Origin: a virus
Strand: one strand, 5' to 3'
Length of the DNA stretch: 64,000 nt
IMG/VR virus record: IMGVR_UViG_3300046780_000464
Location: 12,225-76,224 of that record
The notes below the pieces were generated by a model. It searched no databases and was not told the DNA's origin. It worked only from the letters and a program-made list of their open reading frames with translations. This document shows, piece after piece, positions 1-64,000 of the stretch. Numbering within the stretch: the stretch's first letter is position 1; every line of letters starts with the position of its first letter. The position numbers were made by a program, and so were the translations under genes.

Positions 1-2198
1 TCAGCGCGGATGTACTGCGACCAGACGTGGGATGGCGCATACATTCGTATCCCCGGCTCTTGGTTTACTTGGTTTAGGTTGATGAGAATGATGCCTCGAC
101 TGTCAGGAACATAAAGAGATCCAAACTGTGACTGCCCACTGACATAGAAACTGTAACCGTTCCCGACATATAGGTTGCCTGACTGGACATAGAGCGAGTT
201 CCAGACTTGCAGCCCGTTCCACACGTTACAATACCCAAAGATATCAGCATTGTTATTACACCAGAAGTAACCGTACTGGGTAAGCTGACCGTTGTTCTGG
301 AGGCTAGTATAGCAAGTCGCCGCACCACCAAAACCAGACGTCCCACTAACACTGAGGGCGCCTGCCATACCAAGACCACCGTTGGTAATACTAGCATTAC
401 CAGTCTGAACATTGAGACCATTATAGACTGTCAGCCCACCATTAACCTGTCCCGCCCCACCCGCGATAAAGCCTCCGGTTTGAACCGTCAGCCCATTGTA
501 AACACTGAGGAAGTTATTGACTTGCAACGTATTGGTTACAGTTAGATTACCGTTGACAGTCCCACTACCAATGGAAAAGCCGGCACCGTATAGAGTACCC
601 GCAATCGTGACATTGCCGCTCGCTACGTTAAGGCCATTATACAGTGTGAGTCCACCGTTGATCTGTGAACCACCGGTACATCCAAGACCGGAGCAGTTGA
701 GAGCCTGCACATTAGTTGTACCAGAATTAACATTCAGACCATTATACATACTAACCAGGCCACCCAGCCCGGTCGCTCCGTTAACGTTAAAGTTTCCGGT
801 CTGAACATTCAGGCCATTATAGACATTCAACCCACCGTTAACCTGCGCAGCACCAGTTACGGTGAGACCACCAATAGTCACACCCCCACCAACTGTTGCT
901 GATCCGTCAACTTGTAAGCTATTAAAGTAGTGTCCAGTTCCATTTAACTCCATCTGATAGCGAATGGCATGTGCTGTTTCATCAGCAAGTGCCCAAATAC
1001 CGTTGCTCAGTGCTCCACACGTCCAGTCACGAGTACCAGCAGCAGTATAGTGAATTCTTGCATAGAACCCATTATCAGCGTAGATTATCCAGGGGTCATT
1101 GCCACCTGGAATATAGGCGCGGCCACCACCCTGAGCATAGAGAGTACCATTTACATTCATCTGTCCGAGGGCAACAGTGGTATTGTGAAGATTGATAGCT
1201 TGCCCACCGGCTGCATAGATATCTGTTGTTACTGGAGCACCAGATCCAATAATCAGCTGATTTGCCGTATTCAACCCAATCAATGGATGGTTAGTACCAC
1301 CAACATCCCGAGCGTATAAGTATGTATTGTTTGGGATAACCACATTGCCATTAACCCAAGCGGAGTATCCAGCAGGGACGTCAAGATAGATATGACCACC
1401 ACCGGCAATGTGTGTACTATTGTCACTAAGCAATCCGATAAGAGGTCGTATCGTGTTACCAGTATCCTTACCGGCGTAACTAATATTGTTATTGAGAACA
1501 GGTATACCATTCTGAAAGATGTATGTCGCTGAACCATCATTGATATAGATATTGTTATCACTACCCTTTAGGATAATACCACGTGCTTGACCGCCGGTAT
1601 CCAGACTATAGTACCAAGTGTTATTTGCCAAGATTGTGCTAACACCTGTCACAAACGAAATATTACCAGTCATCGTGCCACCAGCTAGTGGCAAGTAAGC
1701 ACCAAGGTTAGGCGCCGGTGGTATAACCTGAAAGATATACTTAGATAGAGCACTGTTAAAATTACCAATCCAAACGACATCGTTACCATCATCTGGGATG
1801 TACTGGATAAGCTGCTCACTAATCCAAAGACAGAGACTGTGAGCAACAAACGTACCTTGCCTGATTGCTTTATTATTGAAGTTCGATCGAGCAATACCAG
1901 GCAAGTTACCAGATATCCGCTGCGGATCATTGGCATAGGACGTTTGATCCTCAATGTTAGCGCCACCACCAGTTGCAAACGTAAGAAAATCTGTCCCTAT
2001 AGTCCCCAAAGGAGTAGGTACAGGAGAATCCATCTCCATTTCTTCATCGGTGTTAGATGGAATATCGGTGTAAGTTGGAGTATCCCCTACATCGGTGTAA
2101 GTTGGAGTCTCCAAAGTAGAAGGTAGAGGAGGAGATCCCATCTCCATTTCTTCATCAGGATTAGTTGGGATATTATCACTCATTGGGTGCATCCCCAT
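1..2198 (-). CDS. Tail fibre protein, truncated by the left window edge (absent from the ORF track)
   Basis: Hand translation from ATG 2198 or 2183 gives MSDNIPT...TDFLTFATGGGANIEDQTSYANDPQRISGNLPGIARSNFNNKAIRQGTFVA. This is the baseplate-anchoring N-terminus typical of fibres in DUF2612/baseplate-J myophages. It is followed by YLPLAGGTMTG and G/N/T-rich repeats. The frame was open in the segments I translated (2198-1640 and 120-1); the middle was not fully checked. Confidence 0.8.
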   Translation of the reverse strand, partial: MGMHPMSDNIPTNPDEEMEMGSPPLPSTLETPTYTDVGDTPTYTDIPSNTDEEMEMDSPVPTPLGTIGTDFLTFATGGGANIEDQTSYANDPQRISGNLPGIARSNFNNKAIRQGTFVAHSLCLWISEQLIQYIPDDGNDVVWIGNFNSALSKYIFQVIPPAPNLGAYLPLAGGTMTGNISFVTGVSTILANNTWYYSLDTGGQARGIILKGSDNNIYINDGSATYIFQNGIPVLNNNISYAGKDTGNTIRPLIGLLSDNSTHIAGGGHIYLDVPAGYSAWVNGNVVIPNNTYLYARDVGGTNHPLIGLNTANQLIIGSGAPVTTDIYAAGGQAINLHNTTVALGQMNVNGTLYAQGGGRAYIPGGNDPWIIYADNGFYARIHYTAAGTRDWTCGALSNGIWALADETAHAIRYQMELNGTGHYFNSLQVDGSATVGGGVTIGGLTVTGAAQVNGGLNVYNGLNVQTGNFNVNGATGLGGLVSMYNGLNVNSGTTNVQALNCSGLGCTGGSQINGGLTLYNGLNVASGNVTIAGTLYGAGFSIGSGTVNGNLTVTNTLQVNNFLSVYNGLTVQTGGFIAGGAGQVNGGLTVYNGLNVQTGNASITNGGLGMAGALSVSGTSGFGGAATCYTSLQNNGQLTQYGYFWCNNNADIFGYCNVWNGLQVWNSLYVQSGNLYVGNGYSFYVSGQSQFGSLYVPDSRGIILINLNQVNQEPGIRMYAPSHVWSQYIRA
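2030..2156. repeat. Direct repeats at the 5' end of the fibre gene (19 bp x2, 108 nt apart; 18 bp x2, 27 nt apart)
   Basis: ccatctccatttcttcatc at 2030-2048 and 2138-2156; atcggtgtaagttggagt at 2064-2081 and 2091-2108. Confidence 0.85.
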
Positions 2199-2205
2199 GT
2201 TTCAT

Positions 2206-4236
2206 CTAGGGGTTAACTGATAAGCCAGGTGGCTGAAGAGTACCCCAAGCTCCGATTTCCCACCCATCCACAGAACCGCCGGTGGCATCAAAGCCAAAGA
2301 GTGGTGTGTTAGGCAGAGGTGACATTACATAATCTATTAACATAATACCTTCCGGTTTTAGATCCATTTGACCAGTCACAAATAAAGACTTCAAAACCAT
2401 ATCTGGTTCCGACTCCCATACTAGACCATACATCATGGTCATATTACCAAAATCTTGAATGACCACTTTTAAGCCAGTATAGTGAAACAACGTATCCCAG
2501 GCTTCATAAGCACCTGGTATTGACCCATTCCAATGATTGGCAATGATCGCAGCATATAACAGCAAACGGAAATGATAGTCATCAAGTCTCTGAAGTTTAT
2601 TTGGGGCGTCAAATGGACCCATCCAGTTCGCCTGATTCCAACCAATTCCTTCTTCATCCCAACTAAAGAATGGTGTTGGTACTTCAATCCATCTAGATTT
2701 TCCAATCCATTCGCCTACAAAATCTTCCTGTTCCCCAACGGCATAGTCCAAATCAAATAGCCCAGGTAGCGAAGCAGAAATTAGCTGATCCTGAACATAA
2801 GGATCAACATTAAAACCAATTGTCTGCATGTACTTTGGCTTCTGATTATGTTCAGAAGTAATATAGTTCTGATAATGTTCAACCGGTTGTGTTGGGAATG
2901 GTGCTGGATAGGGTGGTAGAGGCTTTACTAACTCAGCGCCAATATCTATACCAAAGTATGCGGTAATCTCAATAGTTATTGTACTGCTGGTTAATGCGTA
3001 CCATGGACCCGCAAATCCATAGGCACTTGTAGTAAAGCTTGTTGTACCACCCAATAGATGAAGAGCAAATTGACCAAAAGCATTAGCAGCAGTATTTGAA
3101 AGAATGTAACCAGACAGTAAAACAGGAAAATTACTACCGGAAGTGTTAATTTCAGCCGAAACTGTCGAAGTTACTACACCTGCAAGCCATATAGTCTGCG
3201 GGAAGGTACCAAAGAATTTAGCTGAAGTTGTTAAGGTTATCTGACCAGATAAATTTAACGAAGTTGGTATAAAGACCTGCGCTGAACTGGTTATAGAAAT
3301 ATTACCAGAAAGATATTCGTAAGCTGTTTCTAAAACACTAGCCGAAGTAGATATACTAATTTGACCAGACAGCCAAATCGAGAATATACCACCAGGAGTA
3401 GATGTACTGATTGTAGTAATTCGACCAGAAAGATCACCTATGCTTTGACCATGAATATTAGCAGAGGCAGTAGCCTTGATCCGACCAGATAGTAGACCAG
3501 TAATAGAGGGGAGAACACTAACTGAACTTGTTGTAGTGATTATACCACCAATTAGAGGAAATACAGGTGGTACACCAAACCACGATTTTATTGAAGTAGA
3601 AATTCGACCATATAGATAAGGACCAGGACCAGCAAGAAGTTCAGCTGATACTGAAGTAGTAATCCGGCCGTATAAATTAGGACCAGGAAATAGAGCAGTA
3701 GCCAGTACCGAAGTAGTAATCGTACCGGATAAATTGGGACCCACACCAGATAGGAACCCCGAAAACCCAGTAGTTGAAACTATTGTACCATACACAGGTA
3801 CAGGTGAAGTGGCTAGAACATTAGCCGAGGCAGTTATACTTATCTGACTGGATATATAGAAAGGATAAAGAGCAAAAGCTCTAGCTGAGCTCGTTACACC
3901 AACCAGACCAGATAAGACTAATGGATTTACCGGAGGAAGTTGACCAGACGTCATTATAGAAATCTGGCCAGATACAAATACTATAGAAGTAGGAGCTCTG
4001 ATAGAGGTTGTTATAGAAATCTGGCCAGATACTAATACTACAGAGGTTGGAGCACGAGCTGAAGTCGTTGCAGTGATTCGGCCAGATAAGTATAGAAAGT
4101 TAGTGTAGGGAACCCTACCTGAGGTCGTTATAGTGATCTGGCCGAAGACGTTTGAGACAGCCCGACCAGACCCCTCCAATACAGAGTTGGGAGCTCTGCC
4201 TGAGATTGCTACAGTAATCTGGCCTGAGAGATCCAT
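2206..4236 (-). CDS. Baseplate wedge protein (DUF2612-like C-terminus) with an N-terminal repeat extension of about 430 aa
   Basis: C-terminal YQNYITSEHNQKPKYMQTI...LDYAVGEQEDFVGEWIG...LDDYHFRLLLYAAIIANHWNGSI...VVIQDFGNMTM matches DUF2612; N-terminal LSG(Q/R)ITxTTSA repeats of about 20-22 aa; lies downstream of baseplate J. Confidence 0.8.
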   Translation of the reverse strand: MDLSGQITVAISGRAPNSVLEGSGRAVSNVFGQITITTSGRVPYTNFLYLSGRITATTSARAPTSVVLVSGQISITTSIRAPTSIVFVSGQISIMTSGQLPPVNPLVLSGLVGVTSSARAFALYPFYISSQISITASANVLATSPVPVYGTIVSTTGFSGFLSGVGPNLSGTITTSVLATALFPGPNLYGRITTSVSAELLAGPGPYLYGRISTSIKSWFGVPPVFPLIGGIITTTSSVSVLPSITGLLSGRIKATASANIHGQSIGDLSGRITTISTSTPGGIFSIWLSGQISISTSASVLETAYEYLSGNISITSSAQVFIPTSLNLSGQITLTTSAKFFGTFPQTIWLAGVVTSTVSAEINTSGSNFPVLLSGYILSNTAANAFGQFALHLLGGTTSFTTSAYGFAGPWYALTSSTITIEITAYFGIDIGAELVKPLPPYPAPFPTQPVEHYQNYITSEHNQKPKYMQTIGFNVDPYVQDQLISASLPGLFDLDYAVGEQEDFVGEWIGKSRWIEVPTPFFSWDEEGIGWNQANWMGPFDAPNKLQRLDDYHFRLLLYAAIIANHWNGSIPGAYEAWDTLFHYTGLKVVIQDFGNMTMMYGLVWESEPDMVLKSLFVTGQMDLKPEGIMLIDYVMSPLPNTPLFGFDATGGSVDGWEIGAWGTLQPPGLSVNP

Positions 4237-4247
4237 TATAGATCAGA

Positions 4248-4907
4248 TTAGGCGGCAGTGATAACCAAAGAGCTCGCTGGGAACGTCGGCTGCACACCAG
4301 AGATGATGTGTTGTGATGCAACCTTGCGCACCATGCCATTACCAGAGGTATTGGTATTCACTGCCTGTCCACCATTGGTCACCGAGAAACTATCGGTCAA
4401 TGGATTGGTGACAAGAAGTGCCCCGGTAAGACTGCTCTGAAGGAAGGTCGGTGAACTACCACCATACTCTGTTGAGAATACAACAGTATCCCCAACAAGA
4501 TAACCATGCCTGGAAGCCTGTAGTAGAGCAGGCGAGGCTGCAGTGACCTCTGTTGGTTGCCAGGAATAGCTACCAAAGAAATCCCAGGCAAGTAAGTTAC
4601 CAGCAGACACGGCATCATAGAGACCAAAAGCGACAACTGTTCCCCAATCTGCCGTCGAGATGGCAAAGGTTAACGGAGTCGCGTTCGAAATAGTACTCGG
4701 TGAAGACCCGGATGCAACATTCCAAGACGCACCTGTAGTCGGGACACGGGCATAAGCACCACCCGCGCACTCGGTAAATCCGGTACCAGCATCCAGACCA
4801 GCAACGGTAAATAAAGCGATGTAAGTAGTCGGAAGCGGGTAGATCGCTGTCTTACCCACAACATGTGCAAGCAGTCCTTGAGCCGTACGATCAGTTAAAC
4901 CACTCAT
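4248..4907 (-). CDS. Virion structural protein (small beta-rich fibre-associated type) with an internal insertion
   Basis: YIALFT...GGAYARVP...ISNATPLTF..STADWGTVVAFGLYDAVSAGNLL...QPTFPASSLVITAA pattern is common in phage structural genes that precede repeat fibres. Confidence 0.6.
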   Translation of the reverse strand: MSGLTDRTAQGLLAHVVGKTAIYPLPTTYIALFTVAGLDAGTGFTECAGGAYARVPTTGASWNVASGSSPSTISNATPLTFAISTADWGTVVAFGLYDAVSAGNLLAWDFFGSYSWQPTEVTAASPALLQASRHGYLVGDTVVFSTEYGGSSPTFLQSSLTGALLVTNPLTDSFSVTNGGQAVNTNTSGNGMVRKVASQHIISGVQPTFPASSLVITAA

Positions 4908-4919
4908 TTGTTCTCTCCT

Positions 4920-6101
4920 CTAGGAAGGATTGACAGCTACAGTTACTGTAGCAACACTTGCAGTCGCCGCTTCGATATAAGAGACAGTCACATCCGCCGC
5001 AGCAAGAGCGTTACCGTCTCTAGACTGAGAGACTGTAAGAACGTCGTAAGTAAGACCGTCAGGCTCAGCTACCTGAGTTGCAGCAACAACCTTCGAAATA
5101 TAAGAATCGTACCCGATAGGCAATGAGGTAATAAATGCGATTACGCTATCGATAATTTCTGTTTCAATCGTTGCGGTAAAGCCAGGAAGAGCATTAACCA
5201 GAATATGAACCGTAATAGGTACTATAACCAATTCAAAGAAGTTAATGTAAGCAGGTACACCACGACTATCCAAAACCAGAATATTCGTAGTACCAAAGGT
5301 TGGACTACCCGGAGTCTTTCTTAGTGCAATTGCATTGGCTATCTGGTTAATATCCCCACCTTCAACTACCAATGCCATTGAATATGCAGGTAAGCCATTT
5401 CTATCTGGTACAGGTGTCGGATTTTCATAAACCATAACGCGAACAACATCCGGTAGTTCTTCAACTGCACCTTGAATCCCTAAAACCACTGTTTGTGATG
5501 GATTTGCAACCGATATTGTTTGCCTTCTCCTTAATGCTGCGTCTGTCTCAACAGGTTGCCCAGGAACAGCGGCAATAGTATTGATGACTGTTTGCCAACC
5601 CGGTATCGGTAACACAATTTGTGTAAGTGTACCAACATCAGCAGTAATTGCACCTATAGCAGTAGAAGTTGCTGTTACATCAATTAAACCTTCAGGTGGA
5701 ATAGTCACATCAGGTGGCAGTTGCCATACCGTACCAAGGCTTAGATTATCCCCCACAAGTCCTCCACCAATCTGTCGTCCGGCTACACCAATACATTGCA
5801 GCACTACAGTACTAAAACTTGCCCTCTGACGTCTGATACCATTAATCTTAACAACGCTGGATAGTCCAACACCCTGCGCGTAGGTAGGACTATAGGACAG
5901 ATAGGCAGCAACCATAGTTTGATTAGCATCATGGATTGCCGATGCCGTAACTGCAAGCCACTGTCCATCCTGTGTGTCAGGATCTAGATTAACATCATTA
6001 CCATAAATCAGCTGATATTGTTGTTGCAAATACAAAAGCACATCAGTGTAAAGAGGTACACTAATACCATTCGAATCAATAGTTGCAACTGGAGCGGGCA
6101 T
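4920..6101 (-). CDS. Baseplate J-like wedge protein
   Basis: LDPDTQDGQW, SPTYAQGVGLSSVVKINGIRR, GQPVETDAALRRRQ, VMVYENPT...LPAYSMALVVEGG; synteny. Confidence 0.9.
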   Translation of the reverse strand: MPAPVATIDSNGISVPLYTDVLLYLQQQYQLIYGNDVNLDPDTQDGQWLAVTASAIHDANQTMVAAYLSYSPTYAQGVGLSSVVKINGIRRQRASFSTVVLQCIGVAGRQIGGGLVGDNLSLGTVWQLPPDVTIPPEGLIDVTATSTAIGAITADVGTLTQIVLPIPGWQTVINTIAAVPGQPVETDAALRRRQTISVANPSQTVVLGIQGAVEELPDVVRVMVYENPTPVPDRNGLPAYSMALVVEGGDINQIANAIALRKTPGSPTFGTTNILVLDSRGVPAYINFFELVIVPITVHILVNALPGFTATIETEIIDSVIAFITSLPIGYDSYISKVVAATQVAEPDGLTYDVLTVSQSRDGNALAAADVTVSYIEAATASVATVTVAVNPS

Positions 6102-6599
6102 TTAACGAATCCTTGTTGATGGCTGAGGCAAGGATCTATAAACAGGAGGTGGTGGACGCGTTGATTGAGCAATTGGGACGCCAAACTGAATAACAGGTGG
6201 TGCACCTAATGTTTGAGAGATAATAAGCGAAACAGGACTACCATAGACTGTATCAATTACCGCACCAACTGAAAACGAACGCGAGTTGGCATTAAATGCA
6301 CTACCATAATTGCTTACTGTCATAACTCCATTAGTTGTAATGATTCTCTCACGAATAGCTGCATCTCGCGAGAACTGTGTATGTTCAGCCAGTATTCTAC
6401 CCTGTCGAACAACGGACTGGTTCAACGGGAACCCACCCCAAGGGGTTCCCGCAGTGGTATCTAAATACCACTCACCAGCAAACAGAAGCAGCCGAGTCTT
6501 GACGGATTGACCAACCGCTTCTGGTTGGTCTTTCCAAAAATCACCCGCGCTATGACCAAACTGCATATCGCCGTTTTGGTCAAGCTTCCTGTAGCGCAT
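6102..6599 (-). CDS. Baseplate wedge initiator (gp25/GpW-like)
   Basis: MRYRKLDQNGDMQFG...EAVGQSVKTRLLLFAGEWYLDTTAGTPW; directly upstream of baseplate J. Confidence 0.8.
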   Translation of the reverse strand: MRYRKLDQNGDMQFGHSAGDFWKDQPEAVGQSVKTRLLLFAGEWYLDTTAGTPWGGFPLNQSVVRQGRILAEHTQFSRDAAIRERIITTNGVMTVSNYGSAFNANSRSFSVGAVIDTVYGSPVSLIISQTLGAPPVIQFGVPIAQSTRPPPPVYRSLPQPSTRIR

Positions 6600-6835
6600 T
6601 AGTTGGGTGGACTCGGAGGAACAACGGTATCATAACCGTTTGGGGCTACACCGCCGGCGGTACCCGCTTGTTCCTGCAGTTGCCCACCAATTGCTTGAAT
6701 CAATGGTGCAGAAACTCGATAAGGTGCTTCACCAAGTGCAGCAAGTACTTGATTCCACTCCTGCGCTTGCAGGGTCACGGTAAACGGTTGGGTTGCAGGC
6801 ACAGGCGTTCCACTATTAGGCATAGGTGTACTCAT
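6599..6835 (-). CDS. Small hypothetical protein in the fibre cluster (possible fibre chaperone)
   Basis: 78 aa with an amphipathic helix (EWNQVLAALGEAPYRVSAPLIQAI); GAGGAG RBS; TAATG coupling to the next gene. Confidence 0.6.
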   Translation of the reverse strand: MSTPMPNSGTPVPATQPFTVTLQAQEWNQVLAALGEAPYRVSAPLIQAIGGQLQEQAGTAGGVAPNGYDTVVPPSPPN

Positions 6836-6846
6836 TTGACTCTCCT

Positions 6847-7428
6847 CTATGATGGGGAAACAACGGTAACACTATTTGATGGTGGTCCTTGTGTAGTACC
6901 AATCGTATTAGTTGCTGTGACAACACAACTAAAAGTTACACCAACATCAGCAAAGGCAATAGGATAGGTAGCAGCACTTCCAGCAAATGACCCGTCTTCT
7001 CTAGACCACACATACGTATAAGAAGATGGTTCGTTATCCCAAGTTCCCATTGTGCAAGTAAGATTGGAACCAGACTGCTCAGCAAGAGGAGCAGTAACAT
7101 TACTTGGTGGATCCGTAATTGGTGGAGGCGGTGGGCCAACATCGTAAGTAGCAAGCTCGTCAACAATGTTTTGCTGTCTTGTCACTAACCAATCATTTAA
7201 TGCAGTCATTAATTCATCTGACAGTGGTTCTGTTACATTAATTGTAACAGCCATCATCGTAATAGGAGTAGGAATAGGGACACCATTACTATCAGTCGGG
7301 GGCGGTGGCGGTGAAATTGTAAAATTGGACATCGTACCGCCATTATCAAGCATAGTCATAGCCTGCTGGGTACGTTCGCTCTCCCCATGAAGTGTAGTAA
7401 CGGTTGGGACATCGGAATAATCAGTCAT
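6847..7428 (-). CDS. Ig-like domain-containing virion protein
   Basis: C-terminal LTCTMGTW...YTYVW...TYPIAFADVG..FSCVVTATN..GTT..PPSNSVTV; Pro-rich linkers. Confidence 0.7.
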   Translation of the reverse strand: MTDYSDVPTVTTLHGESERTQQAMTMLDNGGTMSNFTISPPPPPTDSNGVPIPTPITMMAVTINVTEPLSDELMTALNDWLVTRQQNIVDELATYDVGPPPPPITDPPSNVTAPLAEQSGSNLTCTMGTWDNEPSSYTYVWSREDGSFAGSAATYPIAFADVGVTFSCVVTATNTIGTTQGPPSNSVTVVSPS

Positions 7429-10190
7429 TAGTTGGCCCCTGCGGTTAATTGTTCAAGCTGTGTTAGTCGCTTCGTGACTGCTTCTAACTTGTCAGTGAGT
7501 TCCTGATTAGCTTTCCATAATATAGCAGTTAATTCATTATAGGCAATGCCCTCCAAGGTTGCAATCCGTGGTTCTATCTCACGCACGGCATTGACCAGTG
7601 CATAAGTCAAAGTATTCACGTTAAGGATTTTCATGTCGGTCATGGGGCCGAGTCCAAGCATGTCAACCATCTCTGGCATGACAGACAATACTTCGTCAGC
7701 AATCAGACCGACATGTTCCTTCCCATCGTCCCTTGTACCACCTTTGCCATTGTAGCAATAGGTTACCGGACGCAACGTCAGAACAGCCTGTAGGCCCTTA
7801 CTGTAGTCTTTGATATCGCGCTTTATGCGGATATCGCTCTGTACCAGTTGCTGGCAAACGACATTGCCGTTAGGAGCATAAAAGGCGGTGCCGTAACGGT
7901 CGCTTTCGACGGCACCATTGCGACACATAACTGCTACTCCGCTACCGGCTCCCCCAGCAGAGCTTCCAGCCGCCGTGACGTTTTGACATACGGTATCGCC
8001 ATTGGGAGCATAGAGGGCAGTTCCACCGGAGTTGGCCTGTACGTAGGCCCCAGCCTGCACGACGCTGTTGGTGTAGAACGGATTATTGGTCCACCACCAG
8101 CCACCATTGTTCCAGACCTGCAAGCCACTGCAAAAAATGTTACCGCCGTCAGCATACATATTGCTACAATGAATATCGCTATCCGTGTGGATTGGGGAGC
8201 CCGTCCACCACCAACCACCATTGTTTCCCCACCAGATGCCATTAACACCAAGGCTTCCATTAGCCTGCATATTGCCTGGGCAGAAGCAATTTCCATTACC
8301 ATCAGCAGTAAAGATATTACCACCACCATAATTCCGCGCCTGAAAGCCGTAATTGTTACCACCGCACTTGACAATAAGATAGTTACCGTCACCATAGACT
8401 AGTGGCCCACCATTACCGTTTACACTACCGTTTCCCCATCCGCTGAGATAAAGATAAGCACCGGTACCTCCAATGCTTCCACTGGTGTTAAGGTTGCCGC
8501 GAGAATAGATGTCGGAGGCGTTTATTCCACCGCCAAAATAAGTCGACGCACCAGTATTGTAATTGATGTAGAGTGTGCCACCACTTATTTCAATATGTGG
8601 TGAACCGTCATCATACATTCTTACCCAAGAGCCACCAGCCTGCTGAACATGAAATCCGACAGTGTTGCTGTTATAGATGACACACTGCCCACCATCAATT
8701 TCCGCATTACCCAATACCTGAAGGAAGTTATCAATCTTTAAATGGTCCCAGAGGTGTGTCCAGCGACTACCTGATGCCCCACATCCAATAATGCCAAGTG
8801 CACCACCATCAAAGACTCGATATGTTATAGACCCAGAATTAGCATCATCACCACTATTGACCATAAGTCGAATGTAATGATTGGTAAAGGAAGCAAAAGT
8901 GTTGCTACCACCCCAGTCACCGCCACCCTGTATCCGCATACTAGCGCCAATCAACGCGTTGCCTGTACAATAAATGCTACCCCCACTATCTACCGTAAAT
9001 CGATCAGCACCATTGTAGAGACGGGCTATACTACCTGTTGAATACCATAACCAGTTGGATCCACCTGCGCGGTCGTTAAACGCTATATTAGCATTACTAC
9101 CTGTTGAGGTGATTGAATTATTAACAGTCAATGTACCGGTTATTGTACCACCAGTCAGGGGCAAATAGTTACTAAGATTTGACCCTACCGCAATCTGACC
9201 TATACTAACATTATCAACCCACAGGATTGCAGCACTACCAGTCCACTGAAAGTTAAAGTTGTTACCTTGAAAGGCTCCAGCAGTACCAGCCCTGGATTGA
9301 TAACCCGCACCTTGTATATAGCCAGCTACCGTTAGCCCACCAATAATAGAAAGTGCACCCGCCCCACTTAACGTTGCCGCAACAGTAGTTCCACCAAACC
9401 ACTGGAATTGTGTATTTGCAGCAGGAACGGAGAACCAAAGTGTACTACCCGTCATGCCAATAGCATAATCAACCGTAGTGGAAGTTACTCCATCCCAAAG
9501 AATAATCTTTGTTCCAGGTGAGTGTGCGAAATAAGTCGGGATATTCAACCCAGTATTGGAAAAATAGATCCAGTTCGATGTAGTATTAGTAAGCAAAAGA
9601 CTCGGTGCAGCGACATTAATCGTTAATGAACCGCTTAATGTACCACCAGTTAGTGGCAGAAATCCAGTGATAGAGGATAGTGGTGTGGGTGCCCATGCCG
9701 AACCGTTCCAAGCTAACAGTTGATTTGTAGCTGGCGTTGTTCCTGTAACTGGAAAACCTCGCAATCCCTGAACAGTTGTAGGGATGTTTATGTTCCCTGT
9801 ACCAGCAACATCCCCTGTTATAGTAATGTTTTGGTTACTCGCAATGTAGTTTTGCGCCTTAATAAAAGCCGTGGTGGCAATGGTGACAGAATTATCACCA
9901 GAGGCCGGCGTAGGCGCTCGTGGATTGCCGGTAAAGAGAGGACTAGCTAAGGGTGCCTTTAGATTATCCGCTGCGTCCACGTAGTTCTTAGGCGTTGCAT
10001 GGTAGGCATTAGCTGGTGCCACCGCATACAAGGTTAGCATGCCGGCCATCTGACCACCAGCAAGTGGTAGATACGGACCAGTACTAACTAGGGTGGTCGC
10101 TTCCCACTTGGATCCATCCCACGTCCACGACATACCAGAATTGGTATAGGTATCACCAACGTTCGGGAACCCTGGATAATCAAGCGCCAT
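7428..10190 (-). CDS. Tail fibre with C-terminal peptidase S74 intramolecular chaperone
   Basis: YLPLAGG/LPLTGGT fibre repeats, ASPLFTGNPRAPTP motif, C-terminal QSDIRIKRDI...LRPVTY...HVGLIADEV then a coiled coil. Confidence 0.9.
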   Translation of the reverse strand: MALDYPGFPNVGDTYTNSGMSWTWDGSKWEATTLVSTGPYLPLAGGQMAGMLTLYAVAPANAYHATPKNYVDAADNLKAPLASPLFTGNPRAPTPASGDNSVTIATTAFIKAQNYIASNQNITITGDVAGTGNINIPTTVQGLRGFPVTGTTPATNQLLAWNGSAWAPTPLSSITGFLPLTGGTLSGSLTINVAAPSLLLTNTTSNWIYFSNTGLNIPTYFAHSPGTKIILWDGVTSTTVDYAIGMTGSTLWFSVPAANTQFQWFGGTTVAATLSGAGALSIIGGLTVAGYIQGAGYQSRAGTAGAFQGNNFNFQWTGSAAILWVDNVSIGQIAVGSNLSNYLPLTGGTITGTLTVNNSITSTGSNANIAFNDRAGGSNWLWYSTGSIARLYNGADRFTVDSGGSIYCTGNALIGASMRIQGGGDWGGSNTFASFTNHYIRLMVNSGDDANSGSITYRVFDGGALGIIGCGASGSRWTHLWDHLKIDNFLQVLGNAEIDGGQCVIYNSNTVGFHVQQAGGSWVRMYDDGSPHIEISGGTLYINYNTGASTYFGGGINASDIYSRGNLNTSGSIGGTGAYLYLSGWGNGSVNGNGGPLVYGDGNYLIVKCGGNNYGFQARNYGGGNIFTADGNGNCFCPGNMQANGSLGVNGIWWGNNGGWWWTGSPIHTDSDIHCSNMYADGGNIFCSGLQVWNNGGWWWTNNPFYTNSVVQAGAYVQANSGGTALYAPNGDTVCQNVTAAGSSAGGAGSGVAVMCRNGAVESDRYGTAFYAPNGNVVCQQLVQSDIRIKRDIKDYSKGLQAVLTLRPVTYCYNGKGGTRDDGKEHVGLIADEVLSVMPEMVDMLGLGPMTDMKILNVNTLTYALVNAVREIEPRIATLEGIAYNELTAILWKANQELTDKLEAVTKRLTQLEQLTAGAN

Positions 10191-13100
10191 GGGATTGCTC
10201 GAGTCTTGCTACACGGGACGCTAGTTCTCGATTAGACTCCGCCATTTCTTGGCAAGCCTTCCACAATACAGCAGTCAATTCGTTATAGGCGAGACCCTCA
10301 GTACCGTTCTCTTTATTGTAACCGCCCCAATCCTCGCCAAGGACTGAGGCAACTTCGTCAGCGATAAAGCCGCTGTGTACTTTGCGGGTTTCGCCAGTTT
10401 TCCACCGATAGGTGACTGGCCTCAGCGCCATAACCCGGTCGAGTGCACCAGACGGCAGGGGCGTGATGTCATCCTTTAAGTGACGAGCTGAGAGTTGGTT
10501 GAACCAGTAACTGCCGACTTGCGACCAACCCTGGCCTGAATAGCCGCAGGCCATAGCATTATCACTGAGCGGGAGAATGCCCCCCACGTAGATATATGTG
10601 CCCGTGCGTATGGAACCATCACTGTCACCATACCAATAACCACCATAGGGAACTTGGAATGCGCTCCCTTGAATAGTACTGTCACTGTGAATGCCGCTAG
10701 GCGTCCACCACCAACCACTATTGTTGTAAAACCGCAAGCTGTTGCAGTAAACCGACCCCCCGCAATTGAGATCAGCTTCTGAATAAAAATTTGCGACGCG
10801 CAGACTACCGTTAAAATACAGCCAGCCATTGTTATAGCCGTTGTAAAACGTGCCACCGTAGATATTGAAGCCGTCGTTGAAACTTGATCTGACGTTAAAG
10901 GTTACTCCACCAGTACAGGTGGTCGTCCCTTCTATCGAAACAGTCGAGCCACGAAGATGAGAGGGGCGTGAGCCATCACAGAAGTATGCGTGGTTATCAC
11001 TCCATATGGAACAGAGTACCTGAGAGGCTCCAGCAGTATCCTTGCCGTAGAGCCAATTTTGATTGGGTAGGACAATCCCGGCCCCAGTATAGATACCATT
11101 GCTGAAGGTCGCAGTGCCAGCAGTGTCAATGGTCAGTCTGACTATACCGGCGCTCTCGTCGGCGAGATACCAGTAGCCATTATTGATGCAGCCTGCGCTC
11201 CACAGGCGGGTGTTGACGACTTCGTAAAACCACCGGGCATGGCAACCATTGGGAACTGTGATCCTGGCGTTATCACTCGTACCGGGCTGAACGTGAGTGT
11301 AACCGTTAAAGTAAATGTTAGGGCTATCAATGGAGACAGTGGTGCCACGCAAGCGCGTGGGACGCGCGGCACCATCACCGATGTAGAAATTGCTGTCGCT
11401 TGACTGAAGCAGGCTCGCATACCCACCCATCCACAACCAATTGTCCAGCGGCATGTATATTTGGTGAGCGACGTGCAAGTTCCCGCCAGTGTAAACATCA
11501 TTGTTGGTGTTAGCATTAAGCCAAAGCGGTGTATTGCATTCGATATGACCGTTGCCGTCATCGAACATCTGGACGTAGTTGCTGCCGTTGTAGGTGATGA
11601 AGGTGTTACTGGCTGAACCGTTCTGAAGATTGATGCTCCCGCCGTTGACGATGACCCCCTGGTTCATCGACACGACGCCAGTGGCATTAGTCACCATCCA
11701 GGGGCGAAGCTGATTGTAGATACCCATCGCATCGTTGTTGTTCGTCAGTAGCAGATAGGTATTTGTCCCGTCGTTGTACCACATCGAGCCATATTGATTT
11801 GCGTTGTTGGCTGCGGTCATGTGGTACTGACCAAAACCGCCAGCGGTGCTTGTCGATAAAAAAGTACCATTATTTTGAATATAAGCACCTCCAACATTAA
11901 GCCCTGACGGACCAACCGACATCACTTTAGTTGCTGCTGATCCGGCAGTCGTCAGTTGATACCAGTAGAACGAATTGTAACCACTACAGAACGTGTAACA
12001 ATTCCAGAAATCTACGTCACCCTGTCCTACGTTAAAGTTCCATGAAGTTGCACAGCCCCCAAAGCTAGTCGGATAAGCGGGCGAATTAATTCCAGTGTAG
12101 AACCAGCCGTTATTGGTCTGTCCAACGGTGTTCAAATTTCCGGTGAGCGTTCCACCGGTTAGTGCCAAATCGGAAGAAGCGTGACCAGTGAGCGCCCCGA
12201 CAAAGGTTGGTGCAGTGACTGTGCCCGTCACCGATAAGTTCCCGGCAGAGGTGATGTAAAGAATGCGTGTCCAAGCTGGTGCTGAACCCACAGCAGCCGA
12301 TGGTGCCGTGTAAAAACTGAACTCTCCCGAACCGTTATTCAACGCCGTTGCCGGGGCGGCGGCTAGCAAATGCGAGGCGTTCGCCGCATCCATATAAATG
12401 TTGCCGAATAGTGCGCTGCCCCCGGTAGTGGTGAGAGCCGTAGCTAGGATCGCTCCCGCCCCCATTTGCACTGGTGCTGTCGTCGTACCAACTGTCAGTG
12501 TGCCGTTGATTGTACCCACCGTCAATGGACCAGTAAGGGTACCACCAGTTAGTGGAAGGAACGAACCTACTCCAATGTTTACTCCATTAACATAGAACCC
12601 ACTAGCGACATTGATAGTACCTGACCCCATATCTCCAGCAGTACCACCAGTGGGTGGGTTACCACTAGCATCCAATACCATCAAGCCACGATTGACCTGG
12701 GCGCGGGCTAAAATCGTTGTTGTACCCGCTGTTGTAGTTAAGAATTGAACTGACGTTCCCTGCGCCGTATCGGTCCAGTTTTCAATAGCACCGAATCTAA
12801 CCTGAGCGCGTCCACCGGATGAATAGCCTGTTGCGCCATAGCCAAAGGCGGCAACTATTCCAAGGGGATCACCATTTTGTGCTGCCGTGGAGGCCGCCGC
12901 TGTGCCACGTGCAAAGCGGAAGGTGATATTTGGGACGGCGCCAGTCCCATAAGCATCCATCAAGAAGCGATTTACTATACCGTCTACTTGGGTGACCCAA
13001 AAAACAGTATCAGTGGGAGGCAAGGTTGGATTGATCGCGTTACGATTGATTGTCAGGGTGCCTGTAAGTATACCACCACCCAATGGCAGGTAGGTACCTG

Positions 13101-14811
13101 TACCACCTGTAAACCCCTGTGCTCTAACCCAAGCCGTTGTAGCAATACTAATACTACTATCAGCTGTTGCCGGTGTAGGTGCTTGTGGATTACCTGTAAA
13201 TAGTGGACTAGCTATGGGTGCGTAAATTGTAGAAGCCGCAGCAGTTGTTAAGTAGTTCTGATTGACAGCAGCAGTTACTAAACCCTTACCATTAACTGTA
13301 ATACCTTGAAAAGTACCAATATTCGGATTAACAGTTGATGATAGAACCGTATTGATAGTGCTTGTACCAGAACCTACAACATCACCAGCTAAAGTGATTG
13401 TCTTGTTTGGTGCGTTACTAATCGCTAAGGTAACAAAAGCCGTTGTAGCAATACTAGTATCATTATCACCAGCAGTAGGTGTTGGTGACGTTGGATTACC
13501 TGTAAAGGCGGGACTAGCTAGTAGGGCATAGGGACCACCTGTTATAAATCCTTGTGACTGAACAAATGCTGTTGTCGCAATAGTAATACTACTATCACCA
13601 AAACCAGGTGTAGGTGCAGTTGGGACACCACTAAAATGCGGACTGGCTATTGGTGCAAGAAGTGAAACAGCAGTATCAACATAGATCTTTGTTACTGCAT
13701 GTAGGTCTAACTGAGGTGCACTAGCCAGGGTTAAGAACCCTGACATTGTACCACCAGATAAAGGCAACCCACCAAGGTTCGCCAAAGCACCAACAGGCGC
13801 TGTCGCTCCTGTGCCACCAGACGAAATAGCAACAGGTATCACAAGACCTATTGTAACTATACCTGTTAATCCACCACCGGTCAGACCAGTACTTACATTG
13901 ACACCAGTAATAGTCCCACCACCAGGTGTACCTGGAGGACCAGGTGGACCTGGCATATTTGTTGCGGCAACCCATTGTTGGGTATCACCGTCATCATACC
14001 AAATATACAGTTGCCCACCAATTGGATCCCACCAGAGGGTTGCTGGTTGTGGATTTACAGGAGGTGCTGGACTAATGATTGTCCCACCACCTGCTCCACC
14101 TCCTCCACCACCACCTCCACCAGTACCAATAGGTACACCATTGACAAAGAATCCACCCTTTGCATCAATGTATCCAGTAGACTTTAATGATGGTGTATTG
14201 TATTGAACACCATTTGGTACATTATGAGTCTGTGACGTAACGTTGGTATTAAATCCCTTCCCATTCATTGTGGTTGGATTATTTGGCGCAGTCATAGTCA
14301 TTGACCCGCCACTAGTCGGATTAAAGCCAAAGCTAGTCTTACCGTCCGTCGTCCTCATCTGCATAGATGTTTGGTCGACGTTACTCAGCTTATTAGGTTG
14401 AGAATGAAACCCTGGAATAACAAAGGCGTCAGTTAGATGATGCGTCCTATTTTGATCTTGATTCTGAACACCTCCATTTGCCCACCAAGCATCAATACCA
14501 CGAGAAGCAAAGATTGCTAATCCTTCATCTCCCTTTTGAACAGGTATGGTAATGTGCATCCCACCACCACCCAAATAGAGTAGTGGAGAGGACTTGATTG
14601 TTGGAATCTGCTGCCATTCAATTGAACCCTTATCATTCACATAGGCTAGTTTTAGTGCAGGATCAATTGTTACTGTATTCTGAGCCGCCTGATGTTCACC
14701 AATAACAACAGGTAAAGAAGTCCATAAATCAGCTCTATCAGCCTGCTTTCGGAGACGGTCATTCTCCTGAAAATCCTCAAACCGTTCGGTATTATAAAAC
14801 GGACTTGACAT
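10180..14811 (-). CDS. Baseplate central spike (Gp138_N/gpV-like N-terminus) fused to a long tail fibre with an S74 chaperone
   Basis: N-terminal TSLPVVI...HITIPVQKGDEGLAIFASRGIDAWWANGG...HHLTDAFVIPG, poly-Gly linker, fibre repeats, C-terminal LSARHLKDDI...LRPVTYRWK...HSGFIADEV. Confidence 0.85.
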   Translation of the reverse strand: MSSPFYNTERFEDFQENDRLRKQADRADLWTSLPVVIGEHQAAQNTVTIDPALKLAYVNDKGSIEWQQIPTIKSSPLLYLGGGGMHITIPVQKGDEGLAIFASRGIDAWWANGGVQNQDQNRTHHLTDAFVIPGFHSQPNKLSNVDQTSMQMRTTDGKTSFGFNPTSGGSMTMTAPNNPTTMNGKGFNTNVTSQTHNVPNGVQYNTPSLKSTGYIDAKGGFFVNGVPIGTGGGGGGGGGAGGGTIISPAPPVNPQPATLWWDPIGGQLYIWYDDGDTQQWVAATNMPGPPGPPGTPGGGTITGVNVSTGLTGGGLTGIVTIGLVIPVAISSGGTGATAPVGALANLGGLPLSGGTMSGFLTLASAPQLDLHAVTKIYVDTAVSLLAPIASPHFSGVPTAPTPGFGDSSITIATTAFVQSQGFITGGPYALLASPAFTGNPTSPTPTAGDNDTSIATTAFVTLAISNAPNKTITLAGDVVGSGTSTINTVLSSTVNPNIGTFQGITVNGKGLVTAAVNQNYLTTAAASTIYAPIASPLFTGNPQAPTPATADSSISIATTAWVRAQGFTGGTGTYLPLGGGILTGTLTINRNAINPTLPPTDTVFWVTQVDGIVNRFLMDAYGTGAVPNITFRFARGTAAASTAAQNGDPLGIVAAFGYGATGYSSGGRAQVRFGAIENWTDTAQGTSVQFLTTTAGTTTILARAQVNRGLMVLDASGNPPTGGTAGDMGSGTINVASGFYVNGVNIGVGSFLPLTGGTLTGPLTVGTINGTLTVGTTTAPVQMGAGAILATALTTTGGSALFGNIYMDAANASHLLAAAPATALNNGSGEFSFYTAPSAAVGSAPAWTRILYITSAGNLSVTGTVTAPTFVGALTGHASSDLALTGGTLTGNLNTVGQTNNGWFYTGINSPAYPTSFGGCATSWNFNVGQGDVDFWNCYTFCSGYNSFYWYQLTTAGSAATKVMSVGPSGLNVGGAYIQNNGTFLSTSTAGGFGQYHMTAANNANQYGSMWYNDGTNTYLLLTNNNDAMGIYNQLRPWMVTNATGVVSMNQGVIVNGGSINLQNGSASNTFITYNGSNYVQMFDDGNGHIECNTPLWLNANTNNDVYTGGNLHVAHQIYMPLDNWLWMGGYASLLQSSDSNFYIGDGAARPTRLRGTTVSIDSPNIYFNGYTHVQPGTSDNARITVPNGCHARWFYEVVNTRLWSAGCINNGYWYLADESAGIVRLTIDTAGTATFSNGIYTGAGIVLPNQNWLYGKDTAGASQVLCSIWSDNHAYFCDGSRPSHLRGSTVSIEGTTTCTGGVTFNVRSSFNDGFNIYGGTFYNGYNNGWLYFNGSLRVANFYSEADLNCGGSVYCNSLRFYNNSGWWWTPSGIHSDSTIQGSAFQVPYGGYWYGDSDGSIRTGTYIYVGGILPLSDNAMACGYSGQGWSQVGSYWFNQLSARHLKDDITPLPSGALDRVMALRPVTYRWKTGETRKVHSGFIADEVASVLGEDWGGYNKENGTEGLAYNELTAVLWKACQEMAESNRELASRVARLEQSHGA

Positions 14812-14819
14812 GTTTAACC

Positions 14820-15152
14820 CTATGGTGTGGTCAAGTACAGATGACCGTCTTCCCCTAGATTAGAAAAGGTAGGCACGGTATCTGGTGATACCTCCGGACC
14901 GATACTCATAACGGTTAGTATCGCCTGAGCCCCTAGAGGCATATAACCAAACTGTTCAAGCATATCGGCACCTGTCAATAAAGGCATCCCATGTAATATC
15001 ATTGTAGTGCCAGTTTCGTCATCAAAATCCACGGTCCAACAAGATATTACCGTGTTCCATTTGAATGTTAACGTGTAGACAATGCCAAGTATCGTAACGC
15101 GCTCGGAGAAAGGACGACCTGACCGTGTGGGGATCTCGACGTTCGTTGCCAC
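14820..15152 (-). CDS. Baseplate component (DUF6983-like plug or hub accessory)
   Basis: YTLTFKWN...WTVDF...ILHGMPLLTGADMLEQFGY; GTG start with a GAGGAG RBS; position between the Dit-like gene and the spike. Confidence 0.65.
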   Translation of the reverse strand: MATNVEIPTRSGRPFSERVTILGIVYTLTFKWNTVISCWTVDFDDETGTTMILHGMPLLTGADMLEQFGYMPLGAQAILTVMSIGPEVSPDTVPTFSNLGEDGHLYLTTP

Positions 15153-16288
15153 ACTGAACTCCTCTGTTGCTTTGGTGCTATAGGCGCGCTGACGCTGAGG
15201 AAATTTCCGCTGCTGTCAGTTCTGGTCGTCATGCCCTTTTCGTTGAGTTGCGTCTCATTGGCGTTCCCCGGCAGCGCGGTAGAGCCGGTGCCGGTCTGGC
15301 CGGGACCGATTAGTGGCGAGTCGGTCCCCTCGGCTCTGCCGATCGGCTGCCCGGTGATGGTGCTTTCGACCTTCTGCCCCTCGGGCTGCAAGACGCTGTC
15401 GTTGCCGCCCTCGGGCGGGCTCTCGGGGCCAGTGACCGGCGTAGCGGTCGTCGGGTAGCTCTGCTCAATCATCCCACCATCACCAATATCGCGCGTTGGT
15501 TGATCACCTTTCTCTTCTGGTTGGGATGTCTTCTCAGGTTCCTTCTGTTCAGAAGGAGACTGAGATGCTGTTTGTACGTTACTTGATGCTGTTGCGACAA
15601 TAATCACCTGCCTACAAACAATATCAGCCATTAACGCATATTCAGACTTCTCATCTGTAATTATGGATAAACGCTCTATCAGCATGTTAGTATACTTACG
15701 CTTCCCAGTAACCACATCGAAGGGTCGAAGCGCAGCCTGCCAGCTTAGTAGAAGTCCGTACACACCGCTTTCTGCGGAGAGGTCATATGACCCACGGACA
15801 CTCCATCCCGCCTTTATGGTAACCGTAGCGGGCCTCTTAAACGCATGGTCAGCAATTGGGGCACCTTGCTCTACCGGATGCTCGGTTATCGTAATATCAT
15901 CTGTACCATTTTCTTCAATTGTTACTTCAGCAATGATTCCACCGATAGAACGTCTATGTGGCATAAACAATGCGGGGGTCCAGTTACCATAAAGATTAGG
16001 TGGATCAGCCCTAGTTGTCGCAACCGGTTGTGGCGTTATTGCTGAATTACTATTCCCACTACTATCACCACCACCACCAGTAGAGGTATCCCCACCTCCA
16101 CCCCAATCACCTGAGTCAGGATTAGAGGGAACATTAGTGGATGCATCACCTTGTCCAACTAAACCGGTATCATCACCCCCCTCAGGTGGACGAGCGAGTT
16201 CAAAAGTAGAAACTCTGCCCCTGCGTGGAGACAACAACAAGAGATCATTGGTTCGATTGCGATTACGCTGACGTTCCCGAGTTCTCAT
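15068..16288 (-). CDS. Dit-like tube-initiator/baseplate protein with low-complexity terminal extensions
   Basis: Core IEENGTDDITITEHPVEQGAPIADHAFKRPATVTI...FDVVTGKRKYTNMLIERL; its 3' end overlaps the next gene by 85 nt. Confidence 0.75.
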   Translation of the reverse strand: MRTRERQRNRNRTNDLLLLSPRRGRVSTFELARPPEGGDDTGLVGQGDASTNVPSNPDSGDWGGGGDTSTGGGGDSSGNSNSAITPQPVATTRADPPNLYGNWTPALFMPHRRSIGGIIAEVTIEENGTDDITITEHPVEQGAPIADHAFKRPATVTIKAGWSVRGSYDLSAESGVYGLLLSWQAALRPFDVVTGKRKYTNMLIERLSIITDEKSEYALMADIVCRQVIIVATASSNVQTASQSPSEQKEPEKTSQPEEKGDQPTRDIGDGGMIEQSYPTTATPVTGPESPPEGGNDSVLQPEGQKVESTITGQPIGRAEGTDSPLIGPGQTGTGSTALPGNANETQLNEKGMTTRTDSSGNFLSVSAPIAPKQQRSSVWQRTSRSPHGQVVLSPSALRYLALSTR

Positions 16289-16289
16289 T

Positions 16290-17744
16290 TTATCTAATCC
16301 GTCGATTTGATGAAACTATTGTTGGGGTCCACCCTGGTGTTGGTGTTCTAGTAGGCGTAGGTGTAGCTGTAGGTGTAGCTGTAGGTGTAGCTGTAGGAGT
16401 AGCTGTAGGAGTAGCTGTAGGTGCTTTCGGACCATAGGTTTCTGGAGCACCACGACTAGCTGCTGAAGATGGATTTTGAATAGTCTCTCCTTTATCATTA
16501 AGTGCGACACCAACTATATTGGAATACCAAGGAAGACCACGAGTGTCTCCTTGATGCTCCAATAGAACGACCTTATAAGAACCAATTGGGGAGGTATAAG
16601 CTGACTCCATTTGCTTACCAAAGGTCGCAACAGGATTTATTACACCACCGGTAGTATCACCTTGAATATCACCATTTGCATTAACCTTAACAGAGGAACC
16701 TGGGGTGAATGGAACACCAGACAGGACACTTGTATCCAGCTTGATCTTCCCTCCAAGCTTGATATTCGGATTAAGTAAACACTTACATTCAATACCTTGA
16801 GGAGTTACCTCAGGTAGGCTGACAAGACCTGTCTTTGTTGTTAGTATGACAGGAGCACCAGGTCTGGTATTCTTGTTCTTGAGGATGACAATCTTACCAT
16901 GCTCAATAAAGAACTTGGCATCATTCTTTTCCATATATTGTCGAATTACGTCTCTAGCAGCCGCAATTTCAGTTGTATCTCGTTGGGATTTATCCAATCC
17001 AACCTCTGGATCAATATAACTTATGCTGATACCCAATTTCGTGGCAGCATTCTTAAGGGGAACTAGATCCTGTGTACCTGCAGGGTACTGTGTGGAGACT
17101 ATTTCTCGGTTGTACCTCAGATCACCATCACCCGCATGTATCTCGAAGTAAGTGTCAGTTGGATTTTCTTTGCCCTTCTTGTATTGGACCACCGTACCGT
17201 CAAAGATCAAACCAAAGTTTGCATACTTGTAACCCGCCTGTACTTGTATCCTGGTAAACTGAATAACCTTTACCATTGTTGCCGGAGCCATGTTATACAC
17301 ACGCGCCCATAACGTCGCAGGTGTATTGGCATCCGCCTGTCTAATGTTAAAGAAGACTCTCAGAGCTGAGAGATCAATCCCACTTGAAGTCTTACTCTTA
17401 TCCCCACTAGATTGAGCACTGGGTGCTTTAGCAGTAACACTAACCTCAGGAAGAGTAATACTATCATCACGAGGAGTTGGTGTTCTTGTAGTGGCGGTGG
17501 TAGGTGTTGCGGTAGGGGTTGTCAGACGAGTAGTATTACTAGCCGCATCTCCTGAACCCTGACTATACAAAACAAAACTCAGTTTACGCATCCATTGCGC
17601 ATCATGATTCTTATCATCTTTAGATATAGGCGCCGAACCAGGTGCATTACTCGGCTGCATTTGGTCAGCCAGGGATGTCCAACTATCCGCCTGAGCAGTT
17701 AGTTTAGAAGTCTGAAAGTTTGCTTGATTTGAATCGTCAGCCAT
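16290..17744 (-). CDS. Baseplate hub protein (T4 gp27/Mu gpP-like)
   Basis: ATLWARVYNM...IQVQAGY...IFDGTV...IHAGDGD; TTKTGLVSLPE...IECKCLLNPNIKLGGKIKL; follows the tape measure gene. Confidence 0.75.
   Translation of the reverse strand: MADDSNQANFQTSKLTAQADSWTSLADQMQPSNAPGSAPISKDDKNHDAQWMRKLSFVLYSQGSGDAASNTTRLTTPTATPTTATTRTPTPRDDSITLPEVSVTAKAPSAQSSGDKSKTSSGIDLSALRVFFNIRQADANTPATLWARVYNMAPATMVKVIQFTRIQVQAGYKYANFGLIFDGTVVQYKKGKENPTDTYFEIHAGDGDLRYNREIVSTQYPAGTQDLVPLKNAATKLGISISYIDPEVGLDKSQRDTTEIAAARDVIRQYMEKNDAKFFIEHGKIVILKNKNTRPGAPVILTTKTGLVSLPEVTPQGIECKCLLNPNIKLGGKIKLDTSVLSGVPFTPGSSVKVNANGDIQGDTTGGVINPVATFGKQMESAYTSPIGSYKVVLLEHQGDTRGLPWYSNIVGVALNDKGETIQNPSSAASRGAPETYGPKAPTATPTATPTATPTATPTATPTPTRTPTPGWTPTIVSSNRRIR
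16357..16416. repeat. 12-bp tandem repeat x5 encoding (ATPT)n on the minus strand
   Basis: gtagg(t/a)gtagct x5 plus a partial sixth unit, at the hub C-terminus. Confidence 0.95.
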
Positions 17745-17750
17745 GTCCGC

Positions 17751-20738
17751 CTACGCTAAAAATGCTCTTGAGTTACGTTGTTCTTCATGCCCACGTCTCT
17801 TATGAGACTCATCAATTAACTTTTGTGTTTGATGAGGATCACCAGATCCATTAATGTAATAGTTGTTGGTTGTATTCATTGCCACCTGTTTGTTCGCTGC
17901 CCCACCACCACTACCTCCTGCACCCAACTTAGTACCTTGAACTTCTGATACTTTTTGCTGTTGTTGTTTAGAAAGCCTTAAAGCTTCCCGATATTCTTCC
18001 CAGGGATCACCAAAACCAGCACTAGCACGTATCCCGCCAAAGTCTACATGCATCTGGTCGCGCGGCCCACCCCTTGGTCGTTGTGTACCAAAGTGTAGTC
18101 CGGATCCCATCCTTGCCGCCAACTCTTGATGTCCAGTCTTGATCAGATACGCCATCGCATGAATGTAAGCTTGACGATAGGGAACGGCATTAGGACCGGT
18201 ACCTGCCTTATTGGCAATTGGTTTACCATCCTTGTCGTAAACCTGCCAGTCCTCGGCTTGGTGCTGACCATGCCAACCACCACCAGGGCGGTAACCGCCC
18301 TCCGGTGTGACCTTTGCTGACCAACCCTCAGGTAGTGTTTCTTTATAACCTTGAACCATTGCCTCGGTAAGGAGCTTGTTAACCCCTGTTCTTTCGGCAA
18401 CAGAAGCATCTACCTTGTTACTACCAGGAGTAGGTACTCCTGCTGGACTTGCCTGGGACGCCCGCTCCTTTGCCAACTCCAGGAAGACTTCGTTTATTTC
18501 TTTTTCACCAGCACCCTTTGGAAGTTTTACTCCTTTACCACCGTGTTCGAAACTGAGACCGGCTATAGTTAATTTCCGTAGGTTTTCTGGTGTTAATTGT
18601 ATCGGTAGGTTCTCACCACCCGGTTTGTTATAATCACCACCCATTGCTGTTTTGTAAGCTTCAAGTTGGGCCTTCATGTTGTTTTCAAATCCGGGCCCAG
18701 AAGCCTCAGCAATCTTTGCAATCGTATCTAAGCCTCTCTTAAAGTAACTATTGTAAGTAATGATGCGCGCACGTATACCATGCGCCATTGTATCAAAACT
18801 CTCAAAAGCCTGCCCAGGCCTTGTAGTCTTACCTAACCAATCACCACCTCCAACCCGCAAATTGCCTGGATTGTTGCGTTCCGGATGCGATATTTCCATT
18901 CCAGACGATGTTGTCTGAGTAGTTTCAGGGGGCTTCCAGTCTGGTGGAAACTCCACCCCACCTGCTGGCGCGCCAGTTGGAGAACCCGGGGTTCCAGGTG
19001 TACCAGGAGGGGCGCTACCGGGAGCGGGCGCAACACCAGGGGATGCACCGGGTGTACCTGCCGCTCCATAGATGCCGTCCTTGTAACCCATTGCCTTTAA
19101 GGTCTGATCAAGGACGTTTATCAGCAGTTCAGACATCTTGTCGTAAAATCTATCAGCTAGATCGACAAGAGGTCGAAAAGAAGCATCCCCTGACCACCAA
19201 CGTTGAAATTCAATAAAGATAGTCTCAAAGTTGATACCGCTACGACCACCACTTTCACTAAGCAGATTATCTGGATGAGGACCAAACATTTGTTGGAGTC
19301 CCTCGCTAATGTTGCGAGGAAGTACCATCTCACCATCATGGGCATTGATATTAACAATACCACCATGCTGGAACCCGGCTGCCTCCTCCGGCTGTCCCTC
19401 ATGGGTTGCCTTACCACCACCAACTCCACCTAATCCTTGAAACATCCGACCGAGTAGATAAAACGGATCCGTCCATTTAAAGGCAGCGCCTACATTGGGG
19501 TGACCTTTGTAGAGCGGGTTATCCTCAGAATAAGATTTATCCCGGCTATGGGGGTCACTTGTGGTTTTCCAAGCTTGCCATGCACCCGCTGCCGCTGCGG
19601 CCCATAGGCTGGCACGAAAGATTGCTAAACGCAGTGCTGCCCCAATAGCGGTTCCAGCAGGAGTCGCGCCAGCAATCAGTGGTCCAAACAACCACTTAAC
19701 AAGAGCAATTGGGATATCTATCATGATGCCCTTTAACAGGGCTGCCGCTATTGCAGGTCCAAATAACAACAGTCCAGCGGCAATTGCCGTTGCCCATTCA
19801 GGGCCAACGTTCTTAGACAGCCAAGCGAACCCTTCAATCAATTTACCGACTAACCAGATTACCCCCTTTATCGCATCACCTATCAGATAAATATCTCTGA
19901 TAAAGGCTGCTCTATTCTCTTTGTCCTCAAAGAACTTCCGCATCTCTTCAAAGACGTGCTTAAAGCCGGCAATAACTTCGGGATCAGTTAACCAGTCGCC
20001 TATTGCATCAAGTATCTTTTTAATGTTTTCAAAGTTGTCACTAACAATCTTATCAATACCTGAACTAAATATATCAACTATTCGATCCCACGTCATAGAA
20101 AGCTTGTGACCAGCATCAGCAGCTTGGTCTTGATTAAGCTTCATCTTGACCATTAGGTCATTGTGAAACTTTATCTGGTCGTTATAGTCTTTTAGATTTA
20201 ATGAAAGATTACGAATAGGATCAAAATCAATACCAAGCTCACCTTTCTCAATGGTATTCTTGAGCATTTGATACTGATTGGATGTTTCACCAAAGTTTCT
20301 TCTTGCATTATCCAGAGCAGTCGCCAGTCTTACATAGGCGTCTTGAGCATTCAGGATTGGTTTTGTATCCCCAACTGCTCTTAACAACCCCTGCATTTGT
20401 TCCATTTTCCCTGGCTTACGCAGGGTTTCGGCTAACTTACTAACAATTTGCGCTGTCTGTTCAGATTGGATCCCGGCAGCCTTTAAACCAAATTCGAAAC
20501 TCTTTAGTGCAGCAACTGGTACTCCTGTTGATTTTGATAGGAGATACATGTTATTGAAGCTATTCATCGTCCGACGAATAGCTTCTTCAGCCCCAATAGC
20601 CAACCCAATCAGTGCTAACCTAAACTCCTTGACCCCACGAATACCATTCTGCATGGTATCATGGAAACGCTTCGAACTCGCGGGGTCCGTCTGGAAGCCT
20701 AGCTTAACAAAGAATTCTTGGATTGTGATGCCTGCCAT
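17751..20738 (-). CDS. Tape measure protein with lysozyme-like and M15-peptidase-like C-terminal domains
   Basis: N-terminal IQEFFVKLGF; helical middle; RNNPGNLR...FESFDTMAHGIRA; WHGQHQAED...QMHVDF; directly after the tail chaperones. Confidence 0.85.
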   Translation of the reverse strand: MAGITIQEFFVKLGFQTDPASSKRFHDTMQNGIRGVKEFRLALIGLAIGAEEAIRRTMNSFNNMYLLSKSTGVPVAALKSFEFGLKAAGIQSEQTAQIVSKLAETLRKPGKMEQMQGLLRAVGDTKPILNAQDAYVRLATALDNARRNFGETSNQYQMLKNTIEKGELGIDFDPIRNLSLNLKDYNDQIKFHNDLMVKMKLNQDQAADAGHKLSMTWDRIVDIFSSGIDKIVSDNFENIKKILDAIGDWLTDPEVIAGFKHVFEEMRKFFEDKENRAAFIRDIYLIGDAIKGVIWLVGKLIEGFAWLSKNVGPEWATAIAAGLLLFGPAIAAALLKGIMIDIPIALVKWLFGPLIAGATPAGTAIGAALRLAIFRASLWAAAAAGAWQAWKTTSDPHSRDKSYSEDNPLYKGHPNVGAAFKWTDPFYLLGRMFQGLGGVGGGKATHEGQPEEAAGFQHGGIVNINAHDGEMVLPRNISEGLQQMFGPHPDNLLSESGGRSGINFETIFIEFQRWWSGDASFRPLVDLADRFYDKMSELLINVLDQTLKAMGYKDGIYGAAGTPGASPGVAPAPGSAPPGTPGTPGSPTGAPAGGVEFPPDWKPPETTQTTSSGMEISHPERNNPGNLRVGGGDWLGKTTRPGQAFESFDTMAHGIRARIITYNSYFKRGLDTIAKIAEASGPGFENNMKAQLEAYKTAMGGDYNKPGGENLPIQLTPENLRKLTIAGLSFEHGGKGVKLPKGAGEKEINEVFLELAKERASQASPAGVPTPGSNKVDASVAERTGVNKLLTEAMVQGYKETLPEGWSAKVTPEGGYRPGGGWHGQHQAEDWQVYDKDGKPIANKAGTGPNAVPYRQAYIHAMAYLIKTGHQELAARMGSGLHFGTQRPRGGPRDQMHVDFGGIRASAGFGDPWEEYREALRLSKQQQQKVSEVQGTKLGAGGSGGGAANKQVAMNTTNNYYINGSGDPHQTQKLIDESHKRRGHEEQRNSRAFLA

Positions 20739-20911
20739 TATTTACTATTCCTTGCTGCTTCCTCAAACCTACTTCTATTCTCATCCCTAACGTTTAGTGC
20801 TTCATTCATCCTCGCTACGTCAGCTAGATCTAAAGTGCCGTCAACTAACGACTCGTAACGACAAATTCCCTCTAGGGCTGGTCGCATTACCCAATCTTCG
20901 TCGTCGTTCAT
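20738..20911 (-). CDS. Second tail assembly chaperone ORF (DUF6889-like; gpT equivalent), 57 aa, absent from the ORF track
   Basis: Hand translation MNDDEDWVMRPALEGICRYESLVDGTLDLADVARMNEALNVRDENRSRFEEAARNSK; ATGA overlap with the upstream gene and TAATG overlap with the TMP gene. Confidence 0.8.
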   Translation of the reverse strand: MNDDEDWVMRPALEGICRYESLVDGTLDLADVARMNEALNVRDENRSRFEEAARNSK

Positions 20912-21366
20912 GCTGACGACGGAAACGGAAGAACCTGATCCCCTGCCCCCTCCGAAGTGTTGGGCAGGGGTGCGGAGAAAAAACCGCTGAGATTATCCTG
21001 CAACACAGCAAAGGTTAGTTGAAGCATCTCCATCATGTCAATATCTTCGAACATTAGTTCGCCGGATGGCATGGTGATACGCACCCAGGCTTGCCCATTC
21101 CACCTTGACACGACATGCAAACAAGTCTTCAGGATAAACTCACTATCCTGCTGTGACATCTCAGCAACTGCAGTGGCAACGGGTCCCAATGCCGACCAGA
21201 AGTTGGCATCCATTGCGACATTAGTGCCATCGGTTGGTCCGATGTCAGAGAAAGTCTCACCCATTCCGGAAAACACAGGCATGAGTTTCCGAAACAAGTG
21301 AAACTGTTTAAACGCGTCGAGTCGGCCGGTGCGATACCGGGAAGTACCAAGCTCGAGTTCTTGCAT
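20908..21366 (-). CDS. Tail assembly chaperone (gpG equivalent)
   Basis: YRTGRLDAFKQFHLFRKL...LMFEDIDMMEMLQLTFAVLQDNLSGFF; lies between tube and TMP. Confidence 0.85.
   Translation of the reverse strand: MQELELGTSRYRTGRLDAFKQFHLFRKLMPVFSGMGETFSDIGPTDGTNVAMDANFWSALGPVATAVAEMSQQDSEFILKTCLHVVSRWNGQAWVRITMPSGELMFEDIDMMEMLQLTFAVLQDNLSGFFSAPLPNTSEGAGDQVLPFPSSA
20940..20983 (-). other. Programmed -1 ribosomal frameshift signal
   Basis: In-frame slippery heptamer U-UUU-UUC (20983-20977), 6-nt spacer, perfect 9-bp stem CCCCUGCCC/GGGCAGGGG (20970-20962 / 20948-20940); the -1 frame is open into ORF 20738..20911. Confidence 0.8.
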
Positions 21367-21376
21367 AAGTCTACTC

Positions 21377-21844
21377 CTACGCTGCTATCCCTGTCGCCGC
21401 TGCCAGGCCAGTACCAAGGATAAAGTCAACAATACCAGCATGGAAGGTCCAAGTCATTTCGCCGCCTTCCTTGGCATAGGTGACATCGGCAAACTTTGCC
21501 CAGGCACACATCTGGCAGACAATAACATCATTGCGCGCCATGTCTCTTATCGAGATTGTGTTGATGCCGAAGGCCTGACTAAAGGCGCAGTCCGCAGCAT
21601 ACATTGCCGATAGTAGGGCATTGGTTGGTGAAGTCTTGAGCAAGCGCACCGTTACCGTGGCGCTCTTGCCAGCGTGCAGCGAGTGCATGACAGAACCGTC
21701 GGCACCAATAGTCATGGTGGACTTGTCTTCCGTCATAACAACGCTGATACCACCCTCAGCATCACCAGCACCAGACCCCAGGCTAAAAGAGCCATGAGGA
21801 CCACTGATGGAACACATGTTGTCTTGAAAGCTGTAAGTTGCCAT
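21377..21844 (-). CDS. Tail tube protein (DUF3277-like)
   Basis: MATYSFQD...ISGP.G..SLG.G...AEGGISV.M.EDKSTMTIGADG..MHSLHAGKS.TVTVRLLKTSPTNA.LS. Confidence 0.9.
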   Translation of the reverse strand: MATYSFQDNMCSISGPHGSFSLGSGAGDAEGGISVVMTEDKSTMTIGADGSVMHSLHAGKSATVTVRLLKTSPTNALLSAMYAADCAFSQAFGINTISIRDMARNDVIVCQMCAWAKFADVTYAKEGGEMTWTFHAGIVDFILGTGLAAATGIAA

Positions 21845-22017
21845 AGATGTCTCCCTAAGAAAGAAAACAGCATACGTTATGGGCGGAGAATGCTAGTCCG
21901 GATTTCGCGGTCGAAAGAGGAGGGGCGACCACGCCATTATTAGAAACCGCTGTACCGATCCCAAAAGGGACCAAAAGCCCTGTGATGTCGGGCCGACTTG
22001 GCCTTGGCGGCTTAACC

Positions 22018-22665
22018 TTACCGGTTGACTTTTCGTCCAAGATACCAACCATCAGGAATAGGGTCAGTATCAAGAAGCCTTTTACTCTTTAAACCGTTCG
22101 TGATCCAAGATCGATTTCGATTTCGATAAAGCCAAATCTTTCGATTCTCTTGTTTCTGTTCAATTCGTTTATCTAATTCTTGTTGAGTAACTATTAAACT
22201 TCGGCCTCGATACCAACCATCAGGAATAGGGTTGTTCTTATTGACTCTTTTATCTTCAACACCATTTGTTATCCAACCTAATTGTCCTTGAGCAATCTTA
22301 CCTCGCTCAGTAGGTCCATATCTTTTACCTTTTCTTGCACTAGGCTTCCCGAGTTTGGCAAGGGACATTCGACGTCTAGTTTCTTCACCAAACCCACCAA
22401 CATATCTACGTTTGTTTACAACCAACCCATTAAGCGCATCTATTAAACAAGTCTCAATCAAACGAGCCTCTTTATATTCTAAATTATTCCTAACTATTAT
22501 TGGAATGGTTTCGTATCCTAGATCACGAAGAGACCGAACAATCGTACCTGTTGCTGTATCCCTACCTGAAAGATGTGTACTGATCCGACCTAGTTGTATG
22601 GCACATCCAACGTAGAAAGGCTTTCCATTGTCAGATCGAATCAGTACATAGACGTAGTAATCCAT
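22018..22665 (-). mobile_element. Free-standing GIY-YIG homing endonuclease with NUMOD-type DNA-binding repeats
   Basis: YYVYVLIR..NGKPFYVG...RISTH; ETRRRMSLAKLGKP; two WITNG...PDGWY.GR repeats; visibly AT-rich; sits between sheath and tube. Confidence 0.8.
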
Positions 22666-22728
22666 CGCTCAGTACTCCTCGGTATCCCACAAGAGGATAG
22701 CAGAGTACTAATTAAAAGCAAGAATTAC

Positions 22729-24228
22729 TTAACGGTTAACATTTATGAGCACGTTCGAGAAGTGGACAGCACCAGCCAACTTTACCGCGACCTGGATCAG
22801 TGGTGCAACGCGCGCTTCTCTTGTTGCTTGGTCTTGTGTATCCACCGAGGCGGCAAAGGTGTACCAACCATTGGCAAGCAGGTCACCTTGCGCCAGCTGA
22901 CCAAAGCCAGGTGCGTTCCATCTGCCTGGTGCAATCAGGCCATTAACGACACCCTGCGACAGTGAACCATCAGTAGTAGCAACCAGAACGTGAATGCCTG
23001 GATCAGTCTGTGGGATCTTTGGTGACTGATACAGAACATTGTACACGTCAGTCTGAATCCGGTTCGCCAACCAATCCAGACCGTGCATCTCATCAAAGTA
23101 AGCGCGACCACTCATCACACCTTCTTCGATGATACTCGTACCGTTATTGTATTGAGCATAGACGTTGATGCGCTTGCTGGCGAGGGTAGTCGCTTCGGTC
23201 GCGGTAAGCAGCTCAGGTACAACACCAGGTTCTACCTTGAACTTCATTGTGATCGTGGTATTTGACCCCTCGAAGTTGGTGGTCAGTGCACGACCAAAGA
23301 ATGAAGCCATAGCGTAAGGGTTGGTAGCAGAATACTGAACTGCTGTCCGCATGTAGTCAGCCAGTAGTGACTGGCTGCCGATGTCACTGGTAATAACCGG
23401 ATCGAGACAAGTCGGCTCGTTTGTGGTGATGCCGTAGAGGTGTTTATCCGCTGCGGCTTCAATGTACCCAGAGATAGCGTGATGGTCTTGATCAATCAAC
23501 GGCGTAGTGGTGGCAAAGATCAGAGCGTACCACCCACGACCATCCACCCTTATCACGGCGTCTACTGGTGTCTCCAAGGCCACACCGGATGAACTACGCA
23601 TTCCAGTACTTGCGGTGCACAGCATCATGGCCGAGATGTCTGTCGCCAGGGGCACCCCCGGCGGTGCGGTCAAAAAGCTAACATTAGAGGTTGGGCCTGT
23701 GGTGTGACTGTCAATGATGAACTCTTGACCAGTCCAAGTACAAGTTGCCATAATCGGTGTTGGCATTGCCGCAGCAAAGCCGGCATTGATCTTTGTTGCA
23801 ACCCCATTGAGGTTGGATACCTGCGAGAAGTCCATATTGACAATAGCCACAAGCGGCCCACCATCAACTGAGATCTGGAATCCAGCATTATTGATTGCAC
23901 GCCAAATCAGAGGATCCTGATCCTCGGTAGGCATAGGCCCACCTGTCAAACGACCGGAAGTTGGTGTCTTTGCCCACCGACCAATAAACAGCGTGGTAGG
24001 CTGCGGGATCTGGCTAAAGAACAGCTCCGCAGCTAGAAACTCCGGTGCCGTGCTAGTAAAGTCACCAGCGACCTCTTCAATAGTGTTGTACTCCCGAATT
24101 GCTTCACCCGTATCAATAATGGGGCTATCTCCCATAATCAATAGGGTATCGAACCGAGACAGAGGCGCGGCGATCGGCGCAAAGCTGACCTCCACGTCGA
24201 CTACGCGCGATACGCTCAAGCCTTGCAT
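22729..24228 (-). CDS. Tail sheath protein (DUF3383-like)
   Basis: MQGLSVSRVVDV...LFFSQIPQPTTLFIGRW...GLDWLANRIQTDVYNVLY...KIPQTD.G...KLAGAVHF..V.INVNR. Confidence 0.92.
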   Translation of the reverse strand: MQGLSVSRVVDVEVSFAPIAAPLSRFDTLLIMGDSPIIDTGEAIREYNTIEEVAGDFTSTAPEFLAAELFFSQIPQPTTLFIGRWAKTPTSGRLTGGPMPTEDQDPLIWRAINNAGFQISVDGGPLVAIVNMDFSQVSNLNGVATKINAGFAAAMPTPIMATCTWTGQEFIIDSHTTGPTSNVSFLTAPPGVPLATDISAMMLCTASTGMRSSSGVALETPVDAVIRVDGRGWYALIFATTTPLIDQDHHAISGYIEAAADKHLYGITTNEPTCLDPVITSDIGSQSLLADYMRTAVQYSATNPYAMASFFGRALTTNFEGSNTTITMKFKVEPGVVPELLTATEATTLASKRINVYAQYNNGTSIIEEGVMSGRAYFDEMHGLDWLANRIQTDVYNVLYQSPKIPQTDPGIHVLVATTDGSLSQGVVNGLIAPGRWNAPGFGQLAQGDLLANGWYTFAASVDTQDQATREARVAPLIQVAVKLAGAVHFSNVLINVNR

Positions 24229-24233
24229 GATAG

Positions 24234-24446
24234 TTACTCCTCTGGAGGATCTTTGGTGATGAACCCAGTTAACTGGGCCTCAAGTATAGTCACCCGTTCC
24301 TGTAAAATAGCAATCTGTTGAACCTGTAGGTTAACTTGTTCCTGCAAATCAGTAATCTCTTCCTGAGCAACAGTAAAGTTGTTGCGAACATCCCTAGTAA
24401 AGGCATTGCCCTCTTCTGGTACGGTAGGATCTATTTCTGAGGTCAT
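24234..24446 (-). CDS. Small coiled-coil virion-associated protein
   Basis: MTSEIDPTVP..G...T.DVRNNF..AQEEITDLQ followed by a heptad pattern; ATGA coupling. Confidence 0.65.
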   Translation of the reverse strand: MTSEIDPTVPEEGNAFTRDVRNNFTVAQEEITDLQEQVNLQVQQIAILQERVTILEAQLTGFITKDPPEE

Positions 24447-25138
24447 TCAACCACATCCCACTTTGTTCTACCATCATCCCAGTAGGTAAAACTACCGCGC
24501 GCATAATGATCCCATAGGGTCTCAGACCCAACTTCAACATCCCTATGGATGTGCCTTTTGCTATAGGGTGGTTCTGCTTCAATGCTAACCTGCGCACCGA
24601 TAATAGTCGCAACGTTATAGTTGTACCTGATCTCTCGCCTTAGTATAATGTTAGTGTCTATTCGATTGACCCATTGGTTCATATACAGCTCCGGGGCGCG
24701 ATTTAGACTCGTAACTTCAACAAGACCACAACCATTAGCCCGCAGCACAGCCCTATTCTGCCAGATATACAAACCACGACGCATAAAGCTGGCATATTGT
24801 CCAGCATTAGGCCCGTAAAAGGAGCACATTACTGTATCTACTTCATGCTCCTGAAGCATTACTTGGCCTAGACCATTGTTCCCGTGAGGGTCATTACCCA
24901 TCCAAGGTTCAAAGTCTAAGAATACTTCCGAGATACCGAACGCCACCCAATTTGTGTCAAAAGTTGGCATATTCGGTGGCTCAGGTTGCCAGCGAGGCCT
25001 GACCAGATCAGGTGGCAGACCAGTAACGCCCGCGACGAGGTCATGCAAGAAATTCTCCCATGCATCATCAACGGGCTCTTGAGGCGTCGGCGCCGGGCCA
25101 AGATACCCTGCCTGCCTACTGTCTGGGACAAAAGGCAT
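24443..25138 (-). CDS. Tail terminator / neck protein
   Basis: LVAGVTGLPPDLVRPRWQPEPPNMP...WVAFGI...CSFYGP; upstream of the sheath gene. Confidence 0.8.
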   Translation of the reverse strand: MPFVPDSRQAGYLGPAPTPQEPVDDAWENFLHDLVAGVTGLPPDLVRPRWQPEPPNMPTFDTNWVAFGISEVFLDFEPWMGNDPHGNNGLGQVMLQEHEVDTVMCSFYGPNAGQYASFMRRGLYIWQNRAVLRANGCGLVEVTSLNRAPELYMNQWVNRIDTNIILRREIRYNYNVATIIGAQVSIEAEPPYSKRHIHRDVEVGSETLWDHYARGSFTYWDDGRTKWDVVE

Positions 25139-25522
25139 TTAGTGGATCCTGAGCCCACCTGAACCCCTAATGGGAGTAGTCTGACGAACAACAGCAGGCT
25201 TGGCTTGTTCTTTGAGAATTGCCTGTGGCTTATCATTGGCAAGCACATTGTACAATTGCTTGGCAGCCCCTGAGTGAGACTCGACTAGTTTTGCCAATTC
25301 CTCAGAGGAAGGCCCGTTGTGCTGTACAGGTGCAGCAACAGGTGTTGAACCCCGACGACGCCCACCACTAGTCTCCTGTGGAGGCGGAGGTGGTGCATCA
25401 GGATTGGGTACACCCTGCCCATTGCCATTAGTTGACTTCTTTTGTTGCGCAGCGTAATGTTCCGCTACCGCAGCGTGGTAGTCTGCATTGCGCTGTATCC
25501 GCGTACGAACGATACTGTGCAT
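25139..25522 (-). CDS. Hypothetical protein, Pro/Gln-rich
   Basis: 127 aa, abuts the next gene, GGAG RBS. Confidence 0.6.
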   Translation of the reverse strand: MHSIVRTRIQRNADYHAAVAEHYAAQQKKSTNGNGQGVPNPDAPPPPPQETSGGRRRGSTPVAAPVQHNGPSSEELAKLVESHSGAAKQLYNVLANDKPQAILKEQAKPAVVRQTTPIRGSGGLRIH

Positions 25523-25701
25523 GATTGTACTCCCTTGGAAAAGCTGTGCCAGTCCGTGGACTCTTGACTACTGGCTTGTCGCATTTCTGTCACGTTCCAC
25601 TTGAAGCAAGTCCTTCCACCCAACTGTTGGACTTGCATTGCCCCATCACCACTGATCTCCGGCGGTACCACCTCGGGGGTGAGTTGAGAGGCCTGAACTG
25701 T

Positions 25702-26118
25702 TTAGGCACTGCCTATAGGATCTGGTATGGGAGGAGCAGGGATAGAGTCGTAAGACACAGCGGTTGCTTGAATCCAACCTCGCCCATAACCTGAATAGTC
25801 ATCAAGTATACGCACAATAAACGTGGTATTGTGCCAGACAATCTGATCAGGTAAAGTTTGACTACCTGTAACATGATTAATAGATGAACTTTGTAGCCTG
25901 TATGGTGTATAGATCGTGATTGCTCTATTCATCATATCGGCTTCAGGCAATCTGTTTAGATCATTTGGTGATGCAGGTACCACTACTGCTAATTGCTGGC
26001 TAGTTACTAACTTCATTACCGTGCGACCTTGCCCGCTCACAGTCTCTTGACGCCTGACAACAGTGATGTAATCCCAGAAGGTAGGGTCGAATGCTTCATC
26101 TACATTGTGTATTGGCAT
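25702..26118 (-). CDS. Head closure / head-tail adaptor protein
   Basis: DYITVVRRQETVSGQGR...VVPASPNDLNRLPEAD....AITIYT...PDQIVW; neck synteny. Confidence 0.75.
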   Translation of the reverse strand: MPIHNVDEAFDPTFWDYITVVRRQETVSGQGRTVMKLVTSQQLAVVVPASPNDLNRLPEADMMNRAITIYTPYRLQSSSINHVTGSQTLPDQIVWHNTTFIVRILDDYSGYGRGWIQATAVSYDSIPAPPIPDPIGSA

Positions 26119-26168
26119 GCCTTTGCCTTTTAGATCCTATTTACAGGCAAAATGGGGACTTGGCCACT

Positions 26169-26203
26169 TGTGCATGCGCGCGTATATATGCGCGCGTGTA
26201 CGT
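26169..26203. repeat. 35-bp perfectly alternating pyrimidine-purine tract, near-palindromic
   Basis: tgtgcatgcgcgcgtatatatgcgcgcgtgtacgt; intergenic. Confidence 0.9.
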
Positions 26204-26209
26204 TGTTGT

Positions 26210-26779
26210 TTAAGGTGGTGCGGGACGCTTCTTTACCACGTAAGTAATGCTGTTTATTAGCTGTGCAGTATCTATCAATGGGGTGACACCACCTGATGTT
26301 ACTTCTGTATGGCCTGGTCTATAATTGGCATGCCATTGCCTATAGGCCTGATTGAATGCGGCATCCCCTTTATGCCTAGCCCTTGCTGCAACGGTGCCTG
26401 GCTTTAGTGGTGGTGGAATGCCAGCGACTATTGTCTTCTTGACTGCCGTGACAGCCGTTTGTCCTGCGGCATTCAATGCTCTATCAAGTACACCTTCATC
26501 ACCACGAAAGGCAGCCTGCCCAGCCTGCACCATATACTTGGTCCACTCACGCTCAGATGACCTGACACCAGGGACTAGGAATGGACGCGCTGGGATGTTG
26601 TTTGCTGGGCTACCTACCTCGTGGATATAACCTAATGTTGCGTTGCTTGGTGCACTGTCACTACGGTGGTCATTGGCAGCAGGAATGCCTACCATGACAT
26701 GTGTACCAGCAAGGCGTTCCAGTGCCTTGGTTATCTTGTCGTAATTGTCTGTGTCATCAGGCATTGGTCCACCGCTCAA
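26210..26779 (-). CDS. Neck protein (HK97 gp10-like)
   Basis: HVMVGIPA...NATLGYIHEVGSPANNIPARPFLVPG...TPLIDTAQLINSITYVV. Confidence 0.8.
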   Translation of the reverse strand: MSGGPMPDDTDNYDKITKALERLAGTHVMVGIPAANDHRSDSAPSNATLGYIHEVGSPANNIPARPFLVPGVRSSEREWTKYMVQAGQAAFRGDEGVLDRALNAAGQTAVTAVKKTIVAGIPPPLKPGTVAARARHKGDAAFNQAYRQWHANYRPGHTEVTSGGVTPLIDTAQLINSITYVVKKRPAPP

Positions 26780-26957
26780 TACGCTCCCTGAGGATAGCTA
26801 AGTATGACCGCATAGCTGACTCTTGTGAATACAAAAGGGCAAAGTCTATATGATTTAAGGCAAACGCCTCTTTACTCTTGATGAATTTTGCTAAACGCTG
26901 TAGTTTATCATTCAATTCCTGACGCTCTTCCATGACTCTAACTTGCCATTCTTCCAC
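26757..26957 (-). CDS. crAss001_48-like helical-hairpin protein
   Basis: GTG start behind GGGAGGAG; RVMEERQELNDKLQRLAKFI....F..L...DFALLYSQESAMRSYLAILRERI. Confidence 0.65.
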   Translation of the reverse strand: MEEWQVRVMEERQELNDKLQRLAKFIKSKEAFALNHIDFALLYSQESAMRSYLAILRERIERWTNA

Positions 26958-27029
26958 AATAATACTCCTCCCATGCAAGCATACCCGCGCGGCTATCATG
27001 CCCACTAAAAAGACTCCTTTTCGATTATT

Positions 27030-27074
27030 TTTCGAAGCGCGCGTACGCGGGATGGATGCGCGCGCGCTTCGAAA
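27030..27074. repeat. 14-bp perfect inverted repeat with a (CG)n core
   Basis: tttcgaagcgcgcg (27030-27043) pairs with cgcgcgcttcgaaa (27061-27074); intergenic, no U-tract on the coding strand. Confidence 0.9.
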
Positions 27075-27076
27075 CT

Positions 27077-27277
27077 TTAACCTTTAACCCCATAAAAGTG
27101 ACTCAATCCTTCCCAGAACGCGCGGGACGCTTCATCTAACGTTATGCCTTCTGGAATGACTACTTCCCCTGTCTTTAGATTGACTCTTACACCACAGGGG
27201 TTAAAGGTTAACCAACTATGTTCCAAGTCATTAAACTTGAGTACACTACCAGGTTGACTTGTGTAATAGTCTGTCAC
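27077..27277 (-). CDS. Hypothetical protein
   Basis: 66 aa; GTGA overlap with the MuF gene; GEVVIPEGITLDEASRAFWE. Confidence 0.6.
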   Translation of the reverse strand: MTDYYTSQPGSVLKFNDLEHSWLTFNPCGVRVNLKTGEVVIPEGITLDEASRAFWEGLSHFYGVKG

Positions 27278-28083
27278 ACTATCACCTCAGGAAGAATAGG
27301 CTCAGCGAAGCAACGGCAATTAGGAAAGTTACCAGGGTGATGGCGCTCACCACCGGCCTCAGCCACGGGTGGGTCATCCCATGATTGTATTGTCCCTTCC
27401 AAAGCCCTGTGTTCCCGCCTAACAGCCGCATCTCTTACTGTCCTCCAGATATACTGTTCTGCACCTATGTGTTGTGCGCGTGCCTGAACAATAGCCGATT
27501 GACACTTAGCCGTTTCAGTCCGCGCGATGAGGGTGGCTCTCGATACTGTAACATTACCAGAATCCCGCACCAACTGAACAAGGTCGTCATATCTGCGTCC
27601 ACCTACAACAAAGTCTTGTGTGTATTCCTGAACTCTTCTACCTGCATCAATAGGCAAAGATGTGATTAGAGTAACTTGATCATCTAACATTTGCTTGATT
27701 ACCCCACCAATAGGGGCATTCTCAATCATGTTTCTTAGCTCAACACCAATTTCCCTACTAAGCCTAAACCAGGCTCCTGCATCTCTACGTGAGACTTCAG
27801 CTATCATGCGGGCTGCAGTTACTCTAGCCCAGGGGTTAATCATTGCTGAATATCTACTAAGCAGCTCTATTAGCTGAGGTAAATGGTCTGTATCACCTGG
27901 GGTGAAACCATTAATGATCATGCCAATATTACGAGCAACTGCTCTTAGTTGTTGTGCATAATACCTTTCAGCCCGCCTTACCTTCTCAAAATGTTGCCGT
28001 TCACGTTGTAGTTGCCTACGCTGGGTAGCGGTAGGACGCCAGCGTGAACGGGCAAGTTCAGGAGGGAGACCAACTGTTCGCAT
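27274..28083 (-). CDS. Head morphogenesis protein (Mu gpF / SPP1 gp7 family), short form
   Basis: RATLIARTETAK...YIWRTVRDAAVRREHRALEG...WDDPP...HPGNFPNCRCFAEPI. Confidence 0.9.
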   Translation of the reverse strand: MRTVGLPPELARSRWRPTATQRRQLQRERQHFEKVRRAERYYAQQLRAVARNIGMIINGFTPGDTDHLPQLIELLSRYSAMINPWARVTAARMIAEVSRRDAGAWFRLSREIGVELRNMIENAPIGGVIKQMLDDQVTLITSLPIDAGRRVQEYTQDFVVGGRRYDDLVQLVRDSGNVTVSRATLIARTETAKCQSAIVQARAQHIGAEQYIWRTVRDAAVRREHRALEGTIQSWDDPPVAEAGGERHHPGNFPNCRCFAEPILPEVIV

Positions 28084-28530
28084 CTATACACGAGCAACAT
28101 GTTGCAAATCAAGAAACTGTTCAGCTTCTGCACGTCTTCTACCAATGATCTCAGGTGGTTTATTCCACATTAGAATGGCATCCGCTGCCGCTTCAATGAG
28201 ACCATCGTTAATGTGCCGCAAGAACGTGGAACCACCAAATCCACCTAAGCCAATGTTATAGGCAATCGACACTAAAGCATCAAACTGATGCTGATTAACC
28301 TCACGCTTTAGTCTTGCGGAAACACCATTCTCAAACTTGGCAATATCTCTTTCAAAGATCTCTTCTACCTCTTCCCTGGTAATAGTCAAACCAGGAGTGA
28401 CTGTTGGAGGGCCAGCCACACTGGTATGACCCACCCCAATAGTCCAGATGCCTTTGCTGTCTTGATAAGCGGTTAGCTTAACGCCTTCCCGCTCCATCAA
28501 GAGGCGACGACCATTGTCTGACATCTGCAT
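28084..28530 (-). CDS. Endolysin, GH24 phage lysozyme
   Basis: LMEREGVKLTAYQDSKGIWTIGVGHT (E-x8-D-x5-T triad), NQHQFDALVS..YNIG, RRRAEAEQF. Confidence 0.92.
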   Translation of the reverse strand: MQMSDNGRRLLMEREGVKLTAYQDSKGIWTIGVGHTSVAGPPTVTPGLTITREEVEEIFERDIAKFENGVSARLKREVNQHQFDALVSIAYNIGLGGFGGSTFLRHINDGLIEAAADAILMWNKPPEIIGRRRAEAEQFLDLQHVARV

Positions 28531-28657
28531 GATGAATGCCTATTTACAGGGTGTACATCGAGGTGAAGTATCCTAGCTATGCTGCGGTACTCGACGCTCC
28601 GGTAATACCGCTAGAATCGCCTGGAAAACGATGTATGAGTGAGTATTAGTAGGGAAC

Positions 28658-28849
28658 TTAGCGACTAGGCGGTGGGAGCACCGTCATCAAGCAAATCAAT
28701 GACAATAAAGTGAGGGGAATAGGCCTGACACTAACCCAATAGAAAGTAACTATGGGATGTGTTAACAGCATCCCAAGAAAACTAAACCACAGCACCAGCA
28801 CCACACCACGTAGCCAGAGTACTATAAACAACACAACAACCAACCCCAT
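28658..28849 (-). CDS. Small membrane protein (holin/antiholin candidate)
   Basis: 63 aa from ATG 28849, almost entirely hydrophobic; upstream of the endolysin. Confidence 0.4.
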   Translation of the reverse strand: MGLVVVLFIVLWLRGVVLVLWFSFLGMLLTHPIVTFYWVSVRPIPLTLLSLICLMTVLPPPSR

Positions 28850-28977
28850 GACAAGATAATCATCAACTCTAGTATACGAATTGGAATATCGGCTTTGTAG
28901 CAAGCCAACAATACAAACACCAGCACTATCTGAGAGACAAAGATCAACCCCAACGCATCATTTAGTACCAGGCTCAT
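28822..28977 (-). CDS. Small two-TM membrane protein (holin candidate), absent from the ORF track
   Basis: Hand translation MSLVLNDALGLIFVSQIVLVFVLLACYKADIPIRILELMIILSWGWLLCCL; ATGA coupling to the upstream gene. Confidence 0.5.
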   Translation of the reverse strand: MSLVLNDALGLIFVSQIVLVFVLLACYKADIPIRILELMIILSWGWLLCCL

Positions 28978-29294
28978 CTAACAAAGGCAATAGCCTTATC
29001 AAAGATGGCTAAGACTTCCTCCTTGGTCCGCCTGTGTTTGTCTTGCCAAGCTATTATGGACCAATCATGACCCAAGGCCTCTTGCAGGCGCATCATTGCC
29101 TTAAACCTAAGCGACCTGTAGGACTTGAAACTATCAGTGATCTCTTTCAGAGAACGGAATCCAATCGCACCCAACATACAGTACTCTTGTTGGTTGGTTC
29201 GAAAGGTACCCTGACACCACCCTGCTTCAACTCTTTCCCGTGCAATAATCAACCTACGGGTTATCGGATCAAAGCCTGTACCATCAAACGGCAT
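28974..29294 (-). CDS. DUF6197-like hypothetical protein
   Basis: GWCQGTF...YCMLGAI...AWQDKHRRTKEEVLAIFDKAI. Confidence 0.6.
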   Translation of the reverse strand: MPFDGTGFDPITRRLIIARERVEAGWCQGTFRTNQQEYCMLGAIGFRSLKEITDSFKSYRSLRFKAMMRLQEALGHDWSIIAWQDKHRRTKEEVLAIFDKAIAFVR

Positions 29295-29323
29295 AACAAT
29301 TTCTCCCCTATCAAAAGTGCGGG

Positions 29324-29485
29324 CTACTCTTTACCGGCTCCCACCTGCCCCTCATCATCGCCCGTCGCTCCCGACCGCACAGCGATGATATCGGACCTCC
29401 GCTCCACTTCACCTGGCGCCAGGTATGGCAGGGGCCGCCATGACATTGTTTCACTTCGGGGTTCGTCATGCTCCACTATAGGCAT
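29324..29485 (-). CDS. Small hypothetical protein
   Basis: ATG 29485 behind GGGAGG; 53 aa. Confidence 0.45.
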   Translation of the reverse strand: MPIVEHDEPRSETMSWRPLPYLAPGEVERRSDIIAVRSGATGDDEGQVGAGKE

Positions 29486-29499
29486 CACTACCTCCCAAC

Positions 29500-30342
29500 C
29501 TAAGTCAACCAAGGTCCTCCAAACCTACCATAAGGCCAACCAAAGTAAGTTGGAAACCTAACAGGTCCAGGTACATAATGGAAGGTACGATAAGCAGCCG
29601 TAGCCTTCCAAAACAAAGCACCATACTGGGTCATCAAATACCAGCTCTGAGTACCTGTAACACCAGGGAATCCCTCTGACGAAACGCTCACACCATTCAC
29701 AGATTTGCTGTTAATTCTGCCCACCATTCCACTACCACCATACCCACCCATGCCAGGTCCACCTGGTCCTGCAAACAGTGTTGCAATGTGAGCAGTCAAC
29801 AATGCCAACAAATAGGCTCTTGTATCTAGATCCTGCTCAGGACTAGTCGCATCATTTCTAAATATCAATCCTGCAGTAATCCACATCCTTTCTAAGGCGT
29901 CACTATCTGTACCACTAAACTGAGGAAAAGCACTAGTAAATCTATCATAATCAAACTTGACAACAAATGCGTCCTCTGGTGGCAAGACAGGTTCTTGCCA
30001 TGTCATACAAACACATTCACCAGACTTCAATAAAATCCTTCCGTCATCTAGGGCTACTTGAGCAGTCAATACATAGATACATTGGTCAACCATATCTCCT
30101 ACTAGTTGACTGGTCTTATACTGATCAAATACAGGTGCACCAATCAACCTAGACAATGGTGTCAAGTCAAGAGTCGGATCTGATGTTGGTTCAATATCAA
30201 TAGTCCATAATGCTGACTGGATAACGGGACTGGTATTAGTAGCACCTGGCGGGACATTACCAATTTCATTGGTAAAGTCAAAGGTAAAGTAGTCCCGCAC
30301 AGGTGCTGGGAGTATGGGTCCAAATGTTGTATCGGACGCCAT
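29500..30342 (-). CDS. Head-tail adaptor (DUF4054-like) with an extra N-terminal domain of about 120 aa
   Basis: C-half FDYDRFTSAFPQF...LLALLTAHIATL...VGRINSKSVNGVSVS...WYLMTQYGALFWKATAAYRTFHY; N-half RDYFTFDF..EIG...IQSALWTI resembles fibre-adaptor beta-sandwiches. Confidence 0.8.
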   Translation of the reverse strand: MASDTTFGPILPAPVRDYFTFDFTNEIGNVPPGATNTSPVIQSALWTIDIEPTSDPTLDLTPLSRLIGAPVFDQYKTSQLVGDMVDQCIYVLTAQVALDDGRILLKSGECVCMTWQEPVLPPEDAFVVKFDYDRFTSAFPQFSGTDSDALERMWITAGLIFRNDATSPEQDLDTRAYLLALLTAHIATLFAGPGGPGMGGYGGSGMVGRINSKSVNGVSVSSEGFPGVTGTQSWYLMTQYGALFWKATAAYRTFHYVPGPVRFPTYFGWPYGRFGGPWLT

Positions 30343-30893
30343 TACCTATTGCCTTCCCCTTGCTCAAGGATGCCAAGCCTGAGTCTTCTGTCTACACCAC
30401 CCATCTTGGCACTGGGATTATTACGGTCCAGAGGTTCTAGACCCGTAACAACACTAGTCAATTGCTTGCATTCGGTAATCAGTGTTGCCCTATCCTTATG
30501 GGCCAAGACAACCTGGTTTTTGACCAGATCACTGGTCTTATTCTGCATATGCCAGCCATCCCATACATCTTTGGGACAACCTTCTGTTATCGCATAACCA
30601 CCAGGTAACAATTCAGTGACTGCACTACTGAAATTGTATGCCTGGCCTGCTGTGGCGATCCAAGGACCGCGACAAACAAACTGGGCGCCTTCAACAGGGA
30701 TGGCTCTACGCGATTCTTTCATTGTACCATCCCGCAGCGGCTCCATATATTCTTGCCACTGAAATACCCGCAAGACAATCCCTGATGGGAGCTTACAGGC
30801 GACATATACAGTGTCGCCCGTTGTTGCTCCTCTTGAGAACGGGACCGCTGGACGCGGTGGCTGGGGTGGCGGGACTTGCATACTATCAGCCAT
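30342..30893 (-). CDS. Conserved virion protein following the major capsid gene
   Basis: VYVACKLPSGIVL...GYAITEGCPKDVWDGW...TGLEPLD; TAATG coupling; conserved position in this phage type. Confidence 0.7.
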   Translation of the reverse strand: MADSMQVPPPQPPRPAVPFSRGATTGDTVYVACKLPSGIVLRVFQWQEYMEPLRDGTMKESRRAIPVEGAQFVCRGPWIATAGQAYNFSSAVTELLPGGYAITEGCPKDVWDGWHMQNKTSDLVKNQVVLAHKDRATLITECKQLTSVVTGLEPLDRNNPSAKMGGVDRRLRLGILEQGEGNR

Positions 30894-30955
30894 GATTACC
30901 TTTTACCTCCTATCATTTCAAACATTGTTAGGGGGACCAGTTTCCCCCTAACTGC

Positions 30956-32125
30956 CTAGACACCAATCATTGAGACGACAGCTGCCGGCATCCGCACCAC
31001 TGTGCCCCAAGTACCTGCACTGACCTTCTGAGAGAAGGACGAACGAGCGCGAATAACAGGGTGAGCCCGCATTTTTTCCGAGTACGCCGGAAAGGCAAAC
31101 TTCTGACCTTCAACTTCATTGGCGAACAGCTGTACAAACTCGCCAGCTGCCACACCTTGCGGCATGATTGGTCCACGAGCCGCATATTGCGGGATCGTAA
31201 TCAGCTTGATATTGCCAAAGTTCTTGTCGATCAGGTCACGCACATTGACACCGAAGCTGTTGGTGATCGTCAGGGCGACTTGTGAACCAGGCGACATTGC
31301 CAAGGTCATTGATGTATCCGTGTCGATCAACCCACCGGTCTGCAAGACCAGTTGGTAGAATAGTGTCTCAATGTCGGCATAGACCTCGTTTGCCGTGGCG
31401 TTCATGACCCCATTGATGATCCAACGTGGGCTGTTGCCAGTCGCTGCCTTTGGCGCAGGGCTGAGGGCTGCAGTCAGATTGGGATCATTGGTCATGCCAT
31501 AGTTCTGGAGCCCACCAACACCAAACAGGTAGGCAAGGTTCATGAACTTGGCAATAGTCTGGGCTGCTGCACGATCGATCTCAGATACCCAGTTGACGCG
31601 GGCAAGACCACCGCGCTCTACTTCCCGCTCACCATACTCTTTGATGACCTGGAAGAGGTAGTTTTGCCTAGCCGGCCACCCAACATTGATCCCGGCGTTG
31701 CCGTTCTCATTGTAGTCGCCATAGCTAGACACTTCACCAGTCGCCTCGACGACCGGGAAGTAGATGATGTCTTGCAGCCAATCACCACGCTTGACTTCAC
31801 CACCAAGCGCTTCCGCTGCCTTGTTCGGGCTGAACAAGATACGAAAGACCTCGGGGTCAATAGTCGTAGTAAGCAGGGCGGGGATTGCCGAGTTCGGGTC
31901 AGTATATAGTGGAGGCGGTGCATCCATCGCCATACTATTATGGCCGTATCCACCATAACCCCAAGAATCCTGGGCCATCTGGAGCATCTCGTCCTGGGCC
32001 AGTTGTGGGTTGTTCTTCCAAGACTCCGGCGTGTATGCCGTAATCGCGGGAAGATATACACCACGATTTTCCCATTCCGCACGATCAGCCGACCAGGCAG
32101 CCCGCGCACCACTAAAATTTTGCAT
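30956..32125 (-). CDS. Major capsid protein (DUF2184-like, HK97 fold) with a probably cleaved N-terminal propeptide
   Basis: AMDAPPPLYTDPNSAIPALLTTTIDPEV...KRGDW...FPVVEATGEVSSYGDY...RQNYLFQ...YGEREVERGG; high-GC3 codon use. Confidence 0.92.
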   Translation of the reverse strand: MQNFSGARAAWSADRAEWENRGVYLPAITAYTPESWKNNPQLAQDEMLQMAQDSWGYGGYGHNSMAMDAPPPLYTDPNSAIPALLTTTIDPEVFRILFSPNKAAEALGGEVKRGDWLQDIIYFPVVEATGEVSSYGDYNENGNAGINVGWPARQNYLFQVIKEYGEREVERGGLARVNWVSEIDRAAAQTIAKFMNLAYLFGVGGLQNYGMTNDPNLTAALSPAPKAATGNSPRWIINGVMNATANEVYADIETLFYQLVLQTGGLIDTDTSMTLAMSPGSQVALTITNSFGVNVRDLIDKNFGNIKLITIPQYAARGPIMPQGVAAGEFVQLFANEVEGQKFAFPAYSEKMRAHPVIRARSSFSQKVSAGTWGTVVRMPAAVVSMIGV

Positions 32126-32208
32126 TTGTTCCTCCGGAATAAAGGATTACCGCCTGGTGATCCTTGCGGTAGTTACTGTATTAGTGGTGGGACTAAGCCC
32201 ACCACTTC

Positions 32209-33180
32209 TTAGCCAAGCGGCCAGCTGGACATCTTGATGATTTCGCCTGCCGCACCTGCGCTGGTCGCAAACCACTTGGTCTCAATTGCGTCAGTGGCGC
32301 CAAGAGAAGCAGAGGCAACCACTGTGTTATTGTCCACAGCATAGGTACCAAGGCCACCCGTACCAGTCAGACCGTAGTTTGGGCCCATTGCCGTGATGGA
32401 AGTACCAGCAACAACAGTACCACCCGACAGCGCATCACCAACCTCGATTGGAGTTGCACCGGCGACGGTGACAGTCATCGTACCATAGGTACCAGCAATT
32501 GCTGTGGAGGCAACAGTCTGCTCGGCAATGCTGACTGCATAAGTACCAACACCACCAGGTGTAGCACCACTCAACTGACCGAGAATCCTGGTACCCGTTA
32601 CAACATTGGTACCAGAGATTGTGGAACCAGGTACCACAGAACCAGCCCCAACTGCACTAACAGTCAAGACATTACCAGCAATTGAGCCGGTGGCACTAAA
32701 GGTTGATGCTGCGACCGAACTAGTCACGGTCGCTGCACCCGGGGCAGTACCTGTTGCACCAAATACCACAGCACCATCGCTCAGACGAGCAAAGGCCTTC
32801 ATCCCATACTGGGCATAGGTAGTACCCCGATTGAGAACAAAGAACCCACCAGCCTGATGGAGAGTAATGGGGAAGCCACCGGGGACCAGCATACTGACAC
32901 CACCAAGGTAACTGGTGATCAGGCCCTGCTGTTCACGATGAACAAACCCTGCCGGTGCAATAACACCACCAATAGCGCGGGTGTGAACCAAGGTCGGAGC
33001 ATTGTTCGGGTCGATGATGCTGGCATCAAGCCAACCAAACCGAGCAACAGTCACGCCCTCAGATGCAGCAACCAGCCCACCGGGGCCAGCATCCACGGTG
33101 GCCCGCGGATTGTGGTCGCAAAAGTCACCTTCTACACCAGGTGCCTGTTGCGGATAAACCTGAGCTTGAAACAAAGGCAT
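32209..33180 (-). CDS. Head decoration / cement protein with inserted Ala/Gly/Thr-rich domains
   Basis: FQAQVYPQQAPGVEGDFCDHNPRA...GLVAASEGVTVARFGW...GFVHREQQGLIT; ATG 33180 behind GGAGG; between protease and capsid genes. Confidence 0.8.
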   Translation of the reverse strand: MPLFQAQVYPQQAPGVEGDFCDHNPRATVDAGPGGLVAASEGVTVARFGWLDASIIDPNNAPTLVHTRAIGGVIAPAGFVHREQQGLITSYLGGVSMLVPGGFPITLHQAGGFFVLNRGTTYAQYGMKAFARLSDGAVVFGATGTAPGAATVTSSVAASTFSATGSIAGNVLTVSAVGAGSVVPGSTISGTNVVTGTRILGQLSGATPGGVGTYAVSIAEQTVASTAIAGTYGTMTVTVAGATPIEVGDALSGGTVVAGTSITAMGPNYGLTGTGGLGTYAVDNNTVVASASLGATDAIETKWFATSAGAAGEIIKMSSWPLG

Positions 33181-33219
33181 TGAAACCTCCATATAGTTAC
33201 TAGTACACCACCTCAGGAT

Positions 33220-34917
33220 TTACTGAATAGTGATGTTCTTGGTGAAGTCGAACCGCTCAGCGAACGAGCCACCTTCAATCTTGGCGTCCGCTGCCATGCG
33301 CGGGCCACCCTGATTGGGACGACGGGCGCCGGGGCGAGGCTGCGCTTCAAGCACAGGCAACAAGGCATCCGGATGCATCTTGTCGACCTTCTTGGCGTCC
33401 ATACCGAGTGCCTTTAGGGCGGTACGGTAAACATCGGACGGCCGAGCAGCATCCATGGCCAGGTCACCAACCCAAGGACGAACAAAGCGCTCAGCTGCGC
33501 GAATGTTCTTCTGGGTCTGGACAGTACGAGCAACAGCGCGCTTGATTGCCGCGTCCATTGCCGTCTTTGTCACCGGCTCGGATTGCTCAGAGGGGACGAC
33601 TTCATCCTCCGCTGCCTTCTTTTTGGGATTGCCTTCTTCGTCAAGCTCCTCTTCCTCTTCGTCGCTCACGCAATCTTCGAGCTCGTTCTCGTCCATACCG
33701 CCAATGGCGGTCGGGGGCGGAATTTCACTGGGCATACCTTGATCTCCTCCGTTTCCATTGGGGTCTTTACTCTGTTGCTGCTCACCGCCACCACCACCAT
33801 TGTCAGGAGGAGGAGCGCCGACGCCTCCACTGAGGTCAGGATCAGGATTGCCTTCCTCAGCGAGAAATGCGTCAAGGTTCTGCAAGATCTCGGGCGATAC
33901 CCCTTCTTGCTCAAGGTATGCCTTAATCTTTGCTACAACATCTTCGGGGTCACCATCTTCCTCTGTCTGTGCACCCATAGGCGGCCCAGCATTGGGCTCC
34001 GTCTGCATGGGCGGCGGCCCACCCTGAGGCATCCCACCACCCATCTCAGCATCTGCCATACCAGCAGAAGGAGACAATGCGTCCAAAAGGTTGGCTAAAT
34101 CCTGGATATCAGCATCCTTGGCCAACTTGCCTTTGGTCGCATACTTGACCGTCTTGATGATGTCGGTCTTTCTGCTGTTAAAGTTCTTTGACGTAACTCC
34201 ACGCACAATGGAGTTATAGTCAAGGGGTGCAGCATCTTGAGCGAGGCGCGGTGTGAGATAGGTAAGCAGAGCACCTTTGGCAACCATAGCTGCCGGCGCT
34301 AGTTTCGGCATAGCGGGACTCCTTTCCTTAAGAGCAGCATCTTGGACGACAACATCGGCACCAGCCCTGCCATCCTCTACTAGGGCAACATGATTACCAC
34401 GTATGTTAGTCATAATCCCATCGTAGTGTTGACCCTCATACATACCAGGCTGCATTAAAGGGTCGTAATGGTAAGCACAAGACAGTTCCTTTTGCTCACC
34501 ATCCTCAATTGCGTCAATTGCTGGCTTGGTCCAAAAGACCAAACTATTCTTTAGGTAAGGATGCTGATACATAGCATCAGTACCGGTAGAACCCACTACT
34601 AAATCAGCTGGATGCTTTTCTGAATTAACTGGTTGATGCTTTGCTAAGATTGGCAAGTTATTGAATGTTCTTGCAGCCTTTTGTAGTTCTTTGGGATGCC
34701 TTAACAACCAATACTTTCTAGCGGGGTCAAGACCAAGTCTCTCAAAATCCGGAATCTCTTCACCCCAATATGGATTAACCGTTGCCTTAGATATGTTTGA
34801 CATCCCGACGTGCATATGCCCATCTTCACTAACCCTGCGCACAGATGGGTTTTGATCCATCGCAATAGGACTGGATTGCGACTTGAGTGGGTTAAATGCT
34901 CCAACCATTGCGATCAT
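33220..34917 (-). CDS. Prohead protease (DUF2213-like) fused to an acidic scaffolding region
   Basis: [14 protein letters not shown]...LRHPKEL...FNNLPIL..H...KELSCAY.YD...[12 protein letters not shown]; acidic Gly/Pro-rich C-terminus. Confidence 0.9.
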
Positions 34918-37900
34918 GCGGCAATCCTACGACGGGATGGGACAGATATTGTCCTATTTCCATTACCACCAGATCCACTCGTTCGATTTGGTGCAGTGCC
35001 CATACTTGTTCGACCACCATTTCCATTACCAGCAACAACTAACCTATCAGGGTTATCACTGACTAATATCCTATCAGGTGGTGTACCTGGTATTACACCA
35101 GGAATAGCGGGGAACCAAGCAGCACCAAGAGAGGCATATCCACTAAATGAATCGCTTGTCTCTATTACTTCAAGATCTGCTGTAATCTTATCAACAAAGC
35201 AAGTTGCACTTACTACATTATCATTTTGAGCAAGTCGTAAAGTACCTACAATATTTACAGTACCAGTAGCCGTGATAGTATTTGAATCTTGTATTTGGTT
35301 GAGTGTACCACCAATAACTGCTTCTACGGTGGCAGTGATCGTCTGTGAGGCTTGAATTTCACTAAGTACAGCACCGGTAACAGGACCACCTATTGCGACT
35401 ACAGTATTAGATGCTTGTATTTGATTGAGGTGGCCACTAACAACAGAACCACCTATTGCGACTACAATATTAGATGCTTGTATTTGATTTAATGTACCAG
35501 TAACAACAAGAGGTAACGTACCAGTTGCTGTTAACGTATTTGGTGTCTGTAAAACGCTAAGAGTACCACCAATACCAGAAAGAACAGACCCGGTAGCAGA
35601 TACAATATTTGACGCTTGAAGCTGACTTAATGTACCAGTAACAACAACCACACCAGTAGAAACTATTGTATTGTCTGCTTGTACTCGATTAAGAACGCCA
35701 CTAACAGTGATTGTACCAGTGGCCGTGATTGTTTGTGTAGCTTGAAGCTGACTAAGAACACCACCAACAACCAGACTGCCCGTCGCGACTAAAGTATTTG
35801 GTGGTTGTAACTGGCCTAATGTACCAGTAACGGTTACCCTGGCAACTGCTGATAAAGTATTTGATGCTTGTAGTTGACTTAATATACCAGAAACAACAAA
35901 TGGTACATTACCGGTTGCTGATATCGTTTGTGATGCTTGAAGAACATTAAGAGCGCCACCAATACCAGAAAGAACCGAGCCAGCTGCTACTAAGGTATTT
36001 GGCGGTTGTAACTGACCAAGAGTACCAGTAATAGTGACTCTAGCAATTGCTGATAAAGTATTAGGTACCTGAGCTTGACTTAAGGCACCAGTAACAGCAA
36101 GAGTACCGACTGCTGTTAATATATTTGAGGCCTGAGATAGATTAAGTGTACCTGTAACAGTGATTCTAGCTACTGCTGATAAAGTATTAGGTGCCTGTAA
36201 TTGACTTAGCGTCCCAAGAATGATAACAGTACCAGTGGACGCAATAGTTTGTGGTACTTGTAATGCGGATAGTGTGCCAACTGCTGGGACTGTGCCAGTT
36301 GCCGTTAGTGTTTGATTAGACTGAAGAACACCAAGGGAACCAGTAATACCACTTAGAACAGTGCCAGTTGCTGCCACAATTTGAGCAGCTTGACTTTGAC
36401 TAAGCGCACCACTAACAACAGTACTACCAGTAGCAACCAGAGTATTTGAGGCCTGAGATAGATTAAGTGTACCTGTAACAGTTACTCTGGCAATCGATGA
36501 TAAAGTATTAGGTGCTTGTGACTGGCTTAATGTACCACGTATGGTCACAGTACCAGTAGAGGAGATGGTCTGTGACGTCTGAACAATAGAGAGATTACCA
36601 ATTACTGGAACATTGCCAGCAGCAGTTATCGTATCGAGCGCTTCAATCTGGGAGAGATTACCACTAACACCACTTAGAACAGTGCCAGTTGCTATCAGTG
36701 TATCAGGGCTTTCGGTGACCGATAATGTGCCGGTAATGGCGAGGGGAGCCGTGCCTGTCGCCGACAGCGTGTCGGCAGTCTCGGTGACCGCCAGAGTGCC
36801 AATTATACCAGTATCAGCGATCTGGTAAACCGGTTGCACCGCACCGGGATGCGTATAGTTGGTAACACCGGTTGTCTGCCCCGCCCTGTGCTGCGGGAAG
36901 GCGGGGGGCCAAGCAACAGCTACCAACCCACTGATCGCTGGCTGCACCGCACCCGGTGCGTCAAAATTTGTTACACCTAAACTTTGCCCTGCGCCGTGTT
37001 GCGGGAAGGCTGGGGGCCATGGGGCGACCGCTATCGGAGCCGCTGGACCTTCCGCCGTTGCGACGAGAGTGTCAGAAATCTCGGTAACAGCGAGCGTTCC
37101 GGTTACCGACAGGATCAATACGCCCGTTGCGACGAGCGTATCGGGGGCCTCAATCTTTGTCAGTGTGCCGACATAGGGAGTTCTGCCGGTCGCCGTGACA
37201 GTATCGGGAGCCTCAGTCTTTGTCAGCGAGCCAACATAAGGAACATTACCAGTTGCTGTGACAGTATCGGAAATCTCAGTAACAGCAAGCGTGCCGGTCG
37301 CGGCGGCAACAAAATCAGCGGTGGTGATCGATGAGGTGCCGATACGGAAGAAAACGTTGTCGTTGTTACTCGATCCGGCAGTGGTTTCCTGCCACTCTAC
37401 CTGAAAAAACAGATATGCGTTGTTGAGGACTATCTGTCCTGGCGAGGCGGTAATCGAACTATTTGTGTCGGCGGTAGTTGAGAGCGTGACAGTCGCGCCC
37501 GCCGTATTGGCGATAAGCTGAGTGGCAACGGCTCCGCTAAAGTTAGTTGACCGGTACATCTTCATGTTGACGTGGCCGATACAACCTGCCGTCCCGGCCC
37601 GCATGTTGAAATTGAACGTCCAGGCCGTGGCAGCGAAGGTGCCGGTTAACGGCCCAACGACAAAACAATCACCAGCCGTACCACCACCAGTTCCCGTTCC
37701 CACAGTGGGACCGCTTGTCGAGGCGTTGTAACTGGCGGAAAGAGCGGGATCGGTGCTAGTCGCCGTCGCGCCAAGATGGCCGCGATAATACGGTGTGGTG
37801 ATCGCAGTTTTGGCTGGTGCCCAACCAAAGGCCGAATTAGCTGCGGTCGGCGCTGAACCGTTAAGCTGAGTGTTGCCCCAGAAGTATGGGGTAACCGCTG

Positions 37901-37934
37901 GCGTTCCGAGAAGGTAGATGGTCTGAACAGCCAT
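34914..37934 (-). CDS. 1006-aa repeat fibre-like virion protein
   Basis: Dozens of (V/I)xGxLxxxQxxxT(L/I)xAxG repeats of about 20-22 aa; 40-bp exact DNA repeat at 36122-36161 and 36443-36482. Confidence 0.75.
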
Positions 37935-38188
37935 CAGTCATCTCGCCACTCAAAGCTGAAAGTGCAGCGATCGTAATTCCTAATTTGGTGGGGATGATCT
38001 GGCCACACATTGCAACCGCGCGACCAATAAGTGTTCTGACTGTCGTGTATGGCGCAAAGACGCTGACCGTCCTCTTCACGTTCTAGAAACGGGCAGGCAC
38101 CATCTGGTTGTGCTGGAAGGTTACCGACACCACCCCGGCAACAATCACCGCATTTACAGCATTCGCCAGAGCGGACCCACGCCATCAC
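37934..38188 (-). CDS. YkgJ-like CxxCxxCC cysteine-cluster protein (Zn or Fe-S binding)
   Basis: GECCKCGDCC...CPFL......LCAIH......GCNVWP. Confidence 0.75.
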   Translation of the reverse strand: MMAWVRSGECCKCGDCCRGGVGNLPAQPDGACPFLEREEDGQRLCAIHDSQNTYWSRGCNVWPDHPHQIRNYDRCTFSFEWRDD

Positions 38189-39456
38189 TTTAACTTATAA
38201 TTCTGGGTGGACTGCCCCACATAAGGGTCACTAGACAGTACAACATCGTGTGGATTAGGACTGACACTTAAATAAGTGGTCGTATTGTTGTAGAATGAGT
38301 TGTATTCCATCACTGCCTTAGTTCTATCAATTTGAACAAGCGTACTGGGAGTAGTTACTGCCAACCCTGCTTTACCCACCCCGGTATGATTGGTGATCAA
38401 ATTACCCATGATGGTAGTAACTGGTAATGTCGAGACATCAGTAATATTTATACCATGTCCGGCATTCCCATCTATAGTATTGTTAGCTATAAGGTTTCCC
38501 CAATAGTTCCCGGCTGTGTACACTCCATCTCCACCGTTCTTGGCAATTATACAGTTAATCAGTGCCATACCAGCAGAGACAACTACACCCGGTCCAATAC
38601 AGTCGTGAATATTACAATTTTCGATCATACTTCCTGGATTATTACCAGCAGCAATACCAGCATTATTCTTACCAACACGTTGTGTTACAGACGAAAAGAC
38701 TTCGCAGGAGATTACTGACCCGTTGATGTGACCAATACATGCATCCCAACCGTTCTGATCAAAAACACAACGGTATACTGTGGTGAAATCACACTGAATA
38801 GTTGTTCCCCAATTCCCTCCCGCAACTAAACACAACAAAGAAATTTTTAGATAGGATGAAGCGTAAAACAGCAAACCGGCAGCACCACCTAGTGCATTGC
38901 ACAGTATACAGGCCATACCGCCCGAAGTAGTACCATCGTAACCAGGAGTAGCTGGGTCGGTCGCGTAAGTTATAAATCCATTCGTATTATCCCCTGCAAC
39001 CGGGTTAAAATAGGCTGGTGGCTGGTAGTCATAAACATAGCTAGAATAGTTAGGTATTCCTGACCCTAGAATATAAATTGTATTTCCGGGTACTAATGGT
39101 CCGCTACTCGTTGTATTTGTCCAGAAATCAGCCCAAGCCCCGCCTAGTTGCCAACTGGCACCTGAGAATGTACCTAACGCGCGATCTACTACCACATTGG
39201 AAGCGTTAGTGAAGGCGGTGACGAAGTAAAACCCCTGCCCTGCAATATTGATGGCGTTACCCACCATTGCAGAAGTGAAACCGGACGCGGTAAATGTGGT
39301 GGTTCCGGTAGCGGACCCGTTGGTTCCGCTGGCTTGCGCCGCATCCTGCTGACTGTAATCGGTTCCCGCGCCAGCTATGCCGGGATCGTACCCGCCGCCA
39401 TTGGCATTGTTACCAAGTGGTCTGGCACGCCAAATTGTGGTTAGGTTGACAGCCAT
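38185..39456 (-). CDS. Right-handed beta-helix (pectate-lyase-like) protein
   Basis: Parallel beta-helix repeats IENCNIHDCIGPGV, LINCIIAKNGGDGV, LIANNTIDGNAGHGINI, IMGNLITNH. Confidence 0.75.
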   Translation of the reverse strand: MAVNLTTIWRARPLGNNANGGGYDPGIAGAGTDYSQQDAAQASGTNGSATGTTTFTASGFTSAMVGNAINIAGQGFYFVTAFTNASNVVVDRALGTFSGASWQLGGAWADFWTNTTSSGPLVPGNTIYILGSGIPNYSSYVYDYQPPAYFNPVAGDNTNGFITYATDPATPGYDGTTSGGMACILCNALGGAAGLLFYASSYLKISLLCLVAGGNWGTTIQCDFTTVYRCVFDQNGWDACIGHINGSVISCEVFSSVTQRVGKNNAGIAAGNNPGSMIENCNIHDCIGPGVVVSAGMALINCIIAKNGGDGVYTAGNYWGNLIANNTIDGNAGHGINITDVSTLPVTTIMGNLITNHTGVGKAGLAVTTPSTLVQIDRTKAVMEYNSFYNNTTTYLSVSPNPHDVVLSSDPYVGQSTQNYKLK

Positions 39457-39788
39457 CAGCTAACACTTGAGTTGCCCGGCCCGGTCGCCAGCACGGCAGC
39501 GGCTTGATTGTTCGCCGTGAAGTAATCCGTGTGCATCTGCTGAAGTGTACCAAACAGATTGGTAACTTGTGTGTCGGTCAACTCTGAGCAGCCAGCGAGG
39601 CTGCTCGCATCGTGAATGACGGTGCCTTGTGGCGGGCCGATAATGCCCAAGATGGTACTATTCCAGCCAAGGATCAACGCCTCAATCTGATTCATAACCC
39701 TGAACCACTCGATAGTCGTCGCTCGCTGCATCTGCACGAAATTATGCAGTTGCACCAGTTGCTCTGGAGTTGCGGTTGCTACTGCCAT
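39456..39788 (-). CDS. Hypothetical protein
   Basis: ATG 39788 behind AAGGGAG; helical; GATG coupling to the next gene. Confidence 0.6.
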   Translation of the reverse strand: MAVATATPEQLVQLHNFVQMQRATTIEWFRVMNQIEALILGWNSTILGIIGPPQGTVIHDASSLAGCSELTDTQVTNLFGTLQQMHTDYFTANNQAAAVLATGPGNSSVS

Positions 39789-39801
39789 CGCGGTACTCCC
39801 T

Positions 39802-40185
39802 TTATGCGTTCCCAGCAGTAACACTAAAACTGGTAACGGTCACCGTCTGACCAGACGTAATCGAGGTATTGTTAAGTACAAGATCGGTGGCGACATTCCC
39901 CTGAATATGGCAGGTACCGGCAGCGTCATACATTCGAAAGCTTGAAGCAGTACCAGTTGCAGCGGCACTAACAGTCCAAGCACCAGCAATAGTTGTCACA
40001 CCAGCAACAGAGGTTAGAAAGGTCGCTGGAAGTGCAATCGTTGCCACAGGTCCAGCAGGATCAGCCGCAGTACAGCTCGCTGGCTCGGCACCCGTAAATA
40101 TCTTCAATAAACCAGCTGTGCCGATAGACGTTTGGATTTGGCCAATCTGGTTATTGCGTAAGGCCGTGCCGTATTGAAACGTCAT
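39802..40185 (-). CDS. Small beta-rich virion protein of the type that precedes repeat fibres
   Basis: LRNNQ...IGTAGLLKIFTGAEPA...AAATGTASSFRMYD...IQGNV...LVLNNTSITSGQTVTVTSF. Confidence 0.65.
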   Translation of the reverse strand: MTFQYGTALRNNQIGQIQTSIGTAGLLKIFTGAEPASCTAADPAGPVATIALPATFLTSVAGVTTIAGAWTVSAAATGTASSFRMYDAAGTCHIQGNVATDLVLNNTSITSGQTVTVTSFSVTAGNA

Positions 40186-41944
40186 GGTCTAGTTCCTTTT
40201 CCTCAGGGACACAAAACAGGTTTAGAGAAACCAAGTTATTGTGTCCAATAACATAAGGTGGATGATGCTGATAAATTCGATAATTCATCTCTCTGAGTAA
40301 GGCATGTAAACGTTCACGTTTATCTTCTCGATCATCTTCTAAATACAAGTAAGGTCTATGCTCTGAAATAAGAGGCCATGCCCCCATCAATACGTTCCAC
40401 TCCATACCCTCAACATCGGCTTTGATTAGTTTTAGATTAGTAACTAAATGCCTTAAATCAACTAACATCATCATAGTAATCTTCTGACCTGAACTACCCG
40501 CAGGCAGCATTGAAATGCCACCAAAATTAACACCCAATGCTTGATAATCAACAATTGGAACAACACAACTTCCGACTTCAGAACCGGCAGCGGCATTGAT
40601 TGCCTGAACATTAGAAATATCATTAAGAGCAAGATTACCACACAAAGTGTTAAACAACGTGGTTTGAGGTTCTATAGCAATAACAGACCTACACATTCTA
40701 GCTAGTGGAATAGTGTGACAGCCGATATTCGCACCAACTTCAATAACGCAATCATCTGGTTGTAAAATCTGTCTAAACAGATCAACTTCACCCTCGGAAT
40801 ATTCACCATGTTCAGAGAGAAACTTACCCATATAAGGGTCACCAGGAAAGTAAATCAGACGTCCATGCTTGTAAGTACAAATATCGGTACTCTGTTTCGG
40901 TGACGCTGTAGTAACCGACACTGTTCCCGTGGCCAACAACTTATGTGCCTCCTGCACAATAGACTTAACCGATATATCACTAATACAAGCTGCGCCTGTT
41001 TGCTCTTCGTTCTGCCTGCATGTTACCATATTATCATGTAGTCGATGACAAGGCCAACAATCAACTCTATTGACATCGGCGTGTAGAGTTGATGTTCTCA
41101 CCCAATATTTAGTAATGTTCTCAGGGGAAGCATGGGATAACATTACAATCTTTGGCATGTCACGCATAGCGCAGGCCCACAATACACCAGTATCTGGACC
41201 AATAACCAAGTCAGCCTGTTGTGCAAATGTCAAACTGCGTCTAATCGGCCATTCGTCACCAGGTTCAGTGATTGCTCTTCTTAATCCGTTAGCATCCCCA
41301 TTTATCTTAATCAGATCAGCTCGAATTAGATTAGCTAGTTCTAGTTCACGCGACGATCCCATCAATACTACTGGAAGTTTTATTTCCTGTATTAGCTTGG
41401 CAATGATTGATGGTGCATAAGGATGTATCTTATCACACCGCGTACCTTTAATCACCCAGGCAATAAAGTGACCACCAATTTTCTGTTTGATTGCTTGGGC
41501 ATCAGAGACTTCTTCTTTAGTTGGGTAGAAAGCAGGCGCTATTTCATCATAAGGAATTAGTGCAATATCATGTGCTACTTCTAGATAAGAACGATTAGCG
41601 ATCTTGTGTCTAGCCTCTTTGGGCCACTGGAACTGATATTGGCTAGAAAAGAATGCCTGCTGAAACTCAATCGAATGTGACAAGTTTATATAGAATTCAA
41701 ATTCCTTTGATCTAATCCAGTGCCAATTAGGACCACTTTCAAGAGGAATGTCTTCCGGAGCATGTACAGATAACTTGTCAATGTAAGGATTATTTTCAAA
41801 TACTACATGATGTGGTGATGCACTGATTACTTCAACATGCCCATAACGCTTCTTAAGTCCCGGTAAAACCGAAGAGGTTACAATATTGTCACCAATACCA
41901 CCACCACGGGTGACACCGGCCCATCCCTTATTACCAATAACCAT
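40151..41944 (-). CDS. GT9-like glycosyltransferase fused to an FkbM-family SAM methyltransferase
   Basis: N-terminal RGGGIGDNIV...L..LKKRY; DLVIGPDTGVLWACAM..MPKIVML (GT-B, GT9); C-terminal VIEVGANIGCHT...IAIEPQ...LIKADVEGMEWNVL.G...RPYLYLE (FkbM). Confidence 0.85.
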   Translation of the reverse strand: MVIGNKGWAGVTRGGGIGDNIVTSSVLPGLKKRYGHVEVISASPHHVVFENNPYIDKLSVHAPEDIPLESGPNWHWIRSKEFEFYINLSHSIEFQQAFFSSQYQFQWPKEARHKIANRSYLEVAHDIALIPYDEIAPAFYPTKEEVSDAQAIKQKIGGHFIAWVIKGTRCDKIHPYAPSIIAKLIQEIKLPVVLMGSSRELELANLIRADLIKINGDANGLRRAITEPGDEWPIRRSLTFAQQADLVIGPDTGVLWACAMRDMPKIVMLSHASPENITKYWVRTSTLHADVNRVDCWPCHRLHDNMVTCRQNEEQTGAACISDISVKSIVQEAHKLLATGTVSVTTASPKQSTDICTYKHGRLIYFPGDPYMGKFLSEHGEYSEGEVDLFRQILQPDDCVIEVGANIGCHTIPLARMCRSVIAIEPQTTLFNTLCGNLALNDISNVQAINAAAGSEVGSCVVPIVDYQALGVNFGGISMLPAGSSGQKITMMMLVDLRHLVTNLKLIKADVEGMEWNVLMGAWPLISEHRPYLYLEDDREDKRERLHALLREMNYRIYQHHPPYVIGHNNLVSLNLFCVPEEKELDHDVSIRHGLTQ

Positions 41945-41949
41945 TCTAA

Positions 41950-42195
41950 CTATATCTTTCTAAAATGAGGACTTTTCCAACCGGAATCTTCTGCTTCGTC
42001 TTCGTCAGTATCTTCTTCGTCATCTTCTTTATCTTCGTCGTTGTCTTCACTATCATCAGCAACTAACCACTTTATCTCACCATCATCAAACAAGATCTTG
42101 ACTATAGTTGCATCATCACGCTCTGCTGGTGCCATATCTTCATCAAGATATACCACTGATGCAGGACGCCCATCTATTTCACGATGTTCAATCAT
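41950..42195 (-). CDS. Small protein with an acidic tail
   Basis: 81 aa; ATGA coupling to the upstream gene; D/E-rich C-terminus. Confidence 0.65.
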   Translation of the reverse strand: MIEHREIDGRPASVVYLDEDMAPAERDDATIVKILFDDGEIKWLVADDSEDNDEDKEDDEEDTDEDEAEDSGWKSPHFRKI

Positions 42196-44204
42196 TTCTG
42201 TATCTTTGGTACATTCGGGAATCTCTCTAAAATCGCCTTATAAACCTTCTTCCAAGGGTTAGGATCCCTATACCAAATTGGTAAATCTTTCTCGTTCAAT
42301 ATACCTTCCCAATCTAATGCAGCCATTTCAGCTAAAGTCTCATGAATTGGCAATCTAGTACTGGAAGTGTGACCATCCTCGTATGACTTCCACCAATCCC
42401 GACTATAATCAGTCAATCCATCATGCTTCTGTAATGCAGAAGCAGGCATAAGTCCAATTGCGGCATAAGTGGGATAATCCCTGTTGACCTCTTCAATTGA
42501 GAGATCATTAGGATAGATCTCAGCCCTTTTCTTATGGAATTCAGCTTGTTCCTTCTCATATTGTCGCTTAACCGCTTCCCACTTTTGATGCATTACTTCA
42601 TGAGCTGTAACTGCGCAAATAGAGCGACTACTAACGTTCTTTTGATAAATCTTAATAATCCCTGTATTCAGGAAAGCATGACCAGCAACCCTAAACCTAC
42701 GACCATTCAATCTATCGGTTGGCGTTGCCTTGCTTATCTTGATCTTCTTATCAGGATAATCTAATTCCTCAGCGACCAAGCTCTTTACTTCCTTCGCTTC
42801 CTCATCAGTTAAACGATGACTGAGACTAATGGAAGCCTTAGTTGCCATCTCACTAGATTCTTTTAAGTGATCAAACGTATGCTGAAGTTCAGTATCAAGT
42901 TCCTCCGGTTGAATAACCTTCGTACCCTTCCATTCCCTTAATCTAAACTCTGATGGGCGCCCCCACGAACCGCCACTTATATCTATCGCTATATTGGCAT
43001 TCTTAAATGCTTCTATTGTTTGCGCTTCAACGGTATGATAATAACCCATTGGATCAATGATCTGCTTAATCCTTTCCCTTGGAGTTAGAGTCTTCTTCTT
43101 GATTGCCTTTTCTGTTTGCTTTGATTCCGTACCAGTATCTACTGGACCACCACCATGACCATGCACCCTTTGTAAGAATTCCGCAATACCCTTCTGGCCA
43201 ATAATCAGCTTTGAAGGTTTACCTGTGGGTGGCAGATGTTTGATTGCATTGCTATTCCCACTCATTCCGATAAAACCGACATGATGCCCTGTTTCCGGAT
43301 GGTGGTATATTTCTGTTTTAGAGAAATCAGGATGCTCTATATACCCTGCATCCTTCAACTGCTTTATCAATTTAGGTGAAGCACTACCTTTCTTGGCGAA
43401 CTTGCCAGTCTTGTCTCTAGGATGCACTTCTTCTGACCAGGTACCTTCTGGTGCATCATAGGCAAGAAGGTTCGGTAAACGACAAAATAGAAATTGCCTA
43501 AGTGCTGCATCCTGTGCGGGATTCTTGAATTCAGCGTCTTCACCAGGCTCCCGATACCTATCACGCTCGGCCTGTAGTTGATACAATTGTTGAATAATAT
43601 TTGAAGGCATGTTTCGAGCAAGTTCTAAAATATCAGGGTCTAGTGGGACGGGATCTTCGTCCTCTGCAATATCTTTCAACTTCTCTAATGATGCCTTTAC
43701 TCCTGGATGAAGTGGTTCAGGTAATTCATTCAATCCACGCCAAAGATAAGCTGAATGTTCACTGTTTAATGTAGGTTCAAATTCATCCTCTACCGGACAA
43801 GCAAAAGTAGTATGATCCCAACCAAATGGTGTGCGTTTAGTCTCTACTTTAATCCACTGACCATCATCTTCTGGACAATGACCAAGTTCTTCTTCACATT
43901 CACGACGGACCGCATCATACTCACCCTCACCCTCATCAACCTTACCACCGGGCCAGGACCAAGTATCAGCCCAATTTTCTTCTGATGCTGATCGTTTTAC
44001 AAATAGGACCTTATTTTGTGGGGTAAAGAATGCTACACTTGCCGCCTTACCTTTAGGTTCATCCGGGGCTGCATCCCCATAATTACAGCAAACATCTAAA
44101 TCATACTTATCTTTTCTCTGTTTAGCGCTCTCATCAAACGCTAATGACAGGAGCGGCAGCCTTCCAATCAGGTATTCCCTAAGGCCAGTCGTCATCAAAC
44201 TCAC
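42192..44204 (-). CDS. Multi-domain protein: NUDIX hydrolase, linker modules and an HExxH zinc metallopeptidase
   Basis: Nudix box GKVDEGEGEYDAVRRECEEELG fits GX5EX7REUXEEXG; VAGHAF...TAHEVMHQ...HETLAE; HPRDKTGKF tag; probable start ATG 44195. Confidence 0.85.
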   Translation of the reverse strand: MSLMTTGLREYLIGRLPLLSLAFDESAKQRKDKYDLDVCCNYGDAAPDEPKGKAASVAFFTPQNKVLFVKRSASEENWADTWSWPGGKVDEGEGEYDAVRRECEEELGHCPEDDGQWIKVETKRTPFGWDHTTFACPVEDEFEPTLNSEHSAYLWRGLNELPEPLHPGVKASLEKLKDIAEDEDPVPLDPDILELARNMPSNIIQQLYQLQAERDRYREPGEDAEFKNPAQDAALRQFLFCRLPNLLAYDAPEGTWSEEVHPRDKTGKFAKKGSASPKLIKQLKDAGYIEHPDFSKTEIYHHPETGHHVGFIGMSGNSNAIKHLPPTGKPSKLIIGQKGIAEFLQRVHGHGGGPVDTGTESKQTEKAIKKKTLTPRERIKQIIDPMGYYHTVEAQTIEAFKNANIAIDISGGSWGRPSEFRLREWKGTKVIQPEELDTELQHTFDHLKESSEMATKASISLSHRLTDEEAKEVKSLVAEELDYPDKKIKISKATPTDRLNGRRFRVAGHAFLNTGIIKIYQKNVSSRSICAVTAHEVMHQKWEAVKRQYEKEQAEFHKKRAEIYPNDLSIEEVNRDYPTYAAIGLMPASALQKHDGLTDYSRDWWKSYEDGHTSSTRLPIHETLAEMAALDWEGILNEKDLPIWYRDPNPWKKVYKAILERFPNVPKIQK

Positions 44205-44289
44205 TATCAGGTGGTGGTGGTTTATCTAGCGCCCAACTGATTAAAGCTAAAACAACAACTCCAACTAGCAAGAAATATAGCCAAGTCAT
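44179..44289 (-). CDS. 36-aa single-TM peptide (absent from the ORF track)
   Basis: Hand translation MTWLYFLLVGVVVLALISWALDKPPPPDSEFDDDWP. Confidence 0.4.
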   Translation of the reverse strand: MTWLYFLLVGVVVLALISWALDKPPPPDSEFDDDWP

Positions 44290-44354
44290 AGGGCCCCGAC
44301 CCTCCGTCGCTCGGGGCTACACGCCCACGAACTAGGCCACGGTCCGTAGAGGGT

Positions 44355-44534
44355 TTACCAAGTGGATAGTCCAGCTCTCCAACCAAGCGGAGGAAAACGA
44401 AGCGATCTACGAAGCATTATATCACGCACTTCACGACGCTTCCGCTCAATAGCGGCTTCTTTTTCCTTCGGTAACTTACCAGCCATTGGAAAATGACCGA
44501 TACTATCAAGCACTCGAGTATCATCTTCAGGCAT
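44355..44534 (-). CDS. 59-aa hypothetical protein (absent from the ORF track)
   Basis: GAGGAGG RBS then MPEDDTRVLDSIGHFPMAGKLPKEKEAAIERKRREVRDIMLRRSLRFPPLGWRAGLSTW. Confidence 0.6.
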   Translation of the reverse strand: MPEDDTRVLDSIGHFPMAGKLPKEKEAAIERKRREVRDIMLRRSLRFPPLGWRAGLSTW

Positions 44535-44544
44535 TGGAACCTCC

Positions 44545-45183
44545 TCAGTGTGTAGATAGTTTCTTTGCTATCTCACGAGCGGAGCCTACCGCCACACTCT
44601 CAGTACTTGAATCAACTGGAGTAGACCAGGATAGATAAATCACACCAACAAATGATTCAGGATTTGGTGGTATAGGAATTGCACATCCCCTTTTCATACC
44701 ACGCTCGGCTAAACGCCTAGCGACAGGTGTACCATTTATATTCAAATCAACACAAACAGGGTGTCCTTCTAAAATATCAACTAGTTTTCGTATATCTGAC
44801 GCATGGTCCATAATAGGCAAGCGTCTTGGTGATGGAATTACAGGGCGTTCCCCATCATGCCGCCTAGCAGCAATAAACCACTGAGAATTGGAAGAAATAT
44901 CGACGGCCCAGACTTGGACGAGATCCGCATCTGTCTCTTGCGCAAGTAAATCGAGCGAGGCTGGAATTTCACTTGTCTTGAGTTCTGGTGCATTTGGTGT
45001 CAGCCAAGCCTCAAAGAGTTCATTACGTTTGTCATAAACAAAGAACCCAATACCACCAATTAACAATAGAACCACAACAACTACAGCTTTCCACGGCTTA
45101 TCTATAAAGGCAAGGATTGACGTTATTGTATCAACAAGCCAACCCTTGCTTGAAGAAGGAGGCGTCGGCGGTGGTTGTGTCAT
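44545..45183 (-). CDS. Single-TM protein with a GAF-like C-terminal domain (T4 holin T-like architecture)
   Basis: About 30-aa N-terminus, TM AVVVVVLLLIGGIGFFVY, about 160-aa domain with two Cys ending GCAIPIPP...FVGVIYLSW plus a helix. Confidence 0.5.
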   Translation of the reverse strand: MTQPPPTPPSSSKGWLVDTITSILAFIDKPWKAVVVVVLLLIGGIGFFVYDKRNELFEAWLTPNAPELKTSEIPASLDLLAQETDADLVQVWAVDISSNSQWFIAARRHDGERPVIPSPRRLPIMDHASDIRKLVDILEGHPVCVDLNINGTPVARRLAERGMKRGCAIPIPPNPESFVGVIYLSWSTPVDSSTESVAVGSAREIAKKLSTH

Positions 45184-45204
45184 AGGTCACCGCCGACATC
45201 TTAA

Positions 45205-45615
45205 TTAAGTTCTGGCCGATGGAGTTGGAGTCGGACCGGTCGGAACGGCAACAACAACCCATCCAGTCACTGGCGTCCAAGCCGTCTTGACTTCCCACTG
45301 AAGCGTGGGCGTTGGGGGTGTGGGTGTCGGCACTGGGGGCAGCACAATCGGATGCTCTGGGCGGACATAGCCGATGTCTACATCAATGCCCCAACCCGGA
45401 TCGACCGGACCCTCTGGCGGCGGTTCGATGGGAACGGTGGGAGGTGGGAGAACGATCGGATGGGTCGGACGAAGGTAACCCAGTCCAAGATCGATACCGT
45501 AACCTGGATCAACCGGCGGATCTCCACCGGGCATTGGACCGCCACCGATTTCCAGTGACGGGTCGATTGCCGCGACGACAACGGTTTCGCCGGGCCTCAG
45601 TTTAATGGCAGGCAT
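45205..45615 (-). CDS. Proline-rich protein with two PVDPG(Y/W)GID...RPxHPIVLPP repeats
   Basis: ATG 45615 behind GGAG; internal duplication is visible in the protein. Confidence 0.65.
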   Translation of the reverse strand: MPAIKLRPGETVVVAAIDPSLEIGGGPMPGGDPPVDPGYGIDLGLGYLRPTHPIVLPPPTVPIEPPPEGPVDPGWGIDVDIGYVRPEHPIVLPPVPTPTPPTPTLQWEVKTAWTPVTGWVVVAVPTGPTPTPSART

Positions 45616-45759
45616 TCGCTTTACTCCACTGTGATTAGGATAAGGCAAGAGAACCGGGGCAAGTTACACTTTTGTCAGAAAGGAGACCACCCCGGTTCTC
45701 GCCTTGACAACTAGTGCCAAGCTCTATATTAAAGAATGATTGCTGCGGAATTATGGCGA

Positions 45760-47247
45760 TTAAAAGACTGGACCACCTTTAGAGATGGTATTCGCCTTGT
45801 TGACCGCGGTAGTTGCACCCTTTACAATACTAGCACCAATACCGTCTCTGGATGGCTTGGGCCTAAGCCTATTTGCTGACTCACCTGAACGTTCAAATGC
45901 TGCACGCTTATTTCCAGCCGCAGTGCGACGCTCTGACGATGACGGTTGATGCGGACGAATAGTTGCCCCTTTTGTAAACTCCTCAGGACTCAGTATTTGA
46001 TGACCACCCTTTTGCGGTCCACTACCTGGACCACCGTCCTTCCCACCAAAGCGAGGACTATTCCAGCCATTACCTTGATTGCCCATCGATCCGCCCTGCA
46101 TGGTATCATCTTTAGACATTAGTGGAGCAGCCTTTCTAATTGCTGCTCTAACAGCATTCTCAGGCCAGGTTGGATGAGCTTCACTCCTTGAAGTACTGGG
46201 GCCAGTTTGGACTGTGGCAACATGACTCCCTACACCACGTCCAATCCCACCCTTGGACAACGACAATGTCGCCCCACTAGGATGCGACCAACTCTCATGT
46301 CCACGTTCATTAGGTCCTGAATAACTAAAACCAGCCTTTGTTGCTTCTTGGTGGGCCTTAGCCAATTGCTTGTTTGCAGGTGCAGATGAGGCAGAGGCAG
46401 ATCCACCACCTTGCGGCCCACTACCTGGACCACCATCCTTTGCCTTTTGAGGTGGAATTGTAGGAGACGACCAACCATTGCCTTGATAACCCATCGAACC
46501 ACCCTTCATGGTGTCATCACGGCTGGTTTCACCAGCAGTATATTTGAGCAAGTTCCCAAGTGCTGTTCCACCCTCACCATTACCAAGAGGAGGTTTCCCA
46601 TTATCGCCAGGATTTCCACTACGAGTACTTGGATCAATCTTTGGACTCTTCCACATACCTGTTGGTGTCATGGGCTTGGAAACGGGATCCTTGGGTACGG
46701 TAACTTCTGGTTTCAAGCTTGCAGCAGAGTCATTTTGACCATCAGAAAACAAAATCCGCATAACGTCATCAATACTGTGTTGATTACCGGTCTGATTATC
46801 AATAACATATTGACCGTCGGGTGACAATGAAAACCGACCATTTTGATCATCTATAGCAGGCTTTTCTTGTCTTTCCCCTATTGCTGTACGAGTATAATAC
46901 GCACCATCCTTTGCCTTTTGTTGCAATTTCCCACCGGGGTCGGCATTCATAAACTCTTTACCAACCGATTGGGGAATGCCAAGTGTAGAATTACCACCAG
47001 CCGCAGCACCCATTGCACCACGTTGCGCTTCACTGACAGGAGGATCCGTTGCCATACCATTCGGATCAGCGTAATGATGCTCCGTTACCGTCTTTACTTT
47101 CAACAGTGGCGGTTGCTCATCATTAGCTTGATCACCCACTTCATCGTGCTCCTCTTCCTCACCCTCTTCATTGATCCAGGACAACAGTCCTCGAGCAAAG
47201 TTTCTCATTTGGCTTAAGAACTCGGGGCTGGTCTGATCGAACGCCAT
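45760..47247 (-). CDS. Gly/Ser/Lys-rich multi-module protein with repeated xxD boundaries (putative internal head polyprotein)
   Basis: AFD, AND, ATD, AKD x2, SRD x2, SKD, GKD; duplicated DDTM(K/Q)GGSMG.QGNGW.SP...KDGGPGSGPQ; 30-bp near-exact DNA repeat at 46012-46041 and 46411-46440. Confidence 0.7.
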   Translation of the reverse strand: MAFDQTSPEFLSQMRNFARGLLSWINEEGEEEEHDEVGDQANDEQPPLLKVKTVTEHHYADPNGMATDPPVSEAQRGAMGAAAGGNSTLGIPQSVGKEFMNADPGGKLQQKAKDGAYYTRTAIGERQEKPAIDDQNGRFSLSPDGQYVIDNQTGNQHSIDDVMRILFSDGQNDSAASLKPEVTVPKDPVSKPMTPTGMWKSPKIDPSTRSGNPGDNGKPPLGNGEGGTALGNLLKYTAGETSRDDTMKGGSMGYQGNGWSSPTIPPQKAKDGGPGSGPQGGGSASASSAPANKQLAKAHQEATKAGFSYSGPNERGHESWSHPSGATLSLSKGGIGRGVGSHVATVQTGPSTSRSEAHPTWPENAVRAAIRKAAPLMSKDDTMQGGSMGNQGNGWNSPRFGGKDGGPGSGPQKGGHQILSPEEFTKGATIRPHQPSSSERRTAAGNKRAAFERSGESANRLRPKPSRDGIGASIVKGATTAVNKANTISKGGPVF

Positions 47248-47353
47248 AGCAAGAGTCCCATAGAGCTCGGTTTCTAGTGGGATGAACGGGTCCTAAGCAG
47301 CTTTGGTATGCGTAGGACCCTTTTACCGCAGTGTACCGCCTAAAAGCCGTCTA

Positions 47354-47470
47354 CTAGGCGAGCTCCTTTTCCTCTTCCCTATCGGGCTCCGGTGGATGAG
47401 GATTAGGGACGATAGGTGCGGTACCAGGAGGTGGAGGTGGTGGTGCTTCTTGTGGGTGAGGATCCGACAC
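47354..47470 (-). CDS. 38-aa Pro-rich peptide (absent from the ORF track)
   Basis: GTG start behind GAGGAAG; MSDPHPQEAPPPPPPGTAPIVPNPHPPEPDREEEKELA. Confidence 0.4.
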   Translation of the reverse strand: MSDPHPQEAPPPPPPGTAPIVPNPHPPEPDREEEKELA

Positions 47471-47492
47471 TTGACTTCCTCCTGTTCAACAA

Positions 47493-47984
47493 TTACGTGC
47501 GGCGATGGTGCTGGGGTTGATTATTATCCCGTCTTGGAGACGGTGGACCCGAACGGTGGTCATCATCTTCCTCTTTTTCTTCTTTTTCTGCGCCTCGTGA
47601 GGAACGAGTTGAACCATCCGCCGCCGGAATTTCGATTTCATTACTCGGCGGAGCTTCGGTCGTCCCATATTCGTTGGTCGCCGTCACTACACAAGTAATA
47701 ACATGACCGGCATCGGCGTCCGCAACAAGATAGGTATTGGGGGTCTCTTCAACACCAGCAACATCGGAACCATCACGCTTCCACTGGAAGACATAGCTGT
47801 GAGGCTCTGCATCCATATGGTTCCAGTTACCCATGGTGCAGGTCAGACTCTGACCAACCATAGGTGCTCCCTCAACAAAGGGAACATCTTTGTTGTACGG
47901 AGGCATGACCAACCATGCCGTATGCATCTCGTCAAGCATCGGACGATACTTGTTAAACATCGACCACATGATATCAATATCCAT
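47493..47984 (-). CDS. Ig-like domain protein, paralogous to 6847..7428
   Basis: VGQSLTCTMGNW...YVFQWKRDG...TYLVADADAGHVITCVVTATN..GTT.APPSNEIEI; probable start ATG 47984. Confidence 0.7.
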   Translation of the reverse strand: MDIDIMWSMFNKYRPMLDEMHTAWLVMPPYNKDVPFVEGAPMVGQSLTCTMGNWNHMDAEPHSYVFQWKRDGSDVAGVEETPNTYLVADADAGHVITCVVTATNEYGTTEAPPSNEIEIPAADGSTRSSRGAEKEEKEEDDDHRSGPPSPRRDNNQPQHHRRT

Positions 47985-48004
47985 GACCTGATCCTTTCGG
48001 TGGA

Positions 48005-48310
48005 CTACGGCCACCAACCAGTTTCGAGATGAACTTTTGCACTCAACGTACCCCTGACATTTGGCCGTACATCCACCCAAGGGGCACCACATTGTTGGCA
48101 TCTGCAGTACGCTGCAATGTCACCAGGTCCAACAAGTTTCTCACCGGGTGTATAGTTACCAAATCCAGCGGACAGTGCAGTCTTTTCTCGCCAATCCGCA
48201 ATTGGTCCCACTATCTCACAAATTCGATGCCCGTTTTCGCAGGTCACCAAAGTACCAATAGGTGGATTATCTTCCGGCAAGTATTCGCTCCTGAAGATTC
48301 TCTTTGTCAA
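48005..48310 (-). CDS. Hypothetical Cys-containing protein
   Basis: VTCENGHRIC...CRCQQCGAPW; possible metal binding. Confidence 0.55.
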   Translation of the reverse strand: MTKRIFRSEYLPEDNPPIGTLVTCENGHRICEIVGPIADWREKTALSAGFGNYTPGEKLVGPGDIAAYCRCQQCGAPWVDVRPNVRGTLSAKVHLETGWWP

Positions 48311-48614
48311 ACCAATCCGGTCGATTTAGACTTGGCTTGACGAAGGGTTTCTTACGTGTATCCACCCAATTTTGATAAGCACCAGGTACGCTGCCCGATT
48401 TTCTACTTTTTCGGCGGACATAGTTAACTAACGTCTTTTCCTCACGCAGCCTGGTAATTCGAGTTCGTATACTCCCATACTCTCGATCAAATGCTTTCAT
48501 CAATGCAATAATGACTTTCTTTTGTGTCAACCCTTGTTCCATCCCATCATTTATCGCCTTGATTAGAATTTCGTCTTGTTCTGCTGTCCAAATCGATTGA
48601 ATCCCCTTATGCAT
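48267..48614 (-). CDS. Myb/GcrA-like helix-turn-helix protein
   Basis: IWTAEQDEILIKAI..G....KVIIALM....REYGSIRTRITRL; basic C-terminus; probable start ATG 48614. Confidence 0.55.
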   Translation of the reverse strand: MHKGIQSIWTAEQDEILIKAINDGMEQGLTQKKVIIALMKAFDREYGSIRTRITRLREEKTLVNYVRRKSRKSGSVPGAYQNWVDTRKKPFVKPSLNRPDWFDKENLQERILAGR

Positions 48615-48804
48615 CTTCTTCCTCTGTGGTTTCGGGTTCTTCCACGTCATCCCAATCAAGTTCATCAGGGTCAAAACCCATGATGTCTATCCAGTCTTGA
48701 CTAACTGGAGCATCCTCATCAACCTCTTCCTCCCGCTCCTCGTCAGTTGGCAAATCAGCATGATTGCCATATTCACCATAGGAAGGTTGAGGAAGTGGTG
48801 CCAT
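48607..48804 (-). CDS. Small acidic protein
   Basis: 65 aa, D/E-rich; TAATG coupling to the portal gene. Confidence 0.6.
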   Translation of the reverse strand: MAPLPQPSYGEYGNHADLPTDEEREEEVDEDAPVSQDWIDIMGFDPDELDWDDVEEPETTEEEDA

Positions 48805-51542
48805 TATCTCCAGCCTGAGAACACGATCGGATTAATATACGATCGCAAGGCGACATCTGGTGTATTGCCTAGCTTTTTCGATACTGCCAATGCAACCTGT
48901 TGGCAGGCCTTCTTAAAAGCTGCATCATCACCGGGTGGGGGTGCACGCATCTTTGATATTACTTCGTTTGCAGTCTTGTTAGCAAACAACGTCCTAAAAT
49001 CCTTAGGCTTGCCTAAACCCTTTGTAATATGTTTTGTGTAATCCCGCAAGGATTGATCATTGATCTTCGTGAACAACTTACCCTGATTTTCCCCTGCCAT
49101 CTTGCGCAGAGAGGCGGCAAGTTCGGGATCTTCAACTGGTAAGTTTAACGAGACACCCTTCTTACCTGTAAATCTCAAAAATGTCTTATCCCCCTCAGTC
49201 TTGACAAACTTACCTTGTAATGTAGTCGCACCATAAGCCTGCTTTTCAGCCCCTGTATCTCGTTCACTACCCGGCCTTAGGCCCATCTGCATGATTATAC
49301 CAAGACATGTAGCATGTTCACGGGTTCGACCATCCCAGGCAGTCAAATTCTTATCATTTTCTTCCTTGTACTCCGGCATATGTGGGGTTAACTTTAATTC
49401 AAGCTCAAACTTTTTTGCATCCTGAGAATCTCTGTACTCCTGATGGAATAGTGGTTGAATACGACCCTTAGAGTCTTTACCACCCGCTAGTTGACCCCTA
49501 GCGTTAGGATCCATATTGATTCTAACATCAGTCCAGGCTGGTGGGATCTTAAAGTCTTTGGCATGTTCTGGCCAATCTTCTTTATTGGCCGGAGCAGGAG
49601 TTAGACTGTAATACCCAACGGTTGATTCTTTCTTAGGTTTGGCAGTGGTAGTTGCTTTCTTTGCAGCAGGCTTTGCAGTCTGTGCCTTAGCTGCAGGCTT
49701 TGCTGGTGCGGCGGCTGTAGCTGCCGATGCACCAGAACCTTTACTTACAAACTGACCACCTTTACCACCACTAGTACCTTCAGGTGCATGTGGATGGTCT
49801 TTAGGATCAAAGCCAGCGTCTGCCGCTACCTTAGCATTCAATAGATCAACTAATTTCTGATTATTATCATTACTATTGTCACCAGGAGCGCCTCCGCCCG
49901 GGGCCAGGGGAACAGCCGGTCGTTTAGGAGGCGCTGCACCAGGTGGCCCAGCGGCAGGTGATGGTGGACCACCACCCGGTGGTCCGCCTGGCCCTCCTGG
50001 TTGTGATGCAGCACCTGGTGGTTGTGGGGCACCAGGTACACCAGGAGGCTGTGGTGGAGCAGGAAGTTCTTTTGTTAGGTCTACACCATCAAATGGACTA
50101 TCCGGATCCTGAGCAAGAGAATCACGTACCTCTTGTGGATCAACTGCACCCATACCATAGTAAGTTTCTCTGGTTGCAGCCTTTACTTGCTCTCTCTGAA
50201 CAATCTCTTCAGGCTTCTCTTGTCTTAGTGGCTTAAAGTCAAACGTAATATCATCGTCCACTTCATCAAACTCGCTTAACTGAATAAGGTCAATAATCTT
50301 GGTCAGATTGGGCCGGTACAATACTTCCTGAAATGCCGCAATCCAGTCTTCAAAAGAAACCAGTTCACCCTCGCTACTTGCATTCAATCCAGCAGGCTGA
50401 ATGCCCAACAACTTAACCAGTGGAATACGGGCAATCGCCGCCATATGTTCTTGAGATTGTGCTTGTAAGGAATCCAGTCCACCAAGTGGAGCACTAACAT
50501 TACTAAAATCTTCAGCGTCCTTATCAATGACCATTGCGCCTTGGTTATTCTTGATATTGTTAAATAACGCGACACGGGCAAATAGTGCATCCCCACCCAC
50601 ACCAGTGGTGGCGTCCATATTGGTTTTCAATACACTGTGTGAAAAGTTCTGAATCAAGTCACTGACACTCTGTCTTGTCCTTAACCAATTGTCGACATAG
50701 GGCTTGAGCATTTGAGACATGCTTAACCCGCCAAAAGCATAGGCGGGTTTCAAGATGTCCGGCATTTCTCGACCAACAAATGTCAGCAACCGTGAGCGAT
50801 GTACCTCGCGCGACATTACAAACCAAGTGATTGGGTTATACCAATCAGGGCTCAGTGGATCAACCGAGTCATACCGGGTAGGATAACACCAAGTGGGCTC
50901 TACCGGCAAGACTCTAATCAGCTTTTGCGCTTTACCACTATTTGACGAACCAACCTTCTGTTTACTCAACAGATTGCGACCATCACCTAAATCTAGCCTT
51001 AACTCTTCGTCATCGTGAGTTTTGCCGGTGTCTAGGTATAAATGACCGCGACCAAAGAAACCATCAGCCTCTGTTGCTTTTTGAAATGCCTTTCTAATCC
51101 TAAGGTTGTCCATCTTGTCATTGATTTTCTTGATCTTGTCTGACTTGCTTTCATCACCACTGGCGGCCTTTAACTCAATCCACTCACGAGTCATTTCAGA
51201 AGCAATAACTTCTGTAACCACCCGGTACTCTGGGCGTTGTGATAGACTAGCCAGGTAGGCATAGCCCATAAACACAACGCCTTCAGCATAAGCTGTGGCA
51301 ATAAAGTCTCTGGACGCCCAACCAAAGGTTCCAGATATTGTTTCATCCATCGCCAGTGTTGGAATATCGCGCTCTTTTAGCGCGTTTTCAACTGCTGGCG
51401 GGAAGCTCGGTACTTCAAATGGACTACGAGTTGCTACTGAAGGCCGCCTAATCATGGCTGACTTAGCCAGAACCTCAGACGGTATTATCTTTACCGGGTT
51501 CTTTGTTTCCGATACTTGCTTGAGATCGGTAACTTCAGCCAA
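48804..51542 (-). CDS. Portal protein (DUF1073-like) fused to a C-terminal type IB DNA topoisomerase domain
   Basis: Portal motifs: FMGYAYLASLSQRPEYR...SEMTREWI, PDILKPAYAFGGLSMSQ, IPLVKLLGIQPAGLNASSEGE. TopIB motifs: IPPAWTDV, GKDSKGRIQ, LRPG (R756), FTGKKG (K794), KDFRT (R850), LGNTP (N893), RSYI (Y902). TTG start. Confidence 0.92.
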   Translation of the reverse strand: MAEVTDLKQVSETKNPVKIIPSEVLAKSAMIRRPSVATRSPFEVPSFPPAVENALKERDIPTLAMDETISGTFGWASRDFIATAYAEGVVFMGYAYLASLSQRPEYRVVTEVIASEMTREWIELKAASGDESKSDKIKKINDKMDNLRIRKAFQKATEADGFFGRGHLYLDTGKTHDDEELRLDLGDGRNLLSKQKVGSSNSGKAQKLIRVLPVEPTWCYPTRYDSVDPLSPDWYNPITWFVMSREVHRSRLLTFVGREMPDILKPAYAFGGLSMSQMLKPYVDNWLRTRQSVSDLIQNFSHSVLKTNMDATTGVGGDALFARVALFNNIKNNQGAMVIDKDAEDFSNVSAPLGGLDSLQAQSQEHMAAIARIPLVKLLGIQPAGLNASSEGELVSFEDWIAAFQEVLYRPNLTKIIDLIQLSEFDEVDDDITFDFKPLRQEKPEEIVQREQVKAATRETYYGMGAVDPQEVRDSLAQDPDSPFDGVDLTKELPAPPQPPGVPGAPQPPGAASQPGGPGGPPGGGPPSPAAGPPGAAPPKRPAVPLAPGGGAPGDNSNDNNQKLVDLLNAKVAADAGFDPKDHPHAPEGTSGGKGGQFVSKGSGASAATAAAPAKPAAKAQTAKPAAKKATTTAKPKKESTVGYYSLTPAPANKEDWPEHAKDFKIPPAWTDVRINMDPNARGQLAGGKDSKGRIQPLFHQEYRDSQDAKKFELELKLTPHMPEYKEENDKNLTAWDGRTREHATCLGIIMQMGLRPGSERDTGAEKQAYGATTLQGKFVKTEGDKTFLRFTGKKGVSLNLPVEDPELAASLRKMAGENQGKLFTKINDQSLRDYTKHITKGLGKPKDFRTLFANKTANEVISKMRAPPPGDDAAFKKACQQVALAVSKKLGNTPDVALRSYINPIVFSGWR

Positions 51543-51704
51543 CTAGAGGTGTCCTCCGAAGATCAAGACTAGTAGAACAATTATCAATAACAAAACCCCA
51601 AATGATGGGTAATAACCATAGTTGTAAGGTGCCATATGCCCCCAATTAGGCAACCCACCTACAAGCAGTAGGATTAGTATAACTAGAAGAATAATGCCAA
51701 GCAT
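51543..51704 (-). CDS. DUF3309-like small membrane protein (absent from the ORF track)
   Basis: Hand translation MLGIILLVILILLLVGGLPNWGHMAPYNYGYYPSFGVLLLIIVLLVLIFGGHL. Confidence 0.75.
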   Translation of the reverse strand: MLGIILLVILILLLVGGLPNWGHMAPYNYGYYPSFGVLLLIIVLLVLIFGGHL

Positions 51705-51862
51705 TATCTAATGCCAGGCATAAAGATAAACAACCCCAGCAACAACACAGCCACAAACGCAAAGAAGACGTTTGACGTGGCGAATGGTTGTAATGGTGGA
51801 AAGGGTAGGATTGTGAGGAGCCACAGGAACATCACGACGACGAACAGGATTTCGATGATCAT
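51704..51862 (-). CDS. Small two-TM membrane protein (absent from the ORF track)
   Basis: Hand translation MIIEILFVVVMFLWLLTILPFPPLQPFATSNVFFAFVAVLLLGLFIFMPGIR; GGAGGG RBS; TAATG coupling. Confidence 0.7.
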   Translation of the reverse strand: MIIEILFVVVMFLWLLTILPFPPLQPFATSNVFFAFVAVLLLGLFIFMPGIR

Positions 51863-51879
51863 CTTGCCCTCCACGTGAG

Positions 51880-52818
51880 TCATCGGACGCGCCTAGCACA
51901 GATGTAACCCTGAACATTCGAAGTACCGCCACCACCAAAAGACGTCTCTCCTACCAGATAAATGGTAAGAGGTACCGCAGTGTTAGCACGGCATTGTCCA
52001 GTCATCAATACCTGCCGCGCCCCGGATGTCAGCGCCGTTGTATAAAACAACGTCATAATGCCAACACCCACGTACAGATCGTTGTCAGTCGGCAGCGAGT
52101 TATCATTCAAACTAATACTGCCACAAATCATATTTGGACTTTTATTGGAGGGAGGTCGAAAGTCAACACAACCCCACATTTCCCAGCAGCCAGGAGTCAA
52201 AGTGATCTGAGTAATCGTTGAGGGCAGATCCGAAGTAACTACAATACCAGTTTGATTAGCCGATACAATGTATTCACCAATCTCACCCGGCTGCGCATCA
52301 GATCCGTCGTTTATCCCCATAAGTTTTGAGGTATTTGGAACAAGTAATAGATTATCAGAACCTAATACAGCTAAGTTACCACCATCCGTACTAACTTCTG
52401 TTGGTCCAGGAATGCCTTGTGGTCCGGTATCACCAGTTGGCCCTGGAGGTCCGGTATCACCAGTAGCACCTTGTGGTCCGGTATCACCAGTTGGCCCTGG
52501 AGGTCCTTGCACACCAGGTGGTCCTGCTACAACTGTTGTATAGGCTTGCTCAAAAGCAAGCTTCGGCTCCCAATACATAGTTTGTTCTGGGTCTGGATAG
52601 GCAACGAAGTAATCACCAATCGCAGGATCACCATTTGCAAAGAACATATCCGTAACGTCAATTGTTTCCGGAGTTCCTAGATTGTCAACGGTGACAGTTG
52701 CTGCCGACCGGCTGAAATCAGTAATCGGTGCGGCCTCAATTATACGGTAAGTCTGATAGAACATCGGCAGACCCAAATCGGGTCTGGGATCTTGTGGTGG
52801 GAGATCGGGCATAGACAT
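51880..52818 (-). CDS. Collagen-like (Gly-X-Y) repeat protein with N- and C-terminal globular domains
   Basis: [42 protein letters not shown]; C-terminal [17 protein letters not shown]. Confidence 0.75.
52415..52506. repeat. 38-bp exact direct repeat with a 54-nt period in the collagen tract
   Basis: ccttgtggtccggtatcaccagttggccctggaggtcc at 52415-52452 and 52469-52506. Confidence 0.9.
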
Positions 52819-53118
52819 CTACAGTCCACCAGCCAGTGCTAAGGCATCATCCTTCGCGTGCTGTAAATGACCAGAAGGATACTGTGTCACTTGCACTGTA
52901 AAGCCTTCTGCTATCAACGCATGTTGATATTCAGTTAAGTTAGCTGCTGAATTAAATGTTGTAGTACCACTATCAACAGTGCCAGTAACCGAACTATTTT
53001 TCTTGACCGCTACAGAAAGTGCATAAATCTTATTCCCATCATGTGTAATCACCGCGGCGTACTTCCAGCCGGTTGGTTTGAAATTTGAGAAAGGTTCTAC
53101 TTCAACTTCCTCGGTCAT
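52819..53118 (-). CDS. Hypothetical protein
   Basis: 99 aa; ATGA coupling upstream; abuts the next gene. Confidence 0.65.
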   Translation of the reverse strand: MTEEVEVEPFSNFKPTGWKYAAVITHDGNKIYALSVAVKKNSSVTGTVDSGTTTFNSAANLTEYQHALIAEGFTVQVTQYPSGHLQHAKDDALALAGGL

Positions 53119-53273
53119 GTCGGTTCCACAGTTTCCGGTGGGATAATCACAGTTCCCGACTTTTCAATACTTGCCTTCCATTCTAACAATTCCCGAATCG
53201 CCACTTCCATTTCATCAGGAGTCATGCGACCATGATGGCGAGGTTCCGGAGGTTGTTGTCTTGACTCTACCAT
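53115..53273 (-). CDS. 52-aa hypothetical protein (absent from the ORF track)
   Basis: Hand translation MVESRQQPPEPRHHGRMTPDEMEVAIRELLEWKASIEKSGTVIIPPETVEPT; fills the gap with overlaps at both ends. Confidence 0.6.
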   Translation of the reverse strand: MVESRQQPPEPRHHGRMTPDEMEVAIRELLEWKASIEKSGTVIIPPETVEPT

Positions 53274-54898
53274 CTCGGTCCGTGCATGTTGGAAGTTAGA
53301 TTAACCAAATCAACTGGCCGTCTAGCAACTATGGTTTCAGACATTGCTAATACCTTGGGATCTATATTCAAGGTCTGCCGCTTGCTGAGCATTATGTGCA
53401 TCACTCCGGCCACAACATTAGCTAGATCGTCGTGAGTACCGGGAGAGTGATCGATTGTCTCGTGACCACCACGTGAGATTCGCCGGTCGAGTCCGAGCAA
53501 CTGGTTATAAAGGCGACTGTTATCAAGTAACTCACACCGTCCGGCGTTGACGATCGGTAGAAATGCAACGTAAATGTCGGATTTACTAGCCTTAGAGACA
53601 TTATATTCAACACCCTTTATTCTAAATCTTTCCCTGGGCCACTCACCAGCATAGTGGTCACCAACTACCCTAAAGACCCGATAAGTATGTAATACTGAAA
53701 CAAACTCTTCAACCACCGCTTCCGGTGAGAATTGTGGTCTACGCTCTCTCAATACATCAAGTACACCACGTTTAGTCTGAGGATCAATATGGCCAATTGC
53801 CAGGGTCATACTATCACTGGAACCACCACTAGGATCTACAAATCCGTAATAACGCATCCCCATTTCATATGGTAGTTCATGTAATCCGCGGGTGGTTACA
53901 CTATCAATTGCCTCTTTCGTGATAAAGGCATCAACATCAGATCTAAATTCGGCACCATATTCCGCGGCAGCACTATAGGGGTCTTCTTCGTACTTTTCAT
54001 CAATAAACGTTTGTGGTACCGTAGGATTCATTATTCTTGTAGCAGCACGCCAAATCAGAGGACCTTCATCTTTACCAAAGTACCTTTCAAAGTTATTCCA
54101 CAATACACCACGGCGAGCGTATGGGGATGAAGCGCCCAACAATAGTGCATTTGGGATGGTGGCCATTGCCGGCTCAAGGGCGGCGATAATTTCTGTATCA
54201 GGATTTGCCGAAGACTCGTCACTATGCCAAAAAGCAATCTCATCACACAATGCCGCAATAATGGTTCTTGACCGGACTGCTCTATAACTAGCTGTGCCAA
54301 CTTCAACTAAGATATTACCATGAAATAGAACAGATTCGGCGTTCTCTGTCTTGACTCTGGTCTTCAATTTCGGATGATCTAGAAAGGCTTTAACATAACC
54401 CATGATTACTCGAGCTTGTCGACGGTCTGCTGCCAATACAAGTAGTACACCCAGTTCCCCGGGGTCCAGATAATGAGACCAATCATAACAACAACCCAAA
54501 TACACAGCAATAGCAGCAAGTATACGAGACTTCCCGCCGCGACGACCGACCGGCATCCAGACCCGTGACGATTTCTTCGTAGGCTGGTCAATAAGATCAG
54601 TGCAGTCTCTAAAGATCTGGTATTCTTCATTTTCTTCAAATGGAATGGCGAATACAGTACCAACAAAAGAACGCCAGGAAGTCCAATTACTACCGTACCA
54701 ATCAGGAATTATTTCAGCAATGAAATCATGTGGTCTACCCGCATAGGAGTAGGCCCACTTCAAATCTACATCAGGTTCCTTTATCAACTGTAACTTTGGA
54801 ATTACCCTGTCTTTCAAACTGACATAGGTATCCAGCGCCAAATCTTCCAGACGGCGCCGGTTATGTGGTAATGTTTGATGTCTAGTCTTGGTAGGCAT
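53267..54898 (-). CDS. terL: Terminase large subunit
   Basis: Walker A VGRRGGKS, Walker B ALCDEIAF, coupling motif ASSP, RNase H-like nuclease GFVDPSGG...HDDLANV. Confidence 0.95.
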   Translation of the reverse strand: MPTKTRHQTLPHNRRRLEDLALDTYVSLKDRVIPKLQLIKEPDVDLKWAYSYAGRPHDFIAEIIPDWYGSNWTSWRSFVGTVFAIPFEENEEYQIFRDCTDLIDQPTKKSSRVWMPVGRRGGKSRILAAIAVYLGCCYDWSHYLDPGELGVLLVLAADRRQARVIMGYVKAFLDHPKLKTRVKTENAESVLFHGNILVEVGTASYRAVRSRTIIAALCDEIAFWHSDESSANPDTEIIAALEPAMATIPNALLLGASSPYARRGVLWNNFERYFGKDEGPLIWRAATRIMNPTVPQTFIDEKYEEDPYSAAAEYGAEFRSDVDAFITKEAIDSVTTRGLHELPYEMGMRYYGFVDPSGGSSDSMTLAIGHIDPQTKRGVLDVLRERRPQFSPEAVVEEFVSVLHTYRVFRVVGDHYAGEWPRERFRIKGVEYNVSKASKSDIYVAFLPIVNAGRCELLDNSRLYNQLLGLDRRISRGGHETIDHSPGTHDDLANVVAGVMHIMLSKRQTLNIDPKVLAMSETIVARRPVDLVNLTSNMHGPRW

Positions 54899-55053
54899 CA
54901 GCTACCGTACTGCACTGTGATTACCCAGACACCGGGTTGTGTCTGGGTGTAAGTGTAACCGGTCACACAGCGTTGACCATTTACACCACAACCAGTGCAG
55001 CCGGCAAGGACAAAGCCCATACCAACCACTAGAGAGAGAATGATCAACTTCAT
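54898..55053 (-). CDS. Small lipoprotein
   Basis: MKLIILSLVVGMGFV-LAGC lipobox; 51 aa from ATG 55053. Confidence 0.65.
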   Translation of the reverse strand: MKLIILSLVVGMGFVLAGCTGCGVNGQRCVTGYTYTQTQPGVWVITVQYGS

Positions 55054-55054
55054 G

Positions 55055-56032
55055 TTAATTCCCTCTTGAAAACTTTGGTAACCTACGTTGTGCCCCCGCA
55101 CCTTGTATCTCGTACTCTTCTTCCCCAAGCGTGATCATGTTAGCAATAAACATTTCAAGTTCATCAACAGACATTTTCCTGACTGTCTCTTCAAATTCTT
55201 CCTTTGTGCGGGGGAGGTTAATTGTGATTTCCCGCCGCTCAATACCCACTTGAGTGTCTCTTGCCAGTAATGTTAAGGCATGAGTCTTATCAATCGTCAT
55301 TACTTCGATTTTGTTATCACCAACCCTAACACCTTTGAATATCTTTTTGGCTGATTCCGAAAGGTATCTTGTATCGCAAACATACATCATCGGCTCGCCG
55401 ATACCATGGCATTGTGGGCAATCTGAATTGATTTCACGATTACGACTATACCCACTCCCACCCTTGATATCGACTTCTTTGCGGTTCTTACCAGCCACCC
55501 ATGCAGCAGTGGCATGTTTGAAGATCAAGGGACCAAATTCGTTTGTAATACAAGAAGAGGGCCAATTGTTTTCACCGTAGGACTGCGCCTGCTCAACATA
55601 ATACAATTCAGGGTCGGTGTACTGAAAGCGATTGCCTTCACCCCAACAATGCCTACAAGGCACTCGCCAAACACCGGTAATCTCGGTCGGATCACCTTCG
55701 TAAATATGTTTTAATTCACGACGAACATCAGCTGCGGTAACCGATGCCATCTCTGTAATAGTTTCAAGTCTTTCACGAATAGCACAACGAACACTAATCT
55801 CTTTCATCGCAATATCGAAATTCGAGAACCCCGACCGGGTGGCGCTTTGTTGTGGATTCTGACTAACAATCAATTCATCAACAAACTTGCGCTGGTGTGC
55901 GGGTAGTCTACTATAGAACCACAACGTCTGAGGGGAAGGCGGTAAATCATCAAAACGCATACGGGAGTAGGCACTGCTACTACCGTATTTTATATTCCTT
56001 TTTGGTTGTTTGATAGGAGGAGGGTTTGGCAC
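55055..56032 (-). CDS. terS: Terminase small subunit with an inserted CxxCxGxG zinc-finger pair
   Basis: HQRKFVDELI...NPQQSATRSGFS...VRCAIRER...VTAADVRREL; CRHCWGEG and CPQCHGIG; KIEVMTIDKTHALTLLAR; upstream of terL. Confidence 0.8.
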   Translation of the reverse strand: MPNPPPIKQPKRNIKYGSSSAYSRMRFDDLPPSPQTLWFYSRLPAHQRKFVDELIVSQNPQQSATRSGFSNFDIAMKEISVRCAIRERLETITEMASVTAADVRRELKHIYEGDPTEITGVWRVPCRHCWGEGNRFQYTDPELYYVEQAQSYGENNWPSSCITNEFGPLIFKHATAAWVAGKNRKEVDIKGGSGYSRNREINSDCPQCHGIGEPMMYVCDTRYLSESAKKIFKGVRVGDNKIEVMTIDKTHALTLLARDTQVGIERREITINLPRTKEEFEETVRKMSVDELEMFIANMITLGEEEYEIQGAGAQRRLPKFSRGN

Positions 56033-56538
56033 TATTCAAGCTCCACAATTTCTAAATCAGCACCAGCTTCGAATTCTACTATAATGTCTCGATTGAACAA
56101 ACTCATCAATAACCGAATTCTATCGTTTGAATTCATTGAAATAACAGTACCTATTTGATCAAAAAACGGGCTATCTTTAGTTTTTACTCTGACTATCGTA
56201 TCAACCGGTAAGACATTCCCACCAAACTTTGCTTGAATCTCATAAATTGTCTCGATATAAGTGGTGGCCACCCATAAAGGTCTTGGATCTAACTTGTTTC
56301 CTGTTAAAAGCCGAATAACCCCGTATGTATTTCCGGGTATTCCCCACTGCGTCTTATCTTCAAGAAAAACAAATCCGTAACAGGGAAATAACGGAGCGTC
56401 CTTAGGACCTCGTGCTCGGATAGATGGAAGTACGGGTTTGGTGTAGAACGGGCAAAACGCGTCTAGACCCTGTCGAGTCAGGTTCTCGACAGCTTTACGT
56501 TCCTGAGCACCATAAGTTTGAAAGCAAGCCCATGCCAT
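56032..56538 (-). CDS. NusG/RfaH-like transcription antiterminator (NGN plus KOW domains)
   Basis: WACFQTYGAQERKAVENLTRQGLDAFCPF...PLFPCYGFV...NTYGVIRLL; VRVKTKDSPFFDQIGTV...RIRLLMSLFNRDIIVE; probable start ATG 56538. Confidence 0.88.
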   Translation of the reverse strand: MAWACFQTYGAQERKAVENLTRQGLDAFCPFYTKPVLPSIRARGPKDAPLFPCYGFVFLEDKTQWGIPGNTYGVIRLLTGNKLDPRPLWVATTYIETIYEIQAKFGGNVLPVDTIVRVKTKDSPFFDQIGTVISMNSNDRIRLLMSLFNRDIIVEFEAGADLEIVELE

Positions 56539-56573
56539 CTGCTCTCCATTCCTCACTCCCGCAAGCACAGAGA

Positions 56574-56584
56574 GCTACCGCAGC
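56574..56584 (-). promoter_or_regulatory. ops-like element (GCTGCGGTAGC) in the leader of the NusG-like gene
   Basis: Contains GCGGTAGC, the core of the RfaH ops site; lacks the first G and the terminal TG of the E. coli consensus. Confidence 0.35.
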
Positions 56585-56594
56585 CCTATGATTA

Positions 56595-56688
56595 GAGCGT
56601 TGGTAGTTAAACATGTTATTAGTTTCTTGGATGAGCGTTGGTAGTATGCTATTCAAAGCTAACGATTGCAAGCAAAAAATTTGGTAGT
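56595..56688. repeat. Direct repeats around the late promoter
   Basis: gagcgttggtagt at 56595-56607 and 56633-56645; ttggtagt core again at 56681-56688. Confidence 0.85.
56643..56671 (-). promoter_or_regulatory. Putative sigma70-type promoter for the late operon
   Basis: Minus strand TTGCAA-N17-CATACT, about 105 nt upstream of the NusG-like start. Confidence 0.55.
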
Positions 56689-56701
56689 ACACAAACTTTA
56701 C

Positions 56702-56730
56702 AAAAAAAGCCCCGCCTAAACGGGGCTTTT
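56702..56730. terminator. Intrinsic terminator, bidirectional type
   Basis: aaaaaaagccccg-cctaaa-cggggctttt; ends the leftward early transcript before the late promoter. Confidence 0.85.
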
Positions 56731-56751
56731 ATTTGCGCTACGCTGCTAAAT

Positions 56752-57090
56752 CTACTTGACCGAGGCCTTGACGACGAAGACCACTGGCCCGTAAAGCTCG
56801 GGTTCGTAGCGGAATTCGGCGTTCGGTGACTGGCGCAGCAATTCTCGCTTCCAGAGGTTACTCATGTGGTGGTTACGAGGCAGATTGTGCAATCGGCCCT
56901 CCTCGTTGGCGTAGGCGGTGCAGCGCACCCGCTTGCCATCGAGCTCGATGCTGGTTAGGTGCGGCACGGTTTCGATGTACCCACCAACCGCCTTTTGCAG
57001 CACTTTGAGGCTGGGCGTCTTGCCGTGGCAATCCCTGGCCGCGGTGGCCAGGGTATCGTACGGTTTAACGGTGATTGTGATATACGGCAT
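56752..57090 (-). CDS. DUF3846-like protein
   Basis: PSLKVLQKAVGGYIETV...AYANEEGRLHNLPRN...LYGPVVFV. Confidence 0.8.
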   Translation of the reverse strand: MPYITITVKPYDTLATAARDCHGKTPSLKVLQKAVGGYIETVPHLTSIELDGKRVRCTAYANEEGRLHNLPRNHHMSNLWKRELLRQSPNAEFRYEPELYGPVVFVVKASVK

Positions 57091-57103
57091 TTTCCACTCC
57101 TTT

Positions 57104-57361
57104 CTAGATCACACCCTCACGACGCCACTTGAGGATATGGGTGAGCTCGAAACCCTTCGAGCGCATGATGTCGAGCGGCGCCTTGTCCTGAGCGCGCGCA
57201 GCCTGCCACTCTTCCACGGTGAAATTCTTGATCATGAACGTGGTCCACCGGGGCTTGCTAGAGGTCGAGGCATACTTGAAGCGGGCGATAAAAAGGCGTT
57301 CCGGCCCGTAGGTCAAATACCCACCCCAGTAGCTAAATTGATCTCTCACGAACTTGGTCAT
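57104..57361 (-). CDS. Early hypothetical protein
   Basis: Probable start ATG 57361 behind GGAG of the promoter cassette; FIARFKY...W..F..KNFTVEEW. Confidence 0.75.
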   Translation of the reverse strand: MTKFVRDQFSYWGGYLTYGPERLFIARFKYASTSSKPRWTTFMIKNFTVEEWQAARAQDKAPLDIMRSKGFELTHILKWRREGVI

Positions 57362-57374
57362 ATCGGTCTCCATT

Positions 57375-57413
57375 CTGACTCCATACATATAAGCATTTTG
57401 CGGCACATTGCAA
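57375..57413 (-). promoter_or_regulatory. Early promoter cassette copy 1 (leftward)
   Basis: TTGCAA-tgtgccgcaaaatgct-TATATG-tatggagtcagaatGGAG. Confidence 0.8.
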
Positions 57414-57447
57414 GCCCCCGTGTCGGATTTTTTAGATCATTTTGTGC

Positions 57448-57486
57448 TTGCAATTCGTTGCAAAGCGCTTATATATAAGCTGTCAG
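57448..57486 (+). promoter_or_regulatory. Early promoter cassette copy 2
   Basis: TTGCAA-ttcgttgcaaagcgct-TATATA-taagctgtcag. Confidence 0.8.
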
Positions 57487-57499
57487 TAAGGAGATCACG

Positions 57500-57694
57500 A
57501 TGGAAATCACATCAAATCAGATCAAAGCACTTACCGACCTCTGCTCCTTCCTCGTCTGGTTGAGAGACAACAAACCGAGGGACATGTGGGGTGCCGTAAA
57601 GATAGAACGGGCAGTGCAAGCCCTATCCGAAATCTCAGGGCTGACAGTCGACCAGATCGAACGTGTCGCTCGTGCGGGGGTGCATAATGGCTGA
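57500..57694 (+). CDS. Early hypothetical protein
   Basis: 64 aa behind AAGGAG directly after the promoter. Confidence 0.7.
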   Translation: MEITSNQIKALTDLCSFLVWLRDNKPRDMWGAVKIERAVQALSEISGLTVDQIERVARAGVHNG

Positions 57695-57887
57695 TCAAAT
57701 CATCCGAATGAAGGGGGAAAGTCACATCATTGAGATTGTTGACGTTGGTGTAGGCCAACGTGGTGTTACTTCAGTCTATGTCACTATGATTGACAAAGCG
57801 ACTGGAGTAACACAGTCTGTCATAAAAGTTCCCATGGCTGAGTTAATTGAGACGGCTCATCTAATCATCAAACAATATGGAAACTAA
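57687..57887 (+). CDS. Early hypothetical protein
   Basis: Probable start ATG 57687; overlaps the upstream stop. Confidence 0.65.
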   Translation: MADQIIRMKGESHIIEIVDVGVGQRGVTSVYVTMIDKATGVTQSVIKVPMAELIETAHLIIKQYGN

Positions 57888-57889
57888 AG

Positions 57890-58591
57890 ATGGTAAAACT
57901 CTATCACGGCACTAACGGTGCCTGGCTTAACAACATTCTAAAGATAGGAATACACCCAAGGGGTGCAAAAGGAGTCAACAACTGGAAACACACGGTCAAC
58001 AGCAACCCAAAGTGTGTGTATCTAACAAATAGCTATGCACCATACTTTGCATTCAATGCCTCCAAAGGCAAAGAGCCTCTCTGCGCCGTTATTGAAATCG
58101 ACACCGACAAGCTATTCCCACTTAACCTCTACCCCGATGAGGACTTTCTAGAACAGGGAAGCCGAAAGATCGATAACCCGGTACCCGGCTCGATGAAAGA
58201 ACGGACTATACACTACCGGAAGCAGCAATTCACTTTCAACTGGCCTACCAAGAATAAGGACGGTACAAACACCACATGGTGGGAGGCATCTCTACAACAT
58301 CTAGGTACCTGCGCCCATAGGGGCACAATCCCACCATCCGCAATTACTAGAGCGGTGTTGTGGCCGCATCATCCAAACATAAAACTTATGTATGTCTGGG
58401 ATCCCACAATCGTGATCATAAACCAGATGGTCATGGGTCATCAATATCATATCTTGACCCGCAAACTGTTTGATGGTGAGTTTACACCCGTCGAAGAGAT
58501 CAATCGACTGATGCAGGAAAATCCGCAACTTCGCTGGGAAGATCCACTACTCCCAACAATCGAAGGGTGGGAAATCATCAAATGTACCTAA
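57890..58591 (+). CDS. ADP-ribosyltransferase-fold protein (putative)
   Basis: KLYHGT...IL..GI.P...CVYLT...A.YFA...VIEID is the H-Y-type ART / Tpt1-like signature. Confidence 0.6.
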   Translation: MVKLYHGTNGAWLNNILKIGIHPRGAKGVNNWKHTVNSNPKCVYLTNSYAPYFAFNASKGKEPLCAVIEIDTDKLFPLNLYPDEDFLEQGSRKIDNPVPGSMKERTIHYRKQQFTFNWPTKNKDGTNTTWWEASLQHLGTCAHRGTIPPSAITRAVLWPHHPNIKLMYVWDPTIVIINQMVMGHQYHILTRKLFDGEFTPVEEINRLMQENPQLRWEDPLLPTIEGWEIIKCT

Positions 58592-59574
58592 TGGACAACA
58601 TAGTCGAGATGGCTGGTCTTGCCAAGACAAGACCATTCAATCCCATCATTGCCATCTTTGGTGCTATGGAAGATAAACTAAAGGGGGCACCGAGATTTCT
58701 GCTTGATACCAATGCCATTCACACCGCAACTGAACTAACCTTTGGCCGACCCAAAGTCCTGTTGGAGGCAATGGCTCATTGCCACATACCCTATTCAAAA
58801 ATGTGGGTGGAATGGGAAGAAAGCGGGCGGGAGAACCTACGACGCAGGTTCCCAGATGCCGTGATTAACGAACCCGGCAGACCCATACCAGTACGTGTCG
58901 GGTTTTTCCTTGAATGTGAAAAAGGTGGTCGAAAGGGACAAGTGACCTGGGCATGGGAAAGCCCAATAATGGACGGGTTACAAATCTCAAAGGATCTAAA
59001 CCCGGCCAACATTGCCCCAATTTCAGCTTACTTTAACCTAGACCAACGAATCAAACAACCGATCGAAAACACGTTAGGATTGTCAATAGCTAACCTAGCC
59101 AGGCTATGGACGGACAACCCAATCCAAAAGGAAGCTCTATTCCAGATTTGGGAAACAGCGGAGCATTCACCTAATAGATGGGGTGAGATGTTTCTCAATA
59201 TGAATCCACATCAAAGAGAAGCAGCCTACGCCGATGTTTATGGTGAATACATTACGGTCTGGGCGATCATGATGCTACTAACTGCCAGTCGACCCATCGT
59301 TCACTATACACCAGTAGATCAATCCAAGCTGAACAAAGCCCGCGTTAAGCGGCATGAAGTCCCCAGACTAGACCATACCCGGGTAACCATTCATCTTAAC
59401 GCTGCCGAGCGCGCGCAGCAAATCCGTACACCATTAGGGTTCACCCGCAAGTCACCGCGAATCCATATGGTCAGTCGGTACTTAGCTAGGCGAGGAAACA
59501 AGCACTGGATTGTCGAGCCGTATATGCGCGGCCAAGGCGAAACAATTAGCAGGCACATCAAGGTTCAAAAATAA
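58591..59574 (+). CDS. Early hypothetical protein with a basic C-terminal SPRxH motif
   Basis: TAATG coupling; ends RKSPRIHMVSRYLARRGNKHWIVEPYMRG. Confidence 0.75.
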   Translation: MDNIVEMAGLAKTRPFNPIIAIFGAMEDKLKGAPRFLLDTNAIHTATELTFGRPKVLLEAMAHCHIPYSKMWVEWEESGRENLRRRFPDAVINEPGRPIPVRVGFFLECEKGGRKGQVTWAWESPIMDGLQISKDLNPANIAPISAYFNLDQRIKQPIENTLGLSIANLARLWTDNPIQKEALFQIWETAEHSPNRWGEMFLNMNPHQREAAYADVYGEYITVWAIMMLLTASRPIVHYTPVDQSKLNKARVKRHEVPRLDHTRVTIHLNAAERAQQIRTPLGFTRKSPRIHMVSRYLARRGNKHWIVEPYMRGQGETISRHIKVQK

Positions 59575-59597
59575 TTTATCCGAAGGCATTTCAGCTA

Positions 59598-59633
59598 TTG
59601 CAATTCCCTGCAAAGCGCTTATATATGGGTCTA
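59598..59633 (+). promoter_or_regulatory. Early promoter cassette copy 3
   Basis: TTGCAA-ttccctgcaaagcgct-TATATA. Confidence 0.75.
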
Positions 59634-59647
59634 CAAATAGGAAACAA

Positions 59648-59881
59648 ATGCAAACACCTGAAGAACAACTTGCTACCCTGCGCCTAAGCTTGCGCAGGGT
59701 GGCCGAATGCGCCAATCAGCTAGGTGCCGAGATCAGCATTCCCGACTTGAACATCCCGCCGAAGGTGGAGCGTGGCTGGAATCGCCTATGTGCTGACCTC
59801 ATGGCTTGGATGGAAGAGGACGACTGGCTGATCGATGAGAACGTACGTAAGCCTAGTGGTCGTATTGGTGATCCACAATGA
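59648..59881 (+). CDS. Early hypothetical protein
   Basis: Probable start ATG 59648 behind AGGA after the promoter. Confidence 0.65.
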   Translation: MQTPEEQLATLRLSLRRVAECANQLGAEISIPDLNIPPKVERGWNRLCADLMAWMEEDDWLIDENVRKPSGRIGDPQ

Positions 59882-60090
59882 CCAGAGAACGAATCCACTT
59901 TAGGCTGATCCAGACACCGTGCTGCGGCCAGCTACTCTGTTGGGTCAACCCACGTTTGCCGACATACTGCCCGGAATGTGGCACCAATATTTTCCGCTCC
60001 CTAAAGTTTGATGGGACTCCAATCCTCATCTCTGATCAGAATGGATGGCTAGAAATTTCCGGTGAGGCAAAATTAAAGCTTGCATTGTAG
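59878..60090 (+). CDS. Zinc-ribbon protein
   Basis: TPCCGQLLC...YCPECG; ATGA coupling. Confidence 0.65.
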   Translation: MTRERIHFRLIQTPCCGQLLCWVNPRLPTYCPECGTNIFRSLKFDGTPILISDQNGWLEISGEAKLKLAL

Positions 60091-60118
60091 CGCAAAGCGC
60101 TTATATATAAGCTGTCAG
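60080..60118 (+). promoter_or_regulatory. Early promoter cassette copy 4
   Basis: TTGCAT-tgtagcgcaaagcgct-TATATA-taagctgtcagaacGGAG. Confidence 0.8.
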
Positions 60119-60131
60119 AACGGAGACGAAA

Positions 60132-60461
60132 ATGACCACGTACAGACTCGCCCAAATTAGCGCCTCCTGCTGGAACATCACGGAGGGCCGTAAAAAGGTC
60201 GGTTTCGTAAACAACTGTCCCAAGGGCTTTGTAGCCCGAATCGGGCAGCACTGCGAGATCGGTGCCACCGCCAAGGAGGCGTTCGATATGGTCGCCTGCA
60301 AGGCACTGGGCTTTACGTCACCGGGTGCACTGGTCCAACACAACTCGGCGGTGCGCGCGCGGAACGCCGAAGCACGTTCGGTTGCCCACCATGCAGTCGA
60401 GCAGGCGTTGTACCACAAGAATTTCGATGCCATCTTTGATCTGATCACGGGAATCAAATGA
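60132..60461 (+). CDS. Early hypothetical protein
   Basis: 109 aa; cassette RBS; GC3-rich. Confidence 0.75.
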   Translation: MTTYRLAQISASCWNITEGRKKVGFVNNCPKGFVARIGQHCEIGATAKEAFDMVACKALGFTSPGALVQHNSAVRARNAEARSVAHHAVEQALYHKNFDAIFDLITGIK

Positions 60462-60697
60462 TGACCGAACCTACATTCCACCTCTGGTGGCGGGAGTTCA
60501 ATAAGGCTCTCAAATTCCTAGGTACACACGAAGCAGATCAAGGCGATGCTCGATACTGGTACGATGCGCAACTATCGCCCGAGACCGCAGCTCGACTCCT
60601 CACGAAGGAACGAGCTATGGAAGTGGTTAAACAGATGAAACGTGGGGACTATACAGGATTTGTAAAGTTTATCACGGAGTTACACAGAGTTGGCTAG
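60458..60697 (+). CDS. Early hypothetical protein
   Basis: 79 aa; ATGA coupling. Confidence 0.7.
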   Translation: MMTEPTFHLWWREFNKALKFLGTHEADQGDARYWYDAQLSPETAARLLTKERAMEVVKQMKRGDYTGFVKFITELHRVG

Positions 60698-60782
60698 GTC
60701 CCAGCCAAATCTCCTTCTGACGACCTGCTCCGGGCAGGGTGGGACCACCCGGTAACCGCAACCTCTTGGAGGTGCGGGGGAG

Positions 60783-60813
60783 ACGGCGGCCTATAGGGTC
60801 GCCGTTTCCTTTG
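60783..60813 (+). terminator. Probable intrinsic terminator
   Basis: acggcggcc-tatag-ggtcgccgt then ttcctttg, immediately before promoter copy 5. Confidence 0.6.
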
Positions 60814-60822
60814 ACTTTGTGC

Positions 60823-60863
60823 TTGCAAATCGCCGCAAAAGCGCTTATATGTATAGCTGTCAG
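60823..60863 (+). promoter_or_regulatory. Early promoter cassette copy 5
   Basis: TTGCAA-atcgccgcaaaagcgct-TATATG-tatagctgtcagaacGGAG. Confidence 0.8.
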
Positions 60864-60877
60864 AACGGAGAGCCAAA

Positions 60878-61126
60878 ATGACCACACTTATTCTGAACCC
60901 GAAAACCGAAGCCGAGGCCCTGGAACGGATGAAGACGTTGCCTTGGGCTTACCATTCCGAGGAGGAGGGGATGGCGTTGATCACGCAGTGGCAACAGGGG
61001 CAGCGGCAAGCTGTCCTTGAGGAACTGCGGGCCGAAATCGCCACGCATATCCAATGCAGCAACTACGCCAAGGCGGGCTACATCAAAAAGGTAGCTGATG
61101 TACTGCGGAAGGCGACGTCATGCTAA
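60878..61126 (+). CDS. Early hypothetical protein
   Basis: 82 aa; cassette RBS. Confidence 0.7.
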   Translation: MTTLILNPKTEAEALERMKTLPWAYHSEEEGMALITQWQQGQRQAVLEELRAEIATHIQCSNYAKAGYIKKVADVLRKATSC

Positions 61127-61242
61127 TCATCGCCGGCGGCATTCTACTGGCCTTTTTCATAATGGCCGTGCTGCGCAATCTGGGTAGAATCCTATTCGTG
61201 TTAGCGATCCTCGCCCTTATCGGATACCTAGTGGGACCATGA
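61120..61242 (+). CDS. 40-aa membrane peptide (absent from the ORF track)
   Basis: Hand translation MLIIAGGILLAFFIMAVLRNLGRILFVLAILALIGYLVGP; overlaps both neighbours. Confidence 0.65.
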   Translation: MLIIAGGILLAFFIMAVLRNLGRILFVLAILALIGYLVGP

Positions 61243-61679
61243 TGCCACTTATCAAGATCGGATTTACCGGCACCCAACGAGGCATGTCGCTGTCGCAGCA
61301 TGATGCCCTCCGTGGCTTTCTCCTAGGCGCAACTCTGGGTTATGAGAATGCGGAGTTTCATCACGGTGACTGCATCGGGGCTGATGCCCAGGCACATGAC
61401 ATTGCGTACAGCCTTAGACTCTCACTAGTCATCCATCCACCTGAGGATGACAAGAAGAGAGCCTGGAAAGGGTCGACAGCTAGTGCTATCCGAATCTTCC
61501 CTGTTCTAGATTACCGTGATCGAAACCGGATGATAGTGTCCGAGACAGACTTACTAGTGGCAGCACCCAAAATGTTCAAAGAAGAACAACGTTCCGGTAC
61601 CTGGATGACTATCCGGATGGCCCGAATTGCTAAGAAACCAGTGTTTATCATCTGGCCTGATGGAACATTCGCATCATGA
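61239..61679 (+). CDS. SLOG-superfamily protein (YspA/DprA-like nucleotide-binding fold)
   Basis: IGFTGTQRG...HHGDCIGADAQAH..A...RDRNRMIV...DLLVAAP...RSGTWMTIRMARIAKKPV. Confidence 0.75.
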   Translation: MMPLIKIGFTGTQRGMSLSQHDALRGFLLGATLGYENAEFHHGDCIGADAQAHDIAYSLRLSLVIHPPEDDKKRAWKGSTASAIRIFPVLDYRDRNRMIVSETDLLVAAPKMFKEEQRSGTWMTIRMARIAKKPVFIIWPDGTFAS

Positions 61680-61969
61680 AAGGAGTGCTTGTGACAAAGA
61701 AAACTTACATCGTATCTTGGGAGGTCGAGTTGACAGCAGCAGGACCTATCTCCGCTGCACTAGCCGCACAAGAGATTCAACGTGATCCGAAGAATAGCGC
61801 CACTGTGTTCGAGGTATCATCAGAAGACGGAGTGACAAAAGTCGATACCAGTACACTGCCCAAAGGCCGGTTTCGTGACAGCGCCTGCTGGAAGTGCAAG
61901 GACGGGGCAAACCCGTGCGTTGAAAAAGACCCTACCCGATGCTCTTACCCACATCCAAGGAATGATTGA
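61676..61969 (+). CDS. Early hypothetical protein with a C-terminal Cys cluster
   Basis: CWKCKDGANPC....TRCSYPHPRND; ATGA coupling. Confidence 0.6.
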   Translation: MKGVLVTKKTYIVSWEVELTAAGPISAALAAQEIQRDPKNSATVFEVSSEDGVTKVDTSTLPKGRFRDSACWKCKDGANPCVEKDPTRCSYPHPRND

Positions 61970-62003
61970 TCATGCAAAACCCGCTCTAAAACGCAGGAAA
62001 AAG

Positions 62004-62030
62004 TGCCCCGAAAGTCCGGGGCATTTTTTT
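62004..62030 (+). terminator. Intrinsic terminator
   Basis: tgccccg-aaagtc-cggggca then ttttttt. Confidence 0.85.
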
Positions 62031-62061
62031 GTCTTTTTGATACCTTTTTTCGCTCAGGGTA

Positions 62062-62100
62062 TTGCAATGAGCTGCAAAGCGCTTATATGTATAGAGTCAG
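62062..62100 (+). promoter_or_regulatory. Early promoter cassette copy 6
   Basis: TTGCAA-tgagctgcaaagcgct-TATATG-tatagagtcagaatGGAG. Confidence 0.8.
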
Positions 62101-62113
62101 AATGGAGACCGAA

Positions 62114-62341
62114 ATGTCAAATCTCAGCTCAACCGTCAAAAACCTGCAGTCCCTCCCGGCCAGCGACCAGTGGGTTTCCCGCTTCGCGCTAACCAGCACC
62201 AGCGGCCGGACCTACACGATCGCGCAGCGTCGTGGCTCGGACAACTGGCAGTGCTCTTGCCCGGGTCACATCTACCAGAAGGGCCCCGCGCATCAGAAGA
62301 AGCCCTGCAAGCACCTCCGCGCTATGGGCGTCGCAGCCTAA
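62114..62341 (+). CDS. SWIM zinc-finger protein
   Basis: Probable start ATG 62114; YTIAQ...WQCSCPG...PCKHLRA. Confidence 0.8.
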   Translation: MSNLSSTVKNLQSLPASDQWVSRFALTSTSGRTYTIAQRRGSDNWQCSCPGHIYQKGPAHQKKPCKHLRAMGVAA

Positions 62342-62353
62342 CCCCTCAAACAC

Positions 62354-62380
62354 AAGCCCCGCCTTCGGGCGGGGCTTTTT
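62354..62380 (+). terminator. Intrinsic terminator
   Basis: aagccccgcc-ttcg-ggcggggctt then ttt. Confidence 0.9.
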
Positions 62381-62397
62381 CTCGATCGGAGACTGTC

Positions 62398-62706
62398 GTG
62401 TCCACCGTTATCTATGCTTTCGCAGCCAACGATAACTACCCTAGATACGTGCCGCCGCTCAGTGTCACCTTCTATTCGGGCGACCGTAATCACGCATATC
62501 TCTATCAGACCTGTGGTGGGGAGACCGCTACGCTTTGCGGAATGCACTACCCTAACAACCAGCCTGGCTATCGACGCACTCCACGTGAAGTCAATTGCTT
62601 CAACTGCCTTGAAGCTGCTGACTCACGGAAGGATGCCCGCTCACATCTTGGTGAGGATTATCATGATCACCTTTGTGAGCTCAACTATCCGTTAGCGGCT
62701 GACTAA
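62398..62706 (+). CDS. Hypothetical protein with Cys motifs
   Basis: GTG start behind GGAG; AANDN motif near the N-terminus; TLCG...NCFNC. Confidence 0.55.
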   Translation: MSTVIYAFAANDNYPRYVPPLSVTFYSGDRNHAYLYQTCGGETATLCGMHYPNNQPGYRRTPREVNCFNCLEAADSRKDARSHLGEDYHDHLCELNYPLAAD

Positions 62707-62893
62707 ACCAGGATAATTCAATGAGAAGATTGCTGAAGTTCATAAGAGACGTCTGGAATGACATCGAAAATGATGAGATCTATCCAGAAATAGGAAATGA
62801 CGAGTACGATCCATGACCAAACTCATAATCTGCCTCATCCCGTTAAGCCCATTCGCGTGGGTACTCCTGCATCAAATCTTTTGAAAACAGGGC

Positions 62894-62932
62894 TTGCAAT
62901 TCCCCGCAAAATGCTTATATTTACAGAGTCAG
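62894..62932 (+). promoter_or_regulatory. Early promoter cassette copy 7
   Basis: TTGCAA-ttccccgcaaaatgct-TATATT-tacagagtcagaaatGGAG. Confidence 0.8.
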
Positions 62933-62946
62933 AAATGGAGACGAAA

Positions 62947-63687
62947 ATGTTTGCAAATGCCAAAAAAGTAGCCGTTTTGCCGGTGGCCGTTAAGGGCAAG
63001 GCGCCGCCAAAGTCCACGACCACGATCGAGGGTCTGGCCGAGGTGGCAGCTCTTGACGCCTGTATGAAGGCGATCAAGGGCCTGCTCGATCTCAAGAAGG
63101 AGGCGCTGAAGTCGAGCGCGATCGAGCAGCTCATCGAGACCGGAATCGAGCGTCACAGCAAGCCGGACCACCTCTCCCTGGTTGAGGGCGAGGCCACTGG
63201 CCGTGTTGCCATCACCAAGCGCAGCACCGCAAGCCCGCTCAGCACCGACGAGGTCGAGCTTCTCGCCGAAATGGTCGGTGATGTGGTTCACGACACCGAT
63301 GGTAACATCACGGCGGTCCCGGGCTTTGCGGAGATTCTGGAATCGATCCCGGCCAGCTTGCAGATCAATCCGATCTACGCCAGCAACGAGGATCTGCTCA
63401 AGAAGATCGACAAAGCTTTGAGCGGAGTCAAAGGGATCCCGGAGGATTTCGTGATCTCGGTCCCTGCCAGCAGCAAAATGGTGGTCAGTGACAGCGCGAC
63501 CGATGCGGTGTTCCGCCTCCCGGTCGAGCAGGTCGAAACAGTGTTCGGTCTCATCGCCCGAGTCAGCCTCACCCCCGCGTTCAAGGACATCGGGAAGGCT
63601 TGGGAAATCGTCAAGCCGCTGCTGACCCCAGGTGACGCCAAGGCACAGGTCAAGAAGATGCTCACCGGTTCCCTCAAGGCCATCTAG
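62947..63687 (+). CDS. Early hypothetical protein (246 aa)
   Basis: Probable start ATG 62947; strongly GC3-rich codons suggest high expression. Confidence 0.75.
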   Translation: MFANAKKVAVLPVAVKGKAPPKSTTTIEGLAEVAALDACMKAIKGLLDLKKEALKSSAIEQLIETGIERHSKPDHLSLVEGEATGRVAITKRSTASPLSTDEVELLAEMVGDVVHDTDGNITAVPGFAEILESIPASLQINPIYASNEDLLKKIDKALSGVKGIPEDFVISVPASSKMVVSDSATDAVFRLPVEQVETVFGLIARVSLTPAFKDIGKAWEIVKPLLTPGDAKAQVKKMLTGSLKAI

Positions 63688-63710
63688 TCAAAGTTAGAAA
63701 GGAAACTACG

Positions 63711-64000
63711 ATGAAAAAGTTACAACTATTAGCCGGGATCGCCATTATGTCGGCTTTTGCCCTACCTGCTTACGCCACCGAGCAAGGGGGCTGTGATGGT
63801 TGGCCAGCCGACTTCATTGCAAAGTGCAGATCAATACTACAACCCAACGTCCAGAAAGTGGATCCAGTACCCCAATCCGAGTATTCGATGCCAGACCCCG
63901 ACCAGGTTGTTTGTAATCTCGCTAACAAATATGCCGGGGACGGAAACGCTATTCAAATGGGAAATTATGCATACCCAACTAATCGAATCCAGATGCGCTG
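63711..64000 (+). CDS. Exported protein, truncated by the right edge
   Basis: AAAGGA RBS; signal peptide MKKLQLLAGIAIMSAFALPAYA; frame open to the end. Confidence 0.6.
   Translation, partial: MKKLQLLAGIAIMSAFALPAYATEQGGCDGWPADFIAKCRSILQPNVQKVDPVPQSEYSMPDPDQVVCNLANKYAGDGNAIQMGNYAYPTNRIQMR

Follow-up and report, generated by a model that had tools for sequence, protein, structure and literature searches.

A hydrophobic-Ala-x-Asp motif as the most likely cutting site of a head-maturation protease in an uncultured tailed phage

Among the head-assembly genes of an uncultured tailed phage, known from an 83.6-kb IMG/VR contig, several encode proteins in which Ala-x-Asp (A-x-D) tripeptides recur, which raises the question of whether these mark sites at which a prohead protease cuts head proteins and the enzymes carried with them. 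The window, the whole stretch of DNA analysed, comprises 64,000 nucleotides of this contig; all features described here lie on its minus strand and are given in its coordinates. An earlier note on this DNA had listed A-x-D tripeptides and sequence tags in five head proteins, all of which are found at the residues given, and had proposed that the protease cuts after A-x-D. An Asp-ending motif is upheld by enrichment, by conservation at fixed positions, by structures solved for relatives and by the fold of the protease, although, judging from the sequences, roughly half of all 31 A-x-D triplets in these proteins are probably non-sites.

A four-residue motif

Shuffling that preserves the composition of each protein predicts 19.2 plain A-x-D triplets in the five head proteins, where 31 are observed (about 1.6-fold, p 0.003). 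The enrichment that the earlier note had expected therefore exists but is mild: plain A-x-D does not reach the top 8 of 400 X.Y patterns in these proteins, which bears out the note's own warning that position matters more than count. [LIMV]-A-x-D, by comparison, occurs 17 times against 3.7 expected (z 6.9) and ranks first of the 400 patterns, the runner-up having a z of 3.1, while in the remaining 105 ORFs it stays at expectation (22 against 20.9). A-x-E is not enriched in the same shuffling test. With all 110 ORFs ranked individually and none selected beforehand, the top three places go to the NUDIX protein, the protease-scaffold protein and the major capsid protein. Judged from the sequence, the informative motif is thus hydrophobic-A-x-D, with A or S as the usual next residue. 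It is not general to DUF2213, the family of the protease described below, being absent from the DUF2213 phages PC22 (Campylobacter), AHP42 (T1-like) and S-CBS4 (a cyanophage).

Positional conservation was judged in relatives at 32–57% identity. Triplets that are probably not cut sites, as they lie within folds or are unconserved, are AID133 (absent from the earlier list) and AED436 of the protease-scaffold protein, AED343, AVD466, AKD661 and AWD735 of the portal, and APD46, AID406 and ALD629 of the NUDIX protein.

Capsid and protease-scaffold proteins

The major capsid protein precursor (MCP; 389 aa, phrog_264, PHROG E 3e-53; 30956..32125) contains AQD43-45, AQD51-53 and AMD66-68 and no further A-x-D triplets. 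Its homologues and the capsid proteins of phages Pa193 and E217 are alignable from about residue 63 on, and the motif stands directly before the capsid-protein fold in 47 of 47 homologous loci; loci L007 and L044 also carry a second upstream site. A66, D68 and A69 do not vary among 21 homologues (39–57% identity), whereas AQD43-45 and AQD51-53 (31967..31999), extra sites within the propeptide, show no family-wide conservation. In the family profile AMD66-68 (31922..31930) aligns to A62-M63-D64 of Pseudomonas phage Pa193, and the capsid cryo-EM models of Pa193 and E217 begin at residue 66. The predicted maturation cut, M-A-M-D/A-P-P-P, agrees with these model starts; the authors of the structure papers allow disorder instead of cleavage as the cause of the missing density. 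Cutting here would divide the precursor into a predicted propeptide (residues 1–68) and a mature protein (69–389). The mature part is depleted of the motif in the 21 homologues (A.D 4 against 26 expected, [LIMV]A.D 0 against 6), a depletion that ranks 4 of 187 patterns among sequences that are related. A further gene of the module specifies a minor capsid protein of the XM1_gp53 decoration/cement type, which carries a fibre-like extension at its C-terminus (32209..33192; Pfam PF23982, E 3e-17; PHROG minor head protein).

The protease-scaffold protein (565 aa; 33220..34917) is recognised by Pfam PF09979 (DUF2213, E 1e-45) and as a PHROG head maturation protease (E 4e-109), and consists of a DUF2213 protease domain at about residues 22–228 followed by an acidic Gly/Pro-rich scaffold. 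The AF2 model (pLDDT 89) has its best fold matches in T4 gp21 (Z 10.4) and VZV protease (Z 9.0), the top Foldseek matches are assemblins, and H94, S146 and H176 are invariant. The modelled fold places the protein among prohead proteases of the assemblin/T4 gp21 type, here fused to a scaffold. Apart from AID133, its triplets begin at AMD19, AQD226, AKD266, AED436, AMD453, AMD487 and AAD542, and six of these sites are kept in 26–33 of 33 homologues against a background of 3.9.

Site 1, AMD19-21 (34855..34863), lies directly before the protease fold in 33 of 33 homologues, with A and D invariant within a segment of pLDDT below 50, and in relatives forms the NUDIX–protease junction. Its invariance persists even where only three residues precede it, for which reason it could instead play a structural or pseudosubstrate role and not be cut. 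Site 2, AQD226-228 (34234..34242; 27/33), marks the end of the protease domain, and in relatives L004 and L005 (90% identical) a split divides the gene shortly before it, at about residues 198–204. Further along the scaffold are site 3, AKD266-268 (34114..34122; 32/33, consensus K-L-A-x-D-A), and sites 4 and 5, AMD453-455 (33553..33561; 27/33, consensus K-x-A-M-D-A-A-I) and AMD487-489 (33451..33459; 26/33), both of which recur in PB1, BcepNY3 and Scipio. Site 6, AAD542-544 (33286..33294; 28/33), is about 21 residues from the C-terminus and has equivalents at equal distance from the end in PB1 (KAQD), BcepNY3 (HAMD) and the Acinetobacter phage Scipio (VAMD). The capsid of Pa193 retains merely a fragment of its DUF2213 protein.

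Portal, cargo and tags

In the portal-TopIB fusion (48804..51542; Pfam Phage_portal_3 E 7e-75 at residues 95–457, Topoisom_I E 3e-21), a Pro/Gly/Ala linker joins the portal to a type IB topoisomerase (662–893) that matches Deinococcus TopIB 2F4Q (E 9e-17) with the S-Y-I tyrosine motif aligned. It contains AMD64, AAD573 and five other triplets. At AMD64-66 (51345..51353), hydrophobic-A-x-D is present in 28 of 28 homologues and loss of a 66-residue leader is predicted; the leader site of PB1 is VAMD74-76, and portal residues 1–93 of Pa193 are missing both from the map and from LC-MS. AAD573-575 and the variant tag DHPHAPEGTSGGKGGQF (582–598) form a junction (49749..49826) predicted to be the release point of TopIB. 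Similar portal-extension junctions occur in L008, L028, L039, L041, L044 and L060; the tags are degenerate in L036 and L042, and L011 has G-K-D. AQD477 (477–479) belongs to R-x-A-x-D-P-D-S, a crown motif that is conserved but absent from Pbunavirus, and therefore need not be cut.

The 670-aa NUDIX cargo protein (42192..44204; Pfam NUDIX E 1e-17) is ordered as a short leader, the NUDIX domain (52–170), a linker, a tag and a C-terminal region with HEVMH535-539. Besides three other triplets it contains the candidate cuts AFD22-24, AED180-182, AQD230-232 and AYD248-250 (43455..44141), all outside the NUDIX fold, and D24 and D250 follow alike leaders (R-L-P-x-L-x-L-A-[FY]-D). In L009, L010, L019 and L047 a site, IAADM or VANDM, directly follows NUDIX. 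Given the junction motifs and the fusion architectures of relatives, release of both TopIB from the portal and NUDIX from its neighbours is plausible. The peptidase that had been proposed as further cargo fares less well: HEVMH fits HExxH and the language-model neighbours of the protein include zincin-like peptidase clusters (scores 0.91–0.94), but nothing else points to it and a Pfam search of the protein finds no peptidase domain.

The 495-aa protein (45760..47247) is mostly disordered (Atlas model pLDDT 0.49), with triplets at AFD2, AND41, ATD66, AKD112, AID131 and AKD269. Its short modules comprise an EEEEH leader (8–34), ATD66-68, PPVSEAQR...GIPxxVGKEF (69–103) and two repeats ending in [AG]-K-D/GGPGSGPQ, the GGPGSG tag lying at 272 and 405. 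The 69–103 module is the N-terminus of NUDIX–protease fusions in relatives.

The tag HPRDKTGKF (NUDIX protein 261–269; 43398..43424), 11 residues past AYD250, is part of a module widespread among viral contigs. This module, [FW]xE[SH]EHPRDxxGKF, is found in two settings, behind an Asp or at the beginning of ORFs in the form M-A-E-[FW]-x-E-S, and the PPVSEAQR module likewise stands behind L-A-T-D or opens an ORF in the form M-P-x-x-S-E. In both, Met and Asp share one position, and the register of the predicted cut is therefore fixed after Asp. Among 104 tag copies from diverse phages, 35 have Asp at the aligned position, 12 of them with Ala at P3. Cargo placement is interchangeable in relatives, which have NUDIX–protease fusions, portal–NUDIX (BcepNY3), portals of up to 1631 aa and enzymes other than NUDIX fused to the portal; PHROG families exist for such cargo fusions.

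Known systems and competing explanations

Pbunavirus (PB1, E217, Pa193), Naesvirus (Bcep781, BcepNY3) and Obolenskvirus (AP22, Scipio) share the gene order of the window (portal, DUF2213 protease-scaffold, decoration protein, phrog_264 capsid) and carry the motif at matching positions, and BcepNY3 is annotated as having a portal–NUDIX fusion besides its prohead protease and nested scaffold. Identity to these phages is only 23–48%; the window phage differs in its larger genome, its extra cargo genes and the insertion, between its portal and protease genes, of glycosyltransferase and fibre-like genes, and PB1-like phages lack site 1. The structure papers do not identify the protease motif, and the XM1 authors proposed another protease. 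Herpesvirus assemblin and HK97-type prohead proteases share the fold of DUF2213, with undetectable sequence similarity, and are likewise linked to a scaffold, cleaving themselves and releasing it. Assemblin cleaves at [VL]-x-A/S.

T4 gp21 (5JBL), with which the DUF2213 protease has its common fold at Z 10.4, cleaves by the rule [LI]-x-E. It trims the capsid protein, breaks down the scaffold and also processes proteins that are packaged and later injected, among them the capsid-targeted internal proteins IPI-III and Alt (PMC9026906 and established knowledge). The same functions are predicted from sequence in the window phage, and both motifs place an acidic residue two positions past a defined one. 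The window protease, however, belongs to another sequence family (DUF2213/COG3566), is fused to its scaffold, and would prefer Asp rather than Glu at P1, with Ala at P3 and a hydrophobic residue at P4; moreover, the T4 targeting sequence precedes the cut and is removed, whereas the window tag follows the predicted cut and would remain on the product. The phiKZ gp175 and SPN3US gp245 motif, [SAG]-x-E, has a small P3 and acidic P1 too and was determined by mass spectrometry, whereas the present one is derived computationally; according to the abstracts of PMC10052503 and PMC7411985, many head and ejection proteins are cut there at several sites. These phages use Glu where the window phage, in which A-x-E is unenriched, has Asp, and the window phage is far smaller, with enzyme cargo fused to the portal.

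The conserved motif might instead serve assembly or binding, capping helices or making contacts among the scaffold, the portal and the inside of the capsid, with missing N-terminal density due to disorder. The invariance of site 1 behind a three-residue leader, the structural appearance of portal A-x-D-P-D-S at 477–479 and the latitude left by the E217 and Pa193 authors speak for this. We nevertheless consider it unlikely, as the motif recurs across unrelated contexts and predicted-disordered segments, falls exactly at module junctions that are ORF starts elsewhere and is depleted in the mature capsid protein, the Pa193 portal leader is undetected by LC-MS, and the product of the neighbouring gene has a protease fold, relatives of which cut at x-x-acidic sites.

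It is more doubtful still that another enzyme cuts these sites, either a host protease or the C-terminal region with HEVMH in the 670-aa protein acting as a polyvalent-protein metallopeptidase. An HExxH motif and peptidase-like neighbours exist, and processing of polyvalent proteins by zincin-like peptidases is proposed in passages of Iyer et al. 2017 (PMC5512222); yet among the loci examined the HEVMH part has a homologue solely in the near-identical L058 while the motif is in all, the remaining matches of the protein cover the NUDIX domain only, Pfam recognises no peptidase in this part, and DUF2213 is the component common to all loci. Least credible is a by-product of Ala-/Asp-rich linkers and shared ancestry. 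Plain A-x-D is indeed not a top pattern, the scaffold is rich in Ala, Asp and Glu, and relatedness inflates the conservation and depletion statistics, but the extended motif keeps its z of 6.9 against composition-preserving shuffles, A and D stay fixed between variable flanks at 32–57% identity, and positions are shared with Pbunavirus at about 25% identity.

The head-maturation protease most likely cuts at hydrophobic-Ala-x-Asp; as a cleavage motif this sequence is computationally well supported, and it appears undescribed in the searchable literature, where no mature N-termini of relatives were found published. We infer both the cutting and DUF2213 as the cutter from sequence. Packaged enzymes fused to portal or protease are not a new idea: passages of Iyer et al. 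2017 and 2022 (PMC5512222, PMC9503650) describe NUDIX, InPase and 2H phosphoesterases fused to portal, MuF or a capsid-processing serine peptidase, with BcepF1 portal-InPase as an example, and predict packaging and injection. Those passages propose metallopeptidase autoprocessing rather than a cleavage motif, and do not mention a portal-TopIB fusion or junction modules.

Taken as a whole, a head module in which a DUF2213 prohead protease cuts after hydrophobic-Ala-x-Asp and separates the cargo is the explanation we consider probable. Inside the assembled prohead, the DUF2213 protein would cut after the Asp, usually before Ala or Ser, removing the 68-residue propeptide of the capsid protein and the 66-residue portal leader, freeing the protease domain and reducing the scaffold to six or seven pieces. 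The same cuts would split TopIB from the portal and NUDIX and the possible metallopeptidase from their linkers, and yield peptides of the 495-aa protein. The cargo would stay in the head and then enter the host, and the HPRxxxG[KQ]F module may serve as an address or docking tag on the mature N-terminus.

The A-x-D motif in the head proteins

An earlier note had listed A-x-D triplets and accompanying tags in five head proteins of the window, namely the 389-aa major capsid protein, the 565-aa DUF2213 protease-scaffold, a 912-aa portal that carries a type IB topoisomerase (portal-TopIB), a 670-aa NUDIX protein and a 495-aa protein. Translation places all of these triplets and tags where they were listed, although some further triplets within folded domains had been omitted. 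By number, the enrichment of the plain triplet is weak, with 31 occurrences in the five proteins against 19.2 expected from composition-preserving shuffles, and A.D lies outside the top eight when 400 X.Y patterns are ranked by enrichment. Alignment of capsid homologues pointed to a longer motif in which a hydrophobic residue precedes the Ala and the Asp is often followed by another Ala (φ-A-x-D, with a predicted cut after the Asp, P1). When [LIMV]X.Y was scored for all 400 X,Y pairs as an unbiased test, [LIMV]A.D alone stood out in the five head proteins (17 versus 3.7 expected, z 6.9; runner-up pattern 3.1), and the remaining 105 ORFs contain about as many copies as expected (22 versus 20.9). 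The extended form [LIMV]A.DA occurs 7 times in the head proteins against 0.4 expected and once elsewhere against 1.9. Following these scans the plain triplet was dropped as a statistic in favour of the four-residue motif. A ranking per ORF, made with no prior choice of proteins, puts the NUDIX protein, the protease-scaffold and the capsid protein as the top three of 110 ORFs. No enrichment of A-x-E, the T4/phiKZ-type motif, was found in the head proteins.

The motif is conserved at defined positions. In the capsid protein, [LIMY]-A-x-D-A-Q-P stands immediately ahead of the conserved fold in all 47 full homologues, the 20-65 residues upstream of it diverging freely, and A66, D68 and A69 never vary among 21 aligned sequences of 39-57% identity. 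A hydrophobic-A-x-D likewise precedes the conserved fold of the portal in 28 of 28 homologues, and portal triplets within the fold persist in no more than 4-5 of the 28. Against a background of 3.9 of 33 homologues per position, the protease-scaffold keeps the motif at D21 (site 1) in all 33, at D228 in 27, D268 in 32, D455 in 27, D489 in 26 and D544 in 28 (sites 2-6); at D135, within the fold, and D438, in an acidic low-complexity tract, it is kept in 7 and 10 respectively. Phages PB1, BcepNY3 and Scipio (an Acinetobacter phage) all share sites 4-6 as well as the sites in capsid protein and portal. The motif is absent from three other DUF2213 phages, Campylobacter phage PC22, T1-like AHP42 and cyanophage S-CBS4, and therefore marks one large DUF2213 clade; its extension to all DUF2213 phages is ruled out by these three.

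Mature capsid regions of the 21 homologues contain four A.D where 26 are expected, and [LIMV]A.D, with an expectation of 6, is missing from them. This scarcity fits avoidance of self-cleavage, and it is treated as supportive, not decisive, since the sequences are related and the depletion is matched by that of three other patterns.

Two occurrences outside the main set deserve mention. A V-A-M-D-A in the 152-aa ORF at 20908-21366 was rejected as a cut site; by its Pfam match (E 7e-29) this ORF encodes a tail assembly chaperone, and chance probably explains the V-A-M-D-A. Four ORFs start with M-A-x-D where about one is expected (7428-10190, MALD; 16290-17744, MADD; 29500-30342, MASD; 45760-47247, MAFD), probably through chance or start-context bias.

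The head module, its protease and its cargo

The window belongs to an 83.6-kb IMG/VR viral contig with an estimated completeness of 75%, and megablast found no close cultured phage at the DNA level. Its capsid protein and protease are 35-53% identical to those of Aeromonas, Klebsiella, Burkholderia (Bcep781 group), Acinetobacter (Obolenskvirus) and Xanthomonas myophages, and more distant from Pbunavirus (~23-27%). In two scans, viral contigs yielded 60 related loci. The genes between 54898 and 30956 are all on the minus strand, the first of them a weak terminase-like match at 53267-54898; this presumed large terminase is taken to be divergent because its Pfam GpA_ATPase match reaches only E 0.005. 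It is followed by the portal-TopIB fusion, small ORFs, the 495-aa protein (45760-47247), two more ORFs, the NUDIX protein (42192-44204), a glycosyltransferase/FkbM methyltransferase, a set of small ORFs with a beta-helix protein and a 1006-aa repeat protein, the protease-scaffold, an XM1_gp53-type decoration protein and the phrog_264 major capsid protein, which ends at 30956. The stretch between the cargo genes and the protease (34914-41944) is an unusual interruption of the head module, holding the glycosyltransferase/FkbM methyltransferase fusion, the right-handed beta-helix protein, small ORFs and the repeat protein, which is rich in Thr, Ser and Gly. Adjoining the beta-helix gene, an 84-aa Cys-rich ORF at 37934-38188 (C-C-K-C-G-D-C-C ... 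C ... C) has no family match.

The protease matches DUF2213 (PF09979) with 156 bits against a cut-off of 22, over profile positions 2-166 of 167, and the PHROG head maturation protease family phrog_2229 (E 4e-109); GenBank annotates the gene in relatives as a prohead or head-maturation protease, with a nested scaffold gene also annotated in BcepNY3. An AlphaFold model (AF2) of the protease domain, built from 34 sequences, has a mean pLDDT of 89. Exhaustive structural comparison of this model returned T4 gp21 first (Z 10.4, rmsd 3.1 over 129 residues) and the varicella-zoster (VZV) protease second (Z 9.0), and Foldseek ranks 1-33 are exclusively herpesvirus assemblins or gp21. The enzyme is thus predicted to share the assemblin-like beta-barrel fold of T4 gp21, HK97 gp4 and herpes assemblin. 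The candidate catalytic residues H94, S146 and H176 (full-length numbering) do not vary across the 34 sequences, and site 1 sits in a low-confidence segment right before the first strand. When the protease domain was modelled in complex with capsid residues 36-100, the score was 0.08 against a mark of 0.32, which speaks neither for nor against binding. In L005 (4480-5112) and L004, two 90%-identical related contigs, an insert between the protease domain and the scaffold divides the protease-scaffold gene in two; the 210-aa reverse-strand ORF found there starts M-Y-I-I-Y-E-I-P-G-K-K-V-G-C-T and is possibly a GIY-YIG-type homing endonuclease.

The portal matches Phage_portal_3 (PF06381) over residues 95-457 with 252 bits against a cut-off of 33.8. 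Its TopIB part matches PF01028 (E 3e-21) and Deinococcus TopIB (2F4Q, E 9e-17), with the L-G-N-T-P...S-Y-I tyrosine motif aligned. The NUDIX domain is a clear Pfam match (PF00293, 64.5 bits against a cut-off of 21.1), and a Nudix-box-like G-x5-E-x7-R-E-x-x-E-E-x-G can be read in the translation. The same protein carries a putative peptidase, for which no Pfam match was found and which is suggested by an HEVMH motif and by language-model neighbours, including zincin-like clusters, at 0.91-0.94. With regard to the definition of polyvalent proteins (Iyer 2017), the NUDIX domain and the HEVMH region lie in one polypeptide, the likeness of the latter to a peptidase coming from language-model features only. 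At residues 8-24 and 234-250 of the NUDIX protein, two similar leaders (L-R-E-Y-L-I-G-R-L-P-L-L-S-L-A-F-D and L-R-Q-F-L-F-C-R-L-P-N-L-L-A-Y-D) precede two candidate cuts, a pair that looks as if a propeptide had been duplicated. The 495-aa protein is largely disordered by prediction and belongs to no recognised family; Pfam at relaxed thresholds gave nothing credible for it or for the small ORFs that separate the portal from the cargo genes.

Junction modules and the register of the cut

Many relatives join a short module, NUDIX, protease and scaffold in one ORF, with A-x-D at the joints. In BcepNY3 the NUDIX domain is fused to the portal, in other relatives the portal is 660-1631 aa long and carries various extensions, and PHROG contains families for portal-NUDIX and portal-protease fusions. 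Two short modules recur at such junctions. The P-P-V-S-E-A-Q-R...G-I-P-x-x-V-G-x-E-F module follows M-A-T-D in the 495-aa protein of the window and L-A-T-D in the related loci L011 and L038, and it opens the ORF, as M-P-x-x-S-E, in NUDIX-protease fusions. The tag module, HPRxxxG[KQ]F, stands a few residues (6-20) after the Asp at portal and cargo junctions and at the start of a free-standing ORF in L011. In both modules Met and Asp are in an equivalent position, as expected if cleavage after Asp recreates the N-terminus otherwise made by translation, and on this alignment of modules the cut would be fixed after the Asp. As a separate observation, an acidic leader, [DE]-W-x2-L-x3-F-x2-W-x2-E-E-x2-E-P-E-H, recurs right before A-x-D in NUDIX-protease linkers (related loci L009, L015 twice, L019, L052 and L060) and at the protease N-terminus of Scipio (L064), with a variant in the 495-aa protein of the window (47146-47226).

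The tag, found in the window at 43398-43424 and 49749-49799, is part of a widespread [FW]-x-E-[SH]-E-H-P-R-D-x-x-G-K-F module followed by Gly/Ser-rich sequence. A degenerate DNA scan of viral contigs for E-H-P-R-D-x-x-G-K-F returned at least 118 stretches in 104 distinct contexts. Across IMG/VR (L068-L184, at least 104 distinct contexts) the module either opens an ORF or comes behind an Asp, in some cases a Lys or Arg. All copies have [FW] at −4 and 94% have Glu at −2. Position −7 is most often Asp (35 copies across the 104 distinct contexts), with Asp at −6 or −8 in 24 more, and several ORFs start M-A-E-[FW]-x-E-S-E-H-P-R-D, which puts Met at −7, the place of the Asp. Among the 35 copies with Asp at −7, Ala is the commonest P3 residue (12) and P4 is Leu, Ile or Val in 14. 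No relevant paper in the literature searched mentions the tag. On a far-reaching reading, this module would serve capsid-packaged proteins of many unrelated phage lineages as a general N-terminal address tag, exposed by translation start or by prohead-protease cleavage; it would dock cargo to the portal or the capsid interior and form with φ-A-x-D a portable two-part loading cassette. We regard this as rather unlikely.

Agreement with structures of relatives and known systems

The capsid-family profile matches the Pa193 capsid protein (9B40) at E 7e-37, aligning the invariant A-x-D to A62-M63-D64. The cryo-EM models of the Pa193 and E217 capsids both begin at residue 66, two residues past the Asp; the E217 authors suggested either cleavage or disorder for the missing N-terminus. 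In the PB1 capsid protein (382 residues) this aligned site is the single A-x-D. The Pa193 portal model begins at residue 94, residues 1-93 not having been found by LC-MS, and the PB1 portal has V-A-M-D at 74-76. Only residues 286-326 of the Pa193 DUF2213 protein (scaffold-like gp24) are visible in the capsid, a fragment between two A-x-D sites that is compatible with the motif, though not tightly. In XM1, the first 30 capsid residues are without density, and its authors did not identify the protease, tentatively proposing a Spartan-like one. The preprint on phi24B has no bearing on this comparison, since its capsid protein is uncleaved. The literature searched, which did not extend to a 2006 Bcep781 paper that may hold N-termini, contained no cleavage motif for the DUF2213 protease family, nothing on its cleavage specificity and no usable N-terminal sequencing for Bcep781 or PB1.

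The system resembles those of T4 ([LI]-x-E), phiKZ and SPN3US ([SAG]-x-E) in its assemblin-fold protease and in a predicted cut after an acidic residue in capsid, scaffold and putative packaged proteins. It differs from T4 capsid targeting, where an N-terminal peptide before the cut is removed, whereas the conserved HPRxxxG[KQ]F here comes after the Asp and starts ORFs when free-standing; leaders ahead of the candidate cut sites do exist, but they are not common to the proteins. Packaging and injection of enzymes fused to the portal, MuF or a capsid-processing peptidase is an idea already put forward in PMC5512222 and PMC9503650. What is new is an Asp motif, specific and conserved in position, for a DUF2213 clade to which cultured therapeutic phages belong, the portal-TopIB arrangement, and the recognition, from sequence comparison, of a predicted cut and downstream tag as a recurring junction cassette.

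DUF2213 proteases account for 687 records in the phage collection searched and occur in hundreds of cultured phages, including the therapy-used Pbunavirus and Obolenskvirus. The proposed cleavage rule is concrete and directly testable on existing phages, perhaps with existing mass-spectrometry data. It would account for several cryo-EM puzzles, namely the capsid start at 66, the portal without its first 93 residues and the gp24 fragment in Pa193, and would supplant the Spartan-like protease tentatively proposed for XM1. It would also turn the published prediction of packaged enzymes into a defined set of predicted mature proteins for which mass spectrometry could search and, if the tag is an address signal, site and tag together would provide a handle for loading proteins into phage heads.

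Follow-up and report, generated by a model that had tools for sequence, protein, structure and literature searches.

A portal–topoisomerase IB fusion in a myovirus appears to be one case of a mobile, putatively capsid-loaded cassette

The window analysed here is a stretch of 64,000 nucleotides from the genome record of an uncultured soil myovirus, ~84 kb long and with an estimated completeness of 75%. On its minus strand the genes follow the order terminase small subunit (55055–56032), terminase large subunit (53267–54898, two genes upstream of the portal), two genes, the portal–topoisomerase gene (48804–51542), a small acidic partner ORF (48607–48804), a group of cargo-like genes, a head maturation protease or scaffold-type protein (33220–34917; PF09979, phrog_2229) and the major head protein (30956–32125; phrog_264). 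A MuF protein (PF04233) is encoded by a separate gene at 27274–28083. No second portal was seen among the other large ORFs scanned in this ~75% complete record, the window holds no tRNAs, and the contig has neither a terminal repeat nor defined termini.

The initial annotation had described a single ORF of 912 amino acids, joining a portal to a type IB topoisomerase (TopIB) with a complete catalytic set, and Pfam and PHROG matches together with an alignment of the catalytic pentad bear this out; the ORF is uninterrupted. The strand, which it had omitted, is minus, with a TTG start and a TAA stop at 48804–48806. The portal domain spans residues 56 to 490 (50073–51377) and matches PF06381 (Phage_portal_3, formerly DUF1073; residues 95 to 457, E 6.6e-75), the PHROG portal family phrog_146 (residues 56 to 500, E 2e-101) and, weakly, phrog_220, annotated “minor head protein and DNA pilot”. 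According to a PDB sequence match, the nearest solved portal structures are the dodecameric ones of Pbunavirus gp19 (PDB-codes 9b41 and 8fvh, both at E about 1e-36, the best at 7e-37). The portal domain is followed, on the same strand, by a Pro/Gly/Ala-rich linker without a family match (residues 491 to 572, 49827–50072), a putative cargo tag (residues 573 to 606, 49725–49826; AAD..F..HP....GQF..G.G), a basic Ala/Lys/Pro spacer with 8 K/R against 1 D/E (residues 607 to 653, 49584–49724) and the TopIB domain (residues 654 to 912, 48807–49583). Residues 491 to 660 include 34 Pro, 33 Ala and 25 Gly among 170. The motifs AAD (573 to 575), AKPAAKK (623) and IPPAW (666) sit where they had been placed.

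TopIB enzymes need neither ATP nor metal. The phage domain scores 76.3 bits against PF01028 (Topoisom_I; residues 702 to 893, cut-off 23.7) and 80.2 bits in a six-frame search. Its catalytic residues, also located as annotated, are R756 (codon 49275–49277), K794 (49161–49163), R850 (48993–48995), N893 (48864–48866) and Y902 (48837–48839), all on the minus strand; the proposed spacings of 38/56/43/9 were recovered, and the pentad pairs with R137, K174, R239, N280 and Y289 of Deinococcus radiodurans TopIB (phmmer, PDB-code 2f4q, E 4e-16). The residues R, K, R and N are conserved in 219 of 219 relatives and the tyrosine in 217. In the AF2 model (pLDDT 92.3) the domain is predicted to adopt the two-lobed clamp fold, and Foldseek matches it to the variola TopIB–DNA complexes (PDB-codes 3igc and 2h7f; TMq 0.80, E 2e-13) as well as to the D. 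radiodurans and human enzymes. Judged by its sequence, the domain is apparently an active DNA-relaxing enzyme. It is of a trimmed subtype, because the match to the bacterial N-terminal domain PF21338 is partial (residues 662 to 684, profile positions 22 to 44 of 49 only, 21.1 bits, below the cut-off of 27) and the protein stops 10 residues past Y902, whereas the tails of cellular TopIBs after this tyrosine are 40 to 65 residues longer (seven sampled enzymes with readable tails).

Could two genes have been wrongly joined, by misassembly or in a pseudogene? The linker is of low complexity, and short-read graphs break there, leaving short Logan pieces between 49745 and 50634. However, the same ORF (914 aa) is found on five IMG/VR contigs from five metagenomes (L005–L009) and on a JGI contig (L004), six independent long contigs in all, and contigs of four more soil or rhizosphere runs tile 48500–51700 without joints or loose ends, one of them covering 48500–50123 and thereby bridging TopIB, linker and portal end. 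The gene shows 20 SNVs, with 17 synonymous and 3 non-synonymous changes, a pattern that indicates purifying selection at the sequence level; the only indel is an in-frame insertion of TTT at 49651, a natural polymorphism inside the basic spacer. The architecture is moreover shared by 58 of the 120 best long relatives. The junction is genuine on these grounds, and we rejected an artefact or pseudogene, the chance of which we consider negligible.

The relatives of the domain are numerous: 4,269 cluster representatives match TopIB at E<=1e-3 and 844 at E<=1e-30, and at least 844 outscore every sampled cellular TopIB. The domain belongs to a large phage-type clade, within which scores run at about 197–290 bits, whereas the sampled cellular TopIBs reach 48–94 bits against the phage domain. 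The C-terminal domain of this clade is a single conserved family (42–53% identity). Among the 120 best long relatives, portal carriers belong to PF06381 (58), PF06074 (the Mu portal, 4) and PF05136 (the lambda portal, 2), and non-portal head carriers to PF09979 (3) and PF04233 (MuF, 2). Relatives also combine TopIB with ART, NUDIX, InPase and 2H-type domains, and in two related phages (L095 and L097) standalone tag–TopIB genes lie between the portal/MuF and protease/MCP genes. By comparison of these sequences, the portal–TopIB fusion is a single instance of a mobile cassette, in which a short tag of the HPR type and an acidic partner with an LGFDP motif flank a trimmed TopIB. Hundreds of uncultured phages carry this cassette, either as standalone genes in head modules or fused to members of three portal families, to MuF, to the head protein PF09979, or to ADP-ribosyltransferase or NUDIX proteins. 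An unpublished genome (G042, locus L111) was left out of the analysis, and no conclusion depends on it. The cassette is not tied to the portal: on the TopIB tree the portal-fused state requires 43 changes, against a mean of 67 and a minimum of 59 after shuffling. The eight cellular TopIBs sampled have neither tag nor partner.

The family consensus of the tag is (R)ADAEFxExxHPRx(3-7)GxF. Among 219 relatives, the positions equivalent to D575 (166), F/W578 (157), H583 (146), P584 (171), G596 (204) and F/W598 (188) are conserved, and in polyvalent proteins the tag is repeated up to five times, with one copy ahead of each module. The portal copy has diverged: the two charged residues that are most conserved in the family, a Glu and an Arg, are replaced by P580 and E588, and there is an insertion. 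Because the AAD site noted in the initial annotation overlaps the conserved first residues of the tag, D575 among them, it is reasonable to regard it as a candidate processing site; if the tag is indeed a site of cleavage, the diverged copy may leave the portal uncut. A tag HMM finds one other copy in the genome, in a NUDIX protein (42192–44204, minus strand) that has a NUDIX domain (residues 52 to 170), the tag (residues 256 to 269, 43398–43439) and a C-terminal domain with an HEVMH motif (42588–42602) that is invariant in homologues; the same search gave no match in the MCP and the protease of this phage. Atlas feature matches of the HEVMH domain to peptidase families serve as leads only, no PDB sequence match was found for it, and its predicted fold is unusable (pLDDT 44.7). 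From its motif, this putatively zincin-like domain is a candidate processing enzyme; the head maturation protease is another candidate.

Directly downstream of the portal–TopIB gene lies an acidic ORF that the initial annotation had overlooked. It encodes 65 residues with a pI of 4.05 (26 D/E against 1 K/R), and its ATG overlaps the portal stop (TAATG). It belongs to the LGFDP family, which is conserved and has no Pfam, PHROG or named Atlas cluster; the Atlas model of the protein is disordered (pLDDT 0.39). An LGFDP ORF follows 44 of 60 distinct C-terminal TopIB genes, and its start lies between 19 nucleotides ahead of the TopIB stop and a few tens of nucleotides beyond it. The module occurs in cis after TopIB in longer proteins (15 of 44) and is found zero times in 108,663 residues upstream of TopIB. 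At 13 of 44 loci it makes up the N-terminal part of a longer cargo protein, which often bears the tag. A prediction of the TopIB–partner complex scored 0.64, compared with 0.02 for the best control, with controls that were not charge-matched and alignments that were unpaired. Among solved complexes 58 of 80 attain this mark, as do 2 of 110 mismatched pairs, counts that hold only roughly for our case because our own alignments were used. In the model, the interface takes in R756, R850, N893 and Y902, and the pLDDT of the partner is 58–65. The partner is therewith predicted to sit on the catalytic cleft of TopIB; an acidic disordered peptide may, however, dock on any DNA-binding groove in silico. 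The idea that the partner is the split-off C-terminal tail of a cellular TopIB finds no support in sequence, hhalign detecting no similarity (probability 0.06), and is retained as an analogy of position only.

That enzymes can form part of the phage head and be delivered along with the DNA is a familiar idea, as in T4 Alt, MuF toxins and polyvalent proteins. With a head-packaged carrier fused to an effector enzyme in a terminase–portal phage, the present protein has the composition of a polyvalent protein. Portal fusions to PBECR, 2H and InPase domains were listed by Iyer, Burroughs, Anand, de Souza and Aravind in 2017 (PMC5512222), TopIB not among them; in the text of that paper the word “topoisomerase” appears solely in a reference title, “HPR” has 0 matches and the LGFDP partner is absent. 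The two systems share a head-incorporated portal carrier with an enzyme domain, a place in the late module of a terminase–portal phage, neighbouring cargo with NUDIX and putatively zincin-like domains and the proposed logic of a protein that is packaged, processed and injected, but TopIB, the HPR-type tag and the acidic partner are seen only in the present cassette. The Pbunavirus (PB1-like) lineage, with gp19 of Pa193 and E217, also has a portal that continues beyond the barrel into a long C-terminal extension, and its head module likewise contains a PF09979 protein and an MCP of the same type; the extension there is an InPase-type domain (relatives L095, L097 and BcepF1), where TopIB is found here. 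The Pa193 portal has been modelled for residues 94 to 528 of 765, so that the extension past the barrel is invisible in cryo-EM, and the PF09979 protein gp24 binds the capsid interior in the solved virion (PMC11456595).

Among the topoisomerases, the D. radiodurans enzyme (PDB-codes 2f4q and 3m4a) has the same R-K-R-N-Y pentad with Asn in fourth position, an IPPAW-type motif in the N-lobe and a PF01028 match above the cut-off. The sampled cellular TopIBs differ from the phage domain in being free proteins whose N-lobe is longer and whose tail after the tyrosine has 40–65 residues, and in having neither a tag nor an acidic partner. The poxvirus enzymes (variola and vaccinia; PDB-codes 2h7f, 3igc and 1a41) are the best structural match and are likewise small viral enzymes expressed late, but they have His for Asn in the pentad, are 22% identical to the phage domain and act as free proteins with no known acidic partner. 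Poxviruses package TopIB into the virion core, and the enzyme assists early transcription; to our knowledge, it is the only well-known TopIB that is packaged in a virion.

We lean towards the reading, which we hold to be somewhat probable, that TopIB is loaded into the capsid as cargo, silenced or docked by its partner, and delivered with the DNA as in poxvirus virions. The portal C-terminus (barrel and crown) should face the capsid interior, so that the head would incorporate up to 12 copies of TopIB per virion. The tag could be a processing or loading signal, with its A-x-D/F-x-E start as a possible cut point for the head protease or the zincin. The partner, presumably made by translational coupling, would bind across the DNA-binding and catalytic cleft, either to prevent TopIB from engaging DNA, both in the producing cell and in the packed head, or to dock the enzyme there. 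At infection, TopIB would exit with the DNA and relax supercoils of the incoming genome, of the host chromosome or of both without ATP or Mg, which might favour early transcription or bring about host shutdown, as has been proposed for virion-packaged poxvirus TopIB. The narrower proposal that the cassette encodes a self-silenced, virion-delivered enzyme, in which the tag marks the cargo for loading or cutting in the head, LGFDP is a DNA-mimicking plug on the catalytic cleft until ejection and the enzyme, once freed, relaxes DNA in the newly infected cell, is tentative, and we regard it as possible rather than probable.

The initial annotation had offered relief of torsion at the portal and release with injection of the enzyme as alternatives. 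Of these, the evidence from the family speaks for capsid cargo that may be released and delivered rather than for torsion relief: members of this TopIB clade are also found with no portal at all, the preceding tag punctuates multi-enzyme polyvalent proteins, and a dedicated acidic partner is predicted on the active site. That 12 attached domains act as a swivel, relaxing torsion during packaging or ejection through the portal, is in our estimate unlikely and less likely than capsid cargo. Portals are nevertheless the commonest fusion partner by far (64 of the 120 long relatives, in three unrelated portal families), so closeness to the DNA channel could matter; the enzyme is independent of ATP and metal, and the degenerate tag of this copy may escape cutting. 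Against a swivel, the clade, the tag and the partner are also found standalone or on MuF, PF09979, ART and NUDIX proteins, a co-made partner predicted over the active site is hard to reconcile with an enzyme that works during assembly, a topoisomerase is in principle superfluous for linear DNA that has a free end, and TopIB would be located on the capsid-interior side of the portal, beyond a linker of about 160 residues. TopIB chemistry passes through a covalent protein–DNA link, and the portal-linked enzyme might anchor or protect the DNA, or act as its pilot, through a 3'-phosphotyrosyl bond near a genome end, a role for which the weak phrog_220 match also speaks; we consider this very improbable, as there is no evidence for specific end sequences on a contig without defined termini or terminal repeat, and the standalone and polyvalent contexts would be left unexplained.

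Two further readings concern the acidic module. It might be no inhibitor at all but an integral subunit or docking adaptor replacing the cellular tail, or a handle on which the next cargo protein hangs for loading. The early end of phage TopIB compared with the seven cellular enzymes, the position of the module exactly where the tail would be, including its cis copies, and its use as the N-terminus of cargo proteins argue for such a role. We judge it fairly unlikely in view of the hhalign result, the basic linkers of cellular tails as opposed to a strongly acidic partner, and a predicted interface over catalytic residues that suggests occlusion. Alternatively, TopIB could be a DNA-damaging toxin directed at competitors, whether phages or cells, with the acidic ORF as its immunity protein. 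The MuF polymorphic toxins (Jamet et al. 2017, PMC5576092, where topoisomerase is not mentioned) resemble the present case in their head-associated carrier, C-terminal enzyme and small ORF directly downstream. Yet here the N-terminal carrier is a portal, with MuF in a gene of its own, and the enzyme and the partner each form one conserved family instead of a variable set of swappable toxin domains. MuF toxins, furthermore, have been described from temperate phages, whereas one single-peptide-pattern scan of 185,579 species genomes returned the clade in only 10 loci, all in MAGs of unrelated phyla and uninformative on the host. A toxin–immunity pair is therefore distinctly unlikely in our view.

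That no characterised fusion of this kind is known, as the initial annotation had supposed, holds for the literature, in which our search found no paper combining portal protein, topoisomerase IB and phage; the fusion is not rare, being common in metagenomes. We likewise found no description of a DNA topoisomerase as phage-head cargo in the searchable literature. If the narrower proposal of a self-silenced enzyme is true, the LGFDP module would be the first protein known to act as a dedicated inhibitor of type IB topoisomerases. The cassette also bears on where the bacterial and poxvirus-like TopIBs, whose distribution is patchy, came from. A “not yet discovered” viral TopIB group was put forward by Forterre and Gadelle (2009, PMC2647321) as the source of the bacterial enzymes, and given the at least 844 cluster representatives that outscore every sampled cellular TopIB, the phage clade could be that group. 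ATP-independent relaxation at the start of infection, a general tag for cargo loading or processing and a natural TopIB inhibitor are testable predictions.

Cultured phages yield, for the whole protein (tblastn), portal-only matches with a coverage of at most 53% and, for the TopIB part, one weak match in 50,697 records, “top1E” of Bacteroides phage BS162P1 (35% identity over half the domain). The cassette is absent from cultured phage records and has therefore been missed by current model systems. In metagenomes, 207 IMG/VR contigs encode the clade, and the phage described here is present in at least 24 soil or rhizosphere studies.

The open reading frame (ORF) of 912 aa at 48804-51542, on the minus strand, is a real fusion of a portal protein to a type IB topoisomerase (TopIB), as the initial annotation had it. 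PF06381 matches aa 95-457 (E 6.6e-75) and PF01028 matches aa 702-893 (76 bits, with a cut-off of 23.7), while a match to PF21338 is sub-threshold. The closest solved portals are those of Pbunavirus gp19 (9b41 and 8fvh, E about 1e-36), and the closest solved topoisomerase by sequence is TopIB of D. radiodurans (E 4e-16), with whose residues R137, K174, R239, N280 and Y289 the pentad R756, K794, R850, N893 and Y902 aligns. Each motif annotated initially lies at the residue named for it, and the catalytic spacings of 38/56/43/9 were reproduced on the ORF. An AlphaFold2 model of aa 640-912 reached a pLDDT of 92.3; its best structural match is variola TopIB on DNA (TMq 0.80), ahead of the Deinococcus and human enzymes.

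The junction between the two parts is real. A separate JGI contig (L004) encodes a 914-aa protein that is 99% identical, and the same open frame is found on five IMG/VR contigs, each from a different metagenome (L005-L009). At least 24 runs on soil or rhizosphere, from 24 studies, contain the stretch itself. Contigs of four runs other than the likely source cover 48500-51700 fully, with no joints or loose ends, and a single contig covering 48500-50123, which comprises TopIB, the whole linker and the portal end, spans the region (49,600-50,100) where read continuity was to be confirmed. Natural variation was also recorded: 17 of 20 single-base variants in the portal-TopIB gene are synonymous, as are both variants in the small ORF downstream, and the sole indel in the gene is an in-frame TTT insertion at 49651, seen in two of four independent metagenome runs, which adds one Lys to a basic spacer. 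That the fusion is an artefact is exceedingly improbable.

When 1.84 billion cluster representatives were searched exhaustively with the TopIB part (phmmer), 4,269 matched at E<=1e-3, 844 of them at E<=1e-30. According to precomputed Pfam domains, 58 of the best 120 long relatives carry the portal domain PF06381 (DUF1073), the architecture for which a search had been suggested; the same 120 include 4 with a Mu-type portal (PF06074), 2 with a lambda-type portal (PF05136), 3 with the head protein PF09979, 2 with MuF (PF04233), 7 with an ADP-ribosyltransferase (PF03496) and 20 with a NUDIX domain (PF00293). Short forms of 260-460 aa are likewise abundant in the TopIB clade. Of 219 relatives, 173 have TopIB as their last domain; R, K, R and N of the pentad are retained in all 219, and Y in 217. 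A FastTree phylogeny built from 329 TopIB domains shows 43 changes of the portal-fused state, whereas shuffled labels gave 67 on average and no fewer than 59; portal fusion is therefore clustered yet heavily interleaved, a result that is evidence of modularity only, given the limited tree resolution at such divergence. The clade is encoded on 207 IMG/VR contigs, while 50,697 deposited phage records gave one weak match, and a one-pattern scan of one genome for each of 185,579 prokaryote species gave 10 loci, all in MAGs.

Directly behind the portal stop, with a TAATG overlap, lies a 65-aa ORF (48607-48804) with a pI of 4.05, which contains 26 Asp/Glu residues and a single Lys/Arg. Its family, for which no Pfam or PHROG match was found, has the consensus LPDVHFG..DWR..(acidic run)..TPxDVVxxLGFDP. 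An LGFDP-type ORF comes directly after 44 of 60 distinct related genes in which TopIB comes last and the next ORF is callable, and starts between 19 nt before the TopIB stop and a few tens of nt beyond it; 31 of the 44 are short proteins, and the other 13 are the N-terminal part of longer cargo proteins, often with a tag. Among a further 44 proteins whose chain runs past TopIB, the module also follows TopIB in cis in 15, and the LGFDP motif is absent from all 108,663 residues that precede TopIB. For the partner family by itself, disorder is predicted. When TopIB and the partner were modelled together as a complex, with controls, the score was 0.64 vs. 0.02 for the best control. Scores of that level were attained by 58 of the 80 solved complexes and by 2 of the 110 mismatched pairs used as a benchmark, although these counts hold only roughly because own alignments were used. 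The confident predicted interface includes R756, P757, R850, T851, N893 and Y902, which make up the catalytic cleft, and the modelling, with controls that were not acidic peptides, supports binding of the partner to TopIB.

The region in front of TopIB is conserved as well. In the 219 relatives, alignment of the 70 residues ahead of TopIB revealed a tag, (R)ADAEFxExxHPRx(3-7)GxFxxxGG, that is conserved regardless of what precedes it. In window numbering its positions and their counts are D575 (166), F/W578 (157), E580 (154), H583 (146), P584 (171), R588 (162), G596 (204), F/W598 (188) and G604 (184). The AAD site noticed earlier is present and is the opening of this tag, which in the window portal has diverged by Glu to Pro and Arg to Glu exchanges plus an insertion. 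A short spacer (Ala/Gly/Ser/Pro/Lys) connects tag and TopIB and carries a net basic charge in 136 of 186 relatives; in the window portal the spacer is a long one of 47 aa, strongly basic, and contains the previously annotated AKPAAKK tract. The tag starts at about residue 21 in short standalone TopIBs, and in the polyvalent relatives P0036, P0087 and P0049 it occurs up to five times, one copy ahead of each enzyme module.

Across the whole genome a tag HMM matched two ORFs only, the portal and a 670-aa protein at 42192-44204 on the minus strand, in which a NUDIX domain (aa 52-170) and the HPR tag (aa 256-269) come before a C-terminal domain whose HEVMH motif is invariant. Other phages have this HEVMH domain, with a tag of its own, on PF06381 or PF06074 portals (P0334, P0335); it is a candidate for the zincin “MPTase” of polyvalent proteins.

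Other arrangements of these modules were observed on relatives' contigs. On L002 (6001-9267) portal, tag, TopIB, acidic module and InPase are joined as one 1,088-aa protein, and on L001 (8990-12556) the acidic module, after a portal-TopIB, forms the N-terminus of a 1,188-aa NUDIX and ADP-ribosyltransferase protein. On L096 (4211-5391) a standalone tag-TopIB and its acidic partner lie amid radical SAM, PD-(D/E)XK and dCTP deaminase-like genes; since these are non-structural genes, the cassette is not always within the head module.

TopIB was present in 9 of 200 sampled cellular genomes, all of one bacterial class, and 8 of these 9 enzymes were compared with the phage clade. They score 48-94 bits against the window domain, whereas scores within the clade are about 197-290 bits. 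Tag and LGFDP ORF are absent from the 8 cellular TopIBs, in which the N-lobe is fuller. Seven readable cellular tails have 40-65 residues past the catalytic Tyr, compared to about 10 in the phage clade. The acidic module occupies the position of the cellular C-terminal tail, and a profile comparison of the two gave no similarity.

A portal is a dodecamer, and its C-terminal barrel or crown is directed toward the capsid interior. In the Pa193 portal gp19, residues 94-528 of 765 were modelled, and its C-terminal extension is therefore flexible or removed, while the PF09979 protein gp24 of Pa193 lies on the inner capsid surface (PMC11456595). We propose that fusion to portal, MuF or PF09979 would give TopIB a route into the head, and that the tag could be a loading or processing signal common to cargo modules. 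The acidic module in the cleft would keep TopIB off DNA, or docked, until ejection, and the enzyme would then work on DNA early in infection. We lean towards this reading of a head-loaded, partner-held and early-acting TopIB as a whole. Its closest analogy is poxvirus TopIB, a late gene product that is packaged in the core and boosts early transcription.

The partner, predicted to sit in the catalytic cleft, might instead serve as a subunit or adaptor and not as an inhibitor, which we regard as unlikely; that TopIB is a swivel for packaging or ejection seems a little less likely again. Effector enzymes on portal or MuF are known as polyvalent proteins (Iyer et al. 2017, PMC5512222), and MuF toxins have small downstream immunity ORFs (Jamet et al. 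2017, PMC5576092); neither paper mentions TopIB, the tag or the acidic partner. A toxin-immunity pair is accorded still lower probability, and a role for TopIB as a covalent end-holder is highly improbable. Beyond the head-loaded reading, the phage TopIB clade is a candidate for the undiscovered viral source of bacterial TopIB postulated by Forterre and Gadelle (2009, PMC2647321).

The source record is a linear IMG/VR virus of 83,589 bp with a GC content of 49% and a CheckV completeness of about 75%, in which no terminal repeat was found. Nearly all late genes of the window are on the minus strand. Their order begins with the small (55055-56032) and large (53267-54898) terminase subunits; a 99-aa ORF and a collagen-repeat protein (PF01391, 51880-52818) with tail-fibre-like PHROG matches precede portal-TopIB. 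The NUDIX gene follows within a block of unusual genes, and then come a PF09979 head protease/scaffold protein (33220-34917), the major head protein (30956-32125), MuF (27274-28083), the tail sheath (22729-24228) and the tape measure (17751-20738). The phage is contractile-tailed and has a head module similar to that of Pbunavirus (PB1-like) phages.

The place of the fibre-like collagen-repeat gene, between terminase and portal, is unusual. Between the portal and NUDIX genes, two minus-strand proteins have no family match: a 495-aa low-complexity protein (45760-47247) in which about 40 residues are internally duplicated (DDTM.GGSMG.QGNGW..P ... DGGPGSGPQ), and a proline-rich protein of 147 aa (45205-45648) in which the repeat G(Y/W)GID..GY.RP.HPIVLPP is present in two copies. 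A 597-aa protein inside the head gene block (40151-41944, minus strand) has an FkbM-type methyltransferase domain at its C-terminus. Just upstream of the small terminase lies a 178-aa minus-strand ORF (56032-56568), equivalent to 4984-5520 of the near-identical contig L004, on which PF02357 (NusG) was found; a phage NusG-like protein therefore heads the late genes.
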